Assembly (NCBI GenBank): GCA_003135435.1
Contig: PLBR01000102.1
Location: 13,303 to 73,944, forward strand
Origin: Nitrospira sp.
GTDB lineage: Bacteria > Nitrospirota > Nitrospiria > Nitrospirales > Nitrospiraceae
Reading direction: 5' to 3'
DNA length: 60,642 nt
In this document: in pieces, positions 1 through 60,642 of the stretch
How the letters are laid out: each line of letters begins with the position of its first letter
Numbering within the stretch: the first letter of the stretch is position 1
The notes under the pieces: generated by a model
What the model saw: only the letters and a program-made list of their open reading frames with translations
What the model was told of the DNA's origin: nothing
The model's database searches: none
Made by a program: the position numbers and the translations under genes

Positions 1-168
1 GACCAGCACGGAGTCATTGACCTTCAAACCCATGCTCTTGACCGACCCTTCCGTAATCGCCGCCACAAATTCGAGCGTGCCGACTTTCACCGTTACCTCG
101 GCCATGGCTTGTCCTTCGGTGATTTTGGTGACCGTGCCTTGGAACTGATTCCGCGCGCTAAGTTTCAT
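1..168 (-). CDS. Mop/TOBE-domain molybdenum-binding protein (3' end lies outside the window)
   Basis: Minus-strand ATG at 166-168 preceded by GGAGGG. Translation is MKLSARNQFQGTVTKITEGQAMAEVTVKVGTLEFVAAITEGSVKSMGLKVNDSVLV, the SARNQ..G.V..I pattern of single-TOBE Mop proteins. Confidence 0.75.
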   Translation of the reverse strand, partial: MKLSARNQFQGTVTKITEGQAMAEVTVKVGTLEFVAAITEGSVKSMGLKVNDSVLV

Positions 169-235
169 GGTACCCTCCTTGGTAAGATGGCTGAATGATT
201 GCAGCCATCGGTTTCGTACACCTTCCGTCCAACCT

Positions 236-802
236 CTACTTGTCTTGATCGAAGCCGATCATGAATCCTTCCGGACCGGCAACCTCCAGCCGTATCACCT
301 GACGATCCCCTCGCATCACGTCCGGCTTCAACCGAAAACGCACAATCTTTGCGCGATCCTCTTCGCTCAATTGATAGACGGAAGATGCCCGATACGCCTG
401 TTCTAGTTCGCCCTGCACTGCGGCGATGTTCGAAACCGTGAAATTGATTTGCACCCAGCCGGTCGGACGCGGTGTTCGTAAATCCTGCCGAACCACGATC
501 AAGACGCCTCGGTAACAATAGCCACGGAGGCTGTCCACTTGGGGATGATCCATCCGTTGGACAACCGGCGCGTGCAAGACGGATTCAAAGAATTGCTCGT
601 GATGCTTGATATCGGACGTTTCAACCTGCACGCTTGCAAATCCCTCAAGAGAACCTGGGCCCTGAATCGCCACTTTGCACGATCGTTCCTGAGAAGCCGA
701 GGCGGCCTGACGATGCTGGGTCTGTGACATTTCTTCAGCCGACGCAGCCGTGACTGCAATCATGAACACGCTCGAACTTATTAAATAAACAAGTCTATGC
801 AT
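236..802 (-). CDS. secreted protein, possibly VOC/glyoxalase fold
   Basis: ATG at 800-802; the track ORF 236..1117 is over-extended upstream. Signal-like N-terminus MHRLVYLISSSVFMIAVTAASA. Fold assignment by pattern only. Confidence 0.5.
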   Translation of the reverse strand: MHRLVYLISSSVFMIAVTAASAEEMSQTQHRQAASASQERSCKVAIQGPGSLEGFASVQVETSDIKHHEQFFESVLHAPVVQRMDHPQVDSLRGYCYRGVLIVVRQDLRTPRPTGWVQINFTVSNIAAVQGELEQAYRASSVYQLSEEDRAKIVRFRLKPDVMRGDRQVIRLEVAGPEGFMIGFDQDK

Positions 803-813
803 GCTTCTCCCCG

Positions 814-1143
814 TTACTTGCATCGGAACTGAATCCCCCAGCGCCGCCCGCTGACTTCCCCTTCTGCTCCTTCCACGCCGGACATACTGCTGTAACCCTC
901 CACTTCCCCGTCTTTGAGGACGGTGTAGCCAAAGGGACATTTTTCCTCGATGAGTTTCAAGGCGTCCTTGCGATGTGGTGATCCCATTGGGCCGCCCCTG
1001 TCTTCCTTGAACAGGTAGGTCACAACGCCGCCTTGCTCCGTTTCGTGACTCAGAATGACCGCTTGGGAACAGCCGACGCTGATAACGAGCACGGCCAACC
1101 CGATCACCTTCGTCCATTGCTTAACTGGGCAGCGTAAACCCAT
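814..1143 (-). CDS. small lipoprotein, unknown function
   Basis: ORF with lipobox LVISVGC after a hydrophobic stretch. Overlaps the modA 3' end by 23 nt. Confidence 0.5.
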   Translation of the reverse strand: MGLRCPVKQWTKVIGLAVLVISVGCSQAVILSHETEQGGVVTYLFKEDRGGPMGSPHRKDALKLIEEKCPFGYTVLKDGEVEGYSSMSGVEGAEGEVSGRRWGIQFRCK

Positions 1144-1930
1144 AACGCTTCATGATCTCCTGTCCCTGAAAACCTTTCATAAATTCCAGGAACCGGTTTG
1201 CAGATTCCTGATGGGTCGATGATTTCAAGATCACCGCGCCCTGTTCCAGAGGCGAGTGTGCGGTCGCTGGAATCTCCCAGTACTGCCCGGCGGCCTTCAT
1301 CGCTGGTGCGAGCGCCAAGGACAATGCGACAATTCCAGCGTCACAGGCGCCGGATTCAATGAATTGCGCCGCTTGCGAGATATTCTCTCCTAGAATGAGC
1401 TTGTCTTTGACCTGGTCATAGACCTTGAAATATTCCATCGCGGCCACTGCCGCCCTACCATAGGGAGCATGTTTGGGATTGGCGATGGCGATCTTCTTGA
1501 TCGTCGGTTCAAGCAAGATCTCCAGCCCCTTGGAGAGATCCAGGTGTGACCCATTGCCGACCCACAAGACAATCCGCCCGACGGCATAGGGATAAAGCGA
1601 TCCCGGGACGGCCAGACCGGCCTCTTCCAGCTTCTTGGCGTAGCCGATATCGGCTGAAAAGTAGAGGTCGAACGGCGCGCCATTTTGAATTTGTGAGAAG
1701 AAGTTACCTGATGACCCTAATGAGAGTTTGACGTGATTGCCGGTTTGCTTCTCGTACTCGGCTCCCAATTCTTTGAATGCGAAGTTCAAATCTGATGCGG
1801 CGGCAATGGTCACGTCTTCACTGAATGCGATAGGCGGCAAAACCAACCCAACCACGACGGCCCCTATGACCAGAGCCGTACACATGACTCGGAAAACAGC
1901 TGCTTTTCCTCTGAACCAGTTCATGAGCAT
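1121..1930 (-). CDS. modA: molybdate ABC transporter substrate-binding protein ModA
   Basis: N-terminal membrane/signal segment, then TIAAASDL..F.E....Y...TG..V....GSSG....QI..GAPFD.YFSAD, typical of ModA. An alternative ATG at 1924 has better RBS spacing. Confidence 0.85.
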   Translation of the reverse strand: MLMNWFRGKAAVFRVMCTALVIGAVVVGLVLPPIAFSEDVTIAAASDLNFAFKELGAEYEKQTGNHVKLSLGSSGNFFSQIQNGAPFDLYFSADIGYAKKLEEAGLAVPGSLYPYAVGRIVLWVGNGSHLDLSKGLEILLEPTIKKIAIANPKHAPYGRAAVAAMEYFKVYDQVKDKLILGENISQAAQFIESGACDAGIVALSLALAPAMKAAGQYWEIPATAHSPLEQGAVILKSSTHQESANRFLEFMKGFQGQEIMKRYGFTLPS

Positions 1931-2018
1931 TCCTCTACGTTCAAAAGACTTCTACAGATTAAAATTGTGGTCTTCTTCGCGGACAACAAAGATATACGCA
2001 AATAAAATGTCACTATAA

Positions 2019-2037
2019 TTGCTGCCTTCGGCAGCAA
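2019..2037 (-). terminator. stable hairpin (TTGCTGCC-TTC-GGCAGCAA), possible terminator downstream of the 2196..2771 gene
   Basis: Perfect 8-bp stem. On the minus strand it is followed by a T-rich stretch (TTATAGTGACATTTTATTT) with no clean U-tract. Confidence 0.3.
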
Positions 2038-2195
2038 GCAAATCCCGGCTCTTCAAAAGAAATGAGGATCGTCGATTTTTCCGTAGACCAAACGACCCTC
2101 TCCAGATTCAGAGGACACAGGAGGGACTGTGAAACTTCTCTGAATGCGGCTCGTACTGATACATACATACTCTCTAACCCGTTCCCCTGGAGACC

Positions 2196-2771
2196 CTAAT
2201 TGGTGAGCGAGGGCGTCGCATCGCTCAGATAAAACAGACTGCCCCGTGCGCGGATGGTTCGATTCCGGACAGCAATGCGTACTTGAGCTGGATCAACCAC
2301 AATGTTCACCGTATCCCACACTTGAGGACGTCGGCTCAAGCCCACGATTGGCCCGGTACTCTTCAGCGTCCAGCTCTCCCCATGCAGCTTCGCCGTGATC
2401 AACGGCGCTATTCTCTCCGGCTCCACGAAAACGATCCGGCCGATCCACCGATTCCATCGACTCTTCCCCTGCCTGAACTCGCCGGCCTCGAACCGTACGC
2501 CTTCCGCAGGAATCGCGGCAATGACCCATTGTCCAATCCTGACACCGCTCACTTCTCCCTGGTGGGACGGCCATTTAACACGAAAGTCCGTTCTCTCTCC
2601 CACCCGCATCCGAATCCCCGTTCGCGTGAGGCCTTGATAAATAGCCACCACGGGACCGGTGACGACATTGAGCGTGGGTGAGGACGGGTTAAATTCCAGA
2701 AGTTCCGCTTCGTCAGCGCCTTCGCTAGGTTCCTCTCGCCAGACACCGTGATCCTTGCTAAGCGGGGACAT
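2196..2771 (-). CDS. hypothetical protein with two TOBE-like repeats
   Basis: ATG at 2769-2771. Two segments resemble TOBE barrels: NVVTGPVVAIYQG..IRMRVG.. and NRWIGRIVFVEPE..ITAKLHG... Sits last in the porin operon. Pattern-level call only. Confidence 0.45.
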   Translation of the reverse strand: MSPLSKDHGVWREEPSEGADEAELLEFNPSSPTLNVVTGPVVAIYQGLTRTGIRMRVGERTDFRVKWPSHQGEVSGVRIGQWVIAAIPAEGVRFEAGEFRQGKSRWNRWIGRIVFVEPERIAPLITAKLHGESWTLKSTGPIVGLSRRPQVWDTVNIVVDPAQVRIAVRNRTIRARGSLFYLSDATPSLTN

Positions 2772-2844
2772 AATCCATCTCCTCCTTCCAATGTGGCCCG
2801 CCATTTTTCCAACCATTGTTTGCACGCAAGGCTGTACAGTATTC

Positions 2845-4638
2845 CTAGAAAAAGACCTGAAACTGTACCCGGATCATGTTTTCGATCAGAGTACCCGCAT
2901 GCGCATCCAGTGGCACACATCCTGATGGAAATGTGGCTGGGCATGGAACCGTACTTTGTGAACCGCCCGTACTCGGCAAGGGACTGCTCCGCCCAATCGC
3001 GTAGCCTCCCTGTCCCATGGCTATATTGCTATAGGTCAGCATGATCGAATAGTCATACGTGCCGAACGGGTACCAGTTGAGGGAGACATCTGTTTCCTTG
3101 ATCAAATCGCCTCCTGAATTTGTATCCGGATCCCACCAGGCATAGCGTGCGGCAACTTCCACTTTACGTGGGATGAGATAGTAGCCGGATTGGACATACC
3201 ATCCGGTCGAGTTGCCGAGCTGCCCCGGGGCAAACGCGGTGCACGGGCCGCCCCCGCCCGTCGTCTGTAGACATGGGAGACCCTTGTTATGCCGGGTCAC
3301 GTTCTTGAACCAGTATTCCGCCTGCAAAGAGAATCCTCGATATTTGAGCGCGTAATCCAACGTCCACGTTGAAAAATCGACGACACCCTGTCCCAGGATT
3401 CGTCCGTTTCCATTAACAGCCAATGCGCGTCGAACGGTCAGGTTCGCCAGATCAAGCCCCAGAAACGCGTTATCGGTACTGGTATTGATTGCTGGATTAT
3501 AGGCATACCCGCCCCCAACAACCATCTGGGGAGTCTCCGAATAGGCAATATCTCCCTCCCCATAGCCGGCCCGACCCATGATATTCGCTTGGAGTCTGGC
3601 CGCATACATCATCTGGTTGACATTGCTTCGGAAGTTGCCGTTCAGGTTCCGCTGACTTGCGGGACAGTTCGCCGTTGTAGGAAACGGCTGACCTGATGTC
3701 TGCCCACCCGAGCACCCGACAGTCGGCTCTTCGCTCGAAAATTGAGCGAAACGGTTCACGAGCGGACCGACTCCGTTGAACACTCCAAAGTAATAATTGA
3801 TGGGATAGACCTCTTCATCGTTCATGATGGTGATTCCGACATCGCGACGGTTGATGCCGTTTGCCGTAAAGGCATCCATCACGAGAGCGCGGCCTGCAAA
3901 CTGCATTGCAGCCGTGGAATTGATCTGCGACCGGTCGAAGTAGACCTTAAACTGCCCCACTTGGACATTTAGCCAGTTGATATGGCTGCTCATGATATAG
4001 GCGTCAAGCAAGGTTACGGCACCCGGCGCTTGCGCGTTTTCTGCAGTCTCACCCGCGATTTGAAAGTTGTATCTGAAATCCGGGTTAAAGAGGTGCCCCA
4101 TGAAAAAGAGCCGGGCGGTCCTCAGATTAAAGGATGAAGCTTCATCGATAGAACGGGTAGCCCGGTAATCGCCGAAGACGCCGAGCAGTTCAGGATAATT
4201 CTTGGAATCCCCAGAATTCCGATACGCGTCAATCCGGTAGCGCTGCGTAAAGCGGGTTTGCAGGCGTCCGCGGATTTTCAGAAGGAAGGCATTGTCGTTC
4301 ATCGAGAAGTTGAAGCCGCGGTCATACCAGGCCTTAAAGCTCGGCTGGAGTAGGTAGGCCCGCTCTTGCGATTCTCTGACAACCGCATCATATTCTTCCT
4401 GCGTGATGGTGCCCTGTTTGACAGCACGCTCTAGCAGCAGTTTGGTCGCAGGATCCATGCTCTCTACGAACACATATTTGCCATCTTTTTCGACCAATCG
4501 TCCGGTCTCCGCGGCAAAGAGTTCCTCCGAGAGGCACCACGGCACACACAGCAACCCAATAGCCATAACCACATAGATTCCCAGCCGACGCACACCTCGA
4601 TGAGCAATGCAGGAAGCCCTTCCTACAAATACGCTCAT
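2845..4638 (-). CDS. outer-membrane porin (phosphate-selective porin O/P-like), paralogue A
   Basis: ATG at 4636-4638 after GGAGGA. Signal peptide, long beta-rich body and aromatic OMP terminus RVQFQVFF. Clear paralogue of 9057..10676. Confidence 0.75.
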   Translation of the reverse strand: MSVFVGRASCIAHRGVRRLGIYVVMAIGLLCVPWCLSEELFAAETGRLVEKDGKYVFVESMDPATKLLLERAVKQGTITQEEYDAVVRESQERAYLLQPSFKAWYDRGFNFSMNDNAFLLKIRGRLQTRFTQRYRIDAYRNSGDSKNYPELLGVFGDYRATRSIDEASSFNLRTARLFFMGHLFNPDFRYNFQIAGETAENAQAPGAVTLLDAYIMSSHINWLNVQVGQFKVYFDRSQINSTAAMQFAGRALVMDAFTANGINRRDVGITIMNDEEVYPINYYFGVFNGVGPLVNRFAQFSSEEPTVGCSGGQTSGQPFPTTANCPASQRNLNGNFRSNVNQMMYAARLQANIMGRAGYGEGDIAYSETPQMVVGGGYAYNPAINTSTDNAFLGLDLANLTVRRALAVNGNGRILGQGVVDFSTWTLDYALKYRGFSLQAEYWFKNVTRHNKGLPCLQTTGGGGPCTAFAPGQLGNSTGWYVQSGYYLIPRKVEVAARYAWWDPDTNSGGDLIKETDVSLNWYPFGTYDYSIMLTYSNIAMGQGGYAIGRSSPLPSTGGSQSTVPCPATFPSGCVPLDAHAGTLIENMIRVQFQVFF

Positions 4639-4720
4639 GCCAAGATCCTCCATTTAATCCGCCATTCACAGAGACTGAACAGCGATGAATGAATCCGCTC
4701 GCTGAAAAAGAGAGGTAAAA

Positions 4721-5365
4721 TCAAGGCAACTGGCTAGTTTTCAGGAAGCCCCTGAAGTCAACTCCGCGCGTGTCACTCCTGGGGTCGATCACATAAAATC
4801 GACCCGGCTCGAAGTACAGGAGGTACGCTTGCTCGGGGGTCCAGGGTGTCGGATAGTTGTAGTCGTACACGTCGTATGTCCGGAGAGGCTGCTGAACATG
4901 AAAGTAATCGATGGTCAGATGGAGCCGCTGATCCTGCACGGCAACCCATCCGCCGGTGACATCACGTCGGTACCGCGGGTTCATACCGGGAGCGAAGAGT
5001 TCGAAGTAGACCCGTTCCTCGGGCCCAACCTTCTGCAGCGCATCGGCAAGCTGTGGAGCCAATACCTGCAATTCGTCTTCCCTGAACATCACCTTCGGCG
5101 GAGTCTCTTCGGCAAACCATCGAAGCGGCAGGCGCTGTTGCTCGCGCAGAGAAAAGCCGCGGAGAATAGCCGCCACCTGTTGCGGGGTAATCTGGACCGG
5201 ATGCGTATATCCGATCGATGTGATTTCCCGCTGCAACATGACGGCGACCCGTTTATCCTCATGCACCACCGACGTGGTGTAGGGAATCCGCGCACAACCC
5301 AGACCAATCAAAACGAGAACGGCAACCAAGAGGGTTGCCAACCTCGTAGCGTTCACGTGAGACAT
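4721..5365 (-). CDS. conserved lipoprotein, unknown function (paralogue A)
   Basis: ATG at 5363-5365 after AGGAGG. Lipobox LIGLGC. Shares blocks with 11538..12272: TPQQVAAILRGF/TPTEVGTLLRGV, FREDELQVLAPQLADALQKV/FRDEEIILLAPALSKALAQA. Confidence 0.65.
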   Translation of the reverse strand: MSHVNATRLATLLVAVLVLIGLGCARIPYTTSVVHEDKRVAVMLQREITSIGYTHPVQITPQQVAAILRGFSLREQQRLPLRWFAEETPPKVMFREDELQVLAPQLADALQKVGPEERVYFELFAPGMNPRYRRDVTGGWVAVQDQRLHLTIDYFHVQQPLRTYDVYDYNYPTPWTPEQAYLLYFEPGRFYVIDPRSDTRGVDFRGFLKTSQLP

Positions 5366-5454
5366 GACGAACCTCCTACCGGTTTGCTTACTCCATAATA
5401 CAGATATAAATGACATGTATACTTGACACATTGGACAAAAAATATATCGCTGCG

Positions 5455-6288
5455 TCACTTTCCTTGCCTGGGCAAGGCATAACCCAAGCCTTTTAGGATA
5501 CTTTGGGCTTCTGGAGATTGGGAAAACTCGAGGAACTCTTCACAGAGCGGGCGATCGGGACAGTACCGTTCCATCGCCAGGGAATGGATGATTGGACGAA
5601 TGGCCTGCTCAGATGCGATAGCTACAACGCGAACTCGTTCCCGTTTGTCATAGGCGTCCGGACCGAAGATAATCCCGACGTCGGCCTGTCCGTTTAACAC
5701 ATGATCCAACACTGCGCGGGCATCCATCGCCACATCCAACCGGCTTTTCATGGCCTCTGCGATTCCCAAGGCCTTCAAGAGTTCGTTGGTCTTTTGCCCA
5801 ACCACGGTCAGCATTGGATCTGCGACGGCCACTCGTATTCGAGTATCCTGGGCAAGCGCCTCAAACGACAACGGCGCATCGACGAGCGATTCAGGCACGA
5901 CCAGCACCAATGAGACGGTGGCATACGGCCGGCGTGTCTGTGGCAGCACATAATATTTCTGTTCCAAGCGAGTGATCAGCTCATCGCCGCCTGGTGCAAT
6001 AATGTGAATGGGGCCTGACCCAATGAAGTATTGTCCCATGGGACTATTCTCCATCGCTGCGATCGTGCGACGCAAATCCAGACTGGAATCAAAGTACAGC
6101 CGCACCTTCACATCTGGACGACTGGCTTCGAAGGCCCTCGCAAGCGCTTCAAGAGGCTGGGCCAGACTCGGAGAAGCGGCAACAACCAGCGGCTCGCTCG
6201 CTGCGGCTGAATCGATTCCTCCGGCTAGCAGAACGGCGACGATCAGCACGGTCATTCTTACGACATTCCGCATGGATGTCCTCAGCAT
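5455..6288 (-). CDS. ModA-like (molybdate/tungstate-type) periplasmic binding protein, paralogue A
   Basis: Signal peptide, then the type-II PBP pattern VVAASPSL...L...F......V.V...F.SS..L...I. No adjacent ModBC-type genes. Confidence 0.7.
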   Translation of the reverse strand: MLRTSMRNVVRMTVLIVAVLLAGGIDSAAASEPLVVAASPSLAQPLEALARAFEASRPDVKVRLYFDSSLDLRRTIAAMENSPMGQYFIGSGPIHIIAPGGDELITRLEQKYYVLPQTRRPYATVSLVLVVPESLVDAPLSFEALAQDTRIRVAVADPMLTVVGQKTNELLKALGIAEAMKSRLDVAMDARAVLDHVLNGQADVGIIFGPDAYDKRERVRVVAIASEQAIRPIIHSLAMERYCPDRPLCEEFLEFSQSPEAQSILKGLGYALPRQGK

Positions 6289-6313
6289 CGAATCTCCGTC
6301 ACTCTCGGCTCAT

Positions 6314-7495
6314 CTACAATGTTTGCAGCTTGCCGGTTTCTCTCGTGTCATAGCCCCCGAGCGCCTCGACCTCAACCCTGAACTGACGCATCACAATCGT
6401 GTCAAAAAACCTTTGTACGGTGGGGTGCGCGGAGATATAGGCTTTGGGTACGACAAGATCGTACCGGGCCTCCTGGAGCGGAACAAAATCGAGCCCGTAA
6501 TAATTTGCGGCGAAACGCACCCCAACGCCGACATCCACCTGCCCTTCCGCAATTAATCGCGCCACGTGAACGTGCGACGATGCAAGTCGGTCATAGCCCT
6601 TCACATGAAGTGACGTGACACCTGCAGCGGATAACCTCTGGTCGAGCAGGATCCGCGCGCCTGCACCTGCTTCCCGATTGATGAGGTGCACGTCGGCACG
6701 TGCCAGATCGGTAATCGCACGAATGCTCTTGGGATTGCCAGGGCGCACAAGCAGGCCTTCTTCCCAGCGAGCGAACGTCACGATGTTCACCTCATATCCT
6801 TTGAGGTGCCGTTTGACATAGGGCAGATTCGATTCGCCGGACTTGCTATCGACAATGTGGAGACCTGCAATATGCACTTCTCCCCGCTTCAACGCGTCTA
6901 CCGCGGCGCCGCTTCCCATCGTCCATCCAACCACCGTGGCGGTGTTCGTGTAGCGCCGTAAATATTCGCCTGCGAGAAAGATGGCGGGATCGCACCCGGC
7001 CACCGCGATTTCCTGCTCGATCAACCGACGATCTCTCAACAAGCGCACCCGTACGGGCCGGGAAGTCTTGTCGCCACGTGGGGAAGCACTTGTTGCCTCA
7101 GTAATCAAGCCGTCGGCTGGGATTGCATAATTCAGCACTTCACCGAGGTGCGCCACCGGCCTCACGATGAGCCGATTTCCGACATGGACAACTTTCACTC
7201 GCGCATGATGAACCAGAGACTCAGTGCCCGACTCAGCGATCAACTCACCTACCACATCCTCACCAGTCGAGATAAGGCGGAAGAGATCTTCCACCTGGCA
7301 ATTCAAAGCTCCCGCCAGACGAAGTGCAACAGCAGTCGTGGGAAGGTATTGATGGGCCTCAATGGCACACACAGCCTGCCGTGTAATTCCTGACATGGTG
7401 GCGAGATCGCTTTGGGAAAGACCTTTTGCGGTGCGGAGCATACGAAGATGGTTCTCAATGTTACTGGATGGTTCGGCCCTGTTTTTTTCACCCAT
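6314..7495 (-). CDS. XRE-type HTH + PBP-like domain transcriptional regulator (TunR-like architecture)
   Basis: ATG at 7493-7495; the track start at 7516 is TTG. N-terminal HTH LRMLRTAKGLSQSDLATMSGITRQAVCAIE. The C-terminal ~250 aa are PBP-like (IAVAGCDPA.., GEVHIAGLH, GVGVRFAA..GLDFVPL). Confidence 0.7.
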   Translation of the reverse strand: MGEKNRAEPSSNIENHLRMLRTAKGLSQSDLATMSGITRQAVCAIEAHQYLPTTAVALRLAGALNCQVEDLFRLISTGEDVVGELIAESGTESLVHHARVKVVHVGNRLIVRPVAHLGEVLNYAIPADGLITEATSASPRGDKTSRPVRVRLLRDRRLIEQEIAVAGCDPAIFLAGEYLRRYTNTATVVGWTMGSGAAVDALKRGEVHIAGLHIVDSKSGESNLPYVKRHLKGYEVNIVTFARWEEGLLVRPGNPKSIRAITDLARADVHLINREAGAGARILLDQRLSAAGVTSLHVKGYDRLASSHVHVARLIAEGQVDVGVGVRFAANYYGLDFVPLQEARYDLVVPKAYISAHPTVQRFFDTIVMRQFRVEVEALGGYDTRETGKLQTL

Positions 7496-7539
7496 AGTGG
7501 GTTTGTAAGATATCAAGTTTTCATGACATTAGTCAAGTA

Positions 7540-7554
7540 TTATAGAATCTATAA
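7540..7554. promoter_or_regulatory. palindrome TTATAG-AAT-CTATAA in the divergent control region (candidate operator)
   Basis: Perfect 6-bp arms with a 3-bp spacer, inside the very AT-rich 133-bp region between the regulator and the beta-barrel gene. Confidence 0.35.
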
Positions 7555-7570
7555 TCTATTGAAATAATTG

Positions 7571-7598
7571 TTGACAAAATTAACTAACTTAATATATT
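7571..7598 (+). promoter_or_regulatory. sigma70-like promoter candidate for the 7629 operon
   Basis: TTGACA (7571-7576), 16-nt spacer, TATATT (7593-7598), about 30 nt upstream of the ATG. Confidence 0.4.
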
Positions 7599-7628
7599 TA
7601 TATTGTCATAATCACGATCGGAATACAG

Positions 7629-8693
7629 ATGTATAACCGCTTGCAAAACATAATCATGAATACAATCAAATTATTTCGTAACCAGCTATTCATTATTTTC
7701 CTGCTTGAAGTAGTGCTCCAACTGGCCTCTCCCATTCCTGCTCACAGCTTTGACTGGGTCCCGACAGATGAGGAGATCAAGAAGTACCGCCAAAGCTGGA
7801 ATCCCCTGTCCCATGGTCCCGTTCTCCTCCAAGCGGTCGATATACAACCGAAGGGGCAGCTTTCAATCCGAGAATTCCTTTTCTCACAAATCGGAGAAAG
7901 CAGCTTCGGCAATCACCTCAGCTTTGCGACCGACAGCAAAAGCGGACCGGTTCATCTCTACCAGGTGTCGCCCTCCATCAATGCCTCCTACGGACTGACC
8001 AATCACATTGAATTAGGTGCCGCATTTTCGATGAATTCGTTCTGGGCCACCCAAAACGGGCAGAGCACGAGTTCGACAGGCTTGGGCGACACCTCGCTCA
8101 TCATGAAATACCGGCCAATCATTCAAGACCCTGGAAGCTGGCGCCCTTCCATAACCCATTACACGCAGGTTGTGCTACCCACCAGCCGCTGGGCCGATGC
8201 AGAGAAGCCACCAGGCGGGTTCACGCCGCTCGGACGGCTTCCCAGTACGCGATTTGGCGAATATGGGCTGACGCAAGGACTTATGACGCGAAAGAACCTT
8301 GAACCCATTCGCATCAGCGCAGCCGTGTTCTATACCTACGCCGCACCCGGAGAGAACGGCGGAAAGAACACCTACACCGGCGACATAGTCAATACGCGCT
8401 TGATTTTCGAGCACATACTCAATGACAAGAACGGGTTCGGGTACAACATCGAAGTCAGCACCTTGCACGGGCTCACCTGGCGGGCGGACGGACACGACAT
8501 CAACGCAGGACAGAGAAACGGCTTTACGATTATCGGTGTGGAGCCGGCGCTTCAATGGAACTTTTCTCAGAACTGGTTGGTCGCCGTCGGCTGTCTGTTT
8601 ACCGTTGCAGGCCAGAATGCCACCAATTCCACCTATCCGAATCTGTCCGTCTTTTGGATGTGGGACAAGAGCGGGAAGATTGTCATGCGATAG
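7629..8693 (+). CDS. outer-membrane beta-barrel protein (MetA-pathway/transporter-like family)
   Basis: Signal peptide, then alternating beta pattern with Gly/aromatic-rich strands. A truncated paralogue fragment lies at 30593..30814. Family name from memory of similar sequences. Confidence 0.65.
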   Translation: MYNRLQNIIMNTIKLFRNQLFIIFLLEVVLQLASPIPAHSFDWVPTDEEIKKYRQSWNPLSHGPVLLQAVDIQPKGQLSIREFLFSQIGESSFGNHLSFATDSKSGPVHLYQVSPSINASYGLTNHIELGAAFSMNSFWATQNGQSTSSTGLGDTSLIMKYRPIIQDPGSWRPSITHYTQVVLPTSRWADAEKPPGGFTPLGRLPSTRFGEYGLTQGLMTRKNLEPIRISAAVFYTYAAPGENGGKNTYTGDIVNTRLIFEHILNDKNGFGYNIEVSTLHGLTWRADGHDINAGQRNGFTIIGVEPALQWNFSQNWLVAVGCLFTVAGQNATNSTYPNLSVFWMWDKSGKIVMR

Positions 8694-8725
8694 CCCATCA
8701 CGCGAGAGCGAGCAGGACCGTCATC

Positions 8726-8908
8726 ATGGGAAGCACAGAACGATCAGATCAGCAGGACTATCAAACAATCGAGCAGGCAATTCGACTCGCACTCAGAGGC
8801 ATCCGCTTTGGATCTATCGAAATCATCGTTCACGATTCCAAAGTCGTGCAGATTGAGCGCAAGGAAAAAACACGTTTTGACGGCGAAGGTTCAACGTCCA
8901 CGCGCTGA
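8726..8908 (+). CDS. YezD/DUF2292-family small protein
   Basis: 60-aa ORF (ATG 8726) with the core GSIEIIVHDSKVVQIERKEKTRF, typical of DUF2292. Confidence 0.65.
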   Translation: MGSTERSDQQDYQTIEQAIRLALRGIRFGSIEIIVHDSKVVQIERKEKTRFDGEGSTSTR

Positions 8909-9056
8909 GGTCACGATGATACTTCACAACTGTTGTCATTGCTAAAGGAGAACGATCGGCCGTCCAGATGACTGGAGGCCAAGACCGACTATTTCAATCG
9001 TCAAATTGAGAACTGACCGGACCACCGGAAGTTCACATGTCACGGAGGGAAGCGAC

Positions 9057-10676
9057 ATGAGAATTTCCGGTTTGCTTTTTGTCACACTCGCAGTCGTCAT
9101 GCTGTTCGCAGGCCTGACGCAACAAGCACAGGCCGTCGAGGAAGGCCAACTCGTAAAGAAGGAGGGACGGTGGGAGTACTTTTCCGGTGAGGATCCAGGC
9201 CTCAAATATCTCTATCTCAAAGGTATCATTACCCAAGAGGAGTATGACAAGGGTCTTAGAGTATTGGAAACCAGAGAACGCGTCTCCAAGCCGAATTTCA
9301 CTATCGACGTCAACAATGGCTTAAACATCCGCGTCGGGGAGAAATTTTTCCTGAAACTCCGGCTGCTCACCCAGGTACGCTACAGCTACAGTACCTTTAA
9401 TAAAGCCTGGGGGACGATCGGAGACTCAAGAAATGAAGAGATTCTGGGAGGCCAGGTGGAGTTTCGCGGTGTCAGGAAACAGAGCGATTCGAGCGTGTTT
9501 ACGGTTCCCCGCACCCGTCTGCAATTCCTGGGATATGCCTTCGATCCCGACTTACGCTACAACATATCTTTGCAGATGGATCAGGCGCCATTTAATCAAG
9601 AGGGGGGCAGCGGCAGAGTCGCCCTCCAGGACGCCTATATCGCATCCTGGCATATCCCTGTTGCCACCGTCCAAGTCGGCCAACAGCGGGTCTGGTTCAA
9701 TCGCGCCCTCGTGAGTTCGATCACCACGTCAACCTTTGCGGACAATATGCTTGTCCAGCAAGCGTTTGCCGCCAATCAAATTAATAGTCGTGACATCGGC
9801 ATCACCATCCTCAGCGATGAGGATCAATACAAATTCAACTATACCTTTGGCATCTGGGGGGGGATTGGGCCGAACCTCACGAATGAAGGTACGGCCGTCA
9901 GCCAGAGCCTTCCCAACAACGCCAGCCTTCCCACTCAGCAGCAGCGGACCTTCAACTACGACACCCGCTTCCGGAACGGCGAGATGATGTACACGGCCAG
10001 GCTGCTGTACAAAATATCCGGCAATCCAGGATATGGCCAGGGAGACATTTTGAACTCTCGTGTGCCTCAAGTAGCGATCGGAGCCGGCTATGCCTATAAC
10101 CCGGCTCAGAATTATTTGAGTTCAACGCGCTCCGACATTGTCGATCGCGCGTATCGCCAGGCAGTCACCAATAGCTACAACGGTCGGCTTCTCGGCGGAG
10201 GGGTCTACGATTTCCAGACCTACGAGGTGGATCTCATCGCGAAATACCAGGGGTGGTCGCTCCAGTCAGAAGGGTACTACCGGCACCAGCGGGTGCGGAC
10301 TCCCGATGATGGAACCATTCCATTCACCCCGGCGACCACGGTTGTTTTAGGCCCCCCGGTATCTCTCGGCCAAGCCTGGGGCTGGTACGTCCAGATCGGC
10401 AAGTACATCATTCCGCGGAAGCTCGAGCTCGCAGTCCGGTATGGTGTCTTGGATCCATCGACACAACAGAAACATGACCTGACCAAAGAGTTCGGCGCCG
10501 CCATCAACTATAGCTTCGACGGCACTTACAACAACCGATTGGTCGTCGACTATACCAACCTCACAGTGGGAAGCGGCGGACGCGCGCCGGATCGGTTCCC
10601 GTTCGAGAGCCAACCGGGATTCGGTCAAGACCTTATCGAAAACCGGATCAATGTGCAGTACCAGTTCTATTTCTAG
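9057..10676 (+). CDS. outer-membrane porin (porin O/P-like), paralogue B
   Basis: ATG 9057 after GGAGGGA. Signal peptide MRISGLLFVTLAVVMLFAGLTQQAQA. Ends NVQYQFYF. Strong similarity to 2845..4638. Confidence 0.75.
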   Translation: MRISGLLFVTLAVVMLFAGLTQQAQAVEEGQLVKKEGRWEYFSGEDPGLKYLYLKGIITQEEYDKGLRVLETRERVSKPNFTIDVNNGLNIRVGEKFFLKLRLLTQVRYSYSTFNKAWGTIGDSRNEEILGGQVEFRGVRKQSDSSVFTVPRTRLQFLGYAFDPDLRYNISLQMDQAPFNQEGGSGRVALQDAYIASWHIPVATVQVGQQRVWFNRALVSSITTSTFADNMLVQQAFAANQINSRDIGITILSDEDQYKFNYTFGIWGGIGPNLTNEGTAVSQSLPNNASLPTQQQRTFNYDTRFRNGEMMYTARLLYKISGNPGYGQGDILNSRVPQVAIGAGYAYNPAQNYLSSTRSDIVDRAYRQAVTNSYNGRLLGGGVYDFQTYEVDLIAKYQGWSLQSEGYYRHQRVRTPDDGTIPFTPATTVVLGPPVSLGQAWGWYVQIGKYIIPRKLELAVRYGVLDPSTQQKHDLTKEFGAAINYSFDGTYNNRLVVDYTNLTVGSGGRAPDRFPFESQPGFGQDLIENRINVQYQFYF

Positions 10677-10716
10677 ACTTATGATGAATTTCATCACGAT
10701 GACCAGGAGGTACTTC

Positions 10717-11541
10717 ATGACACGCCGAAGCGTACTATTGAAAAGTCTGTTCTTCCTCGGTGTATTGACAACGACCGTTTGGACAGCGCCGCCCGTGCAG
10801 GCGCAACCAGAAACCCTTACAATCGCCGCAGCCAACAGCCTCAGAGACGTGTTTCGAAAAGTATTACCGCTTTTCGAGGCGCTGCACCGCGAAATCAACG
10901 TGCGGGTCATCTACGGACCCTCTCAAACGCTCCGCAATCAGATCGAACAGGGCGCGCCGGTGGATGTCTTCCTACCGTCGCTGTTTGAGGAAATTGAACA
11001 GCTCGAAAAAAAAGGACTGATCATTCAAGGAACCAAGCGGGCCTATGCCGGCACATCGTTGGTCTTGATCACCAGCACCACTCACCCCGCCCCCATTGCC
11101 TCCATTCAAGATCTGAGAACAGTCCCGGTCCGACGGATTGCCGTCGGGGACCCTAAGTCTTCGTCGGTAGGGAAAGTGGCGGCTCAGTTTCTGAAATACA
11201 ACAAGCTCGATCTCCAACTTAAGTCTCACTACGTCTTCGGGGAACATTCCCGAGCCGTGCTCGATCTGGTTGCCAAGGGCGAAGCCGAGCTCGGCGTCGT
11301 GTATCGAACAGACGCTGTGTCGAATGCGAATGTCCGTATTCTCGATACAGCCCCGGCCGACTCCCATGCTCCCATCCGCTATGGAGTCACCGCAGTATGG
11401 ACTTCAAAAAACATTTCGGGTGCCGGTGACTTTATCGAGTTCTTGTTGACGCCCGAGATCCAAACCCTCTTGCAGAAAAATGGATTTGATCGCGTGCCAT
11501 CCGAAGTCGGCTTTGCCCAACAGCAGGAGGTCAAATCATGA
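10717..11541 (+). CDS. ModA-like periplasmic binding protein, paralogue B
   Basis: ATG 10717 after AGGAGG. Signal peptide, then LTIAAANSL..VF......FE.....I.V..IYGPSQTL..QIEQGAPVDVF. Confidence 0.7.
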   Translation: MTRRSVLLKSLFFLGVLTTTVWTAPPVQAQPETLTIAAANSLRDVFRKVLPLFEALHREINVRVIYGPSQTLRNQIEQGAPVDVFLPSLFEEIEQLEKKGLIIQGTKRAYAGTSLVLITSTTHPAPIASIQDLRTVPVRRIAVGDPKSSSVGKVAAQFLKYNKLDLQLKSHYVFGEHSRAVLDLVAKGEAELGVVYRTDAVSNANVRILDTAPADSHAPIRYGVTAVWTSKNISGAGDFIEFLLTPEIQTLLQKNGFDRVPSEVGFAQQQEVKS

Positions 11542-12272
11542 ACGGCAGCAGCCATTCAGTACATTCGCACAATCAGTGGTCAGTTCGGGCGCTGTTCATC
11601 CTTATAGGTCTCACGGTGATCACCAGTTGTGCGAGCCAGCCCCTCGCGCCTCAAAAGACGATCTATGAGTCGGGGCTCAACACGGTCCGCGTGGAGGGAG
11701 ATCCTGACTCGACATCCAACACACACCCGACCGCGTTGACGCCGACAGAGGTTGGGACCTTACTCCGAGGCGTCCGGTCATGGGAACGGCGAAACGTGAT
11801 TCACGAATTGTTCAGCGGTCAAGCCGACCGGACCCGAGCATTCCGGGATGAAGAAATCATCCTGCTTGCCCCGGCACTCTCAAAGGCCTTGGCACAGGCC
11901 ACACCTACCCAGCGAATTTACTTCCACCTGAGCCATACGACGGATCAAGGAGAGGAAGAAACCACCACGGGATGGCTCGCAGTTCGAGGCACCATCCTCT
12001 CCCTCTCAGTGAGCGAGGTCCATGATCAGCATAGTCCAGGTCCAGATATCAGTAAATATGACCGGCAGATGCCAAACGTCCCTGAACGATCCGCAGCCTT
12101 CGATGTGACCTTTGAGCCTGAGGAATATCTGGCCAAGGTCAGTTCCGGAGGACGGCTGTTCGCACCAGATCAACGGGAAGAACTCCAGATTCTGTATCGG
12201 GAAGCGCTTTCGGCCATGCCGATTCAGCCTGGACTGGATCAGGACCGAAAGATCAAACCTTCTCAGCCCTGA
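11538..12272 (+). CDS. conserved lipoprotein, unknown function (paralogue B)
   Basis: ATGA overlap with the upstream PBP stop. Lipobox VITSC. Paralogue of 4721..5365. Confidence 0.65.
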   Translation: MNGSSHSVHSHNQWSVRALFILIGLTVITSCASQPLAPQKTIYESGLNTVRVEGDPDSTSNTHPTALTPTEVGTLLRGVRSWERRNVIHELFSGQADRTRAFRDEEIILLAPALSKALAQATPTQRIYFHLSHTTDQGEEETTTGWLAVRGTILSLSVSEVHDQHSPGPDISKYDRQMPNVPERSAAFDVTFEPEEYLAKVSSGGRLFAPDQREELQILYREALSAMPIQPGLDQDRKIKPSQP

Positions 12273-12295
12273 ATGACCTCATTGCAATACGGAGG

Positions 12296-13255
12296 ATGAT
12301 CATGAATATGCGCGGATTGCTATTCCTAGGAGTCTGGACACTCATCACCTCGGCCCATGCCGCCATCGCAGGGGATACGATCCGTGTTGGGCATTTCCCG
12401 AACATCACGCATGTCCAAGGTTTGGTGGCCCAACATCTCTCTCGCACCGGCCGCGGATGGTTTGAACAACGTTTGGAAACCGACGTCAAAATCGAGTGGT
12501 ACATCTACAACGCTGGGCCGAGCGCGATGGAAGCGATCCTGGCGGACTCTATCGACTTGACCTACGTGGGTCCAAGTCCGGCATTGAATGTCTATGCCAA
12601 ATCCCACGGCGAGGAAGTCCGAATCATTGCCGGCGCAGCCCTGGTCGTCCAGCCGGACTCCAGACTCGCACAGCCCGCTGATTTCCGCGGAAAAACCATC
12701 GCCACCCCGCAGCTCGGCAATACCCAGGACATTGCATGCCGGGCTTGGTTGGCAAACGGGGGACTCAAGATCACACAGATGGGCGGAGAGGCCTTTCTCG
12801 TCCCCATCCCCAACCCAGATCAGCTCACCCTGTTTCAGCAGAAAAAGGTCGATGCGGTATGGACCGTCGAACCATGGGTGTCCCGCCTGGAACGCGAAGC
12901 GGGAGGCAAAGTGCTCGTCGAACAGTCACACGAAAGCATTACCGTCCTGGTGTCGAGCGTGAAGTTTCTCAAGACGAAACCTGAGCTGGCCAAAAAATTT
13001 GCGCAAGCCCACCGTGAGCTCACCGAATGGATTCTCGCGCATTCTGATGAGGCCAGGCAGATGGTCCGGCAGGAATTGGCCGCCGAGACGCGAGCCGAGG
13101 TGTCGGCGGACTTGATTGCCCAAGCATGGAAACGCATCGTGTTGACCACAGACGTCTCCCCGGATGAGTATCAGCATTTCATCTCTAATGCCCAGCGAGC
13201 GGGATTCATGCGCATAGCCCCCGACTTGTCACGGCTCATCGAAAGGCTGAACTGA
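12296..13255 (+). CDS. NitT/TauT-family ABC transporter substrate-binding protein (SsuA/NrtA-like)
   Basis: Signal peptide, then IRVGHFPNITH..., D..Y.GPSPAL, GKTIATPQLGNTQD, typical of this family. Confidence 0.8.
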   Translation: MIMNMRGLLFLGVWTLITSAHAAIAGDTIRVGHFPNITHVQGLVAQHLSRTGRGWFEQRLETDVKIEWYIYNAGPSAMEAILADSIDLTYVGPSPALNVYAKSHGEEVRIIAGAALVVQPDSRLAQPADFRGKTIATPQLGNTQDIACRAWLANGGLKITQMGGEAFLVPIPNPDQLTLFQQKKVDAVWTVEPWVSRLEREAGGKVLVEQSHESITVLVSSVKFLKTKPELAKKFAQAHRELTEWILAHSDEARQMVRQELAAETRAEVSADLIAQAWKRIVLTTDVSPDEYQHFISNAQRAGFMRIAPDLSRLIERLN

Positions 13256-13256
13256 G

Positions 13257-14063
13257 ATGGCCGCGTCTGAAGTCAATTCGGCCAATACCGTGTCCTCCAA
13301 GCTGGTCCTCGAACATGTCTCGAAATCGTTTCGGACCAGAACGCTGACGGTCCACGCCCTTGATGATGTCACGCTCCGCATTGCAGAAGGAGAGTTCGTC
13401 TGTCTCGTCGGCCCCAGCGGCTGCGGTAAATCGACGTTGCTCAATATCATTGCCGGATTGGAGCGACCCGATCGCGGCCTGGTCCAGGCCGATGGAAAAA
13501 CCATCGTTGGACCCGGGCCACACCGCCTCGTCATGTTTCAGGAAGCGTCGCTGTTTCCGTGGCTGACGGTCCTCGGAAACGTCCTCTTCGGCCTCAAACT
13601 CATCAACAGCGTGAGTGCGGCGGAACGCCGTGAGAAGGCCGAGTATTTCCTTGAACTCGTCGGCCTCAAGAAGTTCATGCATTCCAATGTTCATGAATTG
13701 TCTGGCGGCATGAAACAACGCGTGGCCTTGGCTCGGGCCCTGGCGCCGAACCCCAGCGTCCTCCTGATGGATGAACCCTTCGGCGCGCTCGACGCCCTGA
13801 CACGCGAACAACTGTACGGGGACATTCAACGAATCTGGAGCTAGCACCGTAAGACCATCGTCTTCGTCACTCACAACGTGCGTGAAGCCGTCTGCTTGGG
13901 TGACCGCGTCATTTTGTTCTCGCCGAACCCTGGTCGGATTCGCGAGGGATTCGCCATTCCTCTGCCTCGGCCACGCGACATCAACAGTGTTGACCTAGCT
14001 CGCTACTCGACCGAAATCACCCGTGTCCTGAAAGGCTACGTCCAGACCGAGGTGGTAGGATGA
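13257..14063 (+). pseudogene. NitT/TauT-family ABC ATPase interrupted by an in-frame TAG (13845-13847)
   Basis: Walker A GPSGCGKST, signature LSGGMKQRVALARAL and Walker B LLMDEPFGALD lie upstream of the stop. FVTHNVREA and the C-terminal part continue in the same frame after it. Confidence 0.75.
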
Positions 14064-14830
14064 TCGCACGGTGGCTGGCCGCAGCACTGTTCTTTGTACT
14101 CCTCGTTGCCGCGTGGTATCTCGCCGTCAAAGCACACATCTGGTCTCCCCTCTTACTGCCCTCGCCCCTCAGCGTCTTCGAGTATCTCCGATCCGCCGCT
14201 GAAGACGGCACTCTCTGGGAAGCCACGCGGATCACGGTCCGAAGGCTGCTCATCGGATACGGGTTGGGAGTTCTCGTGGGCCTTCCATTAGGCCTTCTCA
14301 CCGCATCATCCCGCTGGTGCCAGGACACGATCGGCGTCCTCGCATTAGGACTGCAAACTCTCCCCAGCGTCTGTTGGGTGCCGCTGGCCCTGCTCTGGTT
14401 CGGTCAAACAGAAGCCGCCCTGCTGTTCGTCGTCGTGATGGGAACCCTCTGGTCGCTGATCAATGCGACCGACAACGGCGTGCGGACCATTCCACCCATT
14501 TATACGCGCGCAGCCCGCAGCATGGGTTCGACCGGATTGCACACGTGGACACATGTCGTCTTGCCGGCGGCGCTTCCATTTCTTTTGAACGGCATGAAAC
14601 AGGGTTGGGCCTTTGCCTGGCGATCTCTGATGGCAGCGGAAATCTACGTGACGGTCCTCACGGGATTTGGCCTCGGGCATTTGCTACACTATGGCCGCGA
14701 GCTGAATGCGATGGATCAAGTCATCGGCGTGATGTTCATCATCGTCGTGATTGGTCTGGCCGTAGACAAAACGCTGTTTGCTCCGATAGAACAGTTTCTC
14801 CATCGCCGCTGGGGAACAGCGCGCCAGTAG
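14060..14830 (+). CDS. NitT/TauT-family ABC transporter permease
   Basis: ATGA overlap with the ATPase stop. Multi-TM protein with LPSP, W.A...T..R...GY, LPSVCWVPLALLWFG, VLPAALPF. Confidence 0.85.
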   Translation: MIARWLAAALFFVLLVAAWYLAVKAHIWSPLLLPSPLSVFEYLRSAAEDGTLWEATRITVRRLLIGYGLGVLVGLPLGLLTASSRWCQDTIGVLALGLQTLPSVCWVPLALLWFGQTEAALLFVVVMGTLWSLINATDNGVRTIPPIYTRAARSMGSTGLHTWTHVVLPAALPFLLNGMKQGWAFAWRSLMAAEIYVTVLTGFGLGHLLHYGRELNAMDQVIGVMFIIVVIGLAVDKTLFAPIEQFLHRRWGTARQ

Positions 14831-14854
14831 ATTTTCCAACAAAGGGGGATTGCC

Positions 14855-15595
14855 ATGGCAACTCAACACAGTACGGTTTCACCGTTAGTTGCTTCAATCG
14901 TGGTGGCCATGGCACTGATGTTCGTGCCCGCGGCTATGGCTGGGCAGTTCGGCACGCCAAAAGAAAACGAAAGAACCAGGATTTTTCAGCCCACTGAACA
15001 TCCGTACTACAGTGGACAATTCCACCTTTCCGGGCAGAGAACCACTCTGATCGGAAGCGTGAACGATCACGCACCGTGGGACCACCTCGACTATGCCGGC
15101 AAACACCTCATACCGGTGCAAGGGACGATCGACATCGAGGTGAACGAACTCACGAACAGTGGCCAGGTCATCGCCGAATTTGCCGAGGGCGCCGATCGCT
15201 ATCGAATCGTCTTTGACCGGTTTGCCGCGAAAGCTCCGTTCCAGGATGGAGGCATTGCGACAAGGCTCTATGAACATGGTGACTCCGGAAACGGCGATCC
15301 GCTGTATCCGAAAACGTGGCTCTATCTCGGTGGCTGGGGCAAGGCCACGATGCACAAGAACGATCAGGTGCTCTACACCGACTACGATGCCCACTTCATG
15401 GTGATGGAACGGTCCCGCGATCCCAAGACCCATGAGGTCCGCTATCCCGTGAAGCGCACGCTGCCTGGTGGGGAAACCGATCCGGCGGGCATGGAAATCG
15501 ATCTCTGGGTCCGGTCGAAAGAACAAAACGCGAACAATTTTCCTCCCTTTGAAACCTTCGTCCATCTCTGTTGGGAAGAAGTCACCTGGCGATAA
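14855..15595 (+). CDS. secreted hypothetical protein
   Basis: Signal peptide (VASIVVAMALMFVPAAMA). I recognise no family. Same strand and closely spaced after the ABC genes. Confidence 0.6.
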   Translation: MATQHSTVSPLVASIVVAMALMFVPAAMAGQFGTPKENERTRIFQPTEHPYYSGQFHLSGQRTTLIGSVNDHAPWDHLDYAGKHLIPVQGTIDIEVNELTNSGQVIAEFAEGADRYRIVFDRFAAKAPFQDGGIATRLYEHGDSGNGDPLYPKTWLYLGGWGKATMHKNDQVLYTDYDAHFMVMERSRDPKTHEVRYPVKRTLPGGETDPAGMEIDLWVRSKEQNANNFPPFETFVHLCWEEVTWR

Positions 15596-15614
15596 GGAGA
15601 AGAAACCTCATCCG

Positions 15615-15986
15615 ATGGAAAAGAAAACTTTCGAAAGCCTGAAGACATTCTCAGAGCACAGTTTCGTTCGGAAACGGATCTGGCAAACGGATAAGCTCCA
15701 TTGCAACATTTACTGTTTTGAGCCAGGACAGCAGAATAGCCTGCACCGCCATCCGGTCTCTGATGAAGTCGTGTTTTGTTTGGAGGGTGAAGGGATTGTT
15801 GTCGTTGGCATAGAGCAACAGTCCATCAAAGCTGGAGAAACCCTGTTGGTCCCGATGAACACCCCCCATGGGTACATCAATACGAGCCTAGACCGCCCCA
15901 TGATCATCAGCGTGATTCAATGTCCACTCCCGGTTGACCATGTGCCAGTCGAACCCGGTAACTTATCCACGTTGATCAGGCCCTAA
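15615..15986 (+). CDS. cupin-domain protein
   Basis: ATG 15615 after AAGGAG. Cupin motifs G..NSLHRHP.SDEV..CLEG.G and G..LLVP...PHGY. Confidence 0.7.
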   Translation: MEKKTFESLKTFSEHSFVRKRIWQTDKLHCNIYCFEPGQQNSLHRHPVSDEVVFCLEGEGIVVVGIEQQSIKAGETLLVPMNTPHGYINTSLDRPMIISVIQCPLPVDHVPVEPGNLSTLIRP

Positions 15987-16017
15987 AGCACGTGATCTCC
16001 CCTGTGAATTTACCAAA

Positions 16018-16686
16018 ATGTTGAAGACGATTCACCTGCGCATTCTACTGCTTCTCGCCGTGGCGATGGCTGTCCCGGTGGTTGGGTTCTCGCTTGATAG
16101 CGCTACCCGTGTGTGGACCTTTGACGATGATCCGCCGGAAAGTCTTCCCCCTGAGTTCCAGGTGGGAACCCTATTTGATGGGCGGCCTGCTGGGGAATGG
16201 AAGATCCTTCAGACCGAGATGGCCAATCACGGAAAGCATGTGCTTGGTCAGCTCTTGGGAAAAGGCGCCGAACACGCTTATAAGGTCGTGTTGGTCCAAG
16301 GCACGACGGCCACCGATCTGGACTTGCGCGTCTCCTTCCTGCCCATCTCAGGCAAAGCGGATATGGGAGGCGGCCTGATCTGGCGGGCAACGGATGATCG
16401 AAACTACTATCTGGCAAGGGCCAACCCGTTGGAACAAAACATTCGAGTGTATCGGATCGAGAAAGGCGTTCGACACCTGTTACAAAACTTCGACCAGACG
16501 ATTGACGTGAGACAGTGGCACACACTGCGGGTCACCCATCAAGGCTGTCGCGTGAACATCTTCTATGACGACAAGCAGGTCTTCGATCTCTGTGACAAGA
16601 CGTTCCACGACGGGATGATTGGACTATGGACCAAGTCGGATGCCGTCACCTACTTCGACGATCTCCAGTTGCAGCATTTGAAATGA
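16018..16686 (+). CDS. secreted concanavalin-like/DUF1080-like protein
   Basis: Signal peptide. Motifs W.....G.W.., D.DL.V.F.., GGGLIWRA.D..NYY, W..L.V......V..Y.D. Confidence 0.6.
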   Translation: MLKTIHLRILLLLAVAMAVPVVGFSLDSATRVWTFDDDPPESLPPEFQVGTLFDGRPAGEWKILQTEMANHGKHVLGQLLGKGAEHAYKVVLVQGTTATDLDLRVSFLPISGKADMGGGLIWRATDDRNYYLARANPLEQNIRVYRIEKGVRHLLQNFDQTIDVRQWHTLRVTHQGCRVNIFYDDKQVFDLCDKTFHDGMIGLWTKSDAVTYFDDLQLQHLK

Positions 16687-16705
16687 ACGCACACGAGACA
16701 ATGGG

Positions 16706-16811
16706 CGAGGGTTGATCTGGTTCATTTGGTTTGTCTAGTTCAACTAAACAAACTAGACAGACCAGATAAACAAGAGAGACCAGTCGCGCATCACTCGCGC
16801 CGCGCGGCTAG
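16706..16811. repeat. degenerate copy of repeat family 1 (GGTCTG/GGTTTG-rich hairpin core, CTAG end)
   Basis: The core GATCTGGTTCATTTGGTTTGTCTAGTTCAACTAAACAAACTAGACAGACCAGATAAAC is related to the cores at 19570-19730, 25010-25090 and 42360-42450. Ends in GCTAGC next to the tex stop. Confidence 0.4.
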
Positions 16812-19232
16812 CTACTTCTTCTGCTTGGCGCGCGCCAGTGCCAGCGCCATGGCCATCATGCCGCCTGGCTGTGTCTGGCGCTCCGGAGCATGCTGGGGTG
16901 CTGGAGGACGCCGGTCATGCGGCTCGCGTGCCACTCTCGCAGAGATCTCGACGGGCGCGCGGCTTGAGGCCGAAGCACTGATGGGCGCATCGTCGAGGCG
17001 CATGGTCAGAGAGATGCGCTGGCGCTTCACATCGACGTCGAGCACCTTCACCTTCACGATCTGGCCAGGCTTGACGACCTCATGGGGGTCCTTGATGAAT
17101 TTATTTGCCAGCGAGGACACATGCACGAGACCGTCCTGATGCACACCGACGTCAACGAAGGCTCCAAACGCGGCGACGTTTGTGACGACGCCTTCGAGGA
17201 TCATGCCTCCTTTTAGATCGGTCAGCGATTCGATGCCCTCTTGGAATGTGGCCGTCTTAAATTCCGGGCGCGGATCCCTGCCCGGCTTTTCCAGCTCAGT
17301 CAGGATGTCACGCACCGTCGGCACGCCGAACTTCTCATCGGTAAAATCGGCGGGAGATAATCCCTTTAAAGCCGCCGGCTGACCCATCACGTCCACGATA
17401 CCTTTGCTGATGCGTGCGAGAATGCGCTCGACCACCGAATAGGCTTCCGGGTGGACCGAGGAACGATCGAGCGGATTGTCGCCGTCGTTGATACGCAGAA
17501 ATCCCGCGGCTTGTTCGAATGTCTTGTCGCCCAGCCGTGGCACCTTGCGTATCGTGGTGCGATTCGGGAAGGGGCCGTTCGCATCACGGTACTCGACGAT
17601 GTTCTTCGCCAGAACCTTGTTCAGACCGGACACCCGTTCGAGTAGCGGAGCCGATGCCGTATTGACGTCCACGCCCACGGCGTTGACGCAGTCTTCGACG
17701 GTTGCATCGAGCGAACGCGCCAGGGTCCGTTGGTTCACATCGTGCTGATATTGGCCGACGCCGATCGCCTTGGGATCGATCTTCACCAGCTCAGCCAGCG
17801 GGTCTTGCAGACGCCGGGCGATGGAGACGGCACCGCGCAGGCTGACATCCAGATCGGGAAACTCGGCAGCGGCGAAGGCCGACGCTGAATAGACCGACGC
17901 GCCGGCTTCGCTCACCACGATCTTGGCCACGTTGTGATCCGGCTTGTGAGCCACGACCACTTTAATCACCTCAATGGCAAGCTTGTCGGTCTCCCGGCTG
18001 CCGGTACCATTACCGATCGAGATCAGTTCGACGCCATGCTGGACGACCAACCGTGCCAGCGTCGCCAGTGATCCCTGCCAGTCATTGCGCGGCTGGAGCG
18101 GGTAAATGGTCGTGGTCTCCAGTAGCTTGCCGGTCGCATCGACAACCGCCACCTTGCAGCCCGTGCGGATGCCGGGGTCGAGGCCAAGCACGGCCTTTGG
18201 GCCTGCAGGCGCCGCCAGCAACAGCTCGTGCAGATTGCGACCGAAAATCTTGATCGCCTCGGCCTCCGCGGCTTCGCGCAACTGCACCAGCAGTTCCACT
18301 GTAAGATGCAGGTGCACCTTGCCGCGCCAGGTCCAATCGCAGACGCTCATGAGCCACTTGTCCGCGCGGCGGCCACGGTCTTCGATGCCAACATGCGCCG
18401 CGATCTTCGCGATGCCGGGATGCGGCACGGCGGCTTCGAGTGCTTCACCCAGGCCCAATTCAATCTTCAACACACCCAGCATGCGGCCACGGAACAGCGC
18501 CAGCGCGCGATGCGAAGGAGTGGTGCGGATGGTTTCAGAATAGGCATAGTAATCTCGGAACTTTTCTTCCTCGGCCGTTTCCTTGCCTTTCATCACGGTG
18601 GACGTGACGACGCCCAGATCCCACAGGCGGGTACGCAATTTGGCAAGCAGCTCGGCGGTCTCGGCAAAACGCTCGACCAGAATGTCTCGCGCACCCTCGA
18701 GCGCGGCTTTTTCGTCCGGCACATTGATGGCCTCAACACCCTCGGCAGCAGGCTTCACGTTCAAATACTTCGCCGCTTCCTGCTCCGGATCAAGCGTCGG
18801 GTCGGCGAACAGGGCATCGGCCAGCGGCTCCAGCCCTGCCTCGCGCGCAATTTGCGCTCGCGTGCGCCGCTTGGGCTTGTAGGGCAAATAGAGGTCTTCC
18901 AATGTTTGCTTGGTCGCGGCCGCCTCGATGGTGCCGCGCAGTACGCCGGTGAGTTTCCCCTGCTCCTCGATCGAAGACAGAATCGCCGCGCGGCGCAGCT
19001 CCAATTCCCGTAGATACAGGAGGCGCTCTTCCAACGTGCGCAAGTGTGTATCGTCCAGGTTGCCGGTGACCTCCTTGCGATAGCGTGCGATAAACGGCAC
19101 GGTCGAACCTTCGTCAAGCAGGGCCACTGCAGCCGCGACTTGATGGGGTCCCACGCCGAGTTCCCTGGCAATGAGTGGAACAATCTTCAGCTGTGCCGCG
19201 TCAGAAACTGTCTGGGTCATTGGAGAAACCAT
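16812..19232 (-). CDS. tex: Tex, S1-domain transcription accessory protein
   Basis: 806 aa. N-terminus IARELGV...[26 protein letters not shown], YqgF/HhH region and a C-terminal S1 domain ([21 protein letters not shown]). Confidence 0.9.
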
Positions 19233-19528
19233 CTGTGTCCGTTACCGATCCTTCCTAAAGCGGCGCATGGCCGAATGCCGGCCACTCGTGGTCACGCGCG
19301 CGTTCTTGTTAAGGTGCGTCACACGTCTTGGTCGTTGGATTAATAACGATTCTGTTGCGATTGAGGCGATAAAGTGCGCGCGTGACCCACGCGGCATCGA
19401 CCGGCCACCTAATCTACCAGGCACATCCTTCCGCTTTCAGATCCTGAACACACGTCAGATGGGTGCCAATCACTACACCGCCTGACATCACGGGACGGAG
19501 CCTCTTCGCCGGACAGTGACGTGCATCA

Positions 19529-19766
19529 CTAGCAGACTGCGGAAAACCGCTGCCAGCCCTCCGGAAATCCAATGGTCCGCATGTCTGGGACAAGCCTGGT
19601 CTGTCTGGTTATCTGGTCTATCTGGTTGGTCTGGTCTATCCGGTCTATCTGGTTCATTTCGTTCAACCAAACACACGAGACAGACCGAATAGACCAGATA
19701 AACGAGACAGACCAGACAGACCAAGTGAACAAGACAGACTGGCGGACTTTTTCAGCATCCTGCTAG
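19529..19766. mobile_element. MITE-like element, family 1 (CTAGCAG..CTGAAAA..CCGCCAG inverted ends)
   Basis: Left end CTAGCAGACTGCGGAAAACCGCTGCCAG. Right end CTGGCGGACTTTTTCAGCATCCTGCTAG. The interior is a long imperfect hairpin of GGTCTG/GGTCTAT repeats. No ORF. Confidence 0.55.
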
Positions 19767-20218
19767 GAGCGAAATGGTTGAACATCACCTGGCATACGCA
19801 ACATTTTATTCACTTCATCCAGATGCAGCTCTTCACCGACGATCATCTCTCTTGCAAACTCTTCCAAGAGGACGGACTTTCCTTCGGAGAGTTTCAGCAG
19901 TTCGTAATAGGCTGCGATGGCGCCTTTCTCGTGTTCTAAGCTTTCGCGCAAGATATCTCCCACATCATGCTTCTCTGTTTCCAATAACGTTCCGATTTTC
20001 AGCGAGGGGTGGCCGCCTAATAAGGTGACAAGTTCCCCGGCTTTATGCGCATGGGCAAGGCTCTCGTCCGCATTACCTTTCAGCCACGACACGATCGGAA
20101 TACGGTTATACCCATAAACCATCAGCGAGTAATGCATATAGCGCACGACTCCTGCTAACTCATGCTCCATAATGCGGTTGAGAATACCTACCGCCCGCTC
20201 CGTTTCTTTATCGTTCAT
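19763..20218 (-). CDS. bfr: bacterioferritin-family (ferritin-like) protein
   Basis: ILNRIMEHELAGVVRYMHYS....G......WL...A.ESL.HAHK.GE.V..LGGHP and EHEKGAIAAY match a four-helix ferritin-like pattern. The stop TAG lies inside the repeat end. Confidence 0.7.
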   Translation of the reverse strand: MNDKETERAVGILNRIMEHELAGVVRYMHYSLMVYGYNRIPIVSWLKGNADESLAHAHKAGELVTLLGGHPSLKIGTLLETEKHDVGDILRESLEHEKGAIAAYYELLKLSEGKSVLLEEFAREMIVGEELHLDEVNKMLRMPGDVQPFRS

Positions 20219-20809
20219 CTCATGTCTCCTTTTGTATAAGACGCGCCGCCGACTCTCGACGTTGCGCTAGGAGCATGTCCGACACTGCCGTTCGTGACGA
20301 GGCGAAGGAGGCGCAGCCAGATGCAAGGCCGCAGGCCCGAAAAAACCGGAGGTGTATTCGCTGGAATACGGTGAGGATTTTTTCTGGCCGAGAACGACGC
20401 AGATGGCTTCGGATCGCTCGCCGCAGTAGAACGGTCAATGTCGGACAGGCTCCTAACATCATGGCATGGCGAACGGACATGTCCGCCGGGAGGCAAGTCT
20501 ACTGCAAAACTCTGCGCGTATCCACCAGCCTCGCTCGAAATACAACACGTTACCGACCCGAGCCCGTCAGCCGTCCAACCCCCACGGAAAAGGAGGGCAC
20601 GCGGTATAGAATAAGAGCGTATAGCTGAGAGGCCGCCCTGAGCTTGAGGCATGCCCATTGGACCTTGTCCCACGCGCCCAGGGAGGCACATTGCGCCCAC
20701 TCTCAGAGGTGAGTTACAGTGAAACCCCGCTGAGTTGGAGAACCGTGTGATGGGACGAGTTGCTGAATCCATAGAAGGACGATCATTGCTGAGACAGCCC
20801 GGCGCGATC

Positions 20810-22270
20810 ATGTTCGTTTCATGTTATGAGCTGGGTCACCAACCTCTTGGCATCGCTCAGCCGATGGGATTTCTCGAGCAAGCCGGGTTTGCGCCGGTCG
20901 GTCTCGACATCGCGGTTGAGAACATGGATGAATCGGCCCTCCGGCTTGCGCGATTTGTCGGCATCTCGGTCCCCATGCACACGGCGCTCCGGCTTGGGGT
21001 GCGGGTCGCCGAGCTGATCCGGGCGATGAATCAGGACTGCCACATCTGTTTCTATGGACTGTACGCCTCTATCAATGCCGAATATTTGCTCCAGGGGCTG
21101 GCCGATTCTGTGGTGGGCGGAGAGTATGAGATCCCGCTGGTTTCACTCATCGAGGCGCTCGATCGAGGGCAGGCAATCAGCCTTCTCGAAGGAGTTAGTT
21201 CTCGAAACCGGGTGGTCGGCCCTTGGTTGCAGCGTGGCTATGCCTCAACAGCCTCGACGATCCCGCACCCAATCCCGAGTCGCAGCGGACTCCCGATGTT
21301 GGACCACTATGCTCGGCTCCAGCAGAATGGCACGGAGCGGTTGGTCGGGTACGCCGAGGCCAGTCGTGGATGCCTCCATCGCTGTCTCCATTGCCCGATC
21401 GTGCCGGTCTATGACGGGCGCTTCTTCCTCGTCCCGGAAGCTGTCGTCCTGGAGGACATCAGGCGCCAGGTGCATGCAGGCGCGACGCACATTACGTTTG
21501 GGGACCCGGATTTTTTGAACGGGCCGGGGCACTCCATGAGCATCGTTCGCGCAATGCACGAAGAGTTCCCACGCCTGACTTTTGATTTCACCGCAAAGAT
21601 CGAGCACCTCTTGAAGCGCCGCACGCTGATGCCAGATTTGAGTGCTCAGGGGTGCCTGTTCATAGTCTCTGCCGTGGAATCGTTCAGCGACCATGTTCTA
21701 GATCTGCTTCAGAAAGGGCATACAGGCGTTGATATCATGACGGCGCTCGGCATTCTGCGCGAGGCCGGCATTTCGCTTCGCCCATCGCTCGTCGCCTTCA
21801 CGCCCTGGACCAGCCTGAACGATTACCTCCTTATGTTAGATATGGTGGAAGCGCACGATCTCATCGACGCGACCGATCCAGTACAACTGAGTATTCGTCT
21901 CCTTATTCCACCAGGGTCGGCTCTTCTCGCTAAGTCTGACATTCAGCGGTTCCTCGGTCCTCTGGATCAGGCCGGCTTTCAATATCCGTGGACACACCCA
22001 GACGAGCGGATGGATCGGCTGCATCAGGCAGTGCGTGCGATCGTGGAAGCCAGTGCCAAGGATGAGGAAGATCCAATGATGACCTGTGGTCGCATTCGAG
22101 CGATTGCCGATGAGATAGCAGGCCGTCACGCTGAGTCCTCGACTCGCACAAGGGTACGCAAGCCTGATCGTCCGAAGCAGCCTCGTTTGACAGAATCTTG
22201 GTTCTGCTGCGCTGAGCCGACGACTCAACAATTCAAACCCCTGCTAAAAAATGGGCAGGTAGAAATCTAG
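20810..22270 (+). CDS. radical SAM protein with B12-binding-like N-domain and C-terminal CCAEP tail
   Basis: ATG 20810. CxxxCxxC = CLHRCLHC at 21371-21394. C-terminal WFCCAEPTTQ, with the Cys-Cys at 22205-22210. Confidence 0.8.
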   Translation: MFVSCYELGHQPLGIAQPMGFLEQAGFAPVGLDIAVENMDESALRLARFVGISVPMHTALRLGVRVAELIRAMNQDCHICFYGLYASINAEYLLQGLADSVVGGEYEIPLVSLIEALDRGQAISLLEGVSSRNRVVGPWLQRGYASTASTIPHPIPSRSGLPMLDHYARLQQNGTERLVGYAEASRGCLHRCLHCPIVPVYDGRFFLVPEAVVLEDIRRQVHAGATHITFGDPDFLNGPGHSMSIVRAMHEEFPRLTFDFTAKIEHLLKRRTLMPDLSAQGCLFIVSAVESFSDHVLDLLQKGHTGVDIMTALGILREAGISLRPSLVAFTPWTSLNDYLLMLDMVEAHDLIDATDPVQLSIRLLIPPGSALLAKSDIQRFLGPLDQAGFQYPWTHPDERMDRLHQAVRAIVEASAKDEEDPMMTCGRIRAIADEIAGRHAESSTRTRVRKPDRPKQPRLTESWFCCAEPTTQQFKPLLKNGQVEI

Positions 22271-22310
22271 AATTGATTGAATAACATATAGTTGAGAGGG
22301 GGAACAAGAA

Positions 22311-23021
22311 GTGGAATCTGAACTCATGACACAAGGCACTCGGATCCAGGAACTGTTGGTGTTGAATCTACCGGCAGTGGCGATCGCGTTTCGAGACACG
22401 GCCCCTGCGGGCATTCCGCGGGTCACCGCCCCTGCACCGGCAGGATGCGGCTATTGGAAGTTGGCAGCTGAAGGTCAGGTCTTCTATACGGAAGCATCGG
22501 ATCACTATACCTGCCCGGTCGGGGCCCATACCCACGGTGTGGATCTGCCACCACAGGTCGCGACTGAGTTGAACGGTCTGGTGCAGACCATGGTTGGGAT
22601 GCAGTATCTCACGATGGCAGAAATTCCAATGATCCCGCGTCGCCAAGAGACCTTTCACGTATCCGTGTATGCGCCACTCACGTCGGCCACCTTCACCCCG
22701 GACGTGGTGCTGGTCCGCGGGACCGTCAAGCAGCTGATGCTGCTGGCGGAGGCGGCACAGGCAGCGGGTATTGCCGGCGGTGGCGCGACGATGGGACGGC
22801 CGACCTGCGCCGTGCTGCCGGAATCACTGCAATCGGGACACACGGCCACGAGTTTGGGCTGTATCGGAAACCGCGTCTATACCGGGCTCGGGGATGATGA
22901 AGGCTATTTCGCCATTCCCGGTTCAAAGGTGGCCGACGTGGTCAGAAAGTTGACGGTCATCACCGAGGCCAATCGTCAGTTGGAAAAGTTTCATCGAGCC
23001 CGGGTTGGGACTCCTTCTTAA
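22311..23021 (+). CDS. DUF169-family protein
   Basis: GTG 22311 after AGGGGGA (ATG alternative at 22326). VAIAF......G.......GCGYW..A..G..FYT...DH..CPVGAH and RPTCA.LP match my memory of DUF169/COG2043. Confidence 0.65.
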   Translation: MESELMTQGTRIQELLVLNLPAVAIAFRDTAPAGIPRVTAPAPAGCGYWKLAAEGQVFYTEASDHYTCPVGAHTHGVDLPPQVATELNGLVQTMVGMQYLTMAEIPMIPRRQETFHVSVYAPLTSATFTPDVVLVRGTVKQLMLLAEAAQAAGIAGGGATMGRPTCAVLPESLQSGHTATSLGCIGNRVYTGLGDDEGYFAIPGSKVADVVRKLTVITEANRQLEKFHRARVGTPS

Positions 23022-23037
23022 CACTCCAGGAGCCGAC

Positions 23038-24330
23038 ATGCCGCGACTCCTCCTGCTCTTGCCGAGCACGACCTATCGAGCAGAGGCGTTCCTCAATGCA
23101 GCCGGCCTGCTGCATCTCTCCGTGACCATTGGGATGGAGCGGATTCCCGAAGGCCTTCCTGTCTCGTCGGACGATGTCTTGCTGCTCGATGTTCGACATC
23201 CACAAGCAGCCGCCCAGACCGTAGTTGCATTCGCCCGAGATCATCCGATCGATGCGGTGATCGGAGTAGACGATGTCACTGCTGTCACAGCCGCCGCCGT
23301 GGCGGAGGCTGTGGGATTGCCCCACAACTCTCTCGCCTCCGTCACAACCGCCGGAAATAAACGGCAGATGCGTGAGTTACTGTCCGGACAGGGCATTCCC
23401 GTACCTCGCCATAAAGTGTTCCCCCTCGACGGTGATCCAATGGAGTTCGCGAAACAGGTCGTCTATCCCTGCGTCGTGAAGCCACTGATCCTCTCCGCCA
23501 GCTGTGGGGTGATTCGTGCCAATGACGAGGAGGAGTTTAGTGGAGCGTTCCATCGGATTGGTGCGCTCCTCACCAATTTGGGTCTGGTGGAACGGGACGA
23601 GCAGGCCCGTTGGATCCTCGTCGAGGATTTTGTGCCGGGAATCGAAGTCGCATTGGAGGGCTTGCTCACACAGGGGGTGCTTCAGCCTTTGGCGATGTTC
23701 GATAAGCCTGATCCGCTCAACGGCCCATTCTTTGAAGAGACGATCTATATCACGCCTTCCCGTCTCGCCTTCGACCTGCAACAGAAAGTTGTCGCCTGTG
23801 CATCTCGAACGGCGGAGGCACTCGGACTATGGGAAGGGCCGGTGCACGGAGAGTTTCGCGTGAACGAGAAGGGGGTGTGGGTCATTGAATTGGCGGCACG
23901 GGCGATCGGTGGGCGCTGTTCCAGAACTCTGAGCTTCGCCTCCGGCATGTCGCTCGAAGAGCTGATCCTCCGCCACGCACTGCGGATGCCACTGCCTCCC
24001 CTCACCAGGCAAGAACAGGCTGCGGGAGTAATGATGCTTCCTATTCCATACGGCGGCAGGCTGCGTGAAGTGCGGGGGCAGGCTGAAGCGAAGGCGGTAC
24101 CTGGGATTGTAGAACTGACAGTAACGGCAGAGACTGGAGATGAACTGGTCCCGCTTCCGGAGGGGACGCGCTACCTGGGATTTCTCCTGGCACGGGGAAA
24201 GACACCGGAGGAGGTGGAGCGGTCGCTTCGGGACGCGCACCACCAATTGACGGTTGTCATCAGTGCCTCGCCGCCAACCGCAGCCGACGCGTTGTCATCG
24301 TCAGCCCAATCCCGAGCCATGAGGTTCTGA
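23038..24330 (+). CDS. ATP-grasp domain protein (carboxylate-amine ligase type)
   Basis: ATG 23038 after AGGAG. Pre-ATP-grasp region, NK..MRE.L...GIPVP, YPCVVKP, LVEDFVPG.EVA.EG, GP.HGEFR....GVWVIE.AAR. Confidence 0.75.
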   Translation: MPRLLLLLPSTTYRAEAFLNAAGLLHLSVTIGMERIPEGLPVSSDDVLLLDVRHPQAAAQTVVAFARDHPIDAVIGVDDVTAVTAAAVAEAVGLPHNSLASVTTAGNKRQMRELLSGQGIPVPRHKVFPLDGDPMEFAKQVVYPCVVKPLILSASCGVIRANDEEEFSGAFHRIGALLTNLGLVERDEQARWILVEDFVPGIEVALEGLLTQGVLQPLAMFDKPDPLNGPFFEETIYITPSRLAFDLQQKVVACASRTAEALGLWEGPVHGEFRVNEKGVWVIELAARAIGGRCSRTLSFASGMSLEELILRHALRMPLPPLTRQEQAAGVMMLPIPYGGRLREVRGQAEAKAVPGIVELTVTAETGDELVPLPEGTRYLGFLLARGKTPEEVERSLRDAHHQLTVVISASPPTAADALSSSAQSRAMRF

Positions 24331-24332
24331 AT

Positions 24333-24361
24333 GTCAGGTTGCCAGATTCCTGCAGCCTGAC
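24333..24361. terminator. hairpin between convergent genes (possible bidirectional terminator)
   Basis: GTCAGGTTGC...GCAGCCTGAC has 9 of 10 paired positions. No clear U-tract on either strand. Confidence 0.3.
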
Positions 24362-24366
24362 GTTGG

Positions 24367-24801
24367 CTAGTTCGGCTTCTTCCGAACCTCTGCGGTCATG
24401 TTCCGCGACCACTCGTCCAGACTCTTACCCTGTGCCGTCACGTCCGGGAGATCGGTCATATCGTGCACCCATGCGCCCTGCACGACCTCACCATCGTCCG
24501 TCACGCCCTTCTTGATAGCCTCAAGCTCTTTATCAAACCGTTCGGGGGCTTGTTCAAGGATGCGCCTGATCTTCCACTTCGTCGTCGGTTTGCCATCCGC
24601 ATCCAAGTCACAACCGTAGTGGACGAGATCCACCTTTCCAGTGCTGAGCACCTTGGCTAACATGCGATAGGTCACGCCGGAATTAGACTGAACCAGCGCA
24701 GCCTTATAGAGACGCTCGCATTTGTCCGGATCCACCTCCAACGCCGTGAGATCCTCGATAACTTTGGCGGCAACTTCCGGGGCTGTATCGACCTCTCCCA
24801 T
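24367..24801 (-). CDS. hypothetical protein
   Basis: 144-aa ORF with plausible composition. No recognisable family. Confidence 0.55.
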   Translation of the reverse strand: MGEVDTAPEVAAKVIEDLTALEVDPDKCERLYKAALVQSNSGVTYRMLAKVLSTGKVDLVHYGCDLDADGKPTTKWKIRRILEQAPERFDKELEAIKKGVTDDGEVVQGAWVHDMTDLPDVTAQGKSLDEWSRNMTAEVRKKPN

Positions 24802-24975
24802 AGTAGTCTTCCTCCGTGCAGTGGGTTGAGCCTCATGGCAATACCAGCCGTAACCCTACCAGACTGTTCCTGAACAGAGCAAGACGAGCACAGGCTGCAC
24901 AGAGAAGAGCGAATGGCTGTGGCGTATAGCTGATGGGTCGGAAAGAGTACCGACTGTCGGAAAGAGGCGTCGGTC

Positions 24976-25129
24976 CTAGCAGGATGCTGAAAATGTCCGC
25001 CAGCCTGTCTTGCTCATGTGGTCTGTTCGGGCTGTCTGGTTTATTTGGTTGAACCAGACTAACCGGATAAACCAGATCAACTCAACAAGCCACGCTCGGC
25101 GAGGACGGTATTTTTGACCATCCTGCGCG
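24976..25129. mobile_element. MITE-like element, family 1
   Basis: Left end CTAGCAGGATGCTGAAAATGTCCGCCAG. Degenerate right end GGCGAGGACGGTATTTTTGACCATCCTGCGCG. GGTCTG/GGTTTA core. Confidence 0.5.
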
Positions 25130-25244
25130 CTGTTCAGATGCCATCAGTGCTCGCTTGCCGCGACATAGTTCCAGAGTTGCTCAAGAATGCTAGATCTCCC
25201 CCTGAGACTCCGATACACTTCTACTCCTTGAAAAGGAGAGACCG

Positions 25245-26117
25245 ATGCGAGAGGAACGGATGACCAACTATTATATGCTGCTCGAACTCTTACCCATCGC
25301 AACGGACGCTGACATCAAAAAAGCCTGGCATGAACAAATCCAGGTCTGGCATCCGGATCGCTTCAATCATTCACCGACATTGCATCGCAAGGCGGAAGCC
25401 CGGACACAACTGATCAACCAGGCCTATCAAACCCTCAGTGACCCCATCGCACGCACACGCTACGACGCAATCGTGCAACCTTCGTCCTCTCTCCAGCCGT
25501 CTCCACGCCCATACCCACAACCGTACGCATCCACTCCATCACGCCAACAAACCCCACGATCACGGGAGGCACGCGGACCGCAATCGCTCATCATGCTCTC
25601 ACGGACAGGCCAACCCAAACTCATGGTGCCTGCCATTCATCTCTACGTCGACCCTCGGGAGCACTTCCCCTACGACTTTCAAGGCTTCGTGCGCATCGCT
25701 GGAGCCATTCGAGAGTCCCTTCCAGCCGGAGGCTATGCCATTGCCGAAGCACCCGAACTCTTATGCATCAAGAGCATCGGCATGGAAGAACTCTATACGA
25801 TCTTCTCGAATCCCTCCGACAATCGCCTGCCCTTTCTTCACGACCTCGAACAATTTCTCGCCTTCCCCTCTCGTTTTCTTGTCATTGAAGGGACGCTCCA
25901 ACACCGCAAAGCCGGAGGTCGCCTCAGTCAATATCACAAGATTGGATTGATAGACTTCCTCGACGCCCTCACCGCGCGATATGGCATCCAGATCATCTAT
26001 GCAGATACGCGTGACGAGGCGGAGGAACGGGTTGCCAACCTCGCCGCCCTGCACTATGCCTACTATTTTGCCGAGCAACAGGGATTCGGGCGCTGTCTCA
26101 CAGAGAATGATTTGTAG
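25245..26117 (+). CDS. J-domain protein fused to a degenerate ERCC4-like nuclease-fold domain
   Basis: RBS AAGGAGAG. J-domain YYMLLEL......IKKAW.....WHPDR (HPD at 25350-25358). Pro/Gln-rich linker. C-terminal YVDPRE...LPAGGYAI....LCIKSIGMEEL resembles ERCC4 VDxRE / GDY / ERKxxxD with substituted catalytic positions. Confidence 0.7.
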   Translation: MREERMTNYYMLLELLPIATDADIKKAWHEQIQVWHPDRFNHSPTLHRKAEARTQLINQAYQTLSDPIARTRYDAIVQPSSSLQPSPRPYPQPYASTPSRQQTPRSREARGPQSLIMLSRTGQPKLMVPAIHLYVDPREHFPYDFQGFVRIAGAIRESLPAGGYAIAEAPELLCIKSIGMEELYTIFSNPSDNRLPFLHDLEQFLAFPSRFLVIEGTLQHRKAGGRLSQYHKIGLIDFLDALTARYGIQIIYADTRDEAEERVANLAALHYAYYFAEQQGFGRCLTENDL

Positions 26118-26297
26118 GAGCTGATGGCTGGTGGCAGGGAAGAAGAGCTTATGGGGTATGGCTTTAGCTGATGGCCAGATAATGTCAGAGGAAAAGAGAG
26201 TTGACCGTTAATGGCTCATGAGATGAGCAAAGAGAATTTTATCTGTGCTGTGACACGCTATCAGCCATATACCATCGGCCATTTGCTCTTCACTCCT

Positions 26298-26762
26298 TTA
26301 CACACTCATTCCAAATCCGAGCTGCCGCCACGCTTCGTAGATGATCACCGCCACTGTGTTGGAAAGATTGAGGCTCCGGTTTCCCGGAACCATGGGTACG
26401 CGGATACGCTGTTGTTCGGCAAGCGCCCCAAGAATCTCAGCCGGCAACCCACGGCTCTCCGGACCAAACACAAAGACATCGCCGGCGGCATAGTCGACCA
26501 GGTCGTAGCGTTGGGTGCCTTTGGTGGATACGGCGAACAGGCGGCGATCTTTCACGCGAGCAGCGCAATCAGCCCAACTTTCGTGAACCATAATCGTGGC
26601 AAATTCATGATAGTCCAGTCCTGCTCGCAGCAATTGCTTATCCTCCAGCGTAAAGCCCAGAGGTTTCACGAGATGCAGCCGTGCGCCCGTATTGGCGCAC
26701 AGTCGTATGATGTTGCCGGTGTTCGGGGGAATTTCCGGTTGAAAGAGTATGACGTCGAACAT
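26298..26762 (-). CDS. trmL: tRNA (cytidine/uridine-2'-O-)-methyltransferase TrmL (SpoU family)
   Basis: MFDVILFQPEIPPNTGNIIRLCANTGA.LHLV.PLGF...D..L.RAGLDY and FGPE..GLP....SLNLSN.VA..IYEA.RQ. Confidence 0.85.
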   Translation of the reverse strand: MFDVILFQPEIPPNTGNIIRLCANTGARLHLVKPLGFTLEDKQLLRAGLDYHEFATIMVHESWADCAARVKDRRLFAVSTKGTQRYDLVDYAAGDVFVFGPESRGLPAEILGALAEQQRIRVPMVPGNRSLNLSNTVAVIIYEAWRQLGFGMSV

Positions 26763-27026
26763 GCCGTGCGTGACTGGTATGGGAGACTGCTATTCCTAAG
26801 CCATCCGCTGAGGGGCAAGTCTACTGCAAAGGCCCACTGGTATCCACCCGCTCCCTTGGGGAGCGTAATTCGTGAAACGTGAAGCATACCTCGCAAGCCA
26901 GGAAAACCACTGCGTGCAAACGACGCGGAGCGGACGCGGTGGTTCATTTCACCATCGCATGGATTCTTGGTATAGTAACTCTCAATCAATGTCCCCCTGT
27001 TCATGCATAAATAGTTGCCATTTCAT

Positions 27027-28766
27027 ATGCAAGACACTGTCGTCCGGCCAAGATATTGCTCCGTCGCCATGCTCCTTGCGGTGCCACTGGTATTGACGTT
27101 CACGATGGGTCCCTGCGCGTTCGCGGAGGAGCCACCGCTACGTTCAGAGGAGCAAGTCGCCGAACATGCAAAAGCTGTGTGGGAAAGTGGTGCGATCAAC
27201 CCTGCGATCGAGATCCTGGACCAAGGGATTCAAGACCATCCTCACGCACTCACACTCCACAAATTACGCGGCGATATTCTCGCCACATCCCGAGGCCCCC
27301 AAGAAGCGGTTGAGGCCTATGAGACGGTCCTCGCCAGGACACCAACCGCGTTGGATGTCCGATGGGCCAAGTGGAGTGTGTTGACTCGGTCGGGACAGGG
27401 AGAGGAATCCATCGCAGAGTTAGGACGCATCGCACGAATCGACGTTCAGAATCCCTTGGTCCATCTGCGGCTGGCGCAGGAACTCCGAAAATTCGATCGC
27501 CTTGAGGAATCGCTCGAATCGTATAAGAAGGCCGTGGGACTCGTGCCGAATTTGCTCGGCTGGCGATTAACATTGGCCCGGGCGCGGTTTGACGTCCTGG
27601 ACTATCAAGGCGCGGATGCTGACGTGCAATACGTATTACACAAGGTGCCACCTGGTTCTCCGCTGGAGCTCCCGGCCAAGAGTCTGCTCTCACAAATCAA
27701 TGGAACCTCCATCGATCGGGGCCGGCGCTTTGACCCCGTTCTGACCAAAGACATGACCGGCGCACAGCGCAAGGAATGGGCCTCCATTCGCGCAGACGCA
27801 TGGAGACTCTTCTCGATGGGTCGATATCAGGAGGCCGAGCCGATCTATCGAAGACTGCTGGCCCTCAATCCCAATGATCCCCTAGCCAATCATCAATTAG
27901 GGCTGACCCTCATGCAGCTTGGCCGGTGCAAGGACGCGCTGACCGTGTTTGGGAATATGTCCAACCTTGATCCCAGCGACGAAGATTATGCGGATACGGT
28001 CTTTCGGATGGGCCAATGTCTCGTGGAGTTCGAACAGTGGGAAGACGCGTTCGTCCATTTTCAAACCCTCTATGACGCGGCCGTCGAATTCGAAGAACAC
28101 AACAAGAATGTTACACTCCCACCGGACACCCGTCTGTTAGATAAAAAGAAAATCGCACGATGGCTAGAGAAGGTGCGGCCTCATGTTCCAGAATTGGCAA
28201 AGCTGAAAGCTGATGAGGCTGCGAACCGCGTCCCCTTCAGCGATCCTCCTCCTCCCACAGTCTCTCCGGAGGAAGAGCTGTATGCAAGAGCTACCGAACT
28301 GTTCAAACCGCAGAAACCATTGGACACGCGCGCGTCGCTCATGGGCAGAGACGCCGATTTCAGTTGGTTTCGATTTGTCATCCCGGCGAGCAAGGTCGTG
28401 CGGGATGATTTTCCCACCGGCGCCCACGAATTTATTCCCCTGAACCCGGGGGATAGCTTTCCCACCACACAACAAGAGATCTACCTGGTCTTTGGACTGG
28501 TGTCGGCCTCGTTTGATGCAGTGCCCCTCACAGGACGCTGTTTTCCGGAAACATCTGAGATGACCGGAGAGCAACACGCCGTCGCACAGGACCGAGTCAT
28601 GACGACCATGAATGACCAGTCCGGCTATTTCATGTTAATCCCTCCAAAAACTGGATGGACAACGGGCCTCTACCACTGTGGGTTGTTCGCGGGAGAGCAA
28701 ACGTCCGCAGATACCCTTGTCGACGAAGTCAGGTTCCGTATCATTGCGCCAACCCGGTCCTCGTAA
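27027..28766 (+). CDS. secreted TPR-repeat protein
   Basis: First ATG at 27027; the track start is TTG 27015. Signal peptide, then several TPR-like repeats (A...Y...L...P....). The C-terminal ~170 aa are non-TPR. Confidence 0.7.
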   Translation: MQDTVVRPRYCSVAMLLAVPLVLTFTMGPCAFAEEPPLRSEEQVAEHAKAVWESGAINPAIEILDQGIQDHPHALTLHKLRGDILATSRGPQEAVEAYETVLARTPTALDVRWAKWSVLTRSGQGEESIAELGRIARIDVQNPLVHLRLAQELRKFDRLEESLESYKKAVGLVPNLLGWRLTLARARFDVLDYQGADADVQYVLHKVPPGSPLELPAKSLLSQINGTSIDRGRRFDPVLTKDMTGAQRKEWASIRADAWRLFSMGRYQEAEPIYRRLLALNPNDPLANHQLGLTLMQLGRCKDALTVFGNMSNLDPSDEDYADTVFRMGQCLVEFEQWEDAFVHFQTLYDAAVEFEEHNKNVTLPPDTRLLDKKKIARWLEKVRPHVPELAKLKADEAANRVPFSDPPPPTVSPEEELYARATELFKPQKPLDTRASLMGRDADFSWFRFVIPASKVVRDDFPTGAHEFIPLNPGDSFPTTQQEIYLVFGLVSASFDAVPLTGRCFPETSEMTGEQHAVAQDRVMTTMNDQSGYFMLIPPKTGWTTGLYHCGLFAGEQTSADTLVDEVRFRIIAPTRSS

Positions 28767-28795
28767 GACACGCGACATAAATGAGCACGTATCTC

Positions 28796-28838
28796 GTGAA
28801 GCGTTCGGGCTTTCAGCGAGACACGAATGACGCTTCAC
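28796..28838. repeat. hairpin repeat, family 3 (GTGAAGCGT...ACGCTTCAC)
   Basis: GTGAAGCGTTCGGGCTTTCAGCGAGACACGAATGACGCTTCAC, nearly identical to 33929..33972. Lies just downstream of a stop codon. Confidence 0.5.
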
Positions 28839-29035
28839 GATCGACAAGGACCCGACGCGGTGGCGGCTGATGGAGCTGAGACATCAGTAAAGGAGAATGT
28901 CTCCTTTTATCCCCACCATGCGCGGCCTGGCCTTCCTTTTCACACATGCCATATATAGCAATTCTCTTTCGAGGGGCCCAGTCATGTCCTACACTGGCCG
29001 TGCAAGAAGGACTTCGTGTCATCACAGGAAGACAG

Positions 29036-30094
29036 ATGATGAGCCAAAGAACGCAAGCTGATTCTGTACAGGTGTTCGTGGCTTGCGCCTTGAGCCTCTG
29101 GTCCTTCGTGCAGGCAGAGCCCACTGGCATCTCACAGGCTGCTATTGGAAAGGACGAACCTCCGACATTTGTGACGTGGCCCGAGAAGGGCTTGGGACTT
29201 TCGATCGACTTAACCGGTTTCAAGAAAGACATCGACCAGGTAAAACCGGACGGTCGCCGCTATCTCACGGCCTCACATCCCAAGACGGGACTCAACGTGG
29301 CGATCACCCTTGAGAAAGTCCCAACCCAGGCTTCAGCACAAGGATGCAGGGAACAGCTCCAACTAATACAGAAAGGCCCGTTAGTCACCCATGGGCAAGA
29401 CATCAAACTCAACGCTGCCGGCAACATACCGACTCTTGAATATATCTTGCGCAAGTTCCGGGGAGTCCGGCTCGATCAAAAGAATATGTATGCCTGCATC
29501 GCACAAGACAACGTCTACGCCGACGTCCATTTTTCGAAAATGCAATACACTACAGACGATGCGCCGCTCTTTCAATCGATTCTCAAAACCATTCGCTTGC
29601 AGCCCAGCCCCTCAGAGCCCATACAGACCCAGACGCCAGAACCGCCCAACAGCAGGCAATTACTCAATGCAGGAAACGCGCTCTACCTGCAAAACAAGTA
29701 CGCCCAGGCTATTCCACCCTATCAAAAAGCGTTCGATCTTGAAAAAGCGGAACCGCAACTCGACAGGACTCTTTGGCGCGTCCTGATCGACAATTTAGGG
29801 ATGGCCTATAAGATGACCGGTCAACTCACTAAATCAAGGGCCACATTTGAACAGGGAATACAGGCCGATCCCACTTACCCGATATTCCATTACAATTTGG
29901 CTTGCACGTTTGCAGAAATGAACGACCTCGATCATGCGATGCAGTCCCTCAAGACAGCATTTCGCCATCGCAAGAATCACAATACAAACGACAAGGGAAT
30001 CCCCGATCCACGCCAGGACTCGTCCTTTCAACGCTTCATGAAAATCGAAACCTTCCGTAACTTGGCCAACGACCTGACCGCCACAAAAAGCTAG
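29036..30094 (+). CDS. secreted protein with C-terminal TPR repeats
   Basis: ATG 29036 after AGGAAG. Signal peptide VFVACALSLWSFVQA. C-terminal TPR-like NAGNALYLQNKYAQAIPPYQKAF. The stop TAG lies within the CTAGCCC repeat end. Confidence 0.65.
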   Translation: MMSQRTQADSVQVFVACALSLWSFVQAEPTGISQAAIGKDEPPTFVTWPEKGLGLSIDLTGFKKDIDQVKPDGRRYLTASHPKTGLNVAITLEKVPTQASAQGCREQLQLIQKGPLVTHGQDIKLNAAGNIPTLEYILRKFRGVRLDQKNMYACIAQDNVYADVHFSKMQYTTDDAPLFQSILKTIRLQPSPSEPIQTQTPEPPNSRQLLNAGNALYLQNKYAQAIPPYQKAFDLEKAEPQLDRTLWRVLIDNLGMAYKMTGQLTKSRATFEQGIQADPTYPIFHYNLACTFAEMNDLDHAMQSLKTAFRHRKNHNTNDKGIPDPRQDSSFQRFMKIETFRNLANDLTATKS

Positions 30095-30433
30095 CCCACA
30101 CTATTCATGACGGTTCATCGCGGAATCGCCCGAAAGCGTGTTCCTCATGAAGCGTATCTCGTTGGGGATAAGAGCGTATGGCTAATGGCTGCCGGCAGGA
30201 GAGAAGCGCATACGGCCGATAGCTGATGGCTTATGGCCTGTTGGAAAAAACAGGACTTTATGTGTTCGTGCTACCAGCCATAAGCTATTCGCGATCAGCT
30301 TTTGCCTCCTTCTACCTGCTATCGGCCATTAGCCATACGCCATATGCTCTTCGTTTTCGGGACACGGTGGACGGCTGGCAAGGCTTTCCTCTCGTGAAAT
30401 GTGAAATGTGAGACGTGAATCGTTTGGGCATTC
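30091..30433. mobile_element. MITE-like element, family 2 (CTAGCCCRCAYTATTCAYGA ends), degenerate right end
   Basis: Left end CTAGCCCACACTATTCATGACGGTTCATCGCGGAATCG matches 33987 and 35110. The putative right end ACGTGAATCGTTTGGGC is weak. Contains the palindromic element 30168..30352. Confidence 0.35.
30168..30352. repeat. ~185-bp imperfect palindrome built from GCTNATGGC units
   Basis: Left arm AAGAGCGTATGGCTAATGGC...GATAGCTGATGGCTTATGGC mirrors right arm GCCATAAGCTATTCGCGATCAGC...GGCCATTAGCCATACGCCATATGCTCTT. Centre CTGTTGGAAAAAACAGGAC. Confidence 0.5.
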
Positions 30434-30592
30434 AGTGAGAGACAAGATATGATTGAATGCGCTGGTGACTGAAAGCTGACGCTGAGTGCTTCTACCACGA
30501 GATACGAACGACACTTCACGAACGACGAGGACCGGACGCGGTGGGCAGCTGAGGCGTCATTCAGACAACAATAAGTCAATACTCATGTCTGA

Positions 30593-30814
30593 TCCCACTC
30601 CACGCTTCCGGACGGCCATGCGATCGATCGAGGACAGTGGAACGGCTTCACGATTGTGGGAGTCGAACCCGCAACCCAATGGAAGTTCGGCGACGCCTGG
30701 GTTGCTACGGCAGGCGTACTCTTCACCGTCGCAGGGCACAACGCGATCGACGCCATCTATCCAAACATCTCCCTCTACTGGTACTGGAACCAGAGCGGCA
30801 ACGTGATCTGCGCT
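30593..30814 (+). pseudogene. 3' fragment of a paralogue of the 7629..8693 beta-barrel gene
   Basis: Frame opens after TGA at 30590. DGHAIDRGQWNGFTIVGVEPATQWKFGDAWVATAGVLFTVAGHNAIDAIYPNISLYWYWNQSGNVI aligns with the last ~70 aa of 7629..8693 (DGHDINAGQRNGFTIIGVEPALQWNFSQNWLVAVGCLFTVAGQNATNSTYPNLSVFWMWDKSGKIV). No upstream part and no start. Confidence 0.55.
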
Positions 30815-30873
30815 AAGCCATCTGTCGCTACCGAACCCCTGGCGGTCCCTACGGTGCTGTGGTACCGTTGGCC

Positions 30874-32475
30874 ATGCATCGCACGTCCGTCGGCTGGATT
30901 GCCCGCCTCTCCATCGGCAAGAAGCTCGCGCTTTCATTCAGCCTTATCCTCATCCTGCTCATCGGGAGTCTCAGCGCGTCGTTCTTCTATCTCTCCCGTG
31001 TGAATAGGTATGTCGAACGCCATCAGCGGATCACCATTCCCAGCGTCGTCACGGCGTCGGAGATGCTCCGCAACCTTTCCGACATGCAGACCCACATGCA
31101 CCACCTCCTCGAACATCAAAACACTGCAGAGCAGACCATCAGCCTGAAGGCCATCGTGGACATCGAGCACCGAACACTCACGGCACTGGATACCTATCAA
31201 GCCTCCCACGCTATCCGTACGCATCCCGTTTTGTATGGCATGTTGCAACAGCACGGACGGGGCGACCTGGCCGATCAGGAAAGCCAAACGATCGTCGCCA
31301 TCGCCGATGGCATGAGTGCCTTACGCGCTCAGCGGGAAGGCCTCGCGGCTGCGACTCGCCAGCGCGCGAAGACTCTGATAGACACAGAACCGGTGTACGA
31401 ACAGACCGCGACCAAGACCGCAGATGCGATCGCCTCGCTCATCGAACTTCACCGCAAGATTGATGTGGAGATGAAGATTGAGGGAGATCGCCTTGTCGAG
31501 CAGGCACGGCTCATTGTCATTGCCGTCGTCGGCCTGCTCGGACTTCTAGTCGTGTCGATCTACCTCATGATGAAGCGGCTCGTGGCCGCACCGCTTCAGC
31601 GGCTTGCAGTCACGGCAGATCGCGTCGCCCACCATGACCTCACCGCCCAGTTTGAACCGTGGCCCACACGAGATGAGGTCGGTATCCTGGCAAATTCCCT
31701 GACGACCATGCTTGCAAATCTCCGCGAGCGAGGCACCGCCCTCATGCGCAAGACCAAAGAACTCGAAGCCTTCACCTATTCGATTGCCCACGATTTGAAA
31801 GGGCCCTTGCGGGAAATTGAAGGCTTCTCCTCGCTGCTTGAGAAGCAATTCGTGGACCAGGGCGGCCCTCACGTCACACACTATATCGACGTCATCAGGA
31901 AGTCCGCATTACGCCTCACGCATATGATCGACGCCCTCCTCAGGTATTCACGACTGGAACAGCAGGACCTCCCACGCACACGTTTCAACGTGTTAGAGAT
32001 GATCAGCGGCCTGCTCGTCGACCGGCAGAGCCAGCTCCCCGACATCGCACCTCAGATCACGGTCAATCTCCCCTTCGCCGATCTGTATGGCGAACCGGTC
32101 AGCATCCGTCAGGCCTTGGTCAATCTGCTCGATAATGCCCTCAAGTTCTCCCGCCATTCTCCAGCTCCGACTATCAGCATCGGGGGGCAGCAGGCACCGA
32201 CCGAACGTATACTCTGGATACAGGACAACGGCATCGGCTTCGACACCGACCAGAAGGAGAAACTCTTCGGTCTTTTCGAGCGGTTGCACAATGCCCGGGA
32301 GTACGAAGGCACCGGCGTAGGCCTGGCTATCGTGAAAATGGTCGCGGACAAACACGGGGGCCGCGTCTGGGCAGAATCGTCGCCCGGCAAAGGCAGCACG
32401 TTTTTTCTGGCGTTCCCGGATGGCCAAGAGACTGTCAGCCTTCAGCTCTCAGCTTCGGCCCTGAGACAAGACTGA
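30874..32475 (+). CDS. sensor histidine kinase (TM-sensor-TM-HAMP-HisKA-HATPase)
   Basis: ATG 30874. H-box FTYSIAHDLKGPLREI, N-box LVNLLDNALKFS, G-boxes DNGIGF and GTGVGLAIV. Confidence 0.85.
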   Translation: MHRTSVGWIARLSIGKKLALSFSLILILLIGSLSASFFYLSRVNRYVERHQRITIPSVVTASEMLRNLSDMQTHMHHLLEHQNTAEQTISLKAIVDIEHRTLTALDTYQASHAIRTHPVLYGMLQQHGRGDLADQESQTIVAIADGMSALRAQREGLAAATRQRAKTLIDTEPVYEQTATKTADAIASLIELHRKIDVEMKIEGDRLVEQARLIVIAVVGLLGLLVVSIYLMMKRLVAAPLQRLAVTADRVAHHDLTAQFEPWPTRDEVGILANSLTTMLANLRERGTALMRKTKELEAFTYSIAHDLKGPLREIEGFSSLLEKQFVDQGGPHVTHYIDVIRKSALRLTHMIDALLRYSRLEQQDLPRTRFNVLEMISGLLVDRQSQLPDIAPQITVNLPFADLYGEPVSIRQALVNLLDNALKFSRHSPAPTISIGGQQAPTERILWIQDNGIGFDTDQKEKLFGLFERLHNAREYEGTGVGLAIVKMVADKHGGRVWAESSPGKGSTFFLAFPDGQETVSLQLSASALRQD

Positions 32476-32514
32476 ACACTGTTAGCTGAAAGCTGATTAC
32501 TGAGAGCTAAACCT

Positions 32515-33858
32515 ATGCGCACACTCATCATCGATGACGAAGAATACGTTCGCTTGGTGCTGGAGCAGGCGCTCCTCGAGGAGGGCTGTGATGTGACCGC
32601 CGTCACGCATGGGGCGGCAGGCATCGAGGCGTTGCAGACCACCACCTTCGAATGCGTCATCACCGATCTCCGTATGCCGGGCCTCGACGGTCGAGCCGTC
32701 TTGAAGTGGGTCCGCGAGCATCAACCCGACGTGGATGTCCTCATGCTGACCGGCCATGGCGACGTCAAAGACGCGGTCGAGGCGATCAAGCAGGGGGCCT
32801 GGGATTTTTTGGTCAAGGATACGCCCTTCGACGCCGCAGCGGTCAAAGCCGCATTGGCCAGACTGAAGACCATGCGCGCCCTCCGCAAGGAGAACCTCGC
32901 GGCCCGGCATGGAGGCTTCACGCGCGATGTCATCATCGAAGGAGCAAGCCAGGCCTGGCAGAAGCTCAAGACCCAGATCGCGCAGGTCGCCCCATCCAAC
33001 GCACCAGTCCTCATTCAGGGAGAAACCGGCTCGGGCAAAGAAATCGCAGCGCGGCTGCTCCATGACCTCAGCCGGCGAGCCAGCGGACCGTTTCTCGCCG
33101 TGAACTGCGGAGCCGTGAGCCGCGAACTGTTGGAGAGCGAACTCTTCGGCCACGAAAAAGGCTCGTTTACCGGCGCGACCGCCGCGAAACCTGGACTCAT
33201 CGCCGCAGCCGAAGGGGGCACGCTGTTTCTGGATGAACTGGGCGAAATGCCGGGTCCGATGCAGGTGAGTCTGCTGCGCTTCCTGGATCGTGGCGAGTAC
33301 CGCCCCGTCGGCAGCACGCGGACGCTCCAGGCCAACGTCCGTGTTGTCGGAGCTACGAACCAGGACATCCAAGAACTCGTGCACCAAGGCCGCTTCCGGG
33401 ACGACCTGCTCTACCGCATCAACACCGTCACCCTGCGCGTACCTCCGCTCCGAGAGCGGAAGGAGGACCTTCCGAAACTTGCAGAACACATCCTCTCGAC
33501 CCTTCGCATCCCCGGAACCACGAAACGAACCATCTCACCTGAAGCCGTGCAGGCGCTTACCGCCCACAGTTGGCCCGGCAACGTGCGTGAACTGCGCAAT
33601 GTTCTTGAGGGAATTGTGCTGATGAGCCATGAAGCGGGCCCGATCAGTCGAGAAGAGGTCCTCGCGCTGTTACCGAAAACCCGAAGCTCGTTTCAGACGG
33701 GAGATCACACGCACCTGTCCCTGGAAGAGATCGAACGGCTCCACATCCAGCGCGTCCTCGACGCCAGCGGCGGCAACAAGACCCACGCAGCGAAAACGCT
33801 CGACATCGACTACAAAACGCTCCTCTCGAAGCTGAAGAAATACGGGCTCGCCACATGA
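32515..33858 (+). CDS. sigma-54-dependent response regulator (NtrC family)
   Basis: Receiver (ITDLRMPGLDG), AAA+ domain with GETGSGKE, GSFTGA (GAFTGA-type) and ELGEMP, and a C-terminal Fis-type HTH (GNKTHAAKTLDIDYKTL). Confidence 0.9.
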   Translation: MRTLIIDDEEYVRLVLEQALLEEGCDVTAVTHGAAGIEALQTTTFECVITDLRMPGLDGRAVLKWVREHQPDVDVLMLTGHGDVKDAVEAIKQGAWDFLVKDTPFDAAAVKAALARLKTMRALRKENLAARHGGFTRDVIIEGASQAWQKLKTQIAQVAPSNAPVLIQGETGSGKEIAARLLHDLSRRASGPFLAVNCGAVSRELLESELFGHEKGSFTGATAAKPGLIAAAEGGTLFLDELGEMPGPMQVSLLRFLDRGEYRPVGSTRTLQANVRVVGATNQDIQELVHQGRFRDDLLYRINTVTLRVPPLRERKEDLPKLAEHILSTLRIPGTTKRTISPEAVQALTAHSWPGNVRELRNVLEGIVLMSHEAGPISREEVLALLPKTRSSFQTGDHTHLSLEEIERLHIQRVLDASGGNKTHAAKTLDIDYKTLLSKLKKYGLAT

Positions 33859-33928
33859 CCGAGGCCGGTCAGCGTTCCGGACCCCACGCAGCGCGAGCAC
33901 GTGCCTCGTGAGACGTAAAAGGTAAAAC

Positions 33929-33972
33929 GTGAAACGTCTCGGGCTTTCAGCGAGAGACGACCGACGCTTCAC
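33929..33972. repeat. hairpin repeat, family 3
   Basis: GTGAAACGTCTCGGGCTTTCAGCGAGAGACGACCGACGCTTCAC. Looser relatives near 26870-26950, 30395-30560 and 39960-40015. Confidence 0.5.
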
Positions 33973-33986
33973 GCACGACCTAACGC

Positions 33987-34305
33987 CTAGCCCGCATTAT
34001 TCACGAGGGTTCGTGACGAAACCGCCAAGACGCCAAGCGAAACGGACGCGCGGAGCCGTGAGGCGGGGTAACACCCCGCCTGGGAGTTCCGAAGGGGGTG
34101 TGCCCCCTTCGTGGGGATTCTACAAGGGGGCCGGCCCTCTTGTAAGAGTGGGCGAGGCAAGTTTCAGGGCGAGCCTATGAGGGAGGGAGGCATACTTGAA
34201 ACAGTATGTTGACCGACCGAGCGGCGAGCCCGCCCGCCGTCAGGCTTGTCGCAGCGGCGTATCGGCGGTTGCAGTAGAAGCCTTCGTGAATAATTCGGGT
34301 GTTAG
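33987..34305. mobile_element. MITE-like element, family 2
   Basis: Inverted ends of about 40 bp: CTAGCCCGCATTATTCACGAGGGTTCGTGACGAAACCGCC versus the reverse complement of the right end, CCTAACACCCGAATTATTCACGAAGGCTTCTACTGCAACCGCC. No ORF. Confidence 0.55.
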
Positions 34306-34874
34306 GCAAAGAATCGCCGGACCTCTTCTGGTGGCACGCAGCCGACGAGAAGATCACCCTCCGGCGAGACAATAAGGGGAACCCCGGCCTGGCCTGTTGC
34401 GTGCCAGGCCGCCTCCCATTCTTGAACCGCTCGGCGACTCTCGTCATTGATCGTACCCATACTCTCCGGCGAGCCTCCTCCCTGCTCGACCAGTTGCCTG
34501 AGCACCGCCGGATCAGAAATGTCCCTGCCTTCACACCAGAAGGCCCGATAGGTCTCACGCACAAACGCCATCCCATGTGATCGATCTCGCCGTAGGAGTG
34601 CCACCGCCTGTTCGATCGCCGGTCTCGTATTGGGCTTACCAGGAGGGAGCGCAATGGGCAGACCTGGCGCCAGCCGCTGCACGAACGTTACTTCATGGCG
34701 CAGCTCAGCGCCCAACGAACCCTGCCAAGGTTTCATTGGACGAGGTAATTGCGGCGCATGTTGCACGCCACGCCATTCGCAGCGATCGATGAACTGCAGA
34801 TCATGGAGCCGTTCGTGCAGGGCATAGCAGAACGGACAATTGAAATCGCTATAGAGGGTGTAGGGAGACGTCAT
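34302..34874 (-). CDS. DsbA-family thioredoxin-fold oxidoreductase
   Basis: N-terminal LYSDFNCPFCYALHE (CPFC active site). Length and pattern match DsbA/FrnE-like proteins. The stop TAA lies inside the repeat end. Confidence 0.7.
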   Translation of the reverse strand: MTSPYTLYSDFNCPFCYALHERLHDLQFIDRCEWRGVQHAPQLPRPMKPWQGSLGAELRHEVTFVQRLAPGLPIALPPGKPNTRPAIEQAVALLRRDRSHGMAFVRETYRAFWCEGRDISDPAVLRQLVEQGGGSPESMGTINDESRRAVQEWEAAWHATGQAGVPLIVSPEGDLLVGCVPPEEVRRFFA

Positions 34875-34877
34875 GCT

Positions 34878-35068
34878 CTAGTCCGGACTATTCATGCATA
34901 CCTGTTACATCGTCCGACCCTCTCGCCCGGCGGGGCTTTTCTCGTTCGGCCTCCTCGACGGACTGCACGTACGCCTAGGTCGGCCTTACTTTCGAGAAGC
35001 CCGGCGTGCTTCGGTCTCGAACGCCTCGCGAAGGCATTCAAGAATAATCCGGGTCAGGGACCACTCAG
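34878..35068. mobile_element. MITE-like element, family 2
   Basis: Left end CTAGTCCGGACTATTCATGCATACC. Right end GCATTCAAGAATAATCCGGGTCAGG, which is the inverted counterpart. Starts 4 nt upstream of the DsbA-like start codon. Confidence 0.5.
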
Positions 35069-35109
35069 ATCATCGTCAAATAGTAGCGCATGAAGCGCCA
35101 AGAATACCA

Positions 35110-35306
35110 CTAGCCCGCATTATTCATGACGGTTCGTCGCGAAATCGTTGAGCCGCGTCGCGAGACCGGCGCGCGGAGCCCCGAGGCCCCGATGCGTACT
35201 CGTGCAGCACGTTGAGGGTCCGAGGGACGAGCCCGCCGGCCGAAGGCCCGTCGTAGCAGCGGATCGGCGATTGGAGCAAAAGTGTTCATGAATCATGCGG
35301 GCTAAG
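35110..35306. mobile_element. MITE-like element, family 2
   Basis: CTAGCCCGCATTATTCATGACGGTTCGTCGCGAAATCG ... CAAAAGTGTTCATGAATCATGCGGGCTAAG form clear inverted ends. The right end contains the ribH stop. Confidence 0.55.
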
Positions 35307-35847
35307 CCTTGCGCTTTCGCGGCGCCCGCTTCTGGGCTCTCCGGACTCGCGGGGCTTCAGCGCTCGGCGGAGCTTCCTCACCCACCCGTAACAGACGCAT
35401 GACCGTCGCCATTTCGATCGCGGACCTGGCCGCTTCTCCACCACGATTGAACTTGATCGATTCAGCCCGCTCGATCGCCTGCGCGATCGTATGCGTCGTC
35501 AGCACGCCGAAGATGATCGGCACGTCGGCATCCAGGGCCGCCTGCCCAATCCCGCGGCTGGCCTCCGCACTGATGTAATCGAAATGTGGCGTGTCGCCAC
35601 GAATGACCGCGCCGAGACAAATCACCGCATTGAACTGCTTCGTCCGCGCCATCGTCCGTGCCACCAAGGGAATCTCGAACGCCCCTGGCACCCGTACCAC
35701 CTCGATGTCGTCGGCCTTAACCCCGTGTTTAGTCAGCCCCTCAACGCAGGAACTCAGCAGCTTAGTCGTGACGAACTTGTTGAACTTCGCGACGACAATC
35801 CCAAACCGCAACCCCGTCGCATCCTGAGACCCTTTTCGCAGCTTCAT
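35302..35847 (-). CDS. ribH: 6,7-dimethyl-8-ribityllumazine synthase with basic C-terminal extension
   Basis: RFGIVVAKFN.....LL..C...L..HGV.....EVVRVPGAFEIPL.A........F.AVICLGAVIRG.TPHFDY. Extra tail VGEEAPPSAEAPRVRRAQKRAPRKRKA. Confidence 0.9.
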   Translation of the reverse strand: MKLRKGSQDATGLRFGIVVAKFNKFVTTKLLSSCVEGLTKHGVKADDIEVVRVPGAFEIPLVARTMARTKQFNAVICLGAVIRGDTPHFDYISAEASRGIGQAALDADVPIIFGVLTTHTIAQAIERAESIKFNRGGEAARSAIEMATVMRLLRVGEEAPPSAEAPRVRRAQKRAPRKRKA

Positions 35848-35882
35848 GTACTAACAGTCACCTTCCACTCAGCCATTACGTT

Positions 35883-36061
35883 CTCATCAGGCTACTCAAA
35901 ATGGTCACCCAACGAGGCCGCAGGCGAGAAACGACCGGAGGCGTTTCCGTTCTCACCCGCCCTCCCCGAGCTGCCAAGACAGCTCTCTCCCAGTGTCAGG
36001 TACGTTGAGGATCGTTTCGAACCGAGAACGAAGCTGGGGACTATTTTCAGCAGCCGTTATA
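35883..36061. mobile_element. MITE-like element, family 1 variant, inside the ribBA-ribH spacer
   Basis: Left end CTCATCAGGCTACTCAAAATGGTCACC. Right end GCTGGGGACTATTTTCAGCAGCCGTTAT, compare CTGGCGGACTTTTTCAGCAGCCAGGCTAG at 42504-42532. The core differs from the GGTCTG type. Confidence 0.4.
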
Positions 36062-37265
36062 CCTTTTTAAGAATGTGCCCCATCTTATTCTTTTTCGTTC
36101 GCAAGTACTTCACATTCGCCGCACGCGGCTGAATCTCGATCGGTACGCGCTCGACCACTTTCAATCCGTACCCCTCGATGCCGACGATCTTGCGTGGATT
36201 GTTCGTGATGAGCTTGATCTGATGCAGCCCGAGATTGACGAGAATCTGCGCGCCCACGCCGTAATCGCGCAGGTCCGCCTTAAATCCCAACTGCAAATTC
36301 GCCTCGACTGTATCGCACCCCTGATCTTGCAACCCATAGGCCCTGATCTTGTTGAGCAAACCGATACCGCGCCCTTCTTGATTCAAGTAGAGGAGGACCC
36401 CGCGCCCTTCCTTTTGAATCACGTCCATCGCCTTATGAAGTTGGTCTCGACAGTCGCACCGCAACGACCCTAGGGCATCGGCAGTCAAACAGCCCGAGTG
36501 CACACGCACCAGGGTGGGATCGCCTCCCTCCACGCGCCCTTTTACCAACGCAATGTGCGTGATGCCGTCGATTTCGTTTTCGAATGCCACCGCCTCGAAA
36601 TCACCAAACATCGTCGGCAGTTGCGCACTGGCCATCCGCCGCACAAACGTTTCGCGCTGCATGCGGTACTCGATGAGCGCCTTGATCGTGACCATCTTCA
36701 GCTTGTGCACTTTGACAAATTTCGTCAGCTCCGGCACGCGCGCCATGGTGCCGTCCTCGTTCATGATTTCGCAGATCACGCCGGCAGGAGTGAGCCCAGC
36801 CAACCGCGCCAGATCGACGGAGCCTTCGGTCTGCCCCGCGCGCTTCAGCACGCCGCCTTGCTGCGCCTTCAAGGGAAAAATATGGCCGGGGCGCGCCAGG
36901 TCGCTGGGCTTGGATCTCGGATCGATCGCCACATGAATTGTCGTGGCCCGATCCGCCGCAGAGATTCCCGTCGTAATATCTTTCCGCGCATCGATAGACA
37001 CGGTGAAGGCCGTGCCGAAGGTGGCGGTGTTTTCAACCGCCTGCTGCGGAAGATGGAGTTCTTCGACGCGCTGGGGAGTCAGGGCGAGACAGATCAACCC
37101 ACGGGCATGTTTGGCCATGAAGTTGATGGCCTGGGGCGTCACGTGTTGGGCGGCAATGACGAGATCGCCTTCATTCTCGCGATCTTCGTCATCGACGAGG
37201 ATGATGAATTTCCCCTTTTTGATGTCCCGAATCGCGTCTTCAATGCTGTGAAAGGGAGAAGCCAT
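36057..37265 (-). CDS. ribBA: bifunctional 3,4-dihydroxy-2-butanone-4-phosphate synthase / GTP cyclohydrolase II
   Basis: [19 protein letters not shown] and GGVL.RAGQTE (RibB half). VRVHS.CLT.D..GS.RCDC..QL, GRGIGL.NK..AY.LQD.G.DTV.AN (RibA half). Confidence 0.92.
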
Positions 37266-37423
37266 TACTTTAATGTTGAATGTTCAATGGATCATCAATT
37301 TACCATTTAACATCGCTGCTGTCCAAGATAGCCGAGACCGGGTGGAAGCCCACTTGATTTGATGTGGCTTTCGGACAGGCAATGATGGATTTTCAAGATT
37401 GTGCCTCCTTGTGCTGTCCAAGA

Positions 37424-37603
37424 TCAAGCGAAAGCCAAGGTGGCCTGGGGGTTGTCCTGCGGATCAGGCGGTGTGGCGAAGGGTTTGTCGAGCCAGGCCA
37501 TCAGATCGCGATGGGTGAACAGATTCATGCGCAGCAGCGCCACGAGATTAGCCAGACTCCAGCCGAAACGGGAGGACACTTGCAGATAGCGCAGCAACAG
37601 CAT
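37424..37603 (-). pseudogene. isolated C-terminal tail of an IS4-like transposase (remnant)
   Basis: 59-codon minus-strand ORF MLLLRYLQVSSRFGWSLANLVALLRMNLFTHRDLMAWLDKPFATPPDPQDNPQATLAFA. The LL..NLFTH ending resembles the extreme C-terminus of IS10/IS4-type transposases as I remember them. No DDE domain upstream. Confidence 0.35.
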
Positions 37604-37814
37604 CGAGATTATACATCGATTGCAAGCTCCAGGTCGTAAGTCCTGGAAGCCGCGTGGTTCTCATGGTACTCCCGGCCAACGCCTGTTTCCAGGAACACTC
37701 ATGAAGCGGGTGTGTCAGCCGGATCTCCGACAGATGGACACCGATACATTCCGTCTATTGTTTTGACCTCTTTCAGCCTGCTATCCTTTCGCTGATTTGT
37801 AATAGTCGAGTGCC

Positions 37815-37953
37815 CTAGCAGGCTGCGGAATAACTCGTGTTGAATGCTTCGATACGCTCAGCACGAACGGAAAATCCCTGTATTGTTAATGGCCCTTCCG
37901 TTCGCCCTGTGGCCCTCGAAGGGGGAACGGAGGGTTTTTCCGCAGCCTGCTAG
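37815..37953. mobile_element. MITE-like element, family 1 variant (short)
   Basis: CTAGCAGGCTGCGGAATAAC ... GGTTTTTCCGCAGCCTGCTAG form near-perfect inverted ends. The core has GAACGGAAAATCCC / CCTTCCGTTC complementarity. Confidence 0.5.
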
Positions 37954-38202
37954 CTATGTTTTCATGTGAGCTGAGAACTGGCATGCGGACCCCGCGCAAG
38001 ACTCATCAGCGCATTGTCCCTTCCAGTCAGTACCCGACTCTCCTCCTCTGTACGACCCTGGATGACTTGCTGATGGAGAACCCGCCACCGATTCTGCCGC
38101 ATCCTCGCTACGACAGATCCTTCGGGTGTATCCATAGATAGGCCTCAACGCGACAATCGTAGGGAGCAGGACTGGACTTCCGAGAACCAGAGGATAAGAG
38201 AG

Positions 38203-39966
38203 TTGGCTCATCAGACACGCGTAACGTTTGCCAGACCGTGGTGGTCGGGAATCTTCCTTCCTCTGGCGTTTCTCCTGTCTTTTGCGATAGCAGCCGGGGT
38301 GGGACTCTATTCGTTGGCTTCTTTGAGAGCTGTGCTGGTCCAGGAGAGGGGCGCAGACCTCGCCAGAACGGCTGCCAGGGCCGCGGATACGCTTGATCGT
38401 GTCTTGTTTGAGCGGTTCGGTGATATCCAGATATTTGCGAATGACAGAATCCTTTTCGAGGGCAACGCGGACGAGAAGACACAGAGGTTACTGCAATACA
38501 AGAAGCTGTACTGGTACTACTCCTGGATAGGAGTTACCGATGCGACTGGTCGAATCGTCGCGGCGACCAACTTGTTTGCCGGGCCAGATACAGGTGGGAC
38601 GAGAGAGGGTGGTCTGGGTCTCAATCGGCGAGACTGGTTTGAGATCGTGCGCCAGACAGGGCAGGTGCATCTGTCGGAGGCTCAGCTTTCACCAGAGTCA
38701 GAGGGGATCATGGCGGTGGGGCTCTCGGCTCCGATCTATGGGCCACAAGGGGACTTTCGCGGAGTGGTGACGAGCCGGGTCCCGATTGAGAAGCTACGAA
38801 CCATTCTTGAGCAGGAAGGGAAACTCCAACATGGAGAAGAAGCCCAGAACTGGTTGGTGCTGGACCGTCAAGGAGCGGTCATCATCGAGAAGAACCAAGT
38901 GAAGGGAATGGACAGCAGCCTGTCAGAGATGGAACTGCTTGACGCAAGAAGAGCAGCCGAGGATCGTGACAAGTCCAGTTTTGTGGAGGAACTGAGCCAG
39001 CGCCGGCAGATTCCTGTGGTGACCGGCTATGCAAGGACACGAGGCTACAGAAACTTTTCAGGATTCAACTGGACCGTGTTGGTTCGCTTGGACCGTGAGC
39101 GTGCCTATGCTCCGATCAACCAGCTTATCTGGACTGTCGGTGGAGTTGGGCTCCTGCTCGTCACGCCGCTGGCCGGCTTCGGAATGTGGGCGTCGTGGAA
39201 TCTGGTTCGCGAGCAGCGCGACCTGGTCCGCGCGCAGCAGTCCTTAGAGGAGTCCATAGCCGAACTGGCCCGCTCCAATGCCGATCTGCAGCAGTTTGCC
39301 TATGTCGCCTCACACGACTTACAGGAGCCGCTGCGGATGGTCGCCAGTTACACGCAGCTCTTGGCGAGGCGCTACAAGGGCAAACTGGATTCCGATGCCG
39401 ACGAGTTCATCGAGTACGCCGTGGGTGGGGCCATCCGCATGCAAAGGCTGATCAATGACCTCTTGACGTACTCACGTGTGACCGCGCAGGATAAAGTGTT
39501 TGAACGGGTGGACTGCAATGGGTTTCTGGAGGAGGCACTGAGCAATTTACGGATCGCGGTCGAGGAGAACGGGGCGGTCGTGACCCACGACCCTCTTCCC
39601 ACCGTGATGGCCGACGGGGGGCAATTGGTGCAGCTCTTTCAGAACCTGATCGGCAATGCCATCAAGTTTCGCGGCAAGGATCCCCCCCAAGTTTACGTGT
39701 CGGCTGAGCGACGAACCGGCGAATGGCTCTTCTCGGTTCGCGACAATGGCATCGGGGTGGACCCCCAGTATGCCGAGCGTATCTTTGTCATTTTTCAGCG
39801 CCTGCACAACAGAGAAGAATATCCCGGCACCGGCATCGGCCTGGCGCTGTGCAAGAAGATTGTTGAACGCCATGGCGGACGAATCTGGGTGGCATCACAG
39901 ACAGGTCAGGGGGCAACCTTTCATTTCACACTGCCGATAGTCGGCCAGAGCCGACATGACTCGTGA
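38203..39966 (+). CDS. sensor histidine kinase with periplasmic Cache-like domain
   Basis: TM, ~270-aa extracytoplasmic region, TM, coiled coil. H-box FAYVASHDLQEPLRMV, N-box FQNLIGNAIKF, DNGIGV, GTGIGLALCKKIVERHGGRIW. Confidence 0.85.
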   Translation: MAHQTRVTFARPWWSGIFLPLAFLLSFAIAAGVGLYSLASLRAVLVQERGADLARTAARAADTLDRVLFERFGDIQIFANDRILFEGNADEKTQRLLQYKKLYWYYSWIGVTDATGRIVAATNLFAGPDTGGTREGGLGLNRRDWFEIVRQTGQVHLSEAQLSPESEGIMAVGLSAPIYGPQGDFRGVVTSRVPIEKLRTILEQEGKLQHGEEAQNWLVLDRQGAVIIEKNQVKGMDSSLSEMELLDARRAAEDRDKSSFVEELSQRRQIPVVTGYARTRGYRNFSGFNWTVLVRLDRERAYAPINQLIWTVGGVGLLLVTPLAGFGMWASWNLVREQRDLVRAQQSLEESIAELARSNADLQQFAYVASHDLQEPLRMVASYTQLLARRYKGKLDSDADEFIEYAVGGAIRMQRLINDLLTYSRVTAQDKVFERVDCNGFLEEALSNLRIAVEENGAVVTHDPLPTVMADGGQLVQLFQNLIGNAIKFRGKDPPQVYVSAERRTGEWLFSVRDNGIGVDPQYAERIFVIFQRLHNREEYPGTGIGLALCKKIVERHGGRIWVASQTGQGATFHFTLPIVGQSRHDS

Positions 39967-40030
39967 TACGTGACACGATCCGCAGGGCGCATGTGTCACG
40001 TATGACGTTCACACAAGGAGACATGACCGC

Positions 40031-40480
40031 ATGCAGACGTCCAAGAATGTTAGGCCAGTGCAGATTCTCTTAGTGGAAGACAATCCCGGTGATGTCGGTC
40101 TGACGATTGAGGCCCTCAAAGAGGCCAAGGTGCTCAACAAGCTCACGGTCGTCAAAGATGGCATAGAAGCCTTGTCGTTGCTGCGTCGGCAAGGGCAGCA
40201 CGCACACGCTGCGCGCCCGGATCTCATCCTGCTCGACCTCAACCTTCCCAAGAAAGATGGTCGAGAGGTATTGGCTGAGATCAAGGCCGACGACAATCTG
40301 AAACGCATCCCCGTGATCATTCTCACGACCTCTGAGAACGAACAAGACGTGGTGAAGAGCTACAACCTCTACGCTAATTGCTACATTACGAAGCCTTTGG
40401 ATTTGGACCGGTTCATTAAGGTGGTGAAATCGATCGAGGACTTCTGGCTCGGGATCGTGGTGCTACCGAAGAATGGGTAG
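40031..40480 (+). CDS. single-domain response regulator (receiver only)
   Basis: [10 protein letters not shown]...., [29 protein letters not shown]. Confidence 0.85.
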
Positions 40481-40503
40481 GCCATGCCGTGTGAGTCAGA
40501 TGT

Positions 40504-40823
40504 ATGCGAATCCTACTTGTTGAAGACAATCCCGGCGATATCCGGCTGCTACAGGAATATCTGAAAGAAGGCAGCGCCTGGCTGAAGCACGGTTCGATGC
40601 GGTGCTGCTGGATCTGTCGCTCCCCGATAGCCAAGGACTGGACACGTTGGTTCGATTGCATGAGGCCGCGAAGGACGTGCCGATCGTCGTCCTGACCGGC
40701 ATCTAGGATGAAGCGCCGGGAGTGCGGTTAATTCAGGCCGGTGCGCAGGACTATCTGGTAAAAGCACTGCTGTCCAAAATAATCTGCTCTTTAGGGTCCT
40801 CCCTGCGTACATTCTGCGTGTGA
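40504..40823 (+). pseudogene. decayed response-regulator receiver gene (internal deletion/frameshift plus in-frame TAG)
   Basis: Frame 1 gives [22 protein letters not shown]. After ~40575 the receiver continues in another frame: ARFDAVLLDLSLPDSQGLDTLVRLHEAAKDVPIVVLTGI*DEAPGVRLIQAGAQDYLVK. TAG at 40704-40706. About 25-30 residues are missing between the parts. No output domain. Confidence 0.6.
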
Positions 40824-40918
40824 GACGGCGTTGGCTCCGAATCTCAGATGAGGTTGCCTCGGCTGCTGATCCAAGATCACGTGGCAAAGAGCGTCGCTTG
40901 CATGGGCATCGGGGTGAT

Positions 40919-40944
40919 CCCCGCCCTTCCGGGCGGGGCTTTTT
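40919..40944 (+). terminator. Rho-independent terminator
   Basis: CCCCGCCC-TTCC-GGGCGGGG followed by CTTTTT. Confidence 0.55.
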
Positions 40945-41048
40945 GAACCAGGAAGGTTCTTGTTCCTCGCTACGCTACGGGCTGCCATTCCTCCCCGCTC
41001 TTCCGAGCGGGGCATCCTGGCAGATTTTCGTGATTTAACATTGCACAT

Positions 41049-42308
41049 TTAACATCGTTTTTTTGGCCCCTCACTCTCAACGGAAAAACGGCCTGGTGCA
41101 TCCATGGGATTACTGATGACTCGACGTGCGCGTCGTTCTGCCAGCAGCACCGCCCCCCAGGCAATGCCCGTAGCCACAGCAAACATCCACAACCCGGTTC
41201 GGTAGGAACCGGTCACCTCTTTGAGCGTTCCCAACCAAAGGGGCAAGAGAAAACCTCCAATCCCGCCGGCCGCCCCCACGACACCCGACGCGAGACCAAT
41301 CTGTTTGGGAAACCACTCTGAAGCCAGTTGCAGAATCACCCCATTGCCGACCCCCATGGCTCCCACGGCCACCACCATCAGCACGACGGCGACATTGATA
41401 TTGGTGACTTCGCCAAGCACCGCGACGACCCCCACGACAAGGGGCAATGCCAGTATGAGTGTTCGCAGACCGCCGATCCGGTCGGCCGCGTGGCCTCCAA
41501 ACGGACGGATGAGGCTGCCCACCAATCCACACAAGGCAGCAATCGAGCCGGCGGCGATGCCGTCCACAAGGTACTGCTCGTGGAAGAAGAGCGGAAGAAT
41601 GCTGCAGAGTCCAACGAACCCGCCGAACGTCACGGCATAGAGCCCGCAGAGCCAATAGGCTTTCGGATGCCGGATCATCACCGCCACATTGTGCCACCAA
41701 TGCGCATCGCGCTCGGCTCGCCGGCTCTGTCGATCGTCACGCACAAGGAGCACAAAAACTGCCAAGCTGGCGACAATAGGCAGAATCATCCACCCAAACA
41801 CGTCGTGCCATCCACCCGTGGCCGCAATGCGTGGCGCAAAAAAGAGAATCAGTACGGTGCCGACATTGCCCGACGCAACTATTCCCAACACCAATCCTTG
41901 ATGGGCAGCTGGATAAGAGCGGCCCGCCAGCGGCAAAGTCACCGCGAAGCTCGCCCCACCGATACCGAGCAAGAATGCAACGAGCAACAACTCGGCATAA
42001 CTATGGACGCCCAGCCACCCCCATACGACGACCGCCAACTCGCCCACCAGAATGAGCGTCCCCGTCGGCTTGGCCCCATACCAATCGCTGCTCCACCCCG
42101 CGACGACGCGAAGCAACGCGCCGCTCAGCAGCGGGAGCGACACCATGATAGCCGTGTCGGTCTGGCTGAGATGGAGGTCATGCGCGAAAGTCAGGCTCAG
42201 CGCACCCATCAGCAGCCATACCATAAAACTGACGGCGAGATGGAGCCAGGCACCAATCACGCTCGGCCAATGCCCGCGTGTTAGCACGAGAAACATGCCA
42301 GTCATCAC
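41049..42308 (-). CDS. MFS transporter, NarK/NasA nitrate/nitrite family
   Basis: 12-TM profile. GGHAADRIGGLR-type loop. Gly-rich nitrate-signature-like motifs (IVASGNVGT, GVVGAAGGIGGF). Confidence 0.8.
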   Translation of the reverse strand: MMTGMFLVLTRGHWPSVIGAWLHLAVSFMVWLLMGALSLTFAHDLHLSQTDTAIMVSLPLLSGALLRVVAGWSSDWYGAKPTGTLILVGELAVVVWGWLGVHSYAELLLVAFLLGIGGASFAVTLPLAGRSYPAAHQGLVLGIVASGNVGTVLILFFAPRIAATGGWHDVFGWMILPIVASLAVFVLLVRDDRQSRRAERDAHWWHNVAVMIRHPKAYWLCGLYAVTFGGFVGLCSILPLFFHEQYLVDGIAAGSIAALCGLVGSLIRPFGGHAADRIGGLRTLILALPLVVGVVAVLGEVTNINVAVVLMVVAVGAMGVGNGVILQLASEWFPKQIGLASGVVGAAGGIGGFLLPLWLGTLKEVTGSYRTGLWMFAVATGIAWGAVLLAERRARRVISNPMDAPGRFSVESEGPKKRC

Positions 42309-42314
42309 ATTCTC

Positions 42315-42532
42315 CTAACAGGATGCTGAAAAAGACCGCCAGCCGCTCAAGCGCGTCTGTCTTGTTCGTTTGGTTTGTCTGGTCTGTCTCGTATATTCGG
42401 TTTGTCTTGTTTATTTGGCTGAACCAGACTAACCGGATAAACCAGTTCAACTCGTCCCGCCAGTCTCGCATGTCTCGCATGTCACGCGCCACGGTCTGTG
42501 GCCCTGGCGGACTTTTTCAGCAGCCAGGCTAG
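42315..42532. mobile_element. MITE-like element, family 1, filling the narK-like/rpoH divergent spacer
   Basis: CTAACAGGATGCTGAAAAAGACCGCCAG ... CTGGCGGACTTTTTCAGCAGCCAGGCTAG. GGTTTG/GGTCTG hairpin core. Confidence 0.55.
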
Positions 42533-42540
42533 AGGTTCTT

Positions 42541-43557
42541 ATGATAATCTCAACCGTCATGAGTCCGCGCAACAAGGATCTCGACGAAGAACCGATCGAA
42601 CCGGAGGTCTTGGACCCGTCCGAGAAGGAGATTGCCGAGATCAGTCCGCCTCCCGAAGTGTCTCACCGCGCAGCCCCGGAGGATCATCACGCCACCGACG
42701 CCACAGCCGTGGTGCCGGTTACGGCGCTCCAGCAATATTTGGCCGAAGTCCGGCGCTATCCCTACCTCTCCAAAGAAGAAGAGCTGCGCCTGTTCCATGA
42801 ATATCGAACACACGGGGATCGCGACGCCGCCGTAAAGCTCATCATGGCCAACCTGCGCGTGTCCCTCTCGATTGCCGCCGAATACCTCCATACCGGCGCC
42901 GACCACATGGACCTCATTCAAGAAGGCAACGTGGGGTTGATGCATGCCATCAAGAAGTTCGACCCGTCGAAGAACGTGCGCTTTTACGCCTATGCCGCCT
43001 GGTGGTCTCGGGCCTATATCCTTCGCTATTTGCTGAACAACTATCGCCTGGTCAAGATCGGGACGACCCAGGACCAACGGAAGCTGTTCTATAACCTCAA
43101 AAAAGAAAAGGCCAAGCTTGAACGGGAAGGCTTTGCTCCAGACACGAAACTACTCGCCGACCGCTTGAACGTGCGGGAGCGTGACGTCATCGAGATGGGG
43201 CAGCGGCTAGGCAACTGGGAACTATCCCTGGATCAGCCGATCGGCGAGGACCAGGAAGGCAGCCTCCTCGATGTACTCCCATCCCAACAAGTTCCAGCGG
43301 ACGAGCAGCTTGCGCACACCCAATTACAGACACTCTTCCGTACCAAGCTCGCCGAATTCATCAAGACCCTCGACGAACGAGACGAAGACATCTTGCGGAA
43401 CCGAATTCTCTCTGAAACCCCTCTAACCCTGGAGGACCTCGGCGTCAAGTACTCAGTCAGCAAAGAGCGAACCAGACAACTGGAAGCACGCATCATCAAG
43501 CGCTTGCGCGACTACATTAAGAAAGACATCAAAGATTTCAACAATTTGCGGATCTAA
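42541..43557 (+). CDS. rpoH: RNA polymerase sigma factor RpoH (sigma-32-like)
   Basis: Region 2 DLIQEGNVGLM.A.KKFDP. RpoH-box-like TTQDQRKLFYNLKKEK. Region 4 LTLEDLGVKYSVSKERTRQLEARI. Acidic N-terminal extension. Alternative ATG at 42559. Confidence 0.8.
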   Translation: MIISTVMSPRNKDLDEEPIEPEVLDPSEKEIAEISPPPEVSHRAAPEDHHATDATAVVPVTALQQYLAEVRRYPYLSKEEELRLFHEYRTHGDRDAAVKLIMANLRVSLSIAAEYLHTGADHMDLIQEGNVGLMHAIKKFDPSKNVRFYAYAAWWSRAYILRYLLNNYRLVKIGTTQDQRKLFYNLKKEKAKLEREGFAPDTKLLADRLNVRERDVIEMGQRLGNWELSLDQPIGEDQEGSLLDVLPSQQVPADEQLAHTQLQTLFRTKLAEFIKTLDERDEDILRNRILSETPLTLEDLGVKYSVSKERTRQLEARIIKRLRDYIKKDIKDFNNLRI

Positions 43558-43665
43558 ATTTGCCGAATCCCCACCGAAATAAAGTCTAGAATATCCAATT
43601 CTCGATTAGACCAAGTAGAACAGTCAGCCGGTCTCAACTTATTGATTAAACAAGAGCTTCGGGGT

Positions 43666-44811
43666 ATGCTCCAAGAGATGGTCACTGAGAAAAAGGCCCT
43701 CACGGTGCTCGCCAAGCGCCAACGCAAGAAGAGACCCAACAAGAGCCGATGGGATGTATCCCCGCGGCCCACCGACCAGCGTCTGGACTTCCCACCAGAG
43801 TACGAGGAGGTCGGTGCAGGAGCAGATCCCAGTGAAGAGGACTACGACCTCATCGGACCAGTGATCCTCGCCTATAACGAAGCCTTCCAGCACCGTCGAC
43901 CGACCACACGCTACCAGTATGAGAGCACGATCAACGGGTTCCTCACGGCCTTGAAGCTCCATGAGAACTTACCGATACAGATGATCGACCGTGAAGCCTG
44001 CCAGCGATGGAAGGCGAGCCTGTTGAATCAGACCATCGGAAGGAAACGGAAGGCGATCTCGACACAACAGAAACTCAAGGCGTTCGGGCACTTCACCCGC
44101 TGGCTGGTCGCTCAGGACTTTCACGGGTTCGCACTCGACCCCATGCGAGGACTGCTGTTACCCGCTCGTGTGGTGGCCGATTCGAAGACGCGCAAAGAAG
44201 CCTTCACAGATCCCGAGCTGGCGATTATCGTGAGCGCCCTCGCACCGTTCAGAGATCACGACCAACCAAACAAGCGAGAGTTCTATTGGCTGCTGCTGTC
44301 CCTGATGGTGACAGGTGCTCGCATGTCAGAGCTCCTCGACATCAAGGCCATCGACATTCGCCCGGTGGAAGGCATCCACTGCTTCGATATCAAGTCTAGT
44401 GAAGGGCGGAACATCAAGACCAAGTCCTCTCACAGGAAGGCGCCGATCCATTCGCAGCTCATCGGCTTGGGGTTCCGGGACTGGCTCGCAGCCGGCACGA
44501 CTCCTCATGCATTCCCGCTGCTGAGCACGGCTGGCGTACCGCTGGTGAGTAGGTGGGTCGGTGATCTCCTCAAGAGCTGTGGAGTGAAGCGTCCTGAAGT
44601 ATCGGCGCATAGCCTACGACACAGCATGACGGTCAACCTTGAACGAGCCAAGGTGCATCCGTCCGTCATGGCGAAGATCCTGGGACATGCGCTTGTTGGG
44701 AGAGGAGTAGAGGGGACGACGTATCTGCAGAGTCTGAGTTATCCGGTGAAGGAGCTAGCGGAGGCAGTGGAAAAAGTCAGGTTCCCACTGTCCGGCGAAG
44801 GTGTGCCGTAG
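43666..44811 (+). CDS. tyrosine-type site-specific recombinase (phage integrase family)
   Basis: First ATG at 43666; the track start 43642 is TTG. C-terminal catalytic pattern TGARMSEL......DI, AHSLRHSM and ILGH......Y. Confidence 0.85.
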   Translation: MLQEMVTEKKALTVLAKRQRKKRPNKSRWDVSPRPTDQRLDFPPEYEEVGAGADPSEEDYDLIGPVILAYNEAFQHRRPTTRYQYESTINGFLTALKLHENLPIQMIDREACQRWKASLLNQTIGRKRKAISTQQKLKAFGHFTRWLVAQDFHGFALDPMRGLLLPARVVADSKTRKEAFTDPELAIIVSALAPFRDHDQPNKREFYWLLLSLMVTGARMSELLDIKAIDIRPVEGIHCFDIKSSEGRNIKTKSSHRKAPIHSQLIGLGFRDWLAAGTTPHAFPLLSTAGVPLVSRWVGDLLKSCGVKRPEVSAHSLRHSMTVNLERAKVHPSVMAKILGHALVGRGVEGTTYLQSLSYPVKELAEAVEKVRFPLSGEGVP

Positions 44812-44817
44812 GGCGAC

Positions 44818-45567
44818 TTAACACTCTGCGGTCAGCTCGCAATCATCTAAAGAGATATGGTGCAAACTAAAATCTTTTACTTGCCCAAGGACCATGACAG
44901 GATCTCCTCGCTTCAATTGAAGGAGACGATGATACCACGTGTTTCTATTAAAATCTAAATAGAGAAACGGGTGTTGACTCGGCACCGGGTCGCATCCCAT
45001 TTTATCGTACCCCTCTATGGACAGGCGCATTCGGTTCTTGTCCGCGTGGGGCTCTGTAACATCCTTTACTCGTCCAGTAATTTTCATCCATTTTCCTAAA
45101 TGGTTTTCTTTGAGTCTCTGAGTCTGTATTGTTGTAAGCCCTTTTAACAACCCCACGAGGTATTCAGGCCCGCTGTCCATCACCTCATAAATAGCATCGT
45201 GGGCACCAGCTTGTAAAACAATATCAAGGTTCGGGTTCTCACTCTTTTTAGGCTGTGTCTTAACCAACTTAGTTAGTCCATCAGGCAATGCCGTAGTCAC
45301 ATCTGCTTGCCTTTCGTCTTTGCCTGTTCTCCGGCGAGCGAACAGCTTTTCTGGCACTTCATAGGCGATTAAAAGCATGACCACACCAATAAAGGTAACT
45401 ATCGAGCGCCCTACATTGCCAAGCATGTTCGCATCCCAGTTTACGACGACACCTGCCAGAGATATGAAATACTTCGCCCACTTTTGGATTTGTTCCGGGA
45501 GATCAATTATGCCAATAACCGTGAAAACAAAACCAAAGAACCCAAGAATCTTCCGTAGCAAAACCAT
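44818..45567 (-). CDS. membrane-anchored protein with C-terminal OB-fold-like domain
   Basis: Two N-terminal hydrophobic helices. The C-terminal HLGKWMKITGRVKDV...RGDPVMVLGQVKDF...ISLDDCEL resembles the tRNA_anti-like OB pattern. The DNA is visibly AT-richer than the flanks. Confidence 0.55.
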   Translation of the reverse strand: MVLLRKILGFFGFVFTVIGIIDLPEQIQKWAKYFISLAGVVVNWDANMLGNVGRSIVTFIGVVMLLIAYEVPEKLFARRRTGKDERQADVTTALPDGLTKLVKTQPKKSENPNLDIVLQAGAHDAIYEVMDSGPEYLVGLLKGLTTIQTQRLKENHLGKWMKITGRVKDVTEPHADKNRMRLSIEGYDKMGCDPVPSQHPFLYLDFNRNTWYHRLLQLKRGDPVMVLGQVKDFSLHHISLDDCELTAEC

Positions 45568-45704
45568 CGCGCACCCTCCAATCAGATAGGGCGTAGGGTG
45601 GCAGAACTGACAGAGGCTGTCCAGGCAAGTTCGGGATCACCGCCCTTGCGAGGACTCAGGACAGCTCCGAGCCCGCCTGGGGCGAGCCGAGGTCGCAGGT
45701 CGCG

Positions 45705-45734
45705 TTGACAGCTTTTAACACTGTGGGATAGAGT
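45705..45734 (+). promoter_or_regulatory. sigma70-like promoter candidate
   Basis: TTGACA (45705-45710), 18 nt, TAGAGT (45729-45734), 20 nt upstream of the ATG at 45755. Confidence 0.3.
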
Positions 45735-45754
45735 TGGCCTCAAGAGGGGTGCGT

Positions 45755-46099
45755 ATGATCTCTGGAATTTTCTCAGCCGAGTTTACGTCAAACAAGGACA
45801 TGATGGGCCGCGGTGTTGCTGTTTTCTCAGGGAACGCAATCCATGGTGGGGATGCAGCATATTACTACCGAGGAAAATACAGGCTAGACGCGAGCAATCA
45901 AATTTCAGGAACGATAGAGGCTGTCAAATACTCACCAGTCCAGACTTCAGTCGTTGGCCCACTGGACCGATTCCGACTTATACTCAACGGCATCGTAAAT
46001 GATCAGGGATTTGAACTGTCAGGCCCGGTTGAGGGCCACCCGGATTTACTGATTAGAATTACCTTGAAGAAGATCGATGAATTGATTGAACTTGATTGA
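45755..46099 (+). CDS. GrlR-family-like small protein
   Basis: ATG 45755 after AGAGGGG. G.F...F.......G.GVAVF.GN.I.GGD..YYY.G.Y matches my memory of the GrlR-family (lipocalin-like) N-terminal pattern. Confidence 0.5.
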   Translation: MISGIFSAEFTSNKDMMGRGVAVFSGNAIHGGDAAYYYRGKYRLDASNQISGTIEAVKYSPVQTSVVGPLDRFRLILNGIVNDQGFELSGPVEGHPDLLIRITLKKIDELIELD

Positions 46100-46389
46100 A
46101 GCTTCTCTATTCCACCTGCATCGGGTCGATCTGTCAGACATCATCGGCTGACTCGGCATGACCTACCGACCCTGCCCAAGGCCCTGGATGGCTAGGCAGC
46201 GGGGAACGGACAGGGCTTCGGTGCCTTCTCGCCTTCCCATTTCGTCAGCATCTCGCTGATCCCTGCGAGGCCGGGCAGATGATACAGTCGTGAGGGGGGA
46301 GCCCTACGAGATCCTCGCCGATCATTCTGAGAAGGACGGCGATGAGCCCTGACCCTTCTCTATAGCGCACTTGCCAGCTGGTCAATTCA

Positions 46390-47016
46390 ATGGACTTTCC
46401 ACTTTCAGACCACGCGCTAAAACACGAGTCTGACCGTGGTGCCGTTCTCGTTGGAGCCGCTATGCTCGATGAGAGCTTAGCGCGACTCTTGAGGGCCGCG
46501 TTCATTTCTAAAGAACCAGTCCAAAAGAAATCGATCAGTAAGTTATTTGGGCCTAATGGACCACTTTCAAGTTTTTGGGCGAAACTGCACCTCGCAAATG
46601 TCCTCGGTCTCTTGAATTCATCACTACACTCTGATCTTGAGGTTTTCCGAAAGCTTAGGAATCGCTTTGCTCATCAGATGGAGCCCGCTGATTTTGGTGA
46701 TACGACCGTCCGACATTTGGCGAACCTACTATCGACAACCGTTCATCTTAGAGTCGGGATGGACACATATACCGCACAGGCAACAGATGGGAAGAAGGTC
46801 TCTGAAGATCAACTTGTTAAGGACGGATATGTTAAGACTGCTAGAGCTGAGTTCAACGTGTGCCTTTCGCTTTCACTAGCAATAATAGAAGGCATTACTG
46901 CAACGGTTTCAAAGTCTGGAATTGAGGCGGGTCGCCTAATGGCTCAAGAACTTGGCAACTTCGGAGAGGTATATCTTAAATACAAAAAAGAGCAAAGTAG
47001 AAGTGGCTCGTTATAG
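46390..47016 (+). CDS. MtlR-like (mannitol-repressor-like helical domain) protein
   Basis: SDRGAVLVGAAMLDESLARLLRAAF....LFG.NGPLSSFWAKLHLA..LGLL.......L..FRKLRNRFAH fits the pattern typical of that domain. The C-terminal half is unassigned. Confidence 0.5.
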   Translation: MDFPLSDHALKHESDRGAVLVGAAMLDESLARLLRAAFISKEPVQKKSISKLFGPNGPLSSFWAKLHLANVLGLLNSSLHSDLEVFRKLRNRFAHQMEPADFGDTTVRHLANLLSTTVHLRVGMDTYTAQATDGKKVSEDQLVKDGYVKTARAEFNVCLSLSLAIIEGITATVSKSGIEAGRLMAQELGNFGEVYLKYKKEQSRSGSL

Positions 47017-47127
47017 TTGTTGTTCCTGTTGAGGGAGAGTGGAGAAGGGTGCGGTTCCCGGCGTAGAGAGACACCGTCCAGCTGAAGATACTCAAGAGGC
47101 GGTGGACAAGTTGGACTTGGGGGTGGA

Positions 47128-47721
47128 CTAGGCAGTCAGAAGGATGGCCGCCACAAATGCAATCATGAAAACCAAAATGATAGGGGCCAACCATCGGCGG
47201 AGACTGTTGAACTGTTCCTCACCGCGCTTAACCCTTTCCCACTCTGTCTTCAGAACGGTTCGTGACTGATTGGTAGCAAGCCCAATTGCTGCAAAGACGT
47301 TTTCTCTCATCTTGGGGTTGTTGGAACCTTCTGCGTTGTACTGGTCAACGACAGCATCCACTAGACGCTCCAACTCGATATGTTCGGTCTTCATCTTGTT
47401 TAGTCTAAGCTTGATTCGGTATCGCGTCTCACCTATGGTCATAAGTGAATCCGCAATGTGATCAGCGGATGCAGGATATGGGCGGGTTCTACCATCCTTG
47501 CCTGCCTCTAGAACGTCGTGAACGGCATTTGCCAAATATCGAAACCCAGCAAAGAACTTAGCCAAGTCTTCTCGCAGACCATCGATCCAAGCCTGCCGCA
47601 TTTCGGAAACTTTTTGCTCCTTGCTCAGGGTCAGATTTACTATTGCGATAACGCCAGTGATTAGCGCCGCGACTACCGTAGCAATTGCGACTATCGCTGT
47701 AGCAGGAATCGCAGTATGCAT
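47128..47721 (-). CDS. membrane protein, one N-terminal and one C-terminal TM helix
   Basis: ATG at 47719-47721; the track GTG start 47781 would overlap the next gene. Hydrophobic ends flank a helical soluble middle. Confidence 0.5.
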   Translation of the reverse strand: MHTAIPATAIVAIATVVAALITGVIAIVNLTLSKEQKVSEMRQAWIDGLREDLAKFFAGFRYLANAVHDVLEAGKDGRTRPYPASADHIADSLMTIGETRYRIKLRLNKMKTEHIELERLVDAVVDQYNAEGSNNPKMRENVFAAIGLATNQSRTVLKTEWERVKRGEEQFNSLRRWLAPIILVFMIAFVAAILLTA

Positions 47722-48459
47722 TATGGCCCCGACCTTGGTTCTAACGTGTGCTGCGGGGCAGTCTACCCCAAAGTCGGACACGTATCCATCACACCGGCTA
47801 GACCTTCTCCCGGACCTATAGACCTTGCGCCGCCGTTCGCAACCCTCCTACAATACGCCTTCCTACCTACGAGGCTTCTGGTGAAACCTAAGTTTCCCAA
47901 ACTCTTGAAGCTCTTGCAAAGACGAGAGTTCCCCAAACTCTATGCGTTAGCTAGCATCTGGGTTGCGACTCCGTTACTTTACATCTGTACGTTTGTCTAT
48001 ATCCAGAATGCTATCTTTCAACCAGCAGCCCGCGCGTTCCCAATAGGGCTGTCAGCATTCGGCGTGACGGCGGCCTTGTCTGGTATTTCTTTCAGCATGG
48101 CGAGGGTTTCCGAAAATCCCAGCACAGCTAAATATGCGGGAGAGAAGTTTCTACACTCGGCCATTCTTCTCATTCAGGGCCTCTTTCTCATTTACATTCG
48201 TGACTCAGTGGGAGAGAGTGAATTACTAAAACCGTGGCCGAACCTTGTCTTAGTCGTCAAGGCATCTACTGTTGGTCTGCTTACTCTCCTGACGGCAGCA
48301 GCCGCGTGGACGTGGTTCCACGGATTCGAAGAACTCAACAAGTTCTTATGGAAGAACTGGGAAGAAAACATTCAGGCTATGAACGCACGCCAGCAGGACA
48401 AAGCCCCCATCGTTGTTCCGTTGGAGGCGGATAAGGACATACCCAACCAAAAGGCCTAG
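47716..48459 (+). CDS. multi-TM membrane protein
   Basis: At least four hydrophobic segments. A GTG at 47881 with an upstream GAGG is an alternative start. Confidence 0.45.
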   Translation: MHYGPDLGSNVCCGAVYPKVGHVSITPARPSPGPIDLAPPFATLLQYAFLPTRLLVKPKFPKLLKLLQRREFPKLYALASIWVATPLLYICTFVYIQNAIFQPAARAFPIGLSAFGVTAALSGISFSMARVSENPSTAKYAGEKFLHSAILLIQGLFLIYIRDSVGESELLKPWPNLVLVVKASTVGLLTLLTAAAAWTWFHGFEELNKFLWKNWEENIQAMNARQQDKAPIVVPLEADKDIPNQKA

Positions 48460-48710
48460 ACCTTCTCCCGGAGCCTTGCGTTGATCTCACTGATGAGCCC
48501 CTGGAAAAGTACGAACTTCTTGGGATGATCGGTCAGTAGGCGATCGATCCGGTGGAGAAGGGTCACCCTGGTCATCCTCGCTGCTCGCTCCTGTCGTTCG
48601 ACGGTCCAGGCATCGGTGTAGACCTTCCAACCTGCGTTGGCCCTGGTCTGCTTTGCTTCTGCCCTAGCGTTCTTCTGGCTGGCCGTTCGCTCTGTACGAG
48701 TAAGCGCCAT
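48456..48710 (-). CDS. small basic protein
   Basis: 84-aa ORF rich in R/K/T with no family recognised. Its 4-nt overlap is with the convergent gene's stop. Confidence 0.4.
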   Translation of the reverse strand: MALTRTERTASQKNARAEAKQTRANAGWKVYTDAWTVERQERAARMTRVTLLHRIDRLLTDHPKKFVLFQGLISEINARLREKV

Positions 48711-48835
48711 GATGGTTTCACTTCTCCTGTTGGATTTGATGGTTGGACTGAAACTGGTTTCACGAGAACTGACCAGATGGACAGCTGGCGTGAAACTGGC
48801 CTGAGATGAGCGCGGTACTCTACTCTTACCATGAG

Positions 48836-48973
48836 CGGTACCCTGCTGGACTGTTAGCGGTACCCTCTGCCGCTGGTCTAACCAATACCCCAGAGTAAGA
48901 CCCTGAGCTTTCTCTGTTGGGTTGATGTCGAACAGGTGGCAGAACGGTGAGAGAACAGTCCAGCAGGGTACCG
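48836..48973. repeat. perfect 18-bp inverted repeat CGGTACCCTGCTGGACTG / CAGTCCAGCAGGGTACCG separated by 102 bp
   Basis: Arms at 48836-48853 and 48956-48973. Extra direct GCGGTACYCT copies at 48811 and 48857. TGAAACTGG and TGGTTTCAC repeats at 48711-48800. Confidence 0.7.
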
Positions 48974-49027
48974 AAAACAGGCCTCGCTATAGTCATCCTC
49001 AAGTAGGAGGGGGTACACCCTTATAGA

Positions 49028-50521
49028 TCAACAGGTTATGAGGCCAACTTTTCCATGTGACGGAATTTGACACCCTGTGATCTTGAGGGAGACTGATTGC
49101 ATAATTACTGAGATCCGGTCAGCCTGAGAGATTGGGACAACCAGGCAATCGTGGACCGGGAGACCGATCAGACCTTCCTGCTTGAGTTGCGAGAGCGCGG
49201 CGATAATAACTTGACTTTCGATGAACTGCAGGCCGTGCCCTTTGTTGTCGCCTAGCAGGTGCGCAATGGGCCGGTGTTGCGTCTTGATGAGTTCGATGAT
49301 CTTCCTGGCACCCTTGGCTCTATCGGCTTTGGTGAACTTGTTTCCGCTACCTTTGGGGAACTTGCGACGGTTCGGCTTCTTATCGAAGGTGAGGGCGAGC
49401 ATGAGCGTCTTGATTCCTGAGCGGCTGGCTGGATCAGTTCCGGTGATGTGGTAGATGTCGGCCGCTGGTGGTGCTGCGTTGACGGAGGCATAAAGTGAGT
49501 GAAAAGGAATGGAGTTGTAGTCAAGCTCCACAGTCCGCTCTCCGTTCAGTAAGATCCGTTCGCGTCGATCCACCTTAGACATCGGCGTCCAAAATCCGCC
49601 GAGAAGCCTTCCGCCTGATGTCCAGCTCGCATAGGTGAATTGTCGCTGGAGGAATCGGTCTCGTACGTCGATGAAGGGGAGCCCTTCCCGATTGATCACG
49701 AGGATGTTGGATTTCCACAAGAGTTCGTTGACGTGTTGCATCTCCAGCCGGTAGCCGTTGGCGAGCACGTCGAGATCTGAGTACTCGTCGAAGGCGCTGG
49801 TCTTGTCCTTCTTGCGCCGGATGATCTCCTGGCCTGTGCGGTCCCAGGAGGTATCGAGTGGAGAGGTAACGTGACAGTCGACCATGAGATTGCGAAGGGT
49901 GCGTGTGCTGCGAATGAGGGATTTATCTACGCCGCTTTCTGGTCTTGTGTGGCTTCTCCAGGCCTGTCCGCGAACTTGTTGGAACAGTCCGCATTCGGTG
50001 AGGGCATCGATCACCGGAAGGAACCGGCGGTTGACGTGCAGAGGGCGATAGCGTGAACGGATGCTGTACCAGGCTTTCGTCCGTGAGAATGTCACGCCTT
50101 CAATGGTGGGATCGGTCAACTCCGCATTCACGACAGCGGAGAGGGCTCCAGCGACGAGTACGCGGTACTCGGCCAGGTCGACAGCGGAGAGTGTGAGACC
50201 CTTGCGCTGCCAGAAGTGGCGTTGGTAGCGGATGAACTTTTCCCAACAGAGTTCGATCAGCGAGAACATCGCGGGGGTCGCCGGGATGCAGTAATAGTCA
50301 AAATCCTTGCGGGCGGTGTCGTCCTCGTCGTCCACGGCAACAGCAAGCCGCGTCACGTCATCTGCCGTTGGCGTCTGTGTCGTCCACGCTTCGACAAGCG
50401 CCGGGAGCATCTTCTCTTTATCTTTACCGGCCCAGAACGCCACCTTGGAGTCTGCGGAGTGCGTGCGCTTGCTTGCAGCTTTCCATCGGGGAAGAATTTT
50501 GTTGAGTGCGGTGATGTTCAT
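49028..50521 (-). CDS. family-A (Pol I/T7-like) polymerase-like protein, minimal palm/fingers, no exonuclease domain
   Basis: TSGGRL (aa 301-306, compare TxxGRL of Pol I). Motif A VELDYNSIPFHSLYA (compare DYSQIELR). Motif B RSGIKTLMLALTFD (compare RxxAKxxNFGxxYG). Motif C LPVHDCLVV (compare QVHDELV). Confidence 0.65.
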   Translation of the reverse strand: MNITALNKILPRWKAASKRTHSADSKVAFWAGKDKEKMLPALVEAWTTQTPTADDVTRLAVAVDDEDDTARKDFDYYCIPATPAMFSLIELCWEKFIRYQRHFWQRKGLTLSAVDLAEYRVLVAGALSAVVNAELTDPTIEGVTFSRTKAWYSIRSRYRPLHVNRRFLPVIDALTECGLFQQVRGQAWRSHTRPESGVDKSLIRSTRTLRNLMVDCHVTSPLDTSWDRTGQEIIRRKKDKTSAFDEYSDLDVLANGYRLEMQHVNELLWKSNILVINREGLPFIDVRDRFLQRQFTYASWTSGGRLLGGFWTPMSKVDRRERILLNGERTVELDYNSIPFHSLYASVNAAPPAADIYHITGTDPASRSGIKTLMLALTFDKKPNRRKFPKGSGNKFTKADRAKGARKIIELIKTQHRPIAHLLGDNKGHGLQFIESQVIIAALSQLKQEGLIGLPVHDCLVVPISQADRISVIMQSVSLKITGCQIPSHGKVGLITC

Positions 50522-50628
50522 GTCTCGATATGCTCCATTTTCAGTGGTTGTTAGAACGGGTCGTGAAACGTCAGTTAACGCCCTCGCCTTGCGGTTGGAG
50601 GCGACCCGTACCTTGCTCTGTTACGCTG

Positions 50629-50757
50629 TTACGTACATCCCTGTAGCCCGTTCTTCTTGGTCACCTTGAATATCGTGATGGTCGCAGCCTTGTAGATGCT
50701 GCAGCCGGGGAGGGCGAGTGGGAGAGCGCGCGCGATAGCTGTGATGAGTTTGAACAT
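50629..50757 (-). CDS. 42-aa putative lipoprotein
   Basis: Not in the ORF track because it is under 60 aa. ATG at 50755-50757 follows AGAAGGAGATCAAACC. MFKLITAIARALPLALPGCSIYK has a lipobox-like LPGC. Confidence 0.35.
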   Translation of the reverse strand: MFKLITAIARALPLALPGCSIYKAATITIFKVTKKNGLQGCT

Positions 50758-50892
50758 GGTTTGATCTCCTTCTGTTGTTTGTTTGTTTGTGGTCGTTCAT
50801 CCACTAACGGATTGTCTCCAGACACGCCGAAGCCCCACTAGGATTGATTTCCTAGTGAGGCCCCAACTACCTATGCTATTGCCTATTCTACG

Positions 50893-51237
50893 TTATTGGC
50901 AATAGGTCTGCTTCCCGTTCGTGGTGCATGTCTGTGGTCGTCCCCCATTCTGATACGGACTGACCAGGCTATACGAATGGTTCCGTTCGCTGTCCCGCTG
51001 GACCTGTCGCTGTGCTTCGCGGCTTCGCTCCTCAGCCTCTCTGTGTTGCTCCGCTTTATATTCGTGATCGCGTTGTTCAGCTTGCAGCGCCTCATTTCTC
51101 ACGGTGTCCTGGAACGCTCGGTTGTCGAGGTCCTCGTCAGCGGCCAATGCGAGACCAGCCCCGATCAAACCACCGAGCAAAATCCCAAGTGAGACACTAG
51201 CACCTCTAACCACTGTGGATCTGATTCGGTTGCCCAT
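50893..51237 (-). CDS. N-terminally anchored protein with charged helical ectodomain
   Basis: ATG at 51235-51237 after GAGAGG. TM segment VSLGILLGGLIGAGLALAA, then an E/R/Q-rich segment. Confidence 0.5.
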   Translation of the reverse strand: MGNRIRSTVVRGASVSLGILLGGLIGAGLALAADEDLDNRAFQDTVRNEALQAEQRDHEYKAEQHREAEERSREAQRQVQRDSERNHSYSLVSPYQNGGRPQTCTTNGKQTYCQ

Positions 51238-51572
51238 GTGTTCCACCTCTCATCTGTTTGTGACATGTTGCTACTACGTGTGAGCTTAAGCCGCTTCCCG
51301 CGTTCGTGGTATTCCTCGAACGTACTGGGTCGCTCATGGTTGGCTGTCGCTCGTCGCGTCTGGGTCGGAGCCCTATCGAGCCACCATTCGATGAACCCAT
51401 GATCGATGCTGCCTAGCTTCGTGATCGCCAGTCTGCGTGACCGTTCCCTTGGGTTCCCTTGCAGGACCTCCAGCGGAGAGCGCGTCTCCGGCTCGGTGCT
51501 TTGCCTCTGCGGTCGCCAGTATTTTGGAGGCTTCGTGAGTTTTGCGTGCGTGCCGATCTTTTGGAGTGCCAT
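51165..51572 (-). CDS. hypothetical protein
   Basis: 135-aa ORF in the island gene array. Its 3' end overlaps the next gene by ~73 nt, so the end or frame is uncertain. Confidence 0.35.
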   Translation of the reverse strand: MALQKIGTHAKLTKPPKYWRPQRQSTEPETRSPLEVLQGNPRERSRRLAITKLGSIDHGFIEWWLDRAPTQTRRATANHERPSTFEEYHERGKRLKLTRSSNMSQTDERWNTWATESDPQWLEVLVSHLGFCSVV

Positions 51573-51757
51573 CAGTGCGCGTCCCGGTGCGCGTTGAACG
51601 CATTGAGTACGGCCGCATCAGTCGCTGCCACTGCGACCCCTTGGACGAGCCGAGCTACTCCATCTTTCATGGACGCGCTTTGGTCTCGGTCTGGAATGGT
51701 CGTCACGATATCTGAGCCATTGGCAGCGGTGCCGTGGTCGGTCCTGGTCGTGCTCAC
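51572..51757 (-). CDS. hypothetical small protein
   Basis: 61-aa ORF joined to its neighbours by short (1- and 4-nt) start/stop overlaps. Confidence 0.4.
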   Translation of the reverse strand: MSTTRTDHGTAANGSDIVTTIPDRDQSASMKDGVARLVQGVAVAATDAAVLNAFNAHRDAH

Positions 51758-52386
51758 GATCTAATCCCGCCCAGATCTACTGCCTCAGAAGAGCGACCAG
51801 CGTCTACTCTGTCGTGCTTCTCCTGGATTGTTTTCTTATCGGCTAACGCTCGATACGCAGCTTGCTCATCTCGAATGGATTGAGCACTGCCGTTTCCCAG
51901 TTCAACGCGCACCTTCGTGTTGACCTTCTGAGCCGTCCTATCCACGAACCGGTCGCCCATCACGGAGTCGATCTCATCATTGTGATCAATTAACCACTGA
52001 CGAACCTCTTCCCGGTAGCTTGGAGAGTGCTCGTATTTGAGCCGGCCTTGCTCGTCCTTCGCCATGAAGAGGTTCTGCGCGTGTTCGTTGGCGATCTCTC
52101 GCAGGACTTGCTTCCTCGCGCCTTCAGGATCGCTCATCGCCCGCGCCAGTTCACGACCACTGACCACGGTAGAAGGAGCGTTCACCTTCGCAGCCGCTTC
52201 GTTCTTCATTCTATTTTCGATCATCTTGGAACACAGCAAGCGGAGCGAGGGATCAGTCTGATATTCCTTCATCCGCTGGACTTGGTGCATCTCCTCATCG
52301 CTGTTGAACGCGCATGTCTCTGGGTCGAGCATCTGGCCGGTGGTGCGGTCTAGGAGCCATTTGTTATCTTTCGGTACGGTGATCAT
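51754..52386 (-). CDS. hypothetical phage-like protein
   Basis: ATG at 52384-52386 after GGAAGGAAAG. 210 aa, charged and helical. Confidence 0.6.
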   Translation of the reverse strand: MITVPKDNKWLLDRTTGQMLDPETCAFNSDEEMHQVQRMKEYQTDPSLRLLCSKMIENRMKNEAAAKVNAPSTVVSGRELARAMSDPEGARKQVLREIANEHAQNLFMAKDEQGRLKYEHSPSYREEVRQWLIDHNDEIDSVMGDRFVDRTAQKVNTKVRVELGNGSAQSIRDEQAAYRALADKKTIQEKHDRVDAGRSSEAVDLGGIRS

Positions 52387-52388
52387 GG

Positions 52389-52694
52389 TTACTTTCCTTC
52401 CTGTGGTGTGAGGGGTGATGTAGGCGCTGTCTCGTCGCCGGTCTGTGATGACCCCATGTTGAGCCATGCGTCGGAGCGGCGAGCGTGTGCCGCCTGCTTC
52501 TCTGTGGCGATCTCTTCGGGTGTGCTCTCTTTGCGTGTGACGCGAACCGTTCCAGAAGCGAAGCGTTCGCACTTGGAGTGACTGTCTTCGGACAGGATAA
52601 TAGAATCCATCGTGTCTGCGACCACGTCCACAGTGGCGGGTGGCTTGCTGAACGATACGGGGAAGGTGGGAGGTGTGTACGGTTTCGGTGGCAT
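52389..52694 (-). CDS. hypothetical protein
   Basis: 101-aa ORF ending 2 nt before the next start. Confidence 0.5.
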   Translation of the reverse strand: MPPKPYTPPTFPVSFSKPPATVDVVADTMDSIILSEDSHSKCERFASGTVRVTRKESTPEEIATEKQAAHARRSDAWLNMGSSQTGDETAPTSPLTPQEGK

Positions 52695-52698
52695 CTAG

Positions 52699-52974
52699 TT
52701 ATTTCCTCTTCGAGATATAGGTTGAGTCTGTGGCTCGGGCGCATTCATGTCTGATGGTGCCAACGTCTTGACGACTGAGTGATTCCGCATAGACGGCGAA
52801 CGCTCGCCTTGCTGCAGTTGAGCGCGAGACCGGAACCGTGGGTGCATCGCTGCCACGTCTGAGTAGGTCTTGAATGGTCAGCAAGTTCGCAACGGCGGCG
52901 GCGTCCAGTTCCATTGTGAGACGGTTTTTTGCAGCGCTGCCATACTTCATCTTAGGGGCGCGGTCTGGTTGCAT
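52699..52974 (-). CDS. hypothetical protein
   Basis: 91-aa ORF. ATG preceded by GGAGGTTTTTAACG. Confidence 0.5.
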   Translation of the reverse strand: MQPDRAPKMKYGSAAKNRLTMELDAAAVANLLTIQDLLRRGSDAPTVPVSRSTAARRAFAVYAESLSRQDVGTIRHECARATDSTYISKRK

Positions 52975-53186
52975 CGTTAAAAACCTCCAGTGTTAATGCG
53001 TGAAAGAGTGTGATTACACGGGAAACGAAAACCCTTTCCCCTCCCCAACGTGAAAGGAACCCACAGCGCCGTTATTGGCACCAAGGAACACGTCGAAGAG
53101 AGGTCGAGGCTAAGTCACACTTTGCGATGGTGGAACATCAGCGCAGTCGTGACAAAGAAGACGAGGTATGTGAAACCGTGCAGCAT

Positions 53187-53381
53187 TTAGTGATCCGTGC
53201 GCGTGGTCGTTTCGTTGGGAGGACTACCAGCCTGTCCTTCCGTCTGGATCACAGGTGGGATAATGCTGACTACTGGCGACTGGTGCGCTGCATCTTGACC
53301 GTTCGTGGCTGGTGATGCTGCATCGATCCTGACAGTCTGGCCTACTGGGAACACTTGGACGCCGTTAACGATTGTACTCAT
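53187..53381 (-). CDS. hypothetical small protein
   Basis: 64-aa ORF, third in a row of three small genes separated by 3-37 nt. Confidence 0.45.
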   Translation of the reverse strand: MSTIVNGVQVFPVGQTVRIDAASPATNGQDAAHQSPVVSIIPPVIQTEGQAGSPPNETTTRTDH

Positions 53382-53384
53382 CGC

Positions 53385-53585
53385 TTATGCCCACTTAATG
53401 CCTAAAGGTTGGGTGCTGTCAGCTGTCAGTCGTTGGGTGTCGGTGGCTGCGGGGATCGTGGTCCACTTGTTCGTCACCGGGTTCCAGCACACGAGGTCAC
53501 CCTTCTGCGCATAATTTGAGGTGTCCGGGTGACTGTCGGCGGGCGTGACGGGGATTGAGATGTTGGATGGAACGATGGCGCTCAT
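53385..53585 (-). CDS. 66-aa protein, paralogue of 53623..53823
   Basis: Shares YAQKGDL....N..T......P......Q.LT.DS....LGIKWA with its neighbour. Confidence 0.6.
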   Translation of the reverse strand: MSAIVPSNISIPVTPADSHPDTSNYAQKGDLVCWNPVTNKWTTIPAATDTQRLTADSTQPLGIKWA

Positions 53586-53622
53586 GCTGGTTGTTTCCTT
53601 AATTCGTTAGAGGGTGAACTTC

Positions 53623-53823
53623 TTATGCCCACTTGATGCCAAGCGCGGTCGATGAATCGAGGGTCAAGATCTGACCATTCGTACCCACCGGAAGCCGTTC
53701 AAACTTCAGCGTGGTCGTGTTATACACTCGGAGATCTCCCTTCTGCCCGTAGATCATGGGGTCTTGCGTAGCATCGTTGCCTGGGAGTTCCGGGGAATAG
53801 TTGCCGGGAATGACACCTGCCAT
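53623..53823 (-). CDS. 66-aa protein, paralogue of 53385..53585
   Basis: MAGVIPGNYSPELPGNDATQDPMIYGQKGDLRVYNTTTLKFERLPVGTNGQILTLDSSTALGIKWA. The pattern recalls N-terminal modules of phage tail-fibre/receptor-binding proteins. Confidence 0.6.
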   Translation of the reverse strand: MAGVIPGNYSPELPGNDATQDPMIYGQKGDLRVYNTTTLKFERLPVGTNGQILTLDSSTALGIKWA

Positions 53824-53865
53824 AGTAATTTTTCCTTTATGTGGTGAGGTTGTTGTGGCCGACTG

Positions 53866-56403
53866 TTACTGCTGCGCGGGAGGATTGGCGATGGTGTCGA
53901 GGCTATCGTACTGCCGTGATCCTCCGACTCCAAAGCCAAAGTCTGTAGAGGCGTTTTCTCTCGCAGCGCGTTCCATATACCGTGCCTTGACGCGCTTCTT
54001 GATCAGGTCCTCGGTAGCCAGTTCTCGTTGTGCGGCTGGTGCCTGTGGGAACCGCCTGTCGAACTCTGCGCGGATCGCGGCTCGCTCTTTGGTGTCCGCT
54101 TCCGCCTGCGTGAGTGGCTTGGCTGGCACGAACGTGTCGCCATTCCAGTGACCAGGATTCCCATACTTCGCATACTTCGACTCGTCGGAGAACGTGGGAT
54201 GATTAGGAAGCTTGAACGTATCCGGCCAGTGTCCCGTCTTTGGATCAGGTTTGATTCCCGCTTGGAATGCCCCACGGAGATCGTAGTCTTGACCACTGTC
54301 TCGCGGTGCGTAGACCTTCTTCCACTCTTGGAACTTTACTTCGTCGGCTGGTGAGAGTTTCGTGCGAAGGTGATCGAAGTTGGCGGGCTGGTGATCGGCT
54401 ACAGGCTCTTTCCCGTTAAACCTGCGGGCCGCATCGTGACCTTCCTTAAGGATACCAGAAGCGTTCGCACGATCCATCAGGGCGATCCGGTCAGTCTCTG
54501 CCTGGGCCTTCATCACCTGCAGCTCCTCGTCAGGGCCTTGATGTACCCACTCGCCGTTCTTGTTCTTGAAATCTCCACCGATCTGACTGTTGTGTGTGAT
54601 CGCCTTCGCCGCCGTCTCTGACAAGGCCAGATCCGTGATGATCTTTTGTTTCGCCTTCTCGGTGTCCTGTCGCTTCTTCTCCTCCCGGGCCATGTCGTTG
54701 TAGTTGAACGCGGTCGGTTCGACGCGCTTCCGCATCTCAGCAGTAAACGCAGCCTGGGAGATGTTGGGATGGTGATCGAGGTATTCGATACCTTGCGCTC
54801 TAAAATCTGACTGGGCGAGCGTGGCTGCTATGTTGCCTGTTCCAAACAACGCGGTCTCATCTTTCAAGCTCGCCTTGCCCACTCCGCTTTCGAGGACGGC
54901 ATAGCCTGGATCAGATAAGAAGTTGTGATATTTTAGGTCCGCTTGCCCCATTGTTTTGTTGAGTTCATGCGAACGGAGCCAGCCTTCCACGCCAATGCGA
55001 TGATCCTTCATGGCCTGATCAATCATCCCGGTGGTCTTCGTGGTGCCTGGGTGTTGTGTGATTTCTGCTCGGAGTTGCATCTCAGTTTGCGGGAACGCTT
55101 CCTTATCCCCGAGGTCTGCGCGATGCTCACGTTGTTTCATCACTTGCTCCCCCAGGTGCTCCGCGTGTGCCGGGCTATCTTTGCGTACCTCTTCCAGTCG
55201 CCGGTCTTGTTCTGCGACATCTGCCGGACTCATCGCTTGGAGATCGGGGAAGTTGAACACGTTATTCGTGTGCGCCTGGGTGAGTTGCTTGAGCTGGAGG
55301 TCCTGTCGCTCCCAATCGTTCTTCATCCGCGAGGCGTCCACCGCTGAACGCTTGCCGGCGATCCGTTGCTCGTCTGTGCCAAGGATGGCTTGGTCTTCGA
55401 GGTAGTTCTTCGCCACCAAGTCTTGATGCTGTTGAGCCACAATGTGGTCTCTCACCGGCCCGGACATGGTGATAAAATCATTCGTCTTCGTGATGGGTGC
55501 GACACCACGCTCCTTCCGTTCCTGATCAACCGCCTGACCGATGGTGTTGACGAGTGTGGAGTCCTTCGCGTTCTTCGACGCCTGCGCGATTCCAAGCACT
55601 ACCATCTGAGTCGCTCGGGTGCCGCGCATGCCGGTTTCCCGCATGGCCTTTTCAGTCGCCGCGATCTCTACAGCAGCTGGCGCAAAGTTCCGCGCATGCG
55701 GCTCTAGCGGTTGTCCATCCGTGCCGACAAGGGAGCGCCCGATGGCTGATTCGACACTTGAGGCAAGCGTGTCCTCGCCCTTCTTCGTGCGCTCGTCCAC
55801 GATCACCGAGGTGTTGTGGGCGTTCAGGTGTGCGATGGCTTCGTGTTGGATGAACCCGTACTGACTGTCAGCCAGCTGTTTTGGGGAGAACTTCGCCGTC
55901 GCGCCGTCGTAGAGGTGATCCTTGTTGTACTGTGCGGCATGGTCCGTCGAGAACTTCTCGAACGCGCCTGGAGGAGCATCGAGTTGTGCGACCCCGGACT
56001 GTGACCAGGCGTTTGTCAGGTCAGCGGCGTAGTCATCGGCATATCGCTTGGCGTCGAGCGTCTTATAGCGATCTTCATAGAAACGTGACTGACCGGGCTC
56101 GATGAGACCTTCTCGCACGGCATCGCCATAACTTTTCTGGGTGCGAAGGTGATCCTCGTCGGCCTTGGCGAGTTGTTGGGCGGTGGACTGCTGACCGAGC
56201 CGGCCCGCATATTGTTGGAGTGCAGGATTGAGTTCCGAGAGACCAGCCGCGAATTGTTCCAGCTGGTTGACGTTGGGAACTTGCGCAACTTCTCTTTCAG
56301 TGGGAGCCTTGTATGGTGCGCCGATGATCTGGGCTTGCGGCTGGAGGTCGGGAGCTTGCACGATCTCGTCGGCAATGGCTGGACGTTTGAATGGATTGGC
56401 CAT
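53866..56403 (-). CDS. large (845 aa) phage-like structural/ejection-type protein, function unknown
   Basis: Long uninterrupted ORF, helical and charged. The C-terminal block DYDLRGAFQAGIKPDPKTGHWPDTFKLPNHPTFSDESKYA resembles a module I have seen in phage virion proteins. Confidence 0.75.
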   Translation of the reverse strand: MANPFKRPAIADEIVQAPDLQPQAQIIGAPYKAPTEREVAQVPNVNQLEQFAAGLSELNPALQQYAGRLGQQSTAQQLAKADEDHLRTQKSYGDAVREGLIEPGQSRFYEDRYKTLDAKRYADDYAADLTNAWSQSGVAQLDAPPGAFEKFSTDHAAQYNKDHLYDGATAKFSPKQLADSQYGFIQHEAIAHLNAHNTSVIVDERTKKGEDTLASSVESAIGRSLVGTDGQPLEPHARNFAPAAVEIAATEKAMRETGMRGTRATQMVVLGIAQASKNAKDSTLVNTIGQAVDQERKERGVAPITKTNDFITMSGPVRDHIVAQQHQDLVAKNYLEDQAILGTDEQRIAGKRSAVDASRMKNDWERQDLQLKQLTQAHTNNVFNFPDLQAMSPADVAEQDRRLEEVRKDSPAHAEHLGEQVMKQREHRADLGDKEAFPQTEMQLRAEITQHPGTTKTTGMIDQAMKDHRIGVEGWLRSHELNKTMGQADLKYHNFLSDPGYAVLESGVGKASLKDETALFGTGNIAATLAQSDFRAQGIEYLDHHPNISQAAFTAEMRKRVEPTAFNYNDMAREEKKRQDTEKAKQKIITDLALSETAAKAITHNSQIGGDFKNKNGEWVHQGPDEELQVMKAQAETDRIALMDRANASGILKEGHDAARRFNGKEPVADHQPANFDHLRTKLSPADEVKFQEWKKVYAPRDSGQDYDLRGAFQAGIKPDPKTGHWPDTFKLPNHPTFSDESKYAKYGNPGHWNGDTFVPAKPLTQAEADTKERAAIRAEFDRRFPQAPAAQRELATEDLIKKRVKARYMERAARENASTDFGFGVGGSRQYDSLDTIANPPAQQ

Positions 56404-56409
56404 GATGTA

Positions 56410-56712
56410 TTATCCCTTCGTCTCGTCGGCGTAGGTGTCCTTGACCATCAGGCGGATTTCGGCTCGCAGCATACCCACGTCCAGGTCTTCGTTGTCGCTG
56501 GCATAGATGGCGAGGTGCTTCGCATATTCCTGGAGCGCCCTCCGCACGAAGCTTGAGAGATTCACGGCTGGTACAAGGACCTGACAGCGTGCGATGATCT
56601 GGTCGAGGGCCGCCTTGTCAGCGGCTGGAAGCAGGATGGAGATCCGGGCGTCGGTGCCCTTGATCGTGTTCGGTCTGCGCTTGGCAGAGGTGGGGACGTA
56701 GTGGTTGCCCAT
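56410..56712 (-). CDS. small protein, possibly ribbon-helix-helix DNA-binding
   Basis: ATG at 56710-56712. RISILLPAADKAALDQIIA looks like an RHH beta-strand plus helix. Lies immediately downstream of the iteron region. Confidence 0.45.
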   Translation of the reverse strand: MGNHYVPTSAKRRPNTIKGTDARISILLPAADKAALDQIIARCQVLVPAVNLSSFVRRALQEYAKHLAIYASDNEDLDVGMLRAEIRLMVKDTYADETKG

Positions 56713-56843
56713 GATGTGAAGAACTCCTGTTGTTGTAGGTTGATGGTGAGGGAGGCTTGATACTATTTGCTGAAAAAAGGTGCATGAATCCGAATGGTTA
56801 CCCGCCAGCATGAGCCAGCGGGTGAGTAAGCGGGGAGGAACGT

Positions 56844-57119
56844 AAGTGGTCCACAGAGCACCAGGCGAAATCGAATGATGATCTCCACAGAGGGGAACAT
56901 TGAAAAAACCGTGGAATGTGAGTGGTCCATGGACCAGGCTGTTGCGAAAAAGTGTTAGTGGTCCGCAGAGTACGTCCTAAAATCGAATGATGATCCTCCA
57001 AGGAGTGTGTCCTGAAATCGAATGATGATCTCCACAGATGAGTACATAGCAAGTGCAGTGCTGAAGGTCGCCGGGTGACCGGCTCAGACGAAATGAAAAA
57101 ATGTTTCTCTTCCACAGAG
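56844..57119. repeat. iteron-like direct repeats in a 570-bp ORF-poor spacer
   Basis: AAATCGAATGATGATCTCCACAGA at 56868-56891 and 57015-57038 are identical over 24 bp, with a variant at 56980-57003. AGTGGTCCRYRGA occurs at 56844, 56920 and 56956. TCCACAGAG recurs at 57111. Confidence 0.7.
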
Positions 57120-57285
57120 GAAGTAGTTGCAAATGCACCCTGCCCACACCACGACTTACGTGCAAACATTCAAGTAGAATTAGAAGGTTGCGTTGAATCG
57201 TGGCGTGGGCGTAGGCGATGAGGCTAGTTGGCACGGGTTTAGTATGTCGTCTTGTTCAAGTAAACCTTAAGGGTGCAGGGTGAGG

Positions 57286-57816
57286 TTACAGGAGCCCACG
57301 TCTCCCGGCTTCCTCCATGCTGATGAACTCTTCATCGGCGCGCTTGTCTCCGGGGAGCCGTCTCAGTCCGGTTCTCTTCTCGCGTGCCATCCGCTTCGCT
57401 TGCTTGGCGTCGAGGAGGAGTTTCTCGTCATAACTGCGCTGTTCCTTGAGACCGTGATCGGCCCATTGCTTCAGCATCGCTTTGTCGAACCGTGCCATCT
57501 CCACGGCTTCGAGTTCGCGCTTGAACATTGGACGCCACTGCTTACCGTTGCGCATCCATGGTTGTGCGGGAGAAGCATCGACTACGCGGGCTGGCGAAGT
57601 GCTGGCGGTATAAGGCGGGAGTTCAGATATACCCGGCTCTGTCGCGTCTCCTGCCGTTAGCTTACTCGTCTCCTTACCGTTCTCCTTACCGTTCTCTTTC
57701 TCTTCTGGCGCAAGGCCCTCGTTGCTGCCGCCTTGCATGTTCCTGAGTACTTCACGAATGGCTGTCTCGCGCTTCCGGCTGCGTTCGAGTTCGAGGAGGT
57801 CACTCTTAACACTCAT
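57286..57816 (-). CDS. hypothetical protein (charged, low complexity centre)
   Basis: 176-aa ORF. ATGA overlap with the upstream gene. Confidence 0.55.
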   Translation of the reverse strand: MSVKSDLLELERSRKRETAIREVLRNMQGGSNEGLAPEEKENGKENGKETSKLTAGDATEPGISELPPYTASTSPARVVDASPAQPWMRNGKQWRPMFKRELEAVEMARFDKAMLKQWADHGLKEQRSYDEKLLLDAKQAKRMAREKRTGLRRLPGDKRADEEFISMEEAGRRGLL

Positions 57817-58541
57817 GGTCTCATTCTCCCTTGTTTATCTGGGTTCAGTTTGATCGCTCGTTGCGGGGTGCTGGTTAGCATGTGGGTGAGCACAGCGGCT
57901 TCGAAGTGTGGTGATTCGCGTAAGAAGAACCGGATGTCACGGCTGAGGAGATCGTGCAACCTGCCCACGATGAGTCGCCCGGTAGGAAAGGGCCTGGGCC
58001 GCTTCCAGCCTGGGGAGGGCTTACCCTCACGTCGTATCAGGGACGACACAGCCCGCATGATGGCGAACCGACAGAACCACTCGTCCCTTGGCACGTCTGG
58101 TTCGACTCGACAACACACGATCACGCCTAACACGGTGCTCGCTATGACCAGAGCCGCGTCATCGTCGATGGGGTAGCGGTGATGAATGTTCAAGAGGACG
58201 GCTTGAGCTTTAAGCTTAGGCTTGAGGAGCCTCCACTGGGCCAAGGTCACAGTCCGGTCGATCCGGTGGCGGAAGATGGCGGTGAGGGCGTGCAGGAGTC
58301 CTATCGTGGCTGGATCATGCCGGCGAAGGAGCTGCTTCAGGATAGCCTGACAGGATCGGATGTAAGGGAGGCGTGAGGAACGTCCCAAGGAGATACCGTT
58401 CTGGTTACCGTTCTTGGTGCTGGCGTTGTGGTGTGCCAAGCAGTGGACTTCGGCAACATGGCGTAAACGCTCACAGCCACGCACTGTGCAGGGCTTTGGC
58501 TTTGAGATAGTTCTAGTTAGAACCATTCGTGGGATGTGCAT
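57813..58541 (-). CDS. hypothetical protein with N-terminal Cys/His cluster
   Basis: 242-aa ORF, first gene of the long minus-strand array. CTVRGCERLRHVAEVHCLAHH suggests a zinc-binding element. Confidence 0.55.
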   Translation of the reverse strand: MHIPRMVLTRTISKPKPCTVRGCERLRHVAEVHCLAHHNASTKNGNQNGISLGRSSRLPYIRSCQAILKQLLRRHDPATIGLLHALTAIFRHRIDRTVTLAQWRLLKPKLKAQAVLLNIHHRYPIDDDAALVIASTVLGVIVCCRVEPDVPRDEWFCRFAIMRAVSSLIRREGKPSPGWKRPRPFPTGRLIVGRLHDLLSRDIRFFLRESPHFEAAVLTHMLTSTPQRAIKLNPDKQGRMRP

Positions 58542-59427
58542 TTTAGACCCCGGCTAGCTGGAAATGAAGAGGTGTAGACGCGATGCCGACCGTCCTGGTT
58601 GGAGTGTCAGAATGATGCCGCTCTGGATAGGCTAACGGATCTCTCATCCGTTATGATCTCTATGTTATCGCTGACTTAGTGGCTGTGCTGTCACCGATCA
58701 GGCAACAGACCCTACCTGTTGTGGTGCCCTGGGAGGTAACCTGGACGCGGTTTTGGCTGGGGCTCTGGGGGGTTTGGCGGCTTGGACGTAGGACGTACCC
58801 CAAACGAACTTTTGCTTCCAAATTATTTTGGTGAAACCATGTTGTATATCGCGCCTTTACGGTATACGAACAGTACCTCGAAGTGACCTCGACCGGTAAT
58901 TTCTGACTCCCCAAATGTGTACCAAACTGTATTCACCTGGAGCCAGTCGAGGTTCTCGAACCGTCCTCGGTGAGGCACCCAGGCGTTCACCTCCAAAACA
59001 CATACCTTCCAACTACGTGATTACAGGCCCTCATTTTGGCACCCCCACGCCAATCAACAAAATGAGAGGCCATATGTGGAGGGATGAGGAATCTGGACTC
59101 AGCCACGAGTCAGCTAGAGGCCTTCTGTGTGGTTGCTTTCGTGCCTTGTGGCATGTTATGGATCGGTTATGCTCGTAACCCACGGAGGAATCATGGACAC
59201 AACCCATTCTCGATAGGTTACGATCCTCGCCGTCCCTATTTTGATAGCGTGGAAGAATTTCCTCATTTCTCCCCCTTGACTTGGACGAACCCGAGGCTAT
59301 CTCTACTCTCGTGTTCAGCGGATCAGGGCTTCTGCTCGTTCGGGAGTACCACGGTTACGCCATCGAGTTCGAACCTGTTCTACATCGTTTAAATTCACGG
59401 GATTAACTTTACGAGGAGGGTGTCGTT

Positions 59428-59727
59428 ATGAGCACTGCAGCCAAGGAGAAGAAGGACTTAACCAAGGGGTTCTCACCTCTGGGTGACCGGGTATTCGTCA
59501 CCTACACCGAGGAACTGGACCGGACATCCGGCGGGATTTATGTGCCGGACAGCGCGAAAGAAAAACCGCAACGGGGCATCGTCCAAGCCATCGGCAAGAA
59601 GGTTGAGAATGTGAAAGTCGGTGAGCATGTTCTTTTCGACAAGTACTCAGGCAGCAAGCTCCGGATCGAAGACGAGGAATGTTTGATCCTGAAGGAAGAA
59701 GACATCCTCGGAGTCTTCACCAGCTAA
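59428..59727 (+). CDS. groES: co-chaperonin GroES
   Basis: RBS GAGGAGGG. PLGDRV.V........TSGGIY.PD.AKEKPQ.G.V.A.G ... ILKEEDILGV. Confidence 0.95.
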   Translation: MSTAAKEKKDLTKGFSPLGDRVFVTYTEELDRTSGGIYVPDSAKEKPQRGIVQAIGKKVENVKVGEHVLFDKYSGSKLRIEDEECLILKEEDILGVFTS

Positions 59728-59770
59728 TCACCATACCCACACACACTACTACAACGACGATACTTTTTAA

Positions 59771-60642
<872 letters not shown>

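What the first reader, a model, noticed from the sequence alone, without database searches (positions are those of the whole stretch)
20810..24330. CCAEP-tail radical SAM enzyme + DUF169 + ATP-grasp ligase: compact three-gene cluster of unknown function
**Seen in the sequence**
- Three same-strand genes are separated by gaps of 40 nt and 16 nt, each with its own RBS.
- Gene 1 has a B12-binding-like N-domain, the radical-SAM cluster motif CLHRCLHC, and an extreme C-terminal WFCCAEPTTQ.
- Gene 2 is DUF169.
- Gene 3 is an ATP-grasp carboxylate-amine ligase-like enzyme.

**From memory**
- I recall an NCBIfam family named CUAEP/CCAEP-tail radical SAM (seleno)protein.
- In that family the first Cys of the pair is selenocysteine in some members.
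- As far as I know its function is unassigned.

**Inference**
- The trio could make or modify a small metabolite or peptide, with ATP-grasp ligation followed by radical chemistry.
- The redox-active CC/CU tail could act as an intramolecular reductant or substrate arm.
- No precursor-peptide ORF is obvious.
Basis: partly seen in the sequence, partly recalled or inferred. Interest (0 to 1): 0.7.

Follow-up and report, generated by a model that had tools for sequence, protein, structure and literature searches.

The report
ArsL-like radical SAM gene module
Three co-transcribed Nitrospira genes pair an uncharacterised sister of the arsenic–carbon bond-forming enzyme ArsL with a cysteine-rich DUF169 protein and a dipeptide-forming ligase, a module recurring across at least five bacterial phyla that probably makes an unknown amino-acid-derived compound.

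Summary
Three + strand genes lie at 20750-22270, 22311-23021 and 23038-24330, with gaps of 40 and 16 nt.

- **Gene 1** passes NCBIfam NF040546 (CUAEP/CCAEP-tail radical SAM), 670 bits against a cut-off of 500. [quoted passage not shown]
- **Gene 2** is DUF169. It has four conserved Cys and one His, and no solved structural relative.
- **Gene 3** has the architecture of an L-amino-acid ligase.

Linkage is real. In 42 well-flanked loci from many phyla, the ligase orthologue lies within 3 kb in 20 and DUF169 in 6. Nfu, YggX or CDGSH iron/Fe-S proteins accompany the enzyme in most loci. Natural rSAM-DUF169 fusions recur in Nitrospirota.

In 58 of 74 homologues the second tail residue is TGA followed by a SECIS-like hairpin. 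The window carries the Cys form.

Best model (about 0.4): ArsL-type ACP transfer onto an atom held by the CC arm, then ATP-dependent ligation of the product into a dipeptide, with DUF169 as a metal or redox accessory. The acceptor atom and the product are unknown, and I found no description of this module in the literature.

The parts
20689..20731 (+). Conserved upstream element (CATTGCGCCCACTCTCAG.GGTG.GTTACAGTGA) that looks like a promoter or operator, with TTGCGC, an 18-nt spacer and TACAGT. It lies 19-61 nt before the conserved start codon.
   Evidence: It is nearly invariant in six Nitrospira loci whose flanks are otherwise diverged. The strict sigma-70 scan did not call it, so the promoter role is an inference.
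20750..22270 (+). Gene 1: a CCAEP-tail (Cys-type) radical SAM protein of 506 aa, sister family of ArsL.
   Evidence: NF040546 scores 669.8 bits against a cut-off of 500. The ArsL model NF040542 scores 321.2 against 450. Identity to a true ArsL (P0233) is 33% over 420 aa, E = 7e-82. The AF2 model has pLDDT 91.9. The best Foldseek matches are OxsB, AprD4 and TsrM. The start codon is conserved.
21371..21394 (+). The CxxxCxxC motif (CLHRCLHC) that would bind the radical-SAM [4Fe-4S] cluster.
   Evidence: The sequence shows the motif. C188, C192 and C195 are invariant in alignment A1. Pfam Radical_SAM scores 35.2 bits.
22199..22219 (+). C-terminal arm motif W-F-C-C-A-E-P with a vicinal Cys pair. 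The second Cys codon (TGC, 22208-22210) is TGA (Sec) in most homologues.
   Evidence: Read from the sequence. Of 74 classifiable loci, 58 carry TGA here, in frame with AEPT. The window has no SECIS-like hairpin. Tail residues 451-480 have pLDDT 76-85, after a disordered linker at 441-450.
22311..23021 (+). Gene 2: a DUF169 protein of 236 aa with a GTG start. C41, H60, C63, C161, C179 and R183 are invariant or nearly so (numbered from the ATG at 22326).
   Evidence: PF02596 scores 90.4 bits. Conserved residues come from alignment A3. The AF2 model has pLDDT 82.7. There is no PDB relative by sequence or by fold. It is fused to the rSAM in a Nitrospirota lineage.
23038..24330 (+). Gene 3: an ATP-grasp enzyme of 430 aa with L-amino-acid-ligase architecture.
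   Evidence: Pfam matches ATP-grasp_4, LAL_C2 and ATPgrasp_N. The best solved relative is the L-amino-acid ligase BL00235 (3VOT, E = 6e-35), followed by BacD. Orthologues share 46-65% identity with the window protein across phyla and lie next to the rSAM in many lineages.

Best explanation
The three genes form one conserved functional module built around an ArsL-type radical SAM enzyme.

Shown
- Gene 1 is a Cys-type member of the CUAEP/CCAEP-tail family.
- That family is homologous to ArsL across the whole catalytic core.
- The two families differ in the C-terminal arm: W-F-C-C/U-A-E-P here, against R-C-C-L-K-C in ArsL.
- Gene 3 has L-amino-acid-ligase architecture, and its orthologues are linked to the rSAM across phyla.
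- Gene 2 is a Cys-rich protein that is fused to the rSAM in some Nitrospirota.

Inferred by homology with ArsL
[quoted passage not shown] - The ACP group is transferred to a soft atom (metalloid, chalcogen or metal) presented by the vicinal Cys-Cys pair of the docked C-terminal arm.
- The product would be a gamma-substituted 2-aminobutyrate-type amino acid.

Inferred from context
- The ligase then spends ATP to join that amino acid, or a derivative of it, to a second amino acid, giving a dipeptide.
- DUF169 serves the rSAM as a metal-handling, Fe-S or electron-transfer accessory. This is the role that Nfu, YggX or CDGSH proteins seem to fill beside the enzyme in other phyla. One possibility is restoring the cluster iron that carries the ACP group.

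The acceptor atom and the final product are unknown.
For: Family and homology
- NF040546 scores 669.8 bits against 500. ArsL is the second-best model at 321 bits.
- The BLASTP alignment with a bona fide ArsL covers residues 1-407 and stops before the tails.

ArsL biochemistry
- ArsL produces MTA plus an ACP radical or an Fe-C species. Its tail Cys residues bind As(III) and are needed for product formation but not for SAM cleavage.
- ArsL relatives do not bind cobalamin.
- The structural neighbours of the model include AprD4, which also lacks cobalamin.

The tail
- The motif PRLTE.W[FY]C[CU]AEPT is conserved across phyla.
- AF2 predicts it with pLDDT 76-85 after a disordered linker.

Linkage
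- Among 42 loci with at least 3 kb on both sides, partners within 3 kb are: ATP-grasp orthologue 20, Nfu 15, YggX 13, DUF169 6 and CDGSH 4.
- Gene order and strand vary between phyla.
- In the reverse test, four of four ATP-grasp orthologues chosen for long contigs sit beside the rSAM with NifU or DUF169. In 80 metagenome loci centred on the ligase, at least 21 hold the rSAM and 34 hold Nfu.

Fusions
- rSAM-DUF169 fusions of 736-760 aa occur in several Nitrospirota contigs.
- A single rSAM-MerB fusion passes NF040546.

Ligase
- The closest solved relative, BL00235, makes Met-Gly and Met-Met. Its N-terminal substrate is therefore itself an ACP-type amino acid (PMC6920838).

Expression
- Soil metatranscriptome contigs fall in all three genes. 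One contig, from a library that may contain DNA, spans the DUF169/ligase junction.
Against: - No biochemical data exist for any member of NF040546. ACP-type cleavage is extrapolated from 33% identity.
- The tail has two soft ligands, not the three shown to bind As(III) in ArsL. It may therefore not be a metal(loid) site at all.
- No arsenic, selenium or mercury genes lie near the module in the window.
- About half of the well-flanked loci lack the ligase nearby.
- Ligase-Nfu pairs occur without the rSAM within several kb (L100, L125, L142). The ligase may therefore have a role tied to Fe-S metabolism rather than to the rSAM product.
- DUF169 is absent from most loci.
- The ligase is highly conserved (mean column identity 61%), which looks more like housekeeping than variable secondary metabolism.
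Confidence: 0.4

Rival explanations
1. The tail is a redox arm. The Cys-Cys or Cys-Sec pair is not a substrate site but a redox-active dithiol or selenolthiol on a swinging tail, as in the GCUG tail of thioredoxin reductase. It would donate a hydrogen atom or electrons to a radical intermediate. The enzyme would act on a separate organic substrate, or simply reduce the ACP radical to 2-aminobutyrate, which the ligase then uses. The thioredoxin-like CxxC of Nfu, or DUF169, would re-reduce the tail.
For: - Sec sits at the second position in 58 of 74 homologues. From general knowledge, Sec is typical of redox catalysis.
- ArsL without its tail or without substrate releases 2-aminobutyrate.
- A small CxxC-bearing NifU domain lies directly between the rSAM and the ligase in many loci.
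- The tail has only two soft ligands.
Against: - In the only characterised relative, the homologous vicinal Cys pair binds the substrate atom.
- Vicinal CC and CU motifs are otherwise noted in metal-handling proteins such as MerT, HgcA and the SAO system (Haft & Gwadz).
- The MerB fusion points to carbon-metal chemistry.
Confidence: 0.2
2. The module belongs to iron or Fe-S homeostasis. The rSAM, Nfu/YggX/CDGSH/DUF169 and the ATP-grasp would act together in Fe-S cluster supply or repair, or in making a small thiol or chelator ligand for iron. The ligase product would serve iron or cluster handling, rather than the pathway being defined by a heteroatom-carbon bond.
For: - Nfu or YggX lies immediately beside the rSAM in 44 of 80 loci, and CDGSH in 5.
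- Nfu is the most frequent neighbour of the ligase (34 of 80), including loci without the rSAM nearby.
- A ferritin-like gene lies divergently upstream in the window.
- Peptide/nickel-type ABC transporters adjoin the module in L164 and L166.
Against: - Any radical SAM enzyme in aerobes may simply need a dedicated cluster donor, which would explain Nfu and YggX without a homeostasis role.
- The ferritin neighbour is not conserved in Nitrospira sp. Nam74.
- No suf or isc genes accompany the module.
- The window module lacks Nfu and YggX altogether.
Confidence: 0.15
3. The enzyme is an arsenic-specific isozyme. It would do the ArsL reaction on As(III), and the ligase would turn the arsenical amino acid into a dipeptide 'Trojan-horse' antibiotic, in the way phosphinothricin and rhizocticin are deployed as peptides.
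For: - ArsL is the closest characterised family.
- L-amino-acid ligases build bacilysin-type dipeptide antimetabolites; weak BacD and DdaF hits are seen.
- An ArsB-like permease lies 2-4 kb upstream in four Ktedonobacteria loci, and an ArsP_1 gene lies 6 kb away in L163.
Against: - The protein scores below the ArsL cut-off (321 against 450).
- The third Cys shown to ligate As(III) is missing.
- No arsM or ars operon lies beside the module in the window or in most loci.
- The ArsB-like neighbour is confined to one lineage.
- The very wide distribution and the strong conservation of the ligase do not fit a niche antibiotic.
Confidence: 0.1
4. The module matures a peptide (RiPP). The rSAM and the ATP-grasp would modify a ribosomal precursor peptide.
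For: B12-like rSAM enzymes and ATP-grasp enzymes both occur in RiPP pathways. There is a weak hit to the RiPP C-methyltransferase model TIGR03975, 33 bits against 282.
Against: - There is no room for a precursor gene in the 40-nt and 16-nt gaps.
- The upstream 530 nt holds no conserved small ORF and is not conserved in relatives, except the last ~60 nt.
- The ATP-grasp carries the LAL_C2 domain typical of ligases that act on free amino acids.
- No protease or transporter is consistently present.
Confidence: 0.03

Closest known systems
ArsL (NF040542, RCCLKC-tail radical SAM; arsinothricin biosynthesis, arsQML cluster)
   Same: The domain plan is the same: a Rossmann-like N-domain that lacks cobalamin, a CxxxCxxC radical-SAM barrel, and a C-terminal extension ending in a vicinal Cys pair. 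Identity is 33% over 420 aa, and the two NCBIfam models cross-hit at about 320-345 bits.
   Different: The tail is W-F-C-C/U-A-E-P followed by 5-30 further residues, instead of a terminal R-C-C-L-K-C. It has no third Cys, and Sec replaces the second Cys in most members. The partners are an L-amino-acid ligase, DUF169, Nfu and YggX, rather than ArsM and the ArsQ permease. The family is spread over Nitrospirota, Acidobacteriota, Chloroflexota, Planctomycetota, Methylomirabilota and others.
Dph2 (diphthamide biosynthesis)
   Same: It is the only other enzyme known to make an ACP radical from SAM with a [4Fe-4S] cluster. Its pathway also contains a later ATP-dependent step, and a small iron protein (Dph3) supplies electrons. 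The last two points are from general knowledge.
   Different: The fold is unrelated and there is no CxxxCxxC motif. It acts on a protein histidine, and there is no sequence similarity.
L-amino-acid ligases BL00235, BacD/YwfE, RizA and DdaF
   Same: The three-domain ATP-grasp architecture with LAL_C2 is shared. E = 6e-35 to BL00235, which makes Met-Gly and Met-Met.
   Different: It falls far below every curated NCBIfam cut-off (BacD model: 57 bits against 850). It forms its own large, highly conserved orthologous group, annotated only as 'ATP-grasp domain-containing protein'. The substrates are unknown.
C-terminal vicinal Cys pair of MerA, and CU motifs of HgcA, MerT and the SAO-system proteins
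   Same: A vicinal CC or CU pair on a flexible terminal segment is taken to bind a soft metal (Haft & Gwadz; the MerA point is from general knowledge). One family member is fused to a MerB domain.
   Different: There is no sequence relationship. No mercury genes lie near the window module. DUF169 shows no similarity to MerB.

Membership tests
CUAEP/CCAEP-tail radical SAM (seleno)protein, NF040546 | The whole-protein HMM score is at or above the curated cut-off of 500 bits. | tested here: met
   669.8 bits, E = 1.9e-201, covering model positions 3-467 of 468.
CUAEP/CCAEP-tail radical SAM (seleno)protein, NF040546 | A C-terminal W[FY]-C-[C/U]-A-E-P motif. | tested here: met
   WFCCAEP lies at 22199-22219. 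The same motif is seen in 74 of 80 homologous loci.
CUAEP/CCAEP-tail radical SAM (seleno)protein, NF040546 | A CxxxCxxC radical-SAM cluster motif. | tested here: met
   CLHRCLHC is present. C188, C192 and C195 are invariant in A1.
CUAEP/CCAEP-tail radical SAM (seleno)protein, NF040546 | Selenocysteine (TGA plus SECIS) at the second position of the pair. This is optional and defines the seleno form. | tested here: not met
   The window codon is TGC and there is no downstream hairpin (stem of 0 pairs). By contrast, 53 of 57 CU loci have a 5-8 bp hairpin with an AGTT(N) loop about 15 nt after the TGA. The window gene is the Cys form, which the family definition allows.
ArsL, NF040542 | An HMM score at or above the cut-off of 450 bits. 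| tested here: not met
   321.2 bits. True ArsL sequences score 516-656 bits.
ArsL, NF040542 | A terminal R-C-C-x-K-C motif whose three Cys residues ligate As(III). | tested here: not met
   Only the vicinal pair is present. There is no Cys at +3, and 19 further residues follow the pair.
ArsL, NF040542 | A neighbouring arsM or ars operon. | tested here: not met
   The neighbours are Tex, a ferritin-like protein, a DnaJ-domain protein, a SpoU methylase and a TPR protein. No ArsM-like ORF was seen in the window ORF list, though the full window was not scanned with Pfam.
ArsL, NF040542 | Reductive cleavage of SAM to methylthioadenosine plus ACP. | not testable with these tools
   This needs an enzyme assay.
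L-amino-acid ligase (ATP-grasp, LAL type) | An ATP-grasp core with the ATPgrasp_N and LAL_C2 domains. | tested here: met
   PF13535 scores 101.5 bits, PF18603 65.4 bits and PF18130 36.8 bits, all above their gathering scores.
L-amino-acid ligase (ATP-grasp, LAL type) | Sequence similarity to characterised ligases. | tested here: met
   3VOT BL00235 at E = 6.2e-35 over residues 33-407. BacD at E = 5.5e-15. RizA (4WD3) at E = 1.8e-5.
L-amino-acid ligase (ATP-grasp, LAL type) | ATP-dependent dipeptide formation from free L-amino acids. | not testable with these tools
   This needs an enzyme assay.
DUF169 (PF02596) | A Pfam score at or above the gathering score of 27. | tested here: met
   90.4 bits, covering model positions 1-208 of 209.
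Cobalamin-dependent (class B) radical SAM methyltransferases | A B12-binding domain above the Pfam threshold, or a pass of a curated family model. | tested here: not met
   PF02310 scores 28.1 bits against 32.1. All the TIGR B12-rSAM models score at or below 36 bits, against cut-offs of 251-650. ArsL relatives are reported not to bind cobalamin.
RiPP maturation cluster | An adjacent precursor-peptide gene. | tested here: not met
   No conserved small ORF is present. The gaps are 40 and 16 nt. The upstream spacer is not conserved, except for a promoter-like ~45 nt.

The most novel reading that the evidence does not exclude
The CUAEP/CCAEP family could be a second, much larger branch of ArsL-type enzymes, present in nitrifiers and many soil and freshwater phyla. 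It would use a Cys-Sec (here Cys-Cys) arm to hold an atom other than arsenic, such as selenium, sulfur, antimony, tellurium or a soft metal, and forge a new carbon-heteroatom bond with the ACP group of SAM. The resulting unknown amino acid would be built into a dipeptide by a dedicated ligase, giving a previously unseen class of organo-element metabolite or cofactor.
Probability: 0.3. Interest if true: 0.85.

Novelty: new variant of a known kind. Interest (0 to 1): 0.68.

Why it matters
ArsL is so far the only canonical-fold radical SAM enzyme shown to cleave SAM at the C-gamma-S bond. Its discoverers predicted that more such enzymes exist.

This family is the obvious place to look, for four reasons:
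- It is ArsL's closest relative and is far more widespread. The representative library holds 466 clusters at E < 1e-30.
- It is mostly selenium-dependent.
- It occurs largely in phyla from soil and fresh water. That many of these are aerobes is my own general knowledge and was not tested here.
- It has a conserved partner set that suggests a complete small pathway.

The window offers a Cys-type member that can be expressed without selenocysteine machinery, so the question can be tested directly.

A result would:
- define new carbon-element bond chemistry;
- assign a function to DUF169 and to a large unnamed ATP-grasp group;
- possibly reveal a metabolite made by Nitrospira, a key genus in nitrification.

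Tried and rejected
- **Riboswitch or known RNA upstream.** Rfam found nothing at gathering scores in the whole window. At E <= 1 across 19200-25300 there were only spurious miRNA hits on a tandem repeat.
- **Strict sigma-70 and terminator scan.** It found no promoter and only one terminator-like site, inside the upstream spacer.
- **Precursor-peptide search.** Small ORFs in 20219-20760 are not conserved.
- **Solved relatives of DUF169.** Sequence, profile and fold searches found nothing. The weak cystathionine gamma-lyase fold hits (E >= 0.2, TM <= 0.25) are not meaningful.
- **DUF169 against the MerB domain.** hhalign found no similarity.
- **MerB homologues** were absent from the 160 fetched loci. 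Nfu, YggX, CDGSH, Fmt-like and MerB homologues were absent from the window.
I repeated it with a shallower alignment.
- **First single-linkage clustering of neighbours.** It merged off-frame ORFs overlapping the rSAM with the true Nfu cluster. I corrected this with a specific Nfu query.
- **Fixed-register count of SECIS pairs.** It was blurred by the two loop sizes. I replaced it with a flexible stem count.
- **Literature.** Searches for CUAEP/CCAEP, ArsL-like families and DUF169 function found no characterisation.

Full report
**1. What is in the sequence.**

The region holds three + strand genes.

Gene 1:
- It runs to the TAG at 22268-22270.
- ATG 20750 is preceded by GGAGA at 20737-20741 and is conserved in six Nitrospira loci. 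ATG 20810 is replaced by other codons in L003 and L081.
- Homologues are 506 aa long and keep the residues SLLRxPGAI that lie upstream of 20810.

Genes 2 and 3:
- Gene 2 starts with GTG at 22311, 8 nt after AGGGGG, and ends at 23021.
- Gene 3 starts with ATG at 23038, 5 nt after AGGAG, and ends at 24330.

Upstream of the conserved start lies a ~45-nt element, CATTGCGCCCACTCTCAG.GGTG.GTTACAGTGA. It is nearly invariant among Nitrospira relatives, while the rest of the 530-nt spacer is not conserved. It reads like a promoter or operator (TTGCGC, 18 nt, TACAGT), which is an inference.

The neighbours are unrelated: Tex, a ferritin-like protein, a 144-aa ORF, a DnaJ-domain protein, a SpoU methylase and a TPR protein. 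In Nitrospira sp. Nam74 the same trio sits among different genes. The trio therefore behaves as a unit.

Protein names and run metadata place the window in a Nitrospira-like bacterium from peat, soil or permafrost metagenomes.

Expression evidence comes from soil metatranscriptome contigs:
- X28 covers 21388-21596 in the rSAM.
- X27 covers 22503-22717 in DUF169.
- X27 and X28 cover several pieces of the ligase.
- A contig from a library labelled RNA-Seq, which may contain DNA, spans the DUF169/ligase junction (22841-23393).

**2. What the proteins are.**

Gene 1, the rSAM:
- It passes the curated NCBIfam model NF040546, 'CUAEP/CCAEP-tail radical SAM (seleno)protein', at 669.8 bits against a cut-off of 500.
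- The second-best model is ArsL (NF040542), at 321 bits against a cut-off of 450. No other model exceeds 36 bits.
- It shares 33% identity over 420 residues with a true ArsL (E = 7e-82). The alignment runs from residue 1 to just before the two tails.
- The motif CLHRCLHC is the CxxxCxxC cluster site.
- The Pfam B12-binding match is sub-threshold.
- An AlphaFold2 model is confident (pLDDT 91.9). It resembles OxsB, AprD4, TsrM and MgmA, with TM about 0.6-0.65.
- A 2026 review states that AprD4 and ArsL homologues fall among B12-radical SAM enzymes in similarity networks but do not bind cobalamin.
- The tail residues 451-480, which include WFCCAEP, have pLDDT 76-85 after a disordered linker (441-450, pLDDT 50). 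The arm is therefore predicted to dock rather than to flop. I could not measure its distance to the cluster.

Gene 2, DUF169:
- It matches PF02596 at 90 bits and has no NCBIfam model.
- Across phyla it keeps C41, H60, C63, C161, C179 and R183. That pattern suits a metal or Fe-S site, which is an inference.
- Its model (pLDDT 82.7) has no solved relative by sequence, profile or fold.

Gene 3, the ligase:
- It has the full L-amino-acid-ligase architecture: ATPgrasp_N, ATP-grasp_4 and LAL_C2.
- Its closest solved relatives are BL00235 (E = 6e-35), BacD and RizA.
- BL00235 makes Met-Gly and Met-Met (PMC6920838).

**3. What the relatives show.**

Spread of the family:
- A search of 1.84 billion representative proteins found 466 clusters at E < 1e-30. 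Many end exactly at ...E.W[FY]C.
- I studied the best 80 loci. They come from Nitrospirota, Methylomirabilota, Acidobacteriota, Planctomycetota, Gemmatimonadota, Chloroflexota (including the cultured Ktedonosporobacter rubrisoli), Poribacteria and others.

Selenocysteine in the tail:
- In 58 of the 74 loci that could be classified, the codon after WFC is TGA, in frame with AEPT..Q. In 16 it is a Cys codon.
- Sec therefore occupies the second position of the pair, not the first.
- In 53 of 57 CU loci, a 5-8 bp hairpin with an AGTT(N) loop starts about 15 nt after the TGA. The stems differ between loci through paired changes: GGGCC/GGCCC, GGGTC/GACCC, GGACC/GGTCC, GAGCC/GGCTC.
- CC loci have a median of 1.5 pairs there, and the window has none.
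- The window gene is thus the Cys form of a family that is mostly selenoprotein.

**4. Are the three genes linked elsewhere?**

Among 42 loci with at least 3 kb on both sides, the partners found within 3 kb of the rSAM were:

| Partner | Loci (of 42) |
|---|---|
| Orthologous ATP-grasp (phmmer > 300 bits) | 20 |
| Nfu (Nfu_N + NifU, or NifU alone) | 15 |
| YggX (Iron_traffic) | 13 |
| Formyltransferase-like gene | 8 |
| DUF169 | 6 |
| CDGSH Fe-S protein | 4 |

The ligase is linked to the rSAM in five phyla. It can lie upstream or downstream, and on either strand. That argues for selection on the linkage rather than for inherited gene order.

Typical arrangements:
- Blastocatellia: ligase-rSAM-Nfu.
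- Methylomirabilota: CDGSH | rSAM-NifU-ligase.
- Planctomycetota: rSAM-Nfu-DUF169-ligase.
- Chloroflexota: Fmt-like | YggX-rSAM | ligase.
- Window-type Nitrospira: rSAM-DUF169-ligase.

The reverse test agrees:
- Of 80 metagenome loci centred on ligase orthologues, many of them short, 34 hold Nfu, at least 21 hold the rSAM and 12 hold DUF169.
- All four ligase orthologues that I looked up on long contigs lie beside the rSAM with NifU or DUF169.
- Ligase-Nfu pairs without the rSAM within several kb also exist (L100, L125, L142).

Two kinds of fusion add weight:
- rSAM-DUF169 fusions of 736-760 aa recur on several Nitrospirota contigs, including NCBI TMQ27064.1.
- One family member, P0128, passes NF040546 at 623 bits and carries a C-terminal MerB (alkylmercury lyase) domain directly after the CC motif. 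A second MerB gene lies in the same contig. This is a single observation.

The refutation condition 'not linked elsewhere' is therefore not met. The rSAM-ligase link is strong. The DUF169 link is real but limited to certain lineages.

**5. How it most likely works.**

What is known about ArsL:
- ArsL cleaves SAM reductively at the C-gamma-S bond. This gives methylthioadenosine and an ACP radical or an Fe-C(ACP) organometallic species.
- The ACP group ends up on As(III).
- Three Cys residues of the terminal RCCLKC motif bind As(III). They are needed for product formation but not for SAM cleavage.
- Without the tail or without substrate, the enzyme releases 2-aminobutyrate.

The window enzyme shares the whole core and has a vicinal Cys pair at the equivalent place. 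It lacks the third Cys and instead has an invariant Glu-Pro two residues further on.

The model I favour, at about 0.4:
1. The enzyme carries out the same SAM cleavage.
2. The CC (elsewhere CU) arm presents an acceptor atom.
3. The product is a gamma-substituted 2-aminobutyrate-type amino acid.
4. The ligase joins that amino acid to another one.
5. DUF169 is a Cys-rich accessory protein.

The steady company of iron or Fe-S trafficking proteins suggests that the enzyme's cluster needs dedicated supply or repair. One possible reason is that the unique iron carries the ACP group. This point is inference only.

The identity of the acceptor cannot be deduced from sequence. Two soft ligands plus a carboxylate would suit a two-coordinate species such as a chalcogen bridge or Hg(II), or As/Sb with a hydroxyl. 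There are no supporting arsenic, selenium or mercury genes in the window.

**6. Rivals.**

- **Redox arm (0.2).** The tail would be a redox-active arm, like the GCUG tail of thioredoxin reductase. It would quench or reduce an intermediate, and the CxxC of Nfu or DUF169 would recycle it.
- **Iron or Fe-S homeostasis (0.15).** The ligase product would serve iron handling. The ligase-Nfu pairs that lack the rSAM favour this.
- **Arsenic-specific isozyme (0.1).** It would feed a dipeptide antibiotic. The missing third Cys, the sub-threshold ArsL score and the absence of ars genes weaken this.
- **RiPP maturation (0.03).** There is no precursor gene, and the ligase is of the type that acts on free amino acids.
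- **Chance adjacency.** The conserved linkage excludes this.

**7. Comparison with what is known, and novelty.**

- The gene is a member of a named but uncharacterised NCBIfam family.
- The only literature mention I found is one sentence stating that its structure and function are not well known. The 2026 selenoproteome review does not mention the family by name (no hit for 'CUAEP').
- Searches for ArsL-like families and for DUF169 function found nothing further.
- I did not find the following described anywhere: the sister relationship to ArsL, the conserved ligase/Nfu/YggX/DUF169 module, the fusions, or the predominance of Sec with a covarying SECIS-like hairpin.
- I rate the finding as a new variant of a known kind, namely ArsL-type non-canonical radical SAM systems. 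It is not ArsL itself, because two defining features were tested and not met.

**8. Verdict.**

- Interest is 0.68. The window provides a Cys-type member of the family most likely to extend ArsL chemistry, and it can be expressed without selenocysteine machinery. Its partner set outlines a short pathway. The chemistry remains inferred.

Noticed in passing
window 20266-20458 (between the ferritin-like gene and the rSAM gene): A 193-nt rod-like hairpin closed by AGGAGCATGTCCGACA...TGTCGGACAGGCTCCT. RNAfold z-scores are -7.1 on the + strand and -9.4 on the - strand. Contigs from several soil metatranscriptomes pile up on 20291-20455 and then diverge on both sides. There is no Rfam match, and the element is not conserved beside the rSAM in relatives. 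It may be a small RNA (possibly 6S-like) or a leader of the ferritin-like gene.
   Followed up: partly
window 19596-19653 and 19666-19739: Two arrays of 9-nt tandem repeats, CTGGTCTAT x6.6 and ACCAGACAG x6.4, that look roughly like reverse complements of each other (not checked base by base). Together they probably form a long hairpin, which would explain the weak mir-2574 Rfam hits on both strands.
   Followed up: partly
window 24367-24801 (- strand): A 144-aa ORF with no Pfam match, convergent with the ligase. The same ORF follows the trio in other Nitrospira loci (L052, L161), so it may travel with the module.
   Followed up: partly
L100 1732-3572, L142 1331-3171, L125 6959-9044: Ligase orthologues are paired with an Nfu/NfuA gene, but no rSAM lies within several kb. 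In L125 the ligase sits between metE and a class I methyltransferase. This suggests a ligase-Nfu relationship that is independent of the rSAM.
   Followed up: partly
contig of P0128 (JGI sample 3300047160; no DNA returned): A family member is fused to a MerB alkylmercury-lyase domain. Its locus also holds a second MerB gene, a sulfotransferase, an FGGY kinase and a carbamoyltransferase. This is a single contig.
   Followed up: partly
L163 8075-13272; L164 96-3541; L166 7344-10874: In L163, a MerR regulator, an HMA-domain P-type ATPase and an ArsP_1 permease lie downstream of rSAM-NifU-ligase. In L164 and L166, peptide/nickel-type ABC transporter genes (SBP_bac_5 with BPD_transp) lie directly beside the module.
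   Followed up: no
L030, L032, L046, L051 (Ktedonobacteria), 2-8 kb upstream of the rSAM: An ArsB/CitMHS-type permease gene recurs upstream of the Fmt-like | YggX-rSAM arrangement. It is confined to one lineage, so it may be inherited gene order only.
   Followed up: no
L002 (CAZCWX010000254.1): The record is labelled 'uncultured Enterobacteriaceae bacterium', yet its trio is 84% identical at protein level to the window's Nitrospira-type genes. This is probably a binning or labelling error.
   Followed up: no

Follow-up and report, generated by a model that had tools for sequence, protein, structure and literature searches.

Capsid-redirecting satellites include SaPI1 (CpmA/CpmB), whose helper is phage 80alpha, and P4 (Sid, Psu), whose helper is P2. 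CpmB of SaPI1 shares its capsid-binding end with the 80alpha scaffold (PMC5644958). The marine VEIMEs and PICMIs are small satellites that travel in helper capsids of full size (PMC9618062, PMC10803314), and are reported neither to remodel capsids nor to carry virion genes (PMC9618062). Here we analyzed a stretch of 60,642 nucleotides from a Nitrospira-like bacterium (the window), in which a real, strain-specific and mobile integrase-led island was confirmed between rpoH and groES. Since this island has its own integrase and polymerase and two T7-type virion genes, and lacks capsid, portal, tail and packaging genes, we read it as most likely a phage-parasitising satellite of a new kind, and lean towards placing it in a novel family of satellites that depend on T7-like (Autographivirales-type) podoviruses as helpers. 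The family consists of previously undescribed 11-16-kb integrative elements of Nitrospira-type bacteria; a published description of such elements was not found in the literature.

The element resembles SaPI1 and P4 in being an integrase-led island of ~11-16 kb with a fixed position in the chromosome, in having about one third of the genome size of its presumed helper, and in carrying replication genes of its own without capsid, portal or terminase genes. Furthermore, one of its small proteins appears to share the capsid-binding end of a helper-type scaffold, comparable to CpmB and the 80alpha scaffold. However, the helpers of SaPI1 and P4 are siphoviruses or myoviruses, whereas the presumed helper here is a T7-like podovirus. 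In addition, the element has an internal core/ejection protein, which SaPI1 and P4 are not known to encode, and differs from them in having a minimal family-A polymerase as its replicase. Homologs of Sid, Psu, Delta, CpmA/B, AlpA, Stl, a primase or a small terminase were not found in the element. Like VEIMEs and PICMIs, it is small, bears an integrase, resides in an environmental bacterium and has few recognisable genes, none of them for a capsid (PMC9618062, PMC10803314). Unlike those marine satellites, members of its family retain genes for scaffold-like and core proteins together with a polymerase of their own. Their Nitrospira-type hosts are from freshwater, soil or engineered systems, and the element was not seen among IMG/VR viral contigs.

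The limits of the element were defined by comparison with related genomes, as a preliminary description of the window had proposed. In nine congeneric genomes rpoH and groES are directly adjacent, and these represent empty sites. Homology of the window to them ends at ~43606 and restarts at ~59203, and since it breaks there we place the element at 43598-59214 rather than at 43558-59427 as initially described. Convincing att direct repeats had been missed by eye, yet a 9-bp direct repeat, ATTCTCGAT, bounds the element with one copy per junction (attL core, 43598..43606; attR core, 59206..59214; both plus strand), 15,608 bp (15.6 kb) apart between repeat starts. The window holds three copies of this 9-mer against 0.7 expected, so that the 9-mer alone is weak evidence; we regard it as att because it is present exactly at both junctions. 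The element was inserted by site-specific recombination at a 9-bp core. No tRNA gene is present, in agreement with the lack of a tRNA target noted earlier. The sigma-32-type gene rpoH ends at 43557, and the tyrosine integrase gene was correctly reported to follow ~110 nt further on (43642..44811, plus strand; likely start ATG 43666, giving 381 aa). The integrase matches PF00589 (5e-10) and phrog_1 (1e-26), has all the catalytic residues (R...HxxR...H...Y) and is intact. A close relative of the host carries a related element (L013) at the same site, with an integrase 80% identical to that of the window element and a gp15 homolog only 47% identical. Together, the empty sites and this same-site element bear out both the mobility of the island and the earlier view that it is not a standard tailed prophage. 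Nor is the gene block syntenic in all relatives, as a search of ~400 other genomes of the phylum yielded no full-length gp15-like gene.

Further genes form a co-directional block on the minus strand, from 58541 down to 49028, in the layout originally described. Its largest product (845 aa; 53866..56403, minus strand) has a DYDLRG module at its C-terminus and is homologous to gp15, the T7-type internal core/ejection protein. It matches the gp15-slot protein of L026 (BLASTP 3e-39; hhalign probability 100%, E 7e-48). L026 is a T7-like virus with a complete genome of 45 kb that carries a scaffold, capsid, tail-tube A and B, gp14, gp16, fibre and large terminase. Foldseek against BFVD retrieved Pelagibacter podophage proteins and 'internal virion protein' entries (E down to 1e-7), and the best PDB matches were the T7 core proteins 7eyb and 9jyy (E 0.05-0.1). 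These matches support its assignment to the internal-virion/ejection type. Some relatives additionally carry a homolog of T7 gp14 (PF24072, T7_gp14; 55 bits). When all genes of two T7-like phages were compared with the island, gp15 alone found a homolog. The T7-type genes here lie in an integrated 15.6-kb element, in a non-T7 order and without capsid, portal, tail tube, gp16, fibre or terminase, in contrast to T7.

The second T7-type gene encodes a scaffold-like protein of ~200 aa (51754..52386, minus strand), which belongs to a family marked by a motif from the C-terminus of gp9, the scaffolding protein of T7 (PF05396, T7 capsid assembly protein family). Precomputed PF05396 matches exist for 11 of 20 family members, and for the L014 ortholog the score is 35.4 bits (cut-off 27.1; E 1.8e-8), with a further match to phrog_1052 'head assembly' (3e-6). 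The window copy itself matches weakly (E 0.066), the motif being short, and hhalign aligns it with the C-terminal end of the L026 scaffold without significance (probability 0.45%, E 0.13). Whereas gp9 has ~300 aa, the element protein is ~200 aa long and has the motif twice.

The other genes of the block are small. Two very basic or basic proteins open it, p242 (57813..58541; pI 11.3, N-terminal Cys/His cluster; homologs in L013, L014 and L028) and p176 (57286..57816; homologs in L013, L014, L028 and L030). A ribbon-helix-helix-like regulator (56410..56712, extendable to 56811; weak RHH_1 match, 0.026) lies directly upstream of gp15 or gp14 in at least five elements. Beyond gp15 follow two tandem 66-aa paralogs resembling a fibre-type domain (53623-53823 and 53385-53585), which match phrog_32934 at 6e-6 and the tail-fibre phrog_9851 only at 0.14, are dissimilar to the fibre N-terminus of L026, and occur also in L020 and not in L013, L014 or L019. 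They separate gp15 from a 64-aa 'TRTDH' mini-protein (53187..53381), whereas in related elements a member of this family directly follows gp15; a second member of 61 aa lies at 51572..51757. The sequence pattern of p91 (52699..52974; conserved in at least five elements) suggests another ribbon-helix-helix-like protein, and a p150-family protein, conserved in all variants, is shortened here to 101 aa (52389..52694). Next are the conserved basic p135 (51165..51572; pI 9.9; homologs in L013, L014, L028 and L033) and p117 (50893..51246; kept in L013, L014, L020 and L028), with a predicted N-terminal transmembrane helix (residues 12-30), a charged coiled region and a conserved two-Cys C-terminus, which may be an i-spanin-like or membrane protein. 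A 42-aa ORF with a lipobox-like LALPGC (50629..50757) is possibly a lipoprotein or o-spanin-like; in L013 and L014 the p117 homologs are likewise followed by short ORFs with a lipobox, which is weak evidence. All these genes are on the minus strand. A spanin-like pair and fibre-like mini-proteins, as originally suggested, are only plausible.

At least eight conserved core genes (including those for p242, p176, p150, p135, p117 and the mini-proteins) have no assigned function, and an autonomous small virus could have its shell protein among them, either as an unrecognised capsid or in a pleomorphic membrane-bound virion. The membrane protein, the lipoprotein-like ORF and the single direction of the core genes, as in small viruses, would fit. 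However, the proteins without assignment are all ≤242 aa, IMG/VR viral contigs lack the element, and Pfam, PHROGs and NCBIfam searches of the element returned no terminase, portal, capsid or tail gene, in agreement with the first reading of the sequence. The island thus has neither an HK97-type capsid nor a portal, and from T7 assembly gp14, gp15 and the gp9 motif are known to function only together with these two. A packaging NTPase is lacking as well, as none of the real genes of the element contains a Walker A motif and hence there is no P-loop NTPase. We therefore see only a very slight chance that the element is an autonomous virus.

The block ends with a gene for a 497-aa protein (49028..50521, minus strand), a minimal family-A DNA polymerase-like replicase without exonuclease domain. 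In its AlphaFold2 model (pLDDT 83.8) it has the predicted fold of a family-A DNA polymerase, each of the best 50 PDB fold matches being a Pol I large fragment (probability 1.0, E down to 2e-5). Catalytic residues are kept, with D334, R367, K371 and H457-D458 invariant across 15 homologs, and the protein matches phrog_4756 (2e-19); the initial suggestion of a family-A polymerase thereby gained support. Directly downstream lies a perfect 20-bp inverted repeat (48836-48855 / 48954-48973) with a 98-nt spacer and a terminator-like hairpin inside, and the iteron region seen earlier contains three copies of a GAAATCGAATGATGATC(T)CCACAGAG-type repeat (56842..57052). Together with the integrase, these features would suit an integrative plasmid-like element that replicates episomally by its polymerase and iterons, with phage-like genes as incidental cargo without a role in spread. 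The absence of virion shell genes and the swapping of the replicase module between element variants, as in plasmids, point the same way. Yet across variants it is the phage-derived genes that form the conserved core while replicase and cargo vary, gp15 is under purifying selection, and partition, relaxase and conjugation genes were not found in the element. We thus consider a plasmid-like nature improbable.

The core is shared by about nine related 11-16-kb elements (L013, L014, L019, L020, L028, L033, L034, L036/L037 and L038) at three integration sites in two host genera. The integrase, gp15 and polymerase genes are under purifying selection (dN/dS 0.17, 0.13-0.14 and 0.11, respectively). 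A decaying, cut-down remnant of a temperate T7-like prophage would likewise contain gp15, a gp9-like motif and a family-A polymerase, all of them T7-type parts. Signs of decay do exist: in L028 gp15 and p135 are split by frameshifts, and a second polymerase-like gene has left a fossil of its motif-C end in the cargo of the window element (46260..46370, minus strand; BLASTP 1e-8), which aligns with residues 431-468 of the 497-aa protein ('GLPPHDCIICP') and is also matched by the A1 profile (9e-5). Nonetheless, the gene order differs from that of T7, integrase and att sites are intact, and one and the same small set of genes recurs in the ~nine divergent variants, with capsid, portal and terminase genes in none. 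This compact core and dN/dS values of 0.11-0.17 speak against decay, making a prophage remnant highly improbable.

For the satellite reading, the sharing of gp15 alone with the two T7-like phages, the lack of a Walker A motif and the lack of capsid, portal and terminase genes would count as signs of helper dependence. The size ratio of the element to L026 (15.6 kb to 45 kb) is 0.35, close to the P4/P2 and SaPI1/80alpha ratios. We propose that infection by a T7-like phage would lead to excision of the element, which would be copied by its own polymerase from an origin at the iterons or the inverted repeat. The scaffold-like protein would then engage the capsid protein of the helper, possibly resulting in capsids sized for ~15 kb instead of ~45 kb. 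The gp15 of the element, with gp14 in relatives, would enter the particle core, and the element would be packaged in and injected by borrowed virions. Several findings weigh against such a satellite: besides the weak PF05396 match, the IMG/VR absence and the L028 frameshifts, the host assembly contains no T7-like capsid gene, and neither a small terminase nor a pac or cos site was recognised in the element. T7-like tail-tube B also had no match in the host assembly, which carries no weight since the tail-tube model matched nothing in control genomes either. Among the candidates of the preliminary description, the evidence favours a satellite over a cryptic element, an unconventional virus and an integrative plasmid.

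Between the integrase and the block lies variable cargo on mixed strands (44818..48710), which was rightly described as AT-richer (GC 0.44-0.47 in places versus ~0.57 in the flanks). It encodes three predicted membrane proteins with transmembrane predictions (44818-45567 and 47128-47781, minus strand; 47716-48459, plus strand), GrlR-like (45734-46099) and MtlR-like (46390-47016) proteins, both on the plus strand with matches below the curated cut-offs, and a basic protein of 84 aa (48456-48710, minus strand). Its location beside the integrase, an arrangement also seen in defence hot spots, and a toxin-antitoxin pair in L034 would agree with a non-packaged interference or defence island, in which the gp15 homolog and the capsid-binding motif of the scaffold act as decoys that poison T7-like assembly and protect the host population, with rare spread by other routes. 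The same T7-type homologies would serve either reading, and no packaging function was recognised. However, PADLOC gave no defence match in the cargo or the element, and the element's own polymerase, iterons, intact integrase and precise att sites speak for excision and amplification. Moreover, interference with the helper is also a trait of known satellites and hence compatible with packaging. We regard a purely interfering island as unlikely. The cargo of the closest element, L033, is much shorter than that of the window element.

The rpoH region was searched in 30 related genomes, and both junctions of the island were compared with nine congeneric loci, as the preliminary description had suggested for finding the empty site and defining attL and attR. 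In all nine, groES follows rpoH directly, without an insert. Homology to the window ends at ~43606 and restarts at ~59203 in these empty sites (...CCAATTCTCAATAGGTTATGATCC...), where the two flank alignments share ~12 bases. Although the preliminary description had seen no convincing att direct repeats, ATTCTCGAT is present at 43598-43606 with a second copy at 59206-59214, both precisely at the junctions. Because the homology breakpoints coincide with these two copies, we take them as the att repeats, and the sequence comparison places the element at 43598-59214, with 15,608 bp between repeat starts. Just inside attR, a stretch at 59150-59205 (GTAACCCACGRAGGAATCA...) is conserved in a related element at the same site (L013) and is a candidate arm-type binding site for the integrase.

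The ORFs and base composition of the window agree with the layout described earlier. The sigma-32-type gene ends at 43557, and is followed by a tyrosine recombinase gene (43642/43666-44811), AT-richer cargo in mixed orientation that reaches 48710, and a single-direction block on the minus strand running from 58541 down to 49028, with groES at 59428. The absence of a tRNA target was also borne out, with no tRNA gene anywhere in the window. The integrase retains the catalytic residues R, HxxR, H and Y; it had no match in a search of genome contigs. The element is mobile: like a satellite, it is integrated, has its own recombinase and att sites and is missing from close relatives.

The largest product of the island, an 845-aa protein (53866..56403, minus strand), had no sequence match in Pfam, PHROG, NCBIfam or PDB, nor did tblastn against GenBank phages, or its alignment against IMG/VR and GTDB representative genomes, return any. 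Only four full-length relatives were found among 5.8 billion proteins, and a profile search of 1.84 billion representatives added 324 more distant ones, mostly of 550-750 aa. Two IMG/VR contigs, of the T7-like phages L026 and L027, were reached through one branch of this family; in both, the homolog lies in the gp15 slot. L026, a 45,052-bp virus rated complete, follows the T7 gene order: scaffold and major capsid come before tail tube A and B, a gp14-type internal virion protein, the homolog and a gp16-type protein, with the tail fibre and the large terminase last. The 845-aa protein aligns with the L026 gp15-slot protein over 725 columns (BLASTP E 3e-39), and hhalign, comparing alignment with alignment, gave a probability of 100% (E 7e-48). 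AlphaFold2 models it as all-helical, with a mean pLDDT of 55 and good values over residues 70-330. Foldseek against viral models returned Pelagibacter podophage proteins and several T7-like "internal virion protein" entries (E down to 1e-7), and the best two PDB fold matches were the T7 core proteins 7eyb and 9jyy (E 0.05-0.1). On the basis of full-length homology and the all-helical fold, this is a T7 gp15-type internal core protein. Relaxase, portal and capsid were rejected as identities, with no sequence-database match for any of them and with fold search and synteny giving gp15.

The C-terminal DYDLRG module that had been noted earlier in this protein (DYDLRG...HWPD...PNHPTFS; window 54100-54350, residues ~690-765) is also found in phage gp15 proteins and in LPD23 or SLT domain proteins. 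It shows 50-70% identity in many otherwise unrelated large proteins, some of which carry LPD23 (PF18838) or SLT (PF01464), and resembles a mobile module carried by virion-delivered proteins.

A second, putative T7-type component is a ~200-aa protein (51754..52386, minus strand). A precomputed match to PF05396, "Phage T7 capsid assembly protein", exists for 11 of the 20 members of its family. The ortholog in the related element L014 scores 35.4 bits (cut-off 27.1) and also matches phrog_1052, "head assembly", to which the real L026 scaffold belongs. The match covers a motif of ~25-30 residues, found close to the C-terminal end in the real scaffold and in two copies in the island protein. The family, more than the window's own copy by itself, carries the link to scaffolds, since that copy matches PF05396 weakly (14 bits, E 0.066, under the gathering threshold of 27.1) and hhalign of the family against the L026 scaffold was not significant. 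By analogy with other scaffolding proteins and with CpmB of SaPI1 (PMC5644958), the motif may bind capsid protein.

Little of the island is recognised by Pfam, PHROGs, NCBIfam and PADLOC: their matches are the integrase, cargo proteins with weak similarity to GrlR and MtlR and, for a 497-aa polymerase-like protein, phrog_4756, a family of unknown function. No capsid, portal, tail or terminase was matched in the island by Pfam, PHROGs or NCBIfam, and no real gene contains a Walker A motif, so that helicases, terminases, ATPases for packaging and proteins of the Zot type are ruled out. The earlier judgement that this is not a standard tailed prophage holds, and the incomplete set of virion and packaging genes is as in satellites. 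Among all genes of L026 and L027, gp15 is the only one to which the island has a homolog; neither phage was matched by HMMs of ten core families.

The element thus encodes two or three T7-type virion parts and no T7-type shell, portal or packaging motor, without which these parts are useless. In size the element amounts to 0.35 of a complete T7-like genome. The simplest reading is a satellite that depends on T7-like phages as helpers. By homology, the gp15 homolog and the gp9-motif protein are candidates for acting on helper morphogenesis: the scaffold mimic would engage the helper's capsid protein, and the element would supply its own core/ejection protein. An interference island that acts without packaging is a rival reading, to which the absence of any packaging ATPase is relevant on one side and, on the other, the PADLOC result for the cargo, where no credible defence match was found. 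Another rival is an autonomous virus with a hidden capsid; Pfam, PHROGs and NCBIfam recognise few of the genes, and a gene of capsid, portal, tail-tube or terminase size is found in none of the related elements. Small icosahedral or filamentous viruses of the Corticoviridae, Tectiviridae, Microviridae, Inoviridae and Plasmaviridae types were rejected, as neither an ATPase of the packaging or Zot type nor any Walker A motif is present, no capsid is matched, and the largest protein is gp15-like.

The putative satellite lacks the hallmarks of PICI, P4-like satellites, cfPICI and T7-like prophages. Of the PICI/SaPI hallmarks, no Stl- or AlpA-type regulator, primase-replicase, small terminase or Ppi/Cpm/Rpp was found with Pfam, PHROGs and NCBIfam. 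P4-like elements are set apart by Psu, Sid, Delta, Epsilon and the alpha primase-helicase, all absent here, with no NTPase motif island-wide, and cfPICIs by their own major capsid, portal and head-completion genes, likewise absent. The T7-like prophage set (capsid gp10, portal gp8, tail tube gp11/gp12, gp16, terminase gp19 and RNA polymerase) is missing as well.

Homologs of the 845-aa and ~200-aa proteins are located in similar small elements. In a very close relative of the host (L011/L012/L013), an element of ~12.6 kb occupies the same rpoH-groES site and adjoins an 80%-identical integrase, and six metagenome contigs (L014, L019, L020, L033, L036 and L037) have the gene order of the island. 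Metagenomes in which such elements occur include JGI 3300050138 and 3300078387 and ENA ERZ27254241. At a different host site, L028/L029 carry an additional 232-aa protein that matches PF24072, T7_gp14 (55 bits). L030 and L034/L035 have gp14, an Endonuclease_7 gene and a scaffold-motif protein; L034/L035, which are without gp15, also have a different integrase, a toxin-antitoxin pair and a polymerase-like gene of 53% identity. An element from another genus of the same bacterial family (L038) combines an integrase, Endonuclease_7, a 700-aa replicase candidate, a scaffold-like gene and gp15; its proteins had no match in PDB sequence searches. In the direction of transcription, the core reads p242, p176, (iterons), an RHH-like protein, (gp14), gp15, (zero to two fibre-like mini-proteins), a "TRTDH" mini-protein, p91, p150, the scaffold-like protein, p135 and p117. 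The element was absent from IMG/VR viral contigs, and neither the two metagenome contig scans for it nor the A5 query against viral contigs returned a match.

The 497-aa protein (49028..50521, minus strand) has 14 relatives, among which D334, R367, K371 and H457-D458 are invariant, at the positions of motifs A, B and C; the motif A Asp, motif B R/K and motif C HD are all present. It has no sequence-level match in Pfam or PDB. For its AlphaFold2 model (pLDDT 83.8), every one of the top 50 PDB matches by fold is a Pol I large fragment (from Taq, Bst or Aquifex; probability 1.0), with matches that overlap only partly (TM-scores 0.24-0.29). The family-A polymerase-like gene recognized earlier is thus substantiated by a Pol I-type fold and conserved motif residues, and the modelled protein has a family-A DNA polymerase fold. 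At the N-terminus, where Klenow and T7 gp5 have a 3'-5' exonuclease domain or its vestige, the first 140 residues of the model are helical, and at 497 aa the protein is too short for the full Klenow-type architecture. It ranks with the smallest known family-A polymerase-like proteins that keep every catalytic motif, making it a worthwhile subject for biochemistry. Among GenBank phages, tblastn gave weak matches to hypothetical proteins of large Vibrio phages and nothing else, and no polymerase-like match was found in the L026 record. L013 and L014 lack this gene and carry an unrelated 344-558-aa protein instead, so the replication module is exchangeable.

The cargo also contains, at 46260-46370 (minus strand), a fossil of 37 residues ('GLPPHDCIICP') from the motif-C region of another polymerase-like gene. 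It overlaps the start of the MtlR-like gene at 46390 and suggests an earlier replicase copy that was replaced or broken up by cargo. Together with the much shorter cargo of the closest element, L033, the fossil points to module turnover beside the integrase. The iterons reported earlier are present at 56842-57052, and a perfect 20-bp inverted repeat lies at 48836-48973. Promoter and terminator sites were no more frequent than in shuffled sequence. The element is probably capable of replication. An integrative plasmid, a further rival reading, would account for integrase, polymerase and iterons; beside these stands the gp15-type virion protein.

A decaying prophage is the remaining rival, and the T7-type parts would fit it. 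From non-saturated pairs only, dN/dS was 0.13-0.14 for gp15 (dS 1.1-1.4), 0.11 for the polymerase (dS 0.61) and 0.17 for the integrase (dS 0.89). With dN/dS of 0.11-0.17, these are working genes and not debris. The exception is L028, in which gp15 is spread across three reading frames (5753-8151) and p135 across two (10408-11019); this could be a decaying copy or reflect assembly or frameshift errors of a metagenome contig.

The phage satellites known to us prey on siphoviruses and myoviruses from a small number of well-studied hosts, and our full-text literature searches found none described with T7-type core genes or an Autographivirales-type helper. We tentatively suggest, at somewhat below even confidence, that T7-like podoviruses here have their first recognisable family of satellites, and nitrite-oxidising Nitrospira their first satellite. 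The elements would then be one case of a wider undescribed strategy in which satellites bring their own DNA-ejection core (gp14/gp15) and a scaffold mimic and steal only the helper's shell, portal, tail and packaging motor. If true, molecular piracy would reach podoviruses, through satellites centred on T7-type core and scaffold genes, and the question would arise of why a virus parasite brings its own genome-ejection proteins.

Nitrospira-type nitrite oxidisers have a central role in nitrification, both in soils and in wastewater plants, and we know of no cultured phages for them. Public records give the names Nitrospira sp. or Nitrospirota to proteins that share at least 90% identity with the sigma-32 of the window. 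No helper prophage and no T7-like capsid gene were found in the host assembly; a T7-like tail-tube model had no match there or in any control genome, and is thus uninformative. The islands are indirect evidence of T7-like phage predation on Nitrospira-type hosts, and their sequences could aid finding such phages in metagenomes.

Several smaller features accompany the core. Endonuclease_7 (HNH-type) genes recur in L013 (2351-2989 and 10574-10963), L030, L034 (8384-8947), L036 and L038 (3962-4429), and in the structural region of the phage L026 (8944-9384), and could be linked to packaging or homing; none is recognisable in the window's island, where p242 has an N-terminal Cys/His cluster only. 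Beside the L034 integrase, the cargo holds a Gp49 (HigB-type) toxin and HTH antitoxin pair (12013-12785). A spanin-like pair (p117 and a lipobox ORF) and the fibre-like mini-proteins are plausible assignments. The 'TRTDH' family comprises 61-71-aa proteins beside gp15 in every element, directly downstream unless fibre-like mini-proteins intervene (window 53187-53381 and 51572-51757; L013 7510-7695; L014 10649-10834; L019 3257-3442; L020 3290-3505), and keeps the motifs 'TRVD...TIP.TDQSAGPS...(T/V)RTD'. The window's two members have TRTDH at the end of one and at the start of the other, and an 'RTDRR' motif is found in the p150 family too.

Follow-up and report, generated by a model that had tools for sequence, protein, structure and literature searches.

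A probable TV-Pol-type family-A polymerase encoded by an integrated island of Nitrospira

This locus raises the question of what a polymerase-like protein of 497 residues does on a mobile island in a Nitrospira genome, and to which family of enzymes it belongs. The window, that is, the whole stretch of DNA analysed, comprises 60,642 nucleotides of Nitrospira sp. (assembly GCA_003135435.1, contig PLBR01000102.1, positions 13,303 to 73,944). A first-pass annotation, made from the sequence alone, had described the gene as a minimal family-A-like polymerase encoded by an island. This description held up in a fold search, in a profile-profile alignment and in the conservation of both catalytic aspartates. 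We consider it very probable, as one joint judgement, that the gene encodes an active family-A polymerase on a mobile island and that this enzyme is of the TV-Pol ('transposon-virus polymerase') lineage, more precisely of its subgroup with an extra N-terminal domain. The gene and its surroundings are as follows.

43596..59216 (no strand): integrated element of ~15.6 kb, delimited by flanking imperfect direct repeats and by empty sites.
43666..44811, plus strand: tyrosine integrase, located at the element's left end (Pfam Phage_integrase, E=5e-10; NCBIfam tyrosine recombinase models).
48456..48710, minus strand: small basic ORF of 84 aa downstream of the polymerase, its position conserved in the clade.
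48977..49030, minus strand: highly conserved segment right after the polymerase stop codon, with a TATA-rich box, GACTATAGCGAGG (comparison of relatives).
49028..50521, minus strand: TV-Pol-type minimal family-A polymerase gene, 497 aa (ORF, homolog family, AlphaFold, Foldseek).

That the island inserted between rpoH and groES is proven. Contigs L100-L104 of related Nitrospira have groES directly behind rpoH, and junction mapping placed an imperfect direct repeat of ~13 nt at the two ends of the element, with CCAATTCTCGATT at 43596-43608 and CCCATTCTCGATA at 59204-59216. The island named in the first-pass annotation is therefore real. The protein-primed replication suggested there found no support: the element integrates by means of a tyrosine integrase at a short att repeat, its ends are short direct repeats instead of terminal inverted repeats, and no terminal-protein candidate came to light. 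We know of no family-A enzyme that is protein-primed.

With regard to the remaining content of the island, searches with Pfam, PHROG, NCBIfam and PADLOC recognised no helicase, SSB-like protein, capsid protein or other replication partner. A P-loop is missing from the 845-aa ORF, and there was no evidence on the island of conjugation or ssDNA-transfer genes. No excised-circle (attP) junction was found in metagenome contigs. The island of a relative whose polymerase is 53% identical has only three things in common with the present one, namely the polymerase itself, an integrase that is distantly related (28%) and a single fragment of 43 residues; there is no conserved replication module around the polymerase. 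Iteron-like repeats are present 6 kb from the polymerase gene. The segment behind the stop codon is about 100% identical in L096, the contig of an 89%-identity relative, and L097 and L084 show similar TATA-rich boxes at the same place. This segment is probably the promoter of the downstream small ORF. ORFs of 82-89 aa trail the polymerase in the window, L096, L097 and L084, with sequence similarity only between the window and L096 (61%), and the 84-aa ORF has no family matches. An element with a 20-bp stem was considered as a conserved cis partner of the polymerase and was discarded, as the stem is absent in the 89% relative.

The polymerase ORF starts with ATG and is also called as a gene in public assemblies. 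Its AlphaFold model (pLDDT 83.7, pTM 0.73) gave 63 matches at E<1e-3 in a Foldseek search of the PDB, and the top 50 were all family-A DNA polymerases, among them Bst, KlenTaq, Pol theta and M. smegmatis Pol1, with a probability of ~1.0. Global TM-scores against Pol I structures were low, at ~0.27. In the Foldseek viral library the first matches were phage homologs of ~430 aa (TM 0.5-0.7), followed by phage PolAs and a virophage replication protein; the 'DNA replication protein' of Zamilon was matched with E=5.7e-3 and a probability of 0.99. RNA polymerases accounted for 0/50 of the top PDB matches, and a phage RNAP appeared only at rank 43 of the viral list.

Sequence searches of Pfam, NCBIfam and the PDB, with the single protein as well as with family profiles, returned no match. 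None of 111 family members matched Pfam DNA_pol_A (PF00476) even at E≤10, and neither the window protein nor any member matched Pfam RNA_pol. One member showed a weak D5_N match below threshold, which we regard as noise. Profile-profile comparison with hhalign was more informative: the family profile aligned to a 10-sequence PolA profile with E=1.3e-4, a probability of 54% and 137 co-linear columns, pairing D334 with D705, R367-K371 with R754-K758 and H457-D458 with H881-D882 of Pol I. For a divergent canonical phage PolA, Ma-LMM01 gp178, used as a control, the probability was 99.4%. A PolA profile was needed for significance; against single sequences of Pol I, T7 DNAP and T7 RNAP the right motifs were aligned without reaching it. 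Pfam, NCBIfam and a fold search of the N-terminal domain revealed no nuclease domain, in agreement with the earlier remark that 3'-5' and 5'-3' exonuclease domains are lacking.

Residue conservation was assessed in an alignment of 135 diverse homologs that are only 23-30% identical to the window protein. The regions of the protein, all on the minus strand, are listed from the N-terminus.

50327..50521: clade-specific N-terminal helical extension, residues 1-65, then a disordered linker (alignment and pLDDT).
49652..50326: N-terminal domain, residues 66-290 (domain model, pLDDT 76).
49586..49657: beta-hairpin with an invariant arginine, residues 289-312 (SGGRLLGGFW, R305), the counterpart of Pol I TATGRLSS (R668).
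49487..49540: motif A, residues 328-345, VELDYNSIPFHSLYA, with catalytic D334 (135/135; aligned by hhalign to Pol I D705).
49448..49465: fingers Asp/Tyr, D355 (134/135) and Y357 (135/135).
49382..49423: motif B, residues 367-380, RSGIKTLMLALTFD, with R367 and K371 (both 135/135; aligned to Pol I R754/K758).
49178..49240: helix preceding motif C, residues 428-448, GHGLQFIESQVIIAAL, with E435 (133/135) and S436 (134/135).
49133..49168: motif C, residues 452-463, IGLPVHDCLVVP, with H457 and catalytic D458 (each 134/135; aligned to Pol I H881-D882).

The ORF and the four motifs of the first-pass annotation translate exactly from their coordinates (T301-R305 at 49607-49621, V331-Y335 at 49517-49531, R367-D380 at 49382-49423 and V456-C459 at 49145-49156). 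They are no chance resemblances: the motif residues are invariant or at least 98% conserved in the 135 homologs. Their Pol I/T7-like order was likewise confirmed, hhalign being co-linear from motif A to motif C. No homolog differs at G304, R305, D334, R367 or K371, and at least 133 homologs share each of E435, H457 and D458. A palm and fingers of the family-A type were recovered together with both aspartates, D334 in all homologs and D458 in all except one, and neither of the outcomes that the first-pass annotation had named as a refutation occurred. The hairpin, with strands at 291-295 and 303-308 in the model, also holds R293 and W311 (134/135 each) and places R305 at the position of Pol I TATGR (R668) and of DWRGR in T7 RNAP. 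The family consensus of motif A, VELDYGQMAPRILYG, resembles VSADYSQIELRIMAH of E. coli Pol I, as read from the fetched gene. R367 and K371 are carried by a helix at 364-379 of the model. The helix with E435-S436, which had been likened to QGTAAD on account of its ESQ, was aligned by hhalign with MQGTAADII of Pol I.

Several positions around the active site depart from those of Pol I. The steric-gate position, 339, is proline in the window protein and A47 G35 N11 M6 P5 V5 in the family, with glutamate in 0/135; Pol I has E710 and T7 RNAP G542 at this position. Position 375, equivalent to F762, is N78 S28 in the family. Position 379, equivalent to Y766 of Pol I and Y639 of T7 RNAP, is phenylalanine in the window protein and F93 Y9 in the family. 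The residue after HD in motif C is A100 C18 S10 G7 and not glutamate.

The N-terminal part had not been recognised in the first reading, and its ~290 residues indeed gave no significant PDB fold match, the best hits being weak, winged-helix-like ones (best E 0.08). In alignment A1, residues 1-65 are limited to the window protein and relatives P0001-P0004, which are 52-89% identical to it, and pLDDT is below 50 at residues 52-67. Residues 66-290 are modelled as two long helices followed by an alpha/beta unit with a long beta-hairpin. As candidates for a thumb, the model offers long helices at 83-106 and 113-136 and a helix at 252-270 ahead of the arginine hairpin. In this region R157, Y158, G185, D223, Y247, R258 and N265 are conserved in the 135-sequence alignment, and it is probably the 'TV-PolN' region.

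The TV-Pol family was described computationally by Iyer, Abhiman & Aravind (2008, Biol Direct 3:39; PMC2579912). As described there, TV-Pols measure 400-600 aa, carry no fused or linked nuclease domain and have a β-hairpin with an invariant Arg. Their palm is RRM-like and holds two strongly conserved aspartates that bind metal; the fingers, an insertion behind the first strand of the palm, contain a conserved Asp and, in a helix, RxxxK; the thumb consists of two antiparallel coiled-coil helices. Its members occur in mobile elements and viruses, with a γδ-resolvase, λ-type integrase or transposase in the case of the N-domain subgroup, or with a D5-like helicase (PMC2579912). The window protein shows the arginine hairpin, the two-aspartate palm, the fingers Asp and RxxxK (D355 being the equivalent of what PMC2579912 calls the 'conserved aspartate' in the fingers of TV-Pols), a length of 497 aa, no nuclease and a mobile setting. 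It also has in common with TV-Pols the occurrence of the family in bacterial (including alphaproteobacterial) mobile elements and phages, resolvase or integrase neighbours, R-M-rich regions and invisibility to standard domain models. It differs in having 65 additional N-terminal residues, in lying on a 15.6-kb integrase island without a D5-like helicase, resolvase or C3RH partner, and in its host phylum, which is absent from the phyla listed in the TV-Pol paper (PMC2579912).

Ma-LMM01, a named TV-Pol carrier, contained no ORF matching the family HMM within 1-150 kb. Its candidate gp030 was not significant against the family in hhalign, gp134 proved to be a DnaG primase, and gp178, the one ORF of the final 12 kb that was compared, turned out in hhalign to be a split PolA of canonical type. 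Membership of the family is supported indirectly by the structural link to the Zamilon protein and by a C3RH neighbour in distant relatives (see below). Sputnik V13 and Zamilon, representing the TVpol-helicase of virophages and polinton-like viruses, have the TV-Pol-type domain in common with the window protein. In these small viruses, however, it is fused to a C-terminal D5-like/SF3 helicase and is the sole replication protein, whereas the window protein is stand-alone and bacterial. The canonical family-A enzymes (Pol I, T7 DNA polymerase; PF00476) are the best structural matches and are alike in palm and fingers, TxxGR hairpin, motif A DY.Q...R, motif B R...K and motif C HD. Unlike them, the window family has no Pfam match, is exonuclease-free and about half the size, lacks the steric-gate Glu, and carries Asn/Ser for F762 and HD[A/C/S] for HDE.

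The family comprises at least 10,740 clusters at 50% identity, with thousands of intact full-length members, and is missing from Pfam, NCBIfam, PHROG annotation and PADLOC. A word-indexed homolog search with the family profile added only fragments. The family is common in chromosomal islands and in large vibriophages, where ICP1 ORF100 is an example. Homologs were found in 285 phage genomes, and phage homologs sit among small early genes. The first-pass annotation had called this the most unusual single gene of the window, but it is less singular than that, because the TV-Pol family is already described (PMC2579912) and very large. Only 2 of 72,556 plasmids contain a match, which weakens the idea of a plasmid replicase. 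Of 86 loci, 57 have a resolvase next to the polymerase. In 45 loci of distant relatives a neighbouring zinc protein carries a C3RH signature, which matches the 'C3RHD' domain named in the supplement of PMC2579912. Type I restriction-modification genes often lie beside distant homologs (about 16 loci).

The closest point of comparison with regard to function is CcPol-MP of SCCmec, an A-family primase (Bebel et al. 2020, eLife; PMC7581432). CcPol alone is primer-dependent and requires MP for priming; it favours dNTPs, and CcPol-MP has a terminal-transferase-like activity (PMC7581432). CcPol was included in TV-Pol by Iyer et al., and lies near the 'CHEAP' PolA cluster, annotated A-family polymerase (PMC10201439). 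Both enzymes have an A-family core on an integrative mobile element, lack functional proofreading and have a proven or proposed role in priming element DNA. Nevertheless, CcPol is recognisably Pol I-like: the exonuclease domain persists in part, and both F762 and the steric-gate Glu are kept. It also depends on MP, a small SSB-like subunit with an OB fold that is encoded immediately downstream, and behind it come Cch2, a helicase, and large serine recombinases. All of these features are lacking in the window protein, which has its own N-terminal domain instead. No layout of this type was seen at the window locus: the island has no recognisable helicase, its recombinase is a tyrosine integrase, and the downstream 84-aa ORF has no family match.

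We infer that the most likely role of the enzyme is that of a primase-polymerase for DNA synthesis of the element itself. Such a role has been proposed for TV-Pols, and the related CcPol-MP has been shown to have it. After excision or entry of the element, the enzyme would start nucleic-acid chains on element DNA and extend them briefly, its N-terminal domain taking the template-holding role of CcPol's separate SSB-like subunit, and bulk synthesis would be left to host replication proteins. The missing steric-gate glutamate suggests that ribonucleotides may be used, at least for initiation. Homologs in large phages such as ICP1 coexist with complete replication machineries, so the enzyme is not the main replicase. 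The lack of a helicase or SSB-like partner on the island removes the main contextual argument for a TV-Pol primase function, and the near-absence from plasmids, the missing excised circle and the unrelated island contents are counted against this reading, as are the low global TM-scores, the profile-profile probability of only 54% and the non-significant comparison with gp030. On balance, a primase-polymerase role by itself would fall a little short of an even chance, and a single blended judgement on the active TV-Pol-type polymerase and this role comes out slightly in favour.

Alternatively, the enzyme may chiefly make RNA, as a very small single-subunit RNA polymerase that transcribes island genes or as an RNA primase that makes primers or other RNAs. 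T7-like ssRNAPs and N4 mini-vRNAP belong to the same superfamily and have a D/TxxGR hairpin; the Ala, Gly, Asn or Pro in place of E710 recalls the small G542 of T7 RNAP, and the residue after HD is non-acidic as in T7 RNAP (HDS), unlike Pol I and T7 DNAP (HDE). A TATA-rich box resembling a T7 core also follows the gene. This box, however, recurs neither on the island nor elsewhere in the window (14 matches at ≤3 mismatches against 12±3.7 expected). Relatives conserve it, and it has the look of an ordinary -10 box, for which reason a T7-type promoter was rejected. T7-like RNAPs are more than twice as large, carry a tyrosine (Y639) where the family has mostly phenylalanine (F93/135), and match the model less well than DNA polymerases, which are the nearest structures. 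No promoter-recognition domain or specificity loop was identifiable in the window protein, and CcPol, the sole assayed relative, favours dNTPs (PMC7581432). The absent steric-gate Glu speaks for the earlier suggestion of a miniature RNA polymerase, the absence of a recurring promoter motif and the nearest structures speak against it, and we regard an RNA-synthesising function as unlikely.

A strictly primer-dependent accessory DNA polymerase, acting in gap-filling, in second-strand synthesis after single-stranded entry or in repair of the element, would be compatible with the family-A fold and catalytic residues, with the need of CcPol for a primer and for MP in priming (PMC7581432), and with the coexistence with full replisomes in phages such as ICP1. 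Second-strand synthesis after transfer has been proposed for the SCC enzymes among the PolA-SSB primases (Rice 2023; PMC10061031). Host Pol I could nevertheless do the same job, the island shows no evidence of conjugation or ssDNA-transfer genes, and the strictly conserved N-terminal domain and the zinc-protein partner of distant relatives suggest a specialised, initiation-type function. This makes an accessory role quite unlikely.

It has also to be considered that the enzyme is an effector of a conflict system, in anti-phage defence of the island or counter-defence of phages, making nucleic acid as a signal, decoy or toxin without replicating the element. The type I restriction-modification genes beside distant homologs, the small early genes around the phage homologs, the movement of the gene between islands of otherwise unrelated content and the terminal-transferase-like activity of CcPol-MP point in this direction, and defence was raised as a possibility for PolA-SSB primases (Rice 2023; PMC10061031). 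Yet PADLOC defence models matched neither the polymerase, a distant homolog, the C3RH neighbour nor the island cargo, and the tightest linkage is to recombinases (resolvases and integrases), which is typical of mobility modules; we consider this improbable. Chance resemblance of the motifs or an inactive relic, with which the failed Pfam, NCBIfam and PDB sequence searches, the DNA_pol_A result and the low global TM-scores would agree, is extremely unlikely in view of (near-)invariant catalytic residues in homologs of ~25% identity, exclusively family-A Foldseek matches at a probability of ~1, the co-linear motifs and the thousands of intact members.

The enzyme is real and interesting, yet of the already known and almost unstudied TV-Pol kind. 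In 2008, TV-Pols were proposed to be a minimal, possibly ancestral form of the Pol I/T7 RNA polymerase superfamily and a third kind of primase (PMC2579912). Among them, only the atypical, Pol I-like CcPol has been assayed. The N-domain subgroup is enormous, absent from standard annotation sets, present in model phages such as ICP1, and resembles RNA polymerases in its substitutions at two positions of the sugar and metal sites. It offers an entry point to primer-free initiation by a family-A core and to what such polymerases do for integrative elements, and the window copy is a clean example, with a precisely delimited island and available empty sites. A bolder proposal, which we hold to be conceivable but doubtful, is that the N-domain TV-Pol clade is a self-sufficient primase or RNA-synthesising polymerase of ~430-500 aa, whose N-terminal domain stands in for the SSB subunit of CcPol-MP and also for the domain with which T7 RNAP binds promoters, and whose missing steric gate allows ribonucleotide starts. 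If this were true, it would be the smallest known family-A enzyme initiating de novo and would serve as a living model for the ancestor from which Pol I and RNA polymerases of the T7 type descend; more than 10,000 sequence clusters, that of phage ICP1 included, would hold such enzymes.

The island's polymerase gene is a real ORF, called in public assemblies with an identical protein, and the nucleotide positions given for its four motifs in the first-pass annotation proved exact on translation.

49028..50521, minus strand: polymerase ORF, 497 aa, ATG start (the window protein)
T301-R305: TxxGR motif, TSGGR
V331-Y335: motif A core, VELDY
R367-D380: motif B, RSGIKTLMLALTFD
V456-C459: motif C core, VHDC

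Standard annotation libraries are blind to this protein: it has zero matches in Pfam, in NCBIfam and among PDB sequences, and its one match in PHROGs, phrog_4756 (E=2e-19), is unassigned in function. An initial search returned 15 uncharacterised relatives, in whose alignment the invariant columns coincide precisely with the motifs. A profile search run exhaustively against 1.84 billion cluster representatives showed a very large family: 10,740 clusters pass E<=1e-3 and 3,957 pass E<=1e-30, with mostly full-length members (~420-460 aa). Among 135 aligned members, with 23-30% identity to the window protein, G304, R305, R319, D334, Y357, R367 and K371 are invariant, and R293, F295, W311, Y344, D355, E435, S436, P455, H457 and D458 occur in at least 133. 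The first-pass annotation had made its family-A reading depend on the aspartates of motifs A and C; both, D334 and D458, are kept across this alignment, and the reading therefore stands. The family-A-type catalytic core is under strong purifying selection.

Foldseek and profile-profile alignment likewise support a family-A palm/fingers fold. An AlphaFold2 model built with the family alignment was confident (pLDDT 83.7, pTM 0.73) and gave 63 PDB matches at E<1e-3, the best 50 of which are all family-A DNA polymerases, including the Bst and Taq large fragments, Pol theta and M. smegmatis Pol1; match probability was ~1.0, yet global TM-scores were low (~0.27). Among predicted viral structures, the best matches are uncharacterised ~430-aa phage proteins (Aeromonas, Rheinheimera; TM 0.5-0.7), with phage PolAs ranking next and a 'DNA replication protein' of the Zamilon virophage after them. 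The family profile matched nothing among PDB sequences, and even at E<=10 neither DNA_pol_A nor RNA_pol was matched by any of 111 members. Because profile-sequence methods failed, we built a PolA polymerase-domain profile from 10 sequences (E. coli Pol I, T7 DNA polymerase and eight diverse phage PolAs), with which hhalign aligned the family profile at E=1.3e-4 and 54% probability over 137 co-linear columns, pairing window protein and E. coli Pol I as follows.

D334 with D705
R367 and K371 with R754 and K758
FIESQ with MQGTAAD
H457-D458 with H881-D882

With that PolA profile, a divergent canonical PolA, gp178 of Microcystis phage Ma-LMM01, scored 99.4% (E=4e-21). The family is therefore not an ordinary PolA but a separate, deep-branching lineage of the superfamily. 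This positive control (L113 7270-8232; 320-aa 'DNA polymerase') is a canonical PolA whose pol and exo parts are encoded separately: the 3'-5' exonuclease gene lies close by, two genes away.

The active-site features compare as follows.

Motif A: VELDYGQMAPRILYG in this family, VSADYSQIELRIMAH in Pol I
Steric-gate position: A47 G35 N11 M6 P5 V5, never Glu, in this family; E710 in Pol I; G542 in T7 RNAP
Motif C: HD followed by Ala, Cys, Ser or Gly in this family; HDE in Pol I; HDS in T7 RNAP
Y766/Y639 position: mostly Phe in this family; Y766 in Pol I; Y639 in T7 RNAP
F762 position: Asn/Ser in this family; F762 in Pol I; M635 in T7 RNAP

The main ribonucleotide barrier, the steric-gate Glu, is absent, but sequence alone cannot tell the sugar specificity. 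A mainly RNA-synthesising enzyme is an alternative to which this position and the HD[A/C/S] of motif C both point, whereas the fold ranking argues against it and no recurring promoter was found.

With regard to the N-terminal region, residues 1-65 form a helical extension that the homolog alignment confines to the window protein's small clade, and residues 66-290 form a domain of which part is modelled with confidence (pLDDT 76). The fold search with this domain gave no significant structural match (best E 0.08, weak winged-helix-like matches) and no sign of an exonuclease fold, bearing out the earlier remark that exonuclease domains are missing; the window protein has no nuclease domain.

TV-Pols ('transposon-virus polymerases') are proteins of 400-600 aa without known domains, carried by mobile elements of diverse bacteria (many alphaproteobacteria), phages and Sputnik (Iyer, Abhiman & Aravind 2008; PMC2579912). 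Their core comprises a thumb, a β-hairpin whose Arg is invariant, a two-Asp palm, and fingers bearing RxxxK and a conserved Asp, and they are never linked to nucleases. One type is fused or linked to D5-like helicases; the other has an N-terminal helical domain, is linked to γδ-resolvase, λ-type integrase or transposases, and often lies near restriction-modification genes (PMC2579912). The window protein shares the hairpin, palm, fingers and lack of nuclease. We clustered neighbouring ORFs at 86 loci; the 80 genomes that hold them are species representatives and include Mesorhizobium, Rhizobium, Methylobacterium, Microvirga, Nitrospira, Desulfovibrionaceae and Burkholderiaceae. Of the 86 loci, 57 have a same-strand resolvase (Pfam PF00239, E=7e-42) upstream, 51 a tyrosine integrase cluster and ~16 type I restriction-modification genes. 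In 45 loci the polymerase is flanked by a ~240-aa 'C3RH' protein with three invariant Cys and an invariant R-H-G, which lies downstream in 27 of them, at a distance of 37-252 nt, and upstream in 18, ~2 kb away (for example L046 9423-10154, among distant homolog loci L002-L081). Its signature matches a 'C3RHD' domain named in a supplement caption of PMC2579912; more speculatively, it may be a zinc-binding partner like the zinc-binding domains of primases. In distant homologs, polymerase, serine resolvase and C3RH protein form a compact module. For a direct comparison with a named TV-Pol, the only candidate in Ma-LMM01, gp030, beside transposases, was too divergent for hhalign. Based on defining features and context, the window protein is therefore filed under TV-Pol and adds one member to this known family, which has hardly been studied. 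Given the family's size, the gene is no singular oddity, although it had been called the most unusual in the window.

The island itself is a real insertion: in related Nitrospira contigs (L100-L104), the rpoH-groES site is uninterrupted, rpoH being followed, after ~270 nt, by groES-groEL.

43596-59216: inserted element, ~15.6 kb, splitting the rpoH-groES intergenic region (junction comparison)
43596-43608, CCAATTCTCGATT, and 59204-59216, CCCATTCTCGATA: imperfect 13-nt direct repeat flanking the insertion
46390-47016: MtlR-like protein (Pfam PF05068, E=4e-12)
45755-46099: weak GrlR-like protein (E=2e-4, below the Pfam cut-off)
53866-56403, minus strand: 845-aa ORF, the largest island gene, rich in Q/A/K/D

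With a tyrosine integrase at its left end, this is a site-specifically integrated element of a Nitrospira host that carries the polymerase. Family models assigned no other island genes except the MtlR-like and GrlR-like cargo, which matched no PADLOC defence model; no helicase, SSB or primase was recognisable on the island. The 845-aa ORF, which has no P-loop and no Pfam, PHROGs, NCBIfam or PADLOC match, may be a protein of the virion or of an injected type. The islands of relatives show faint T7 gp14 and T7 capsid-like matches and endonuclease VII. Iteron-like repeats on the minus strand (three copies of GGAGATCATCATTCGATTT and about five of CTGTGGA) make a 570-bp intergenic region of the island (56713-57285) a candidate origin or regulatory region. 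All that this island shares with that of the 53%-identical relative P0002 is the polymerase, a distant integrase and a single fragment of 43 residues; the polymerase is thus a module moving between integrative elements that otherwise have nothing to do with each other.

Downstream of the polymerase stop codon, before the next ORF, lies a ~140-nt element (48836-48973) whose ends pair as a perfect 20-bp inverted repeat. The folding energy of its RNA is -77.5 kcal/mol, versus -53.4±4.1 when the sequence is shuffled (z=-5.9); the element is single-copy in the window, and its stem is absent from the 89%-identical relative. Terminator-like element, ncRNA and recent insertion are candidates. The ~55 nt after the stop (48977-49030, minus strand) are ~100% identical to that relative (L096), above coding-sequence conservation, and contain a TATA-rich box, GACTATAGCGAGG, with CTCAATGTAAGGTAGG and CTCAATATAAGGTGG at the equivalent site in 52-53% relatives; it is probably a -10-type promoter of the small downstream ORF.

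The sole TV-Pol assayed is CcPol of SCCmec, which primes DNA synthesis with dNTPs together with the OB-fold protein MP and performs only primer extension without it (PMC7581432, PMC10061031). Unlike the window protein, CcPol lacks the TV-Pol N-terminal domain, keeps the steric-gate Glu and groups near canonical 'CHEAP' PolAs (PMC10201439); the authors state that no other TV-Pol is characterised, and our later literature searches turned up nothing newer. We give about an even chance to a primase-polymerase role, in which the window protein would initiate the element's DNA synthesis once the element is excised or has entered, the protein's N-terminal domain would supply template binding and host enzymes would complete replication. 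A primer-dependent accessory or repair polymerase is an alternative, as is a conflict-system effector, against which the lack of a PADLOC match counts. Protein priming, proposed earlier, is without support.

Phages also encode homologs, every one annotated as hypothetical, in 285 genomes: the well-studied Vibrio phage ICP1 (ICP1_2006_E ORF100, L090 5008-6675) and 284 others (Vibrio, Rheinheimera Barba phages, Aeromonas, Shewanella, Klebsiella), where they sit among small early-type genes; among 72,556 plasmids, only 2 have a homolog. The gene merits experimental work because its family is large, is missing from the annotation libraries searched, occurs in model phages and has RNA-polymerase-like substitutions in the active site.
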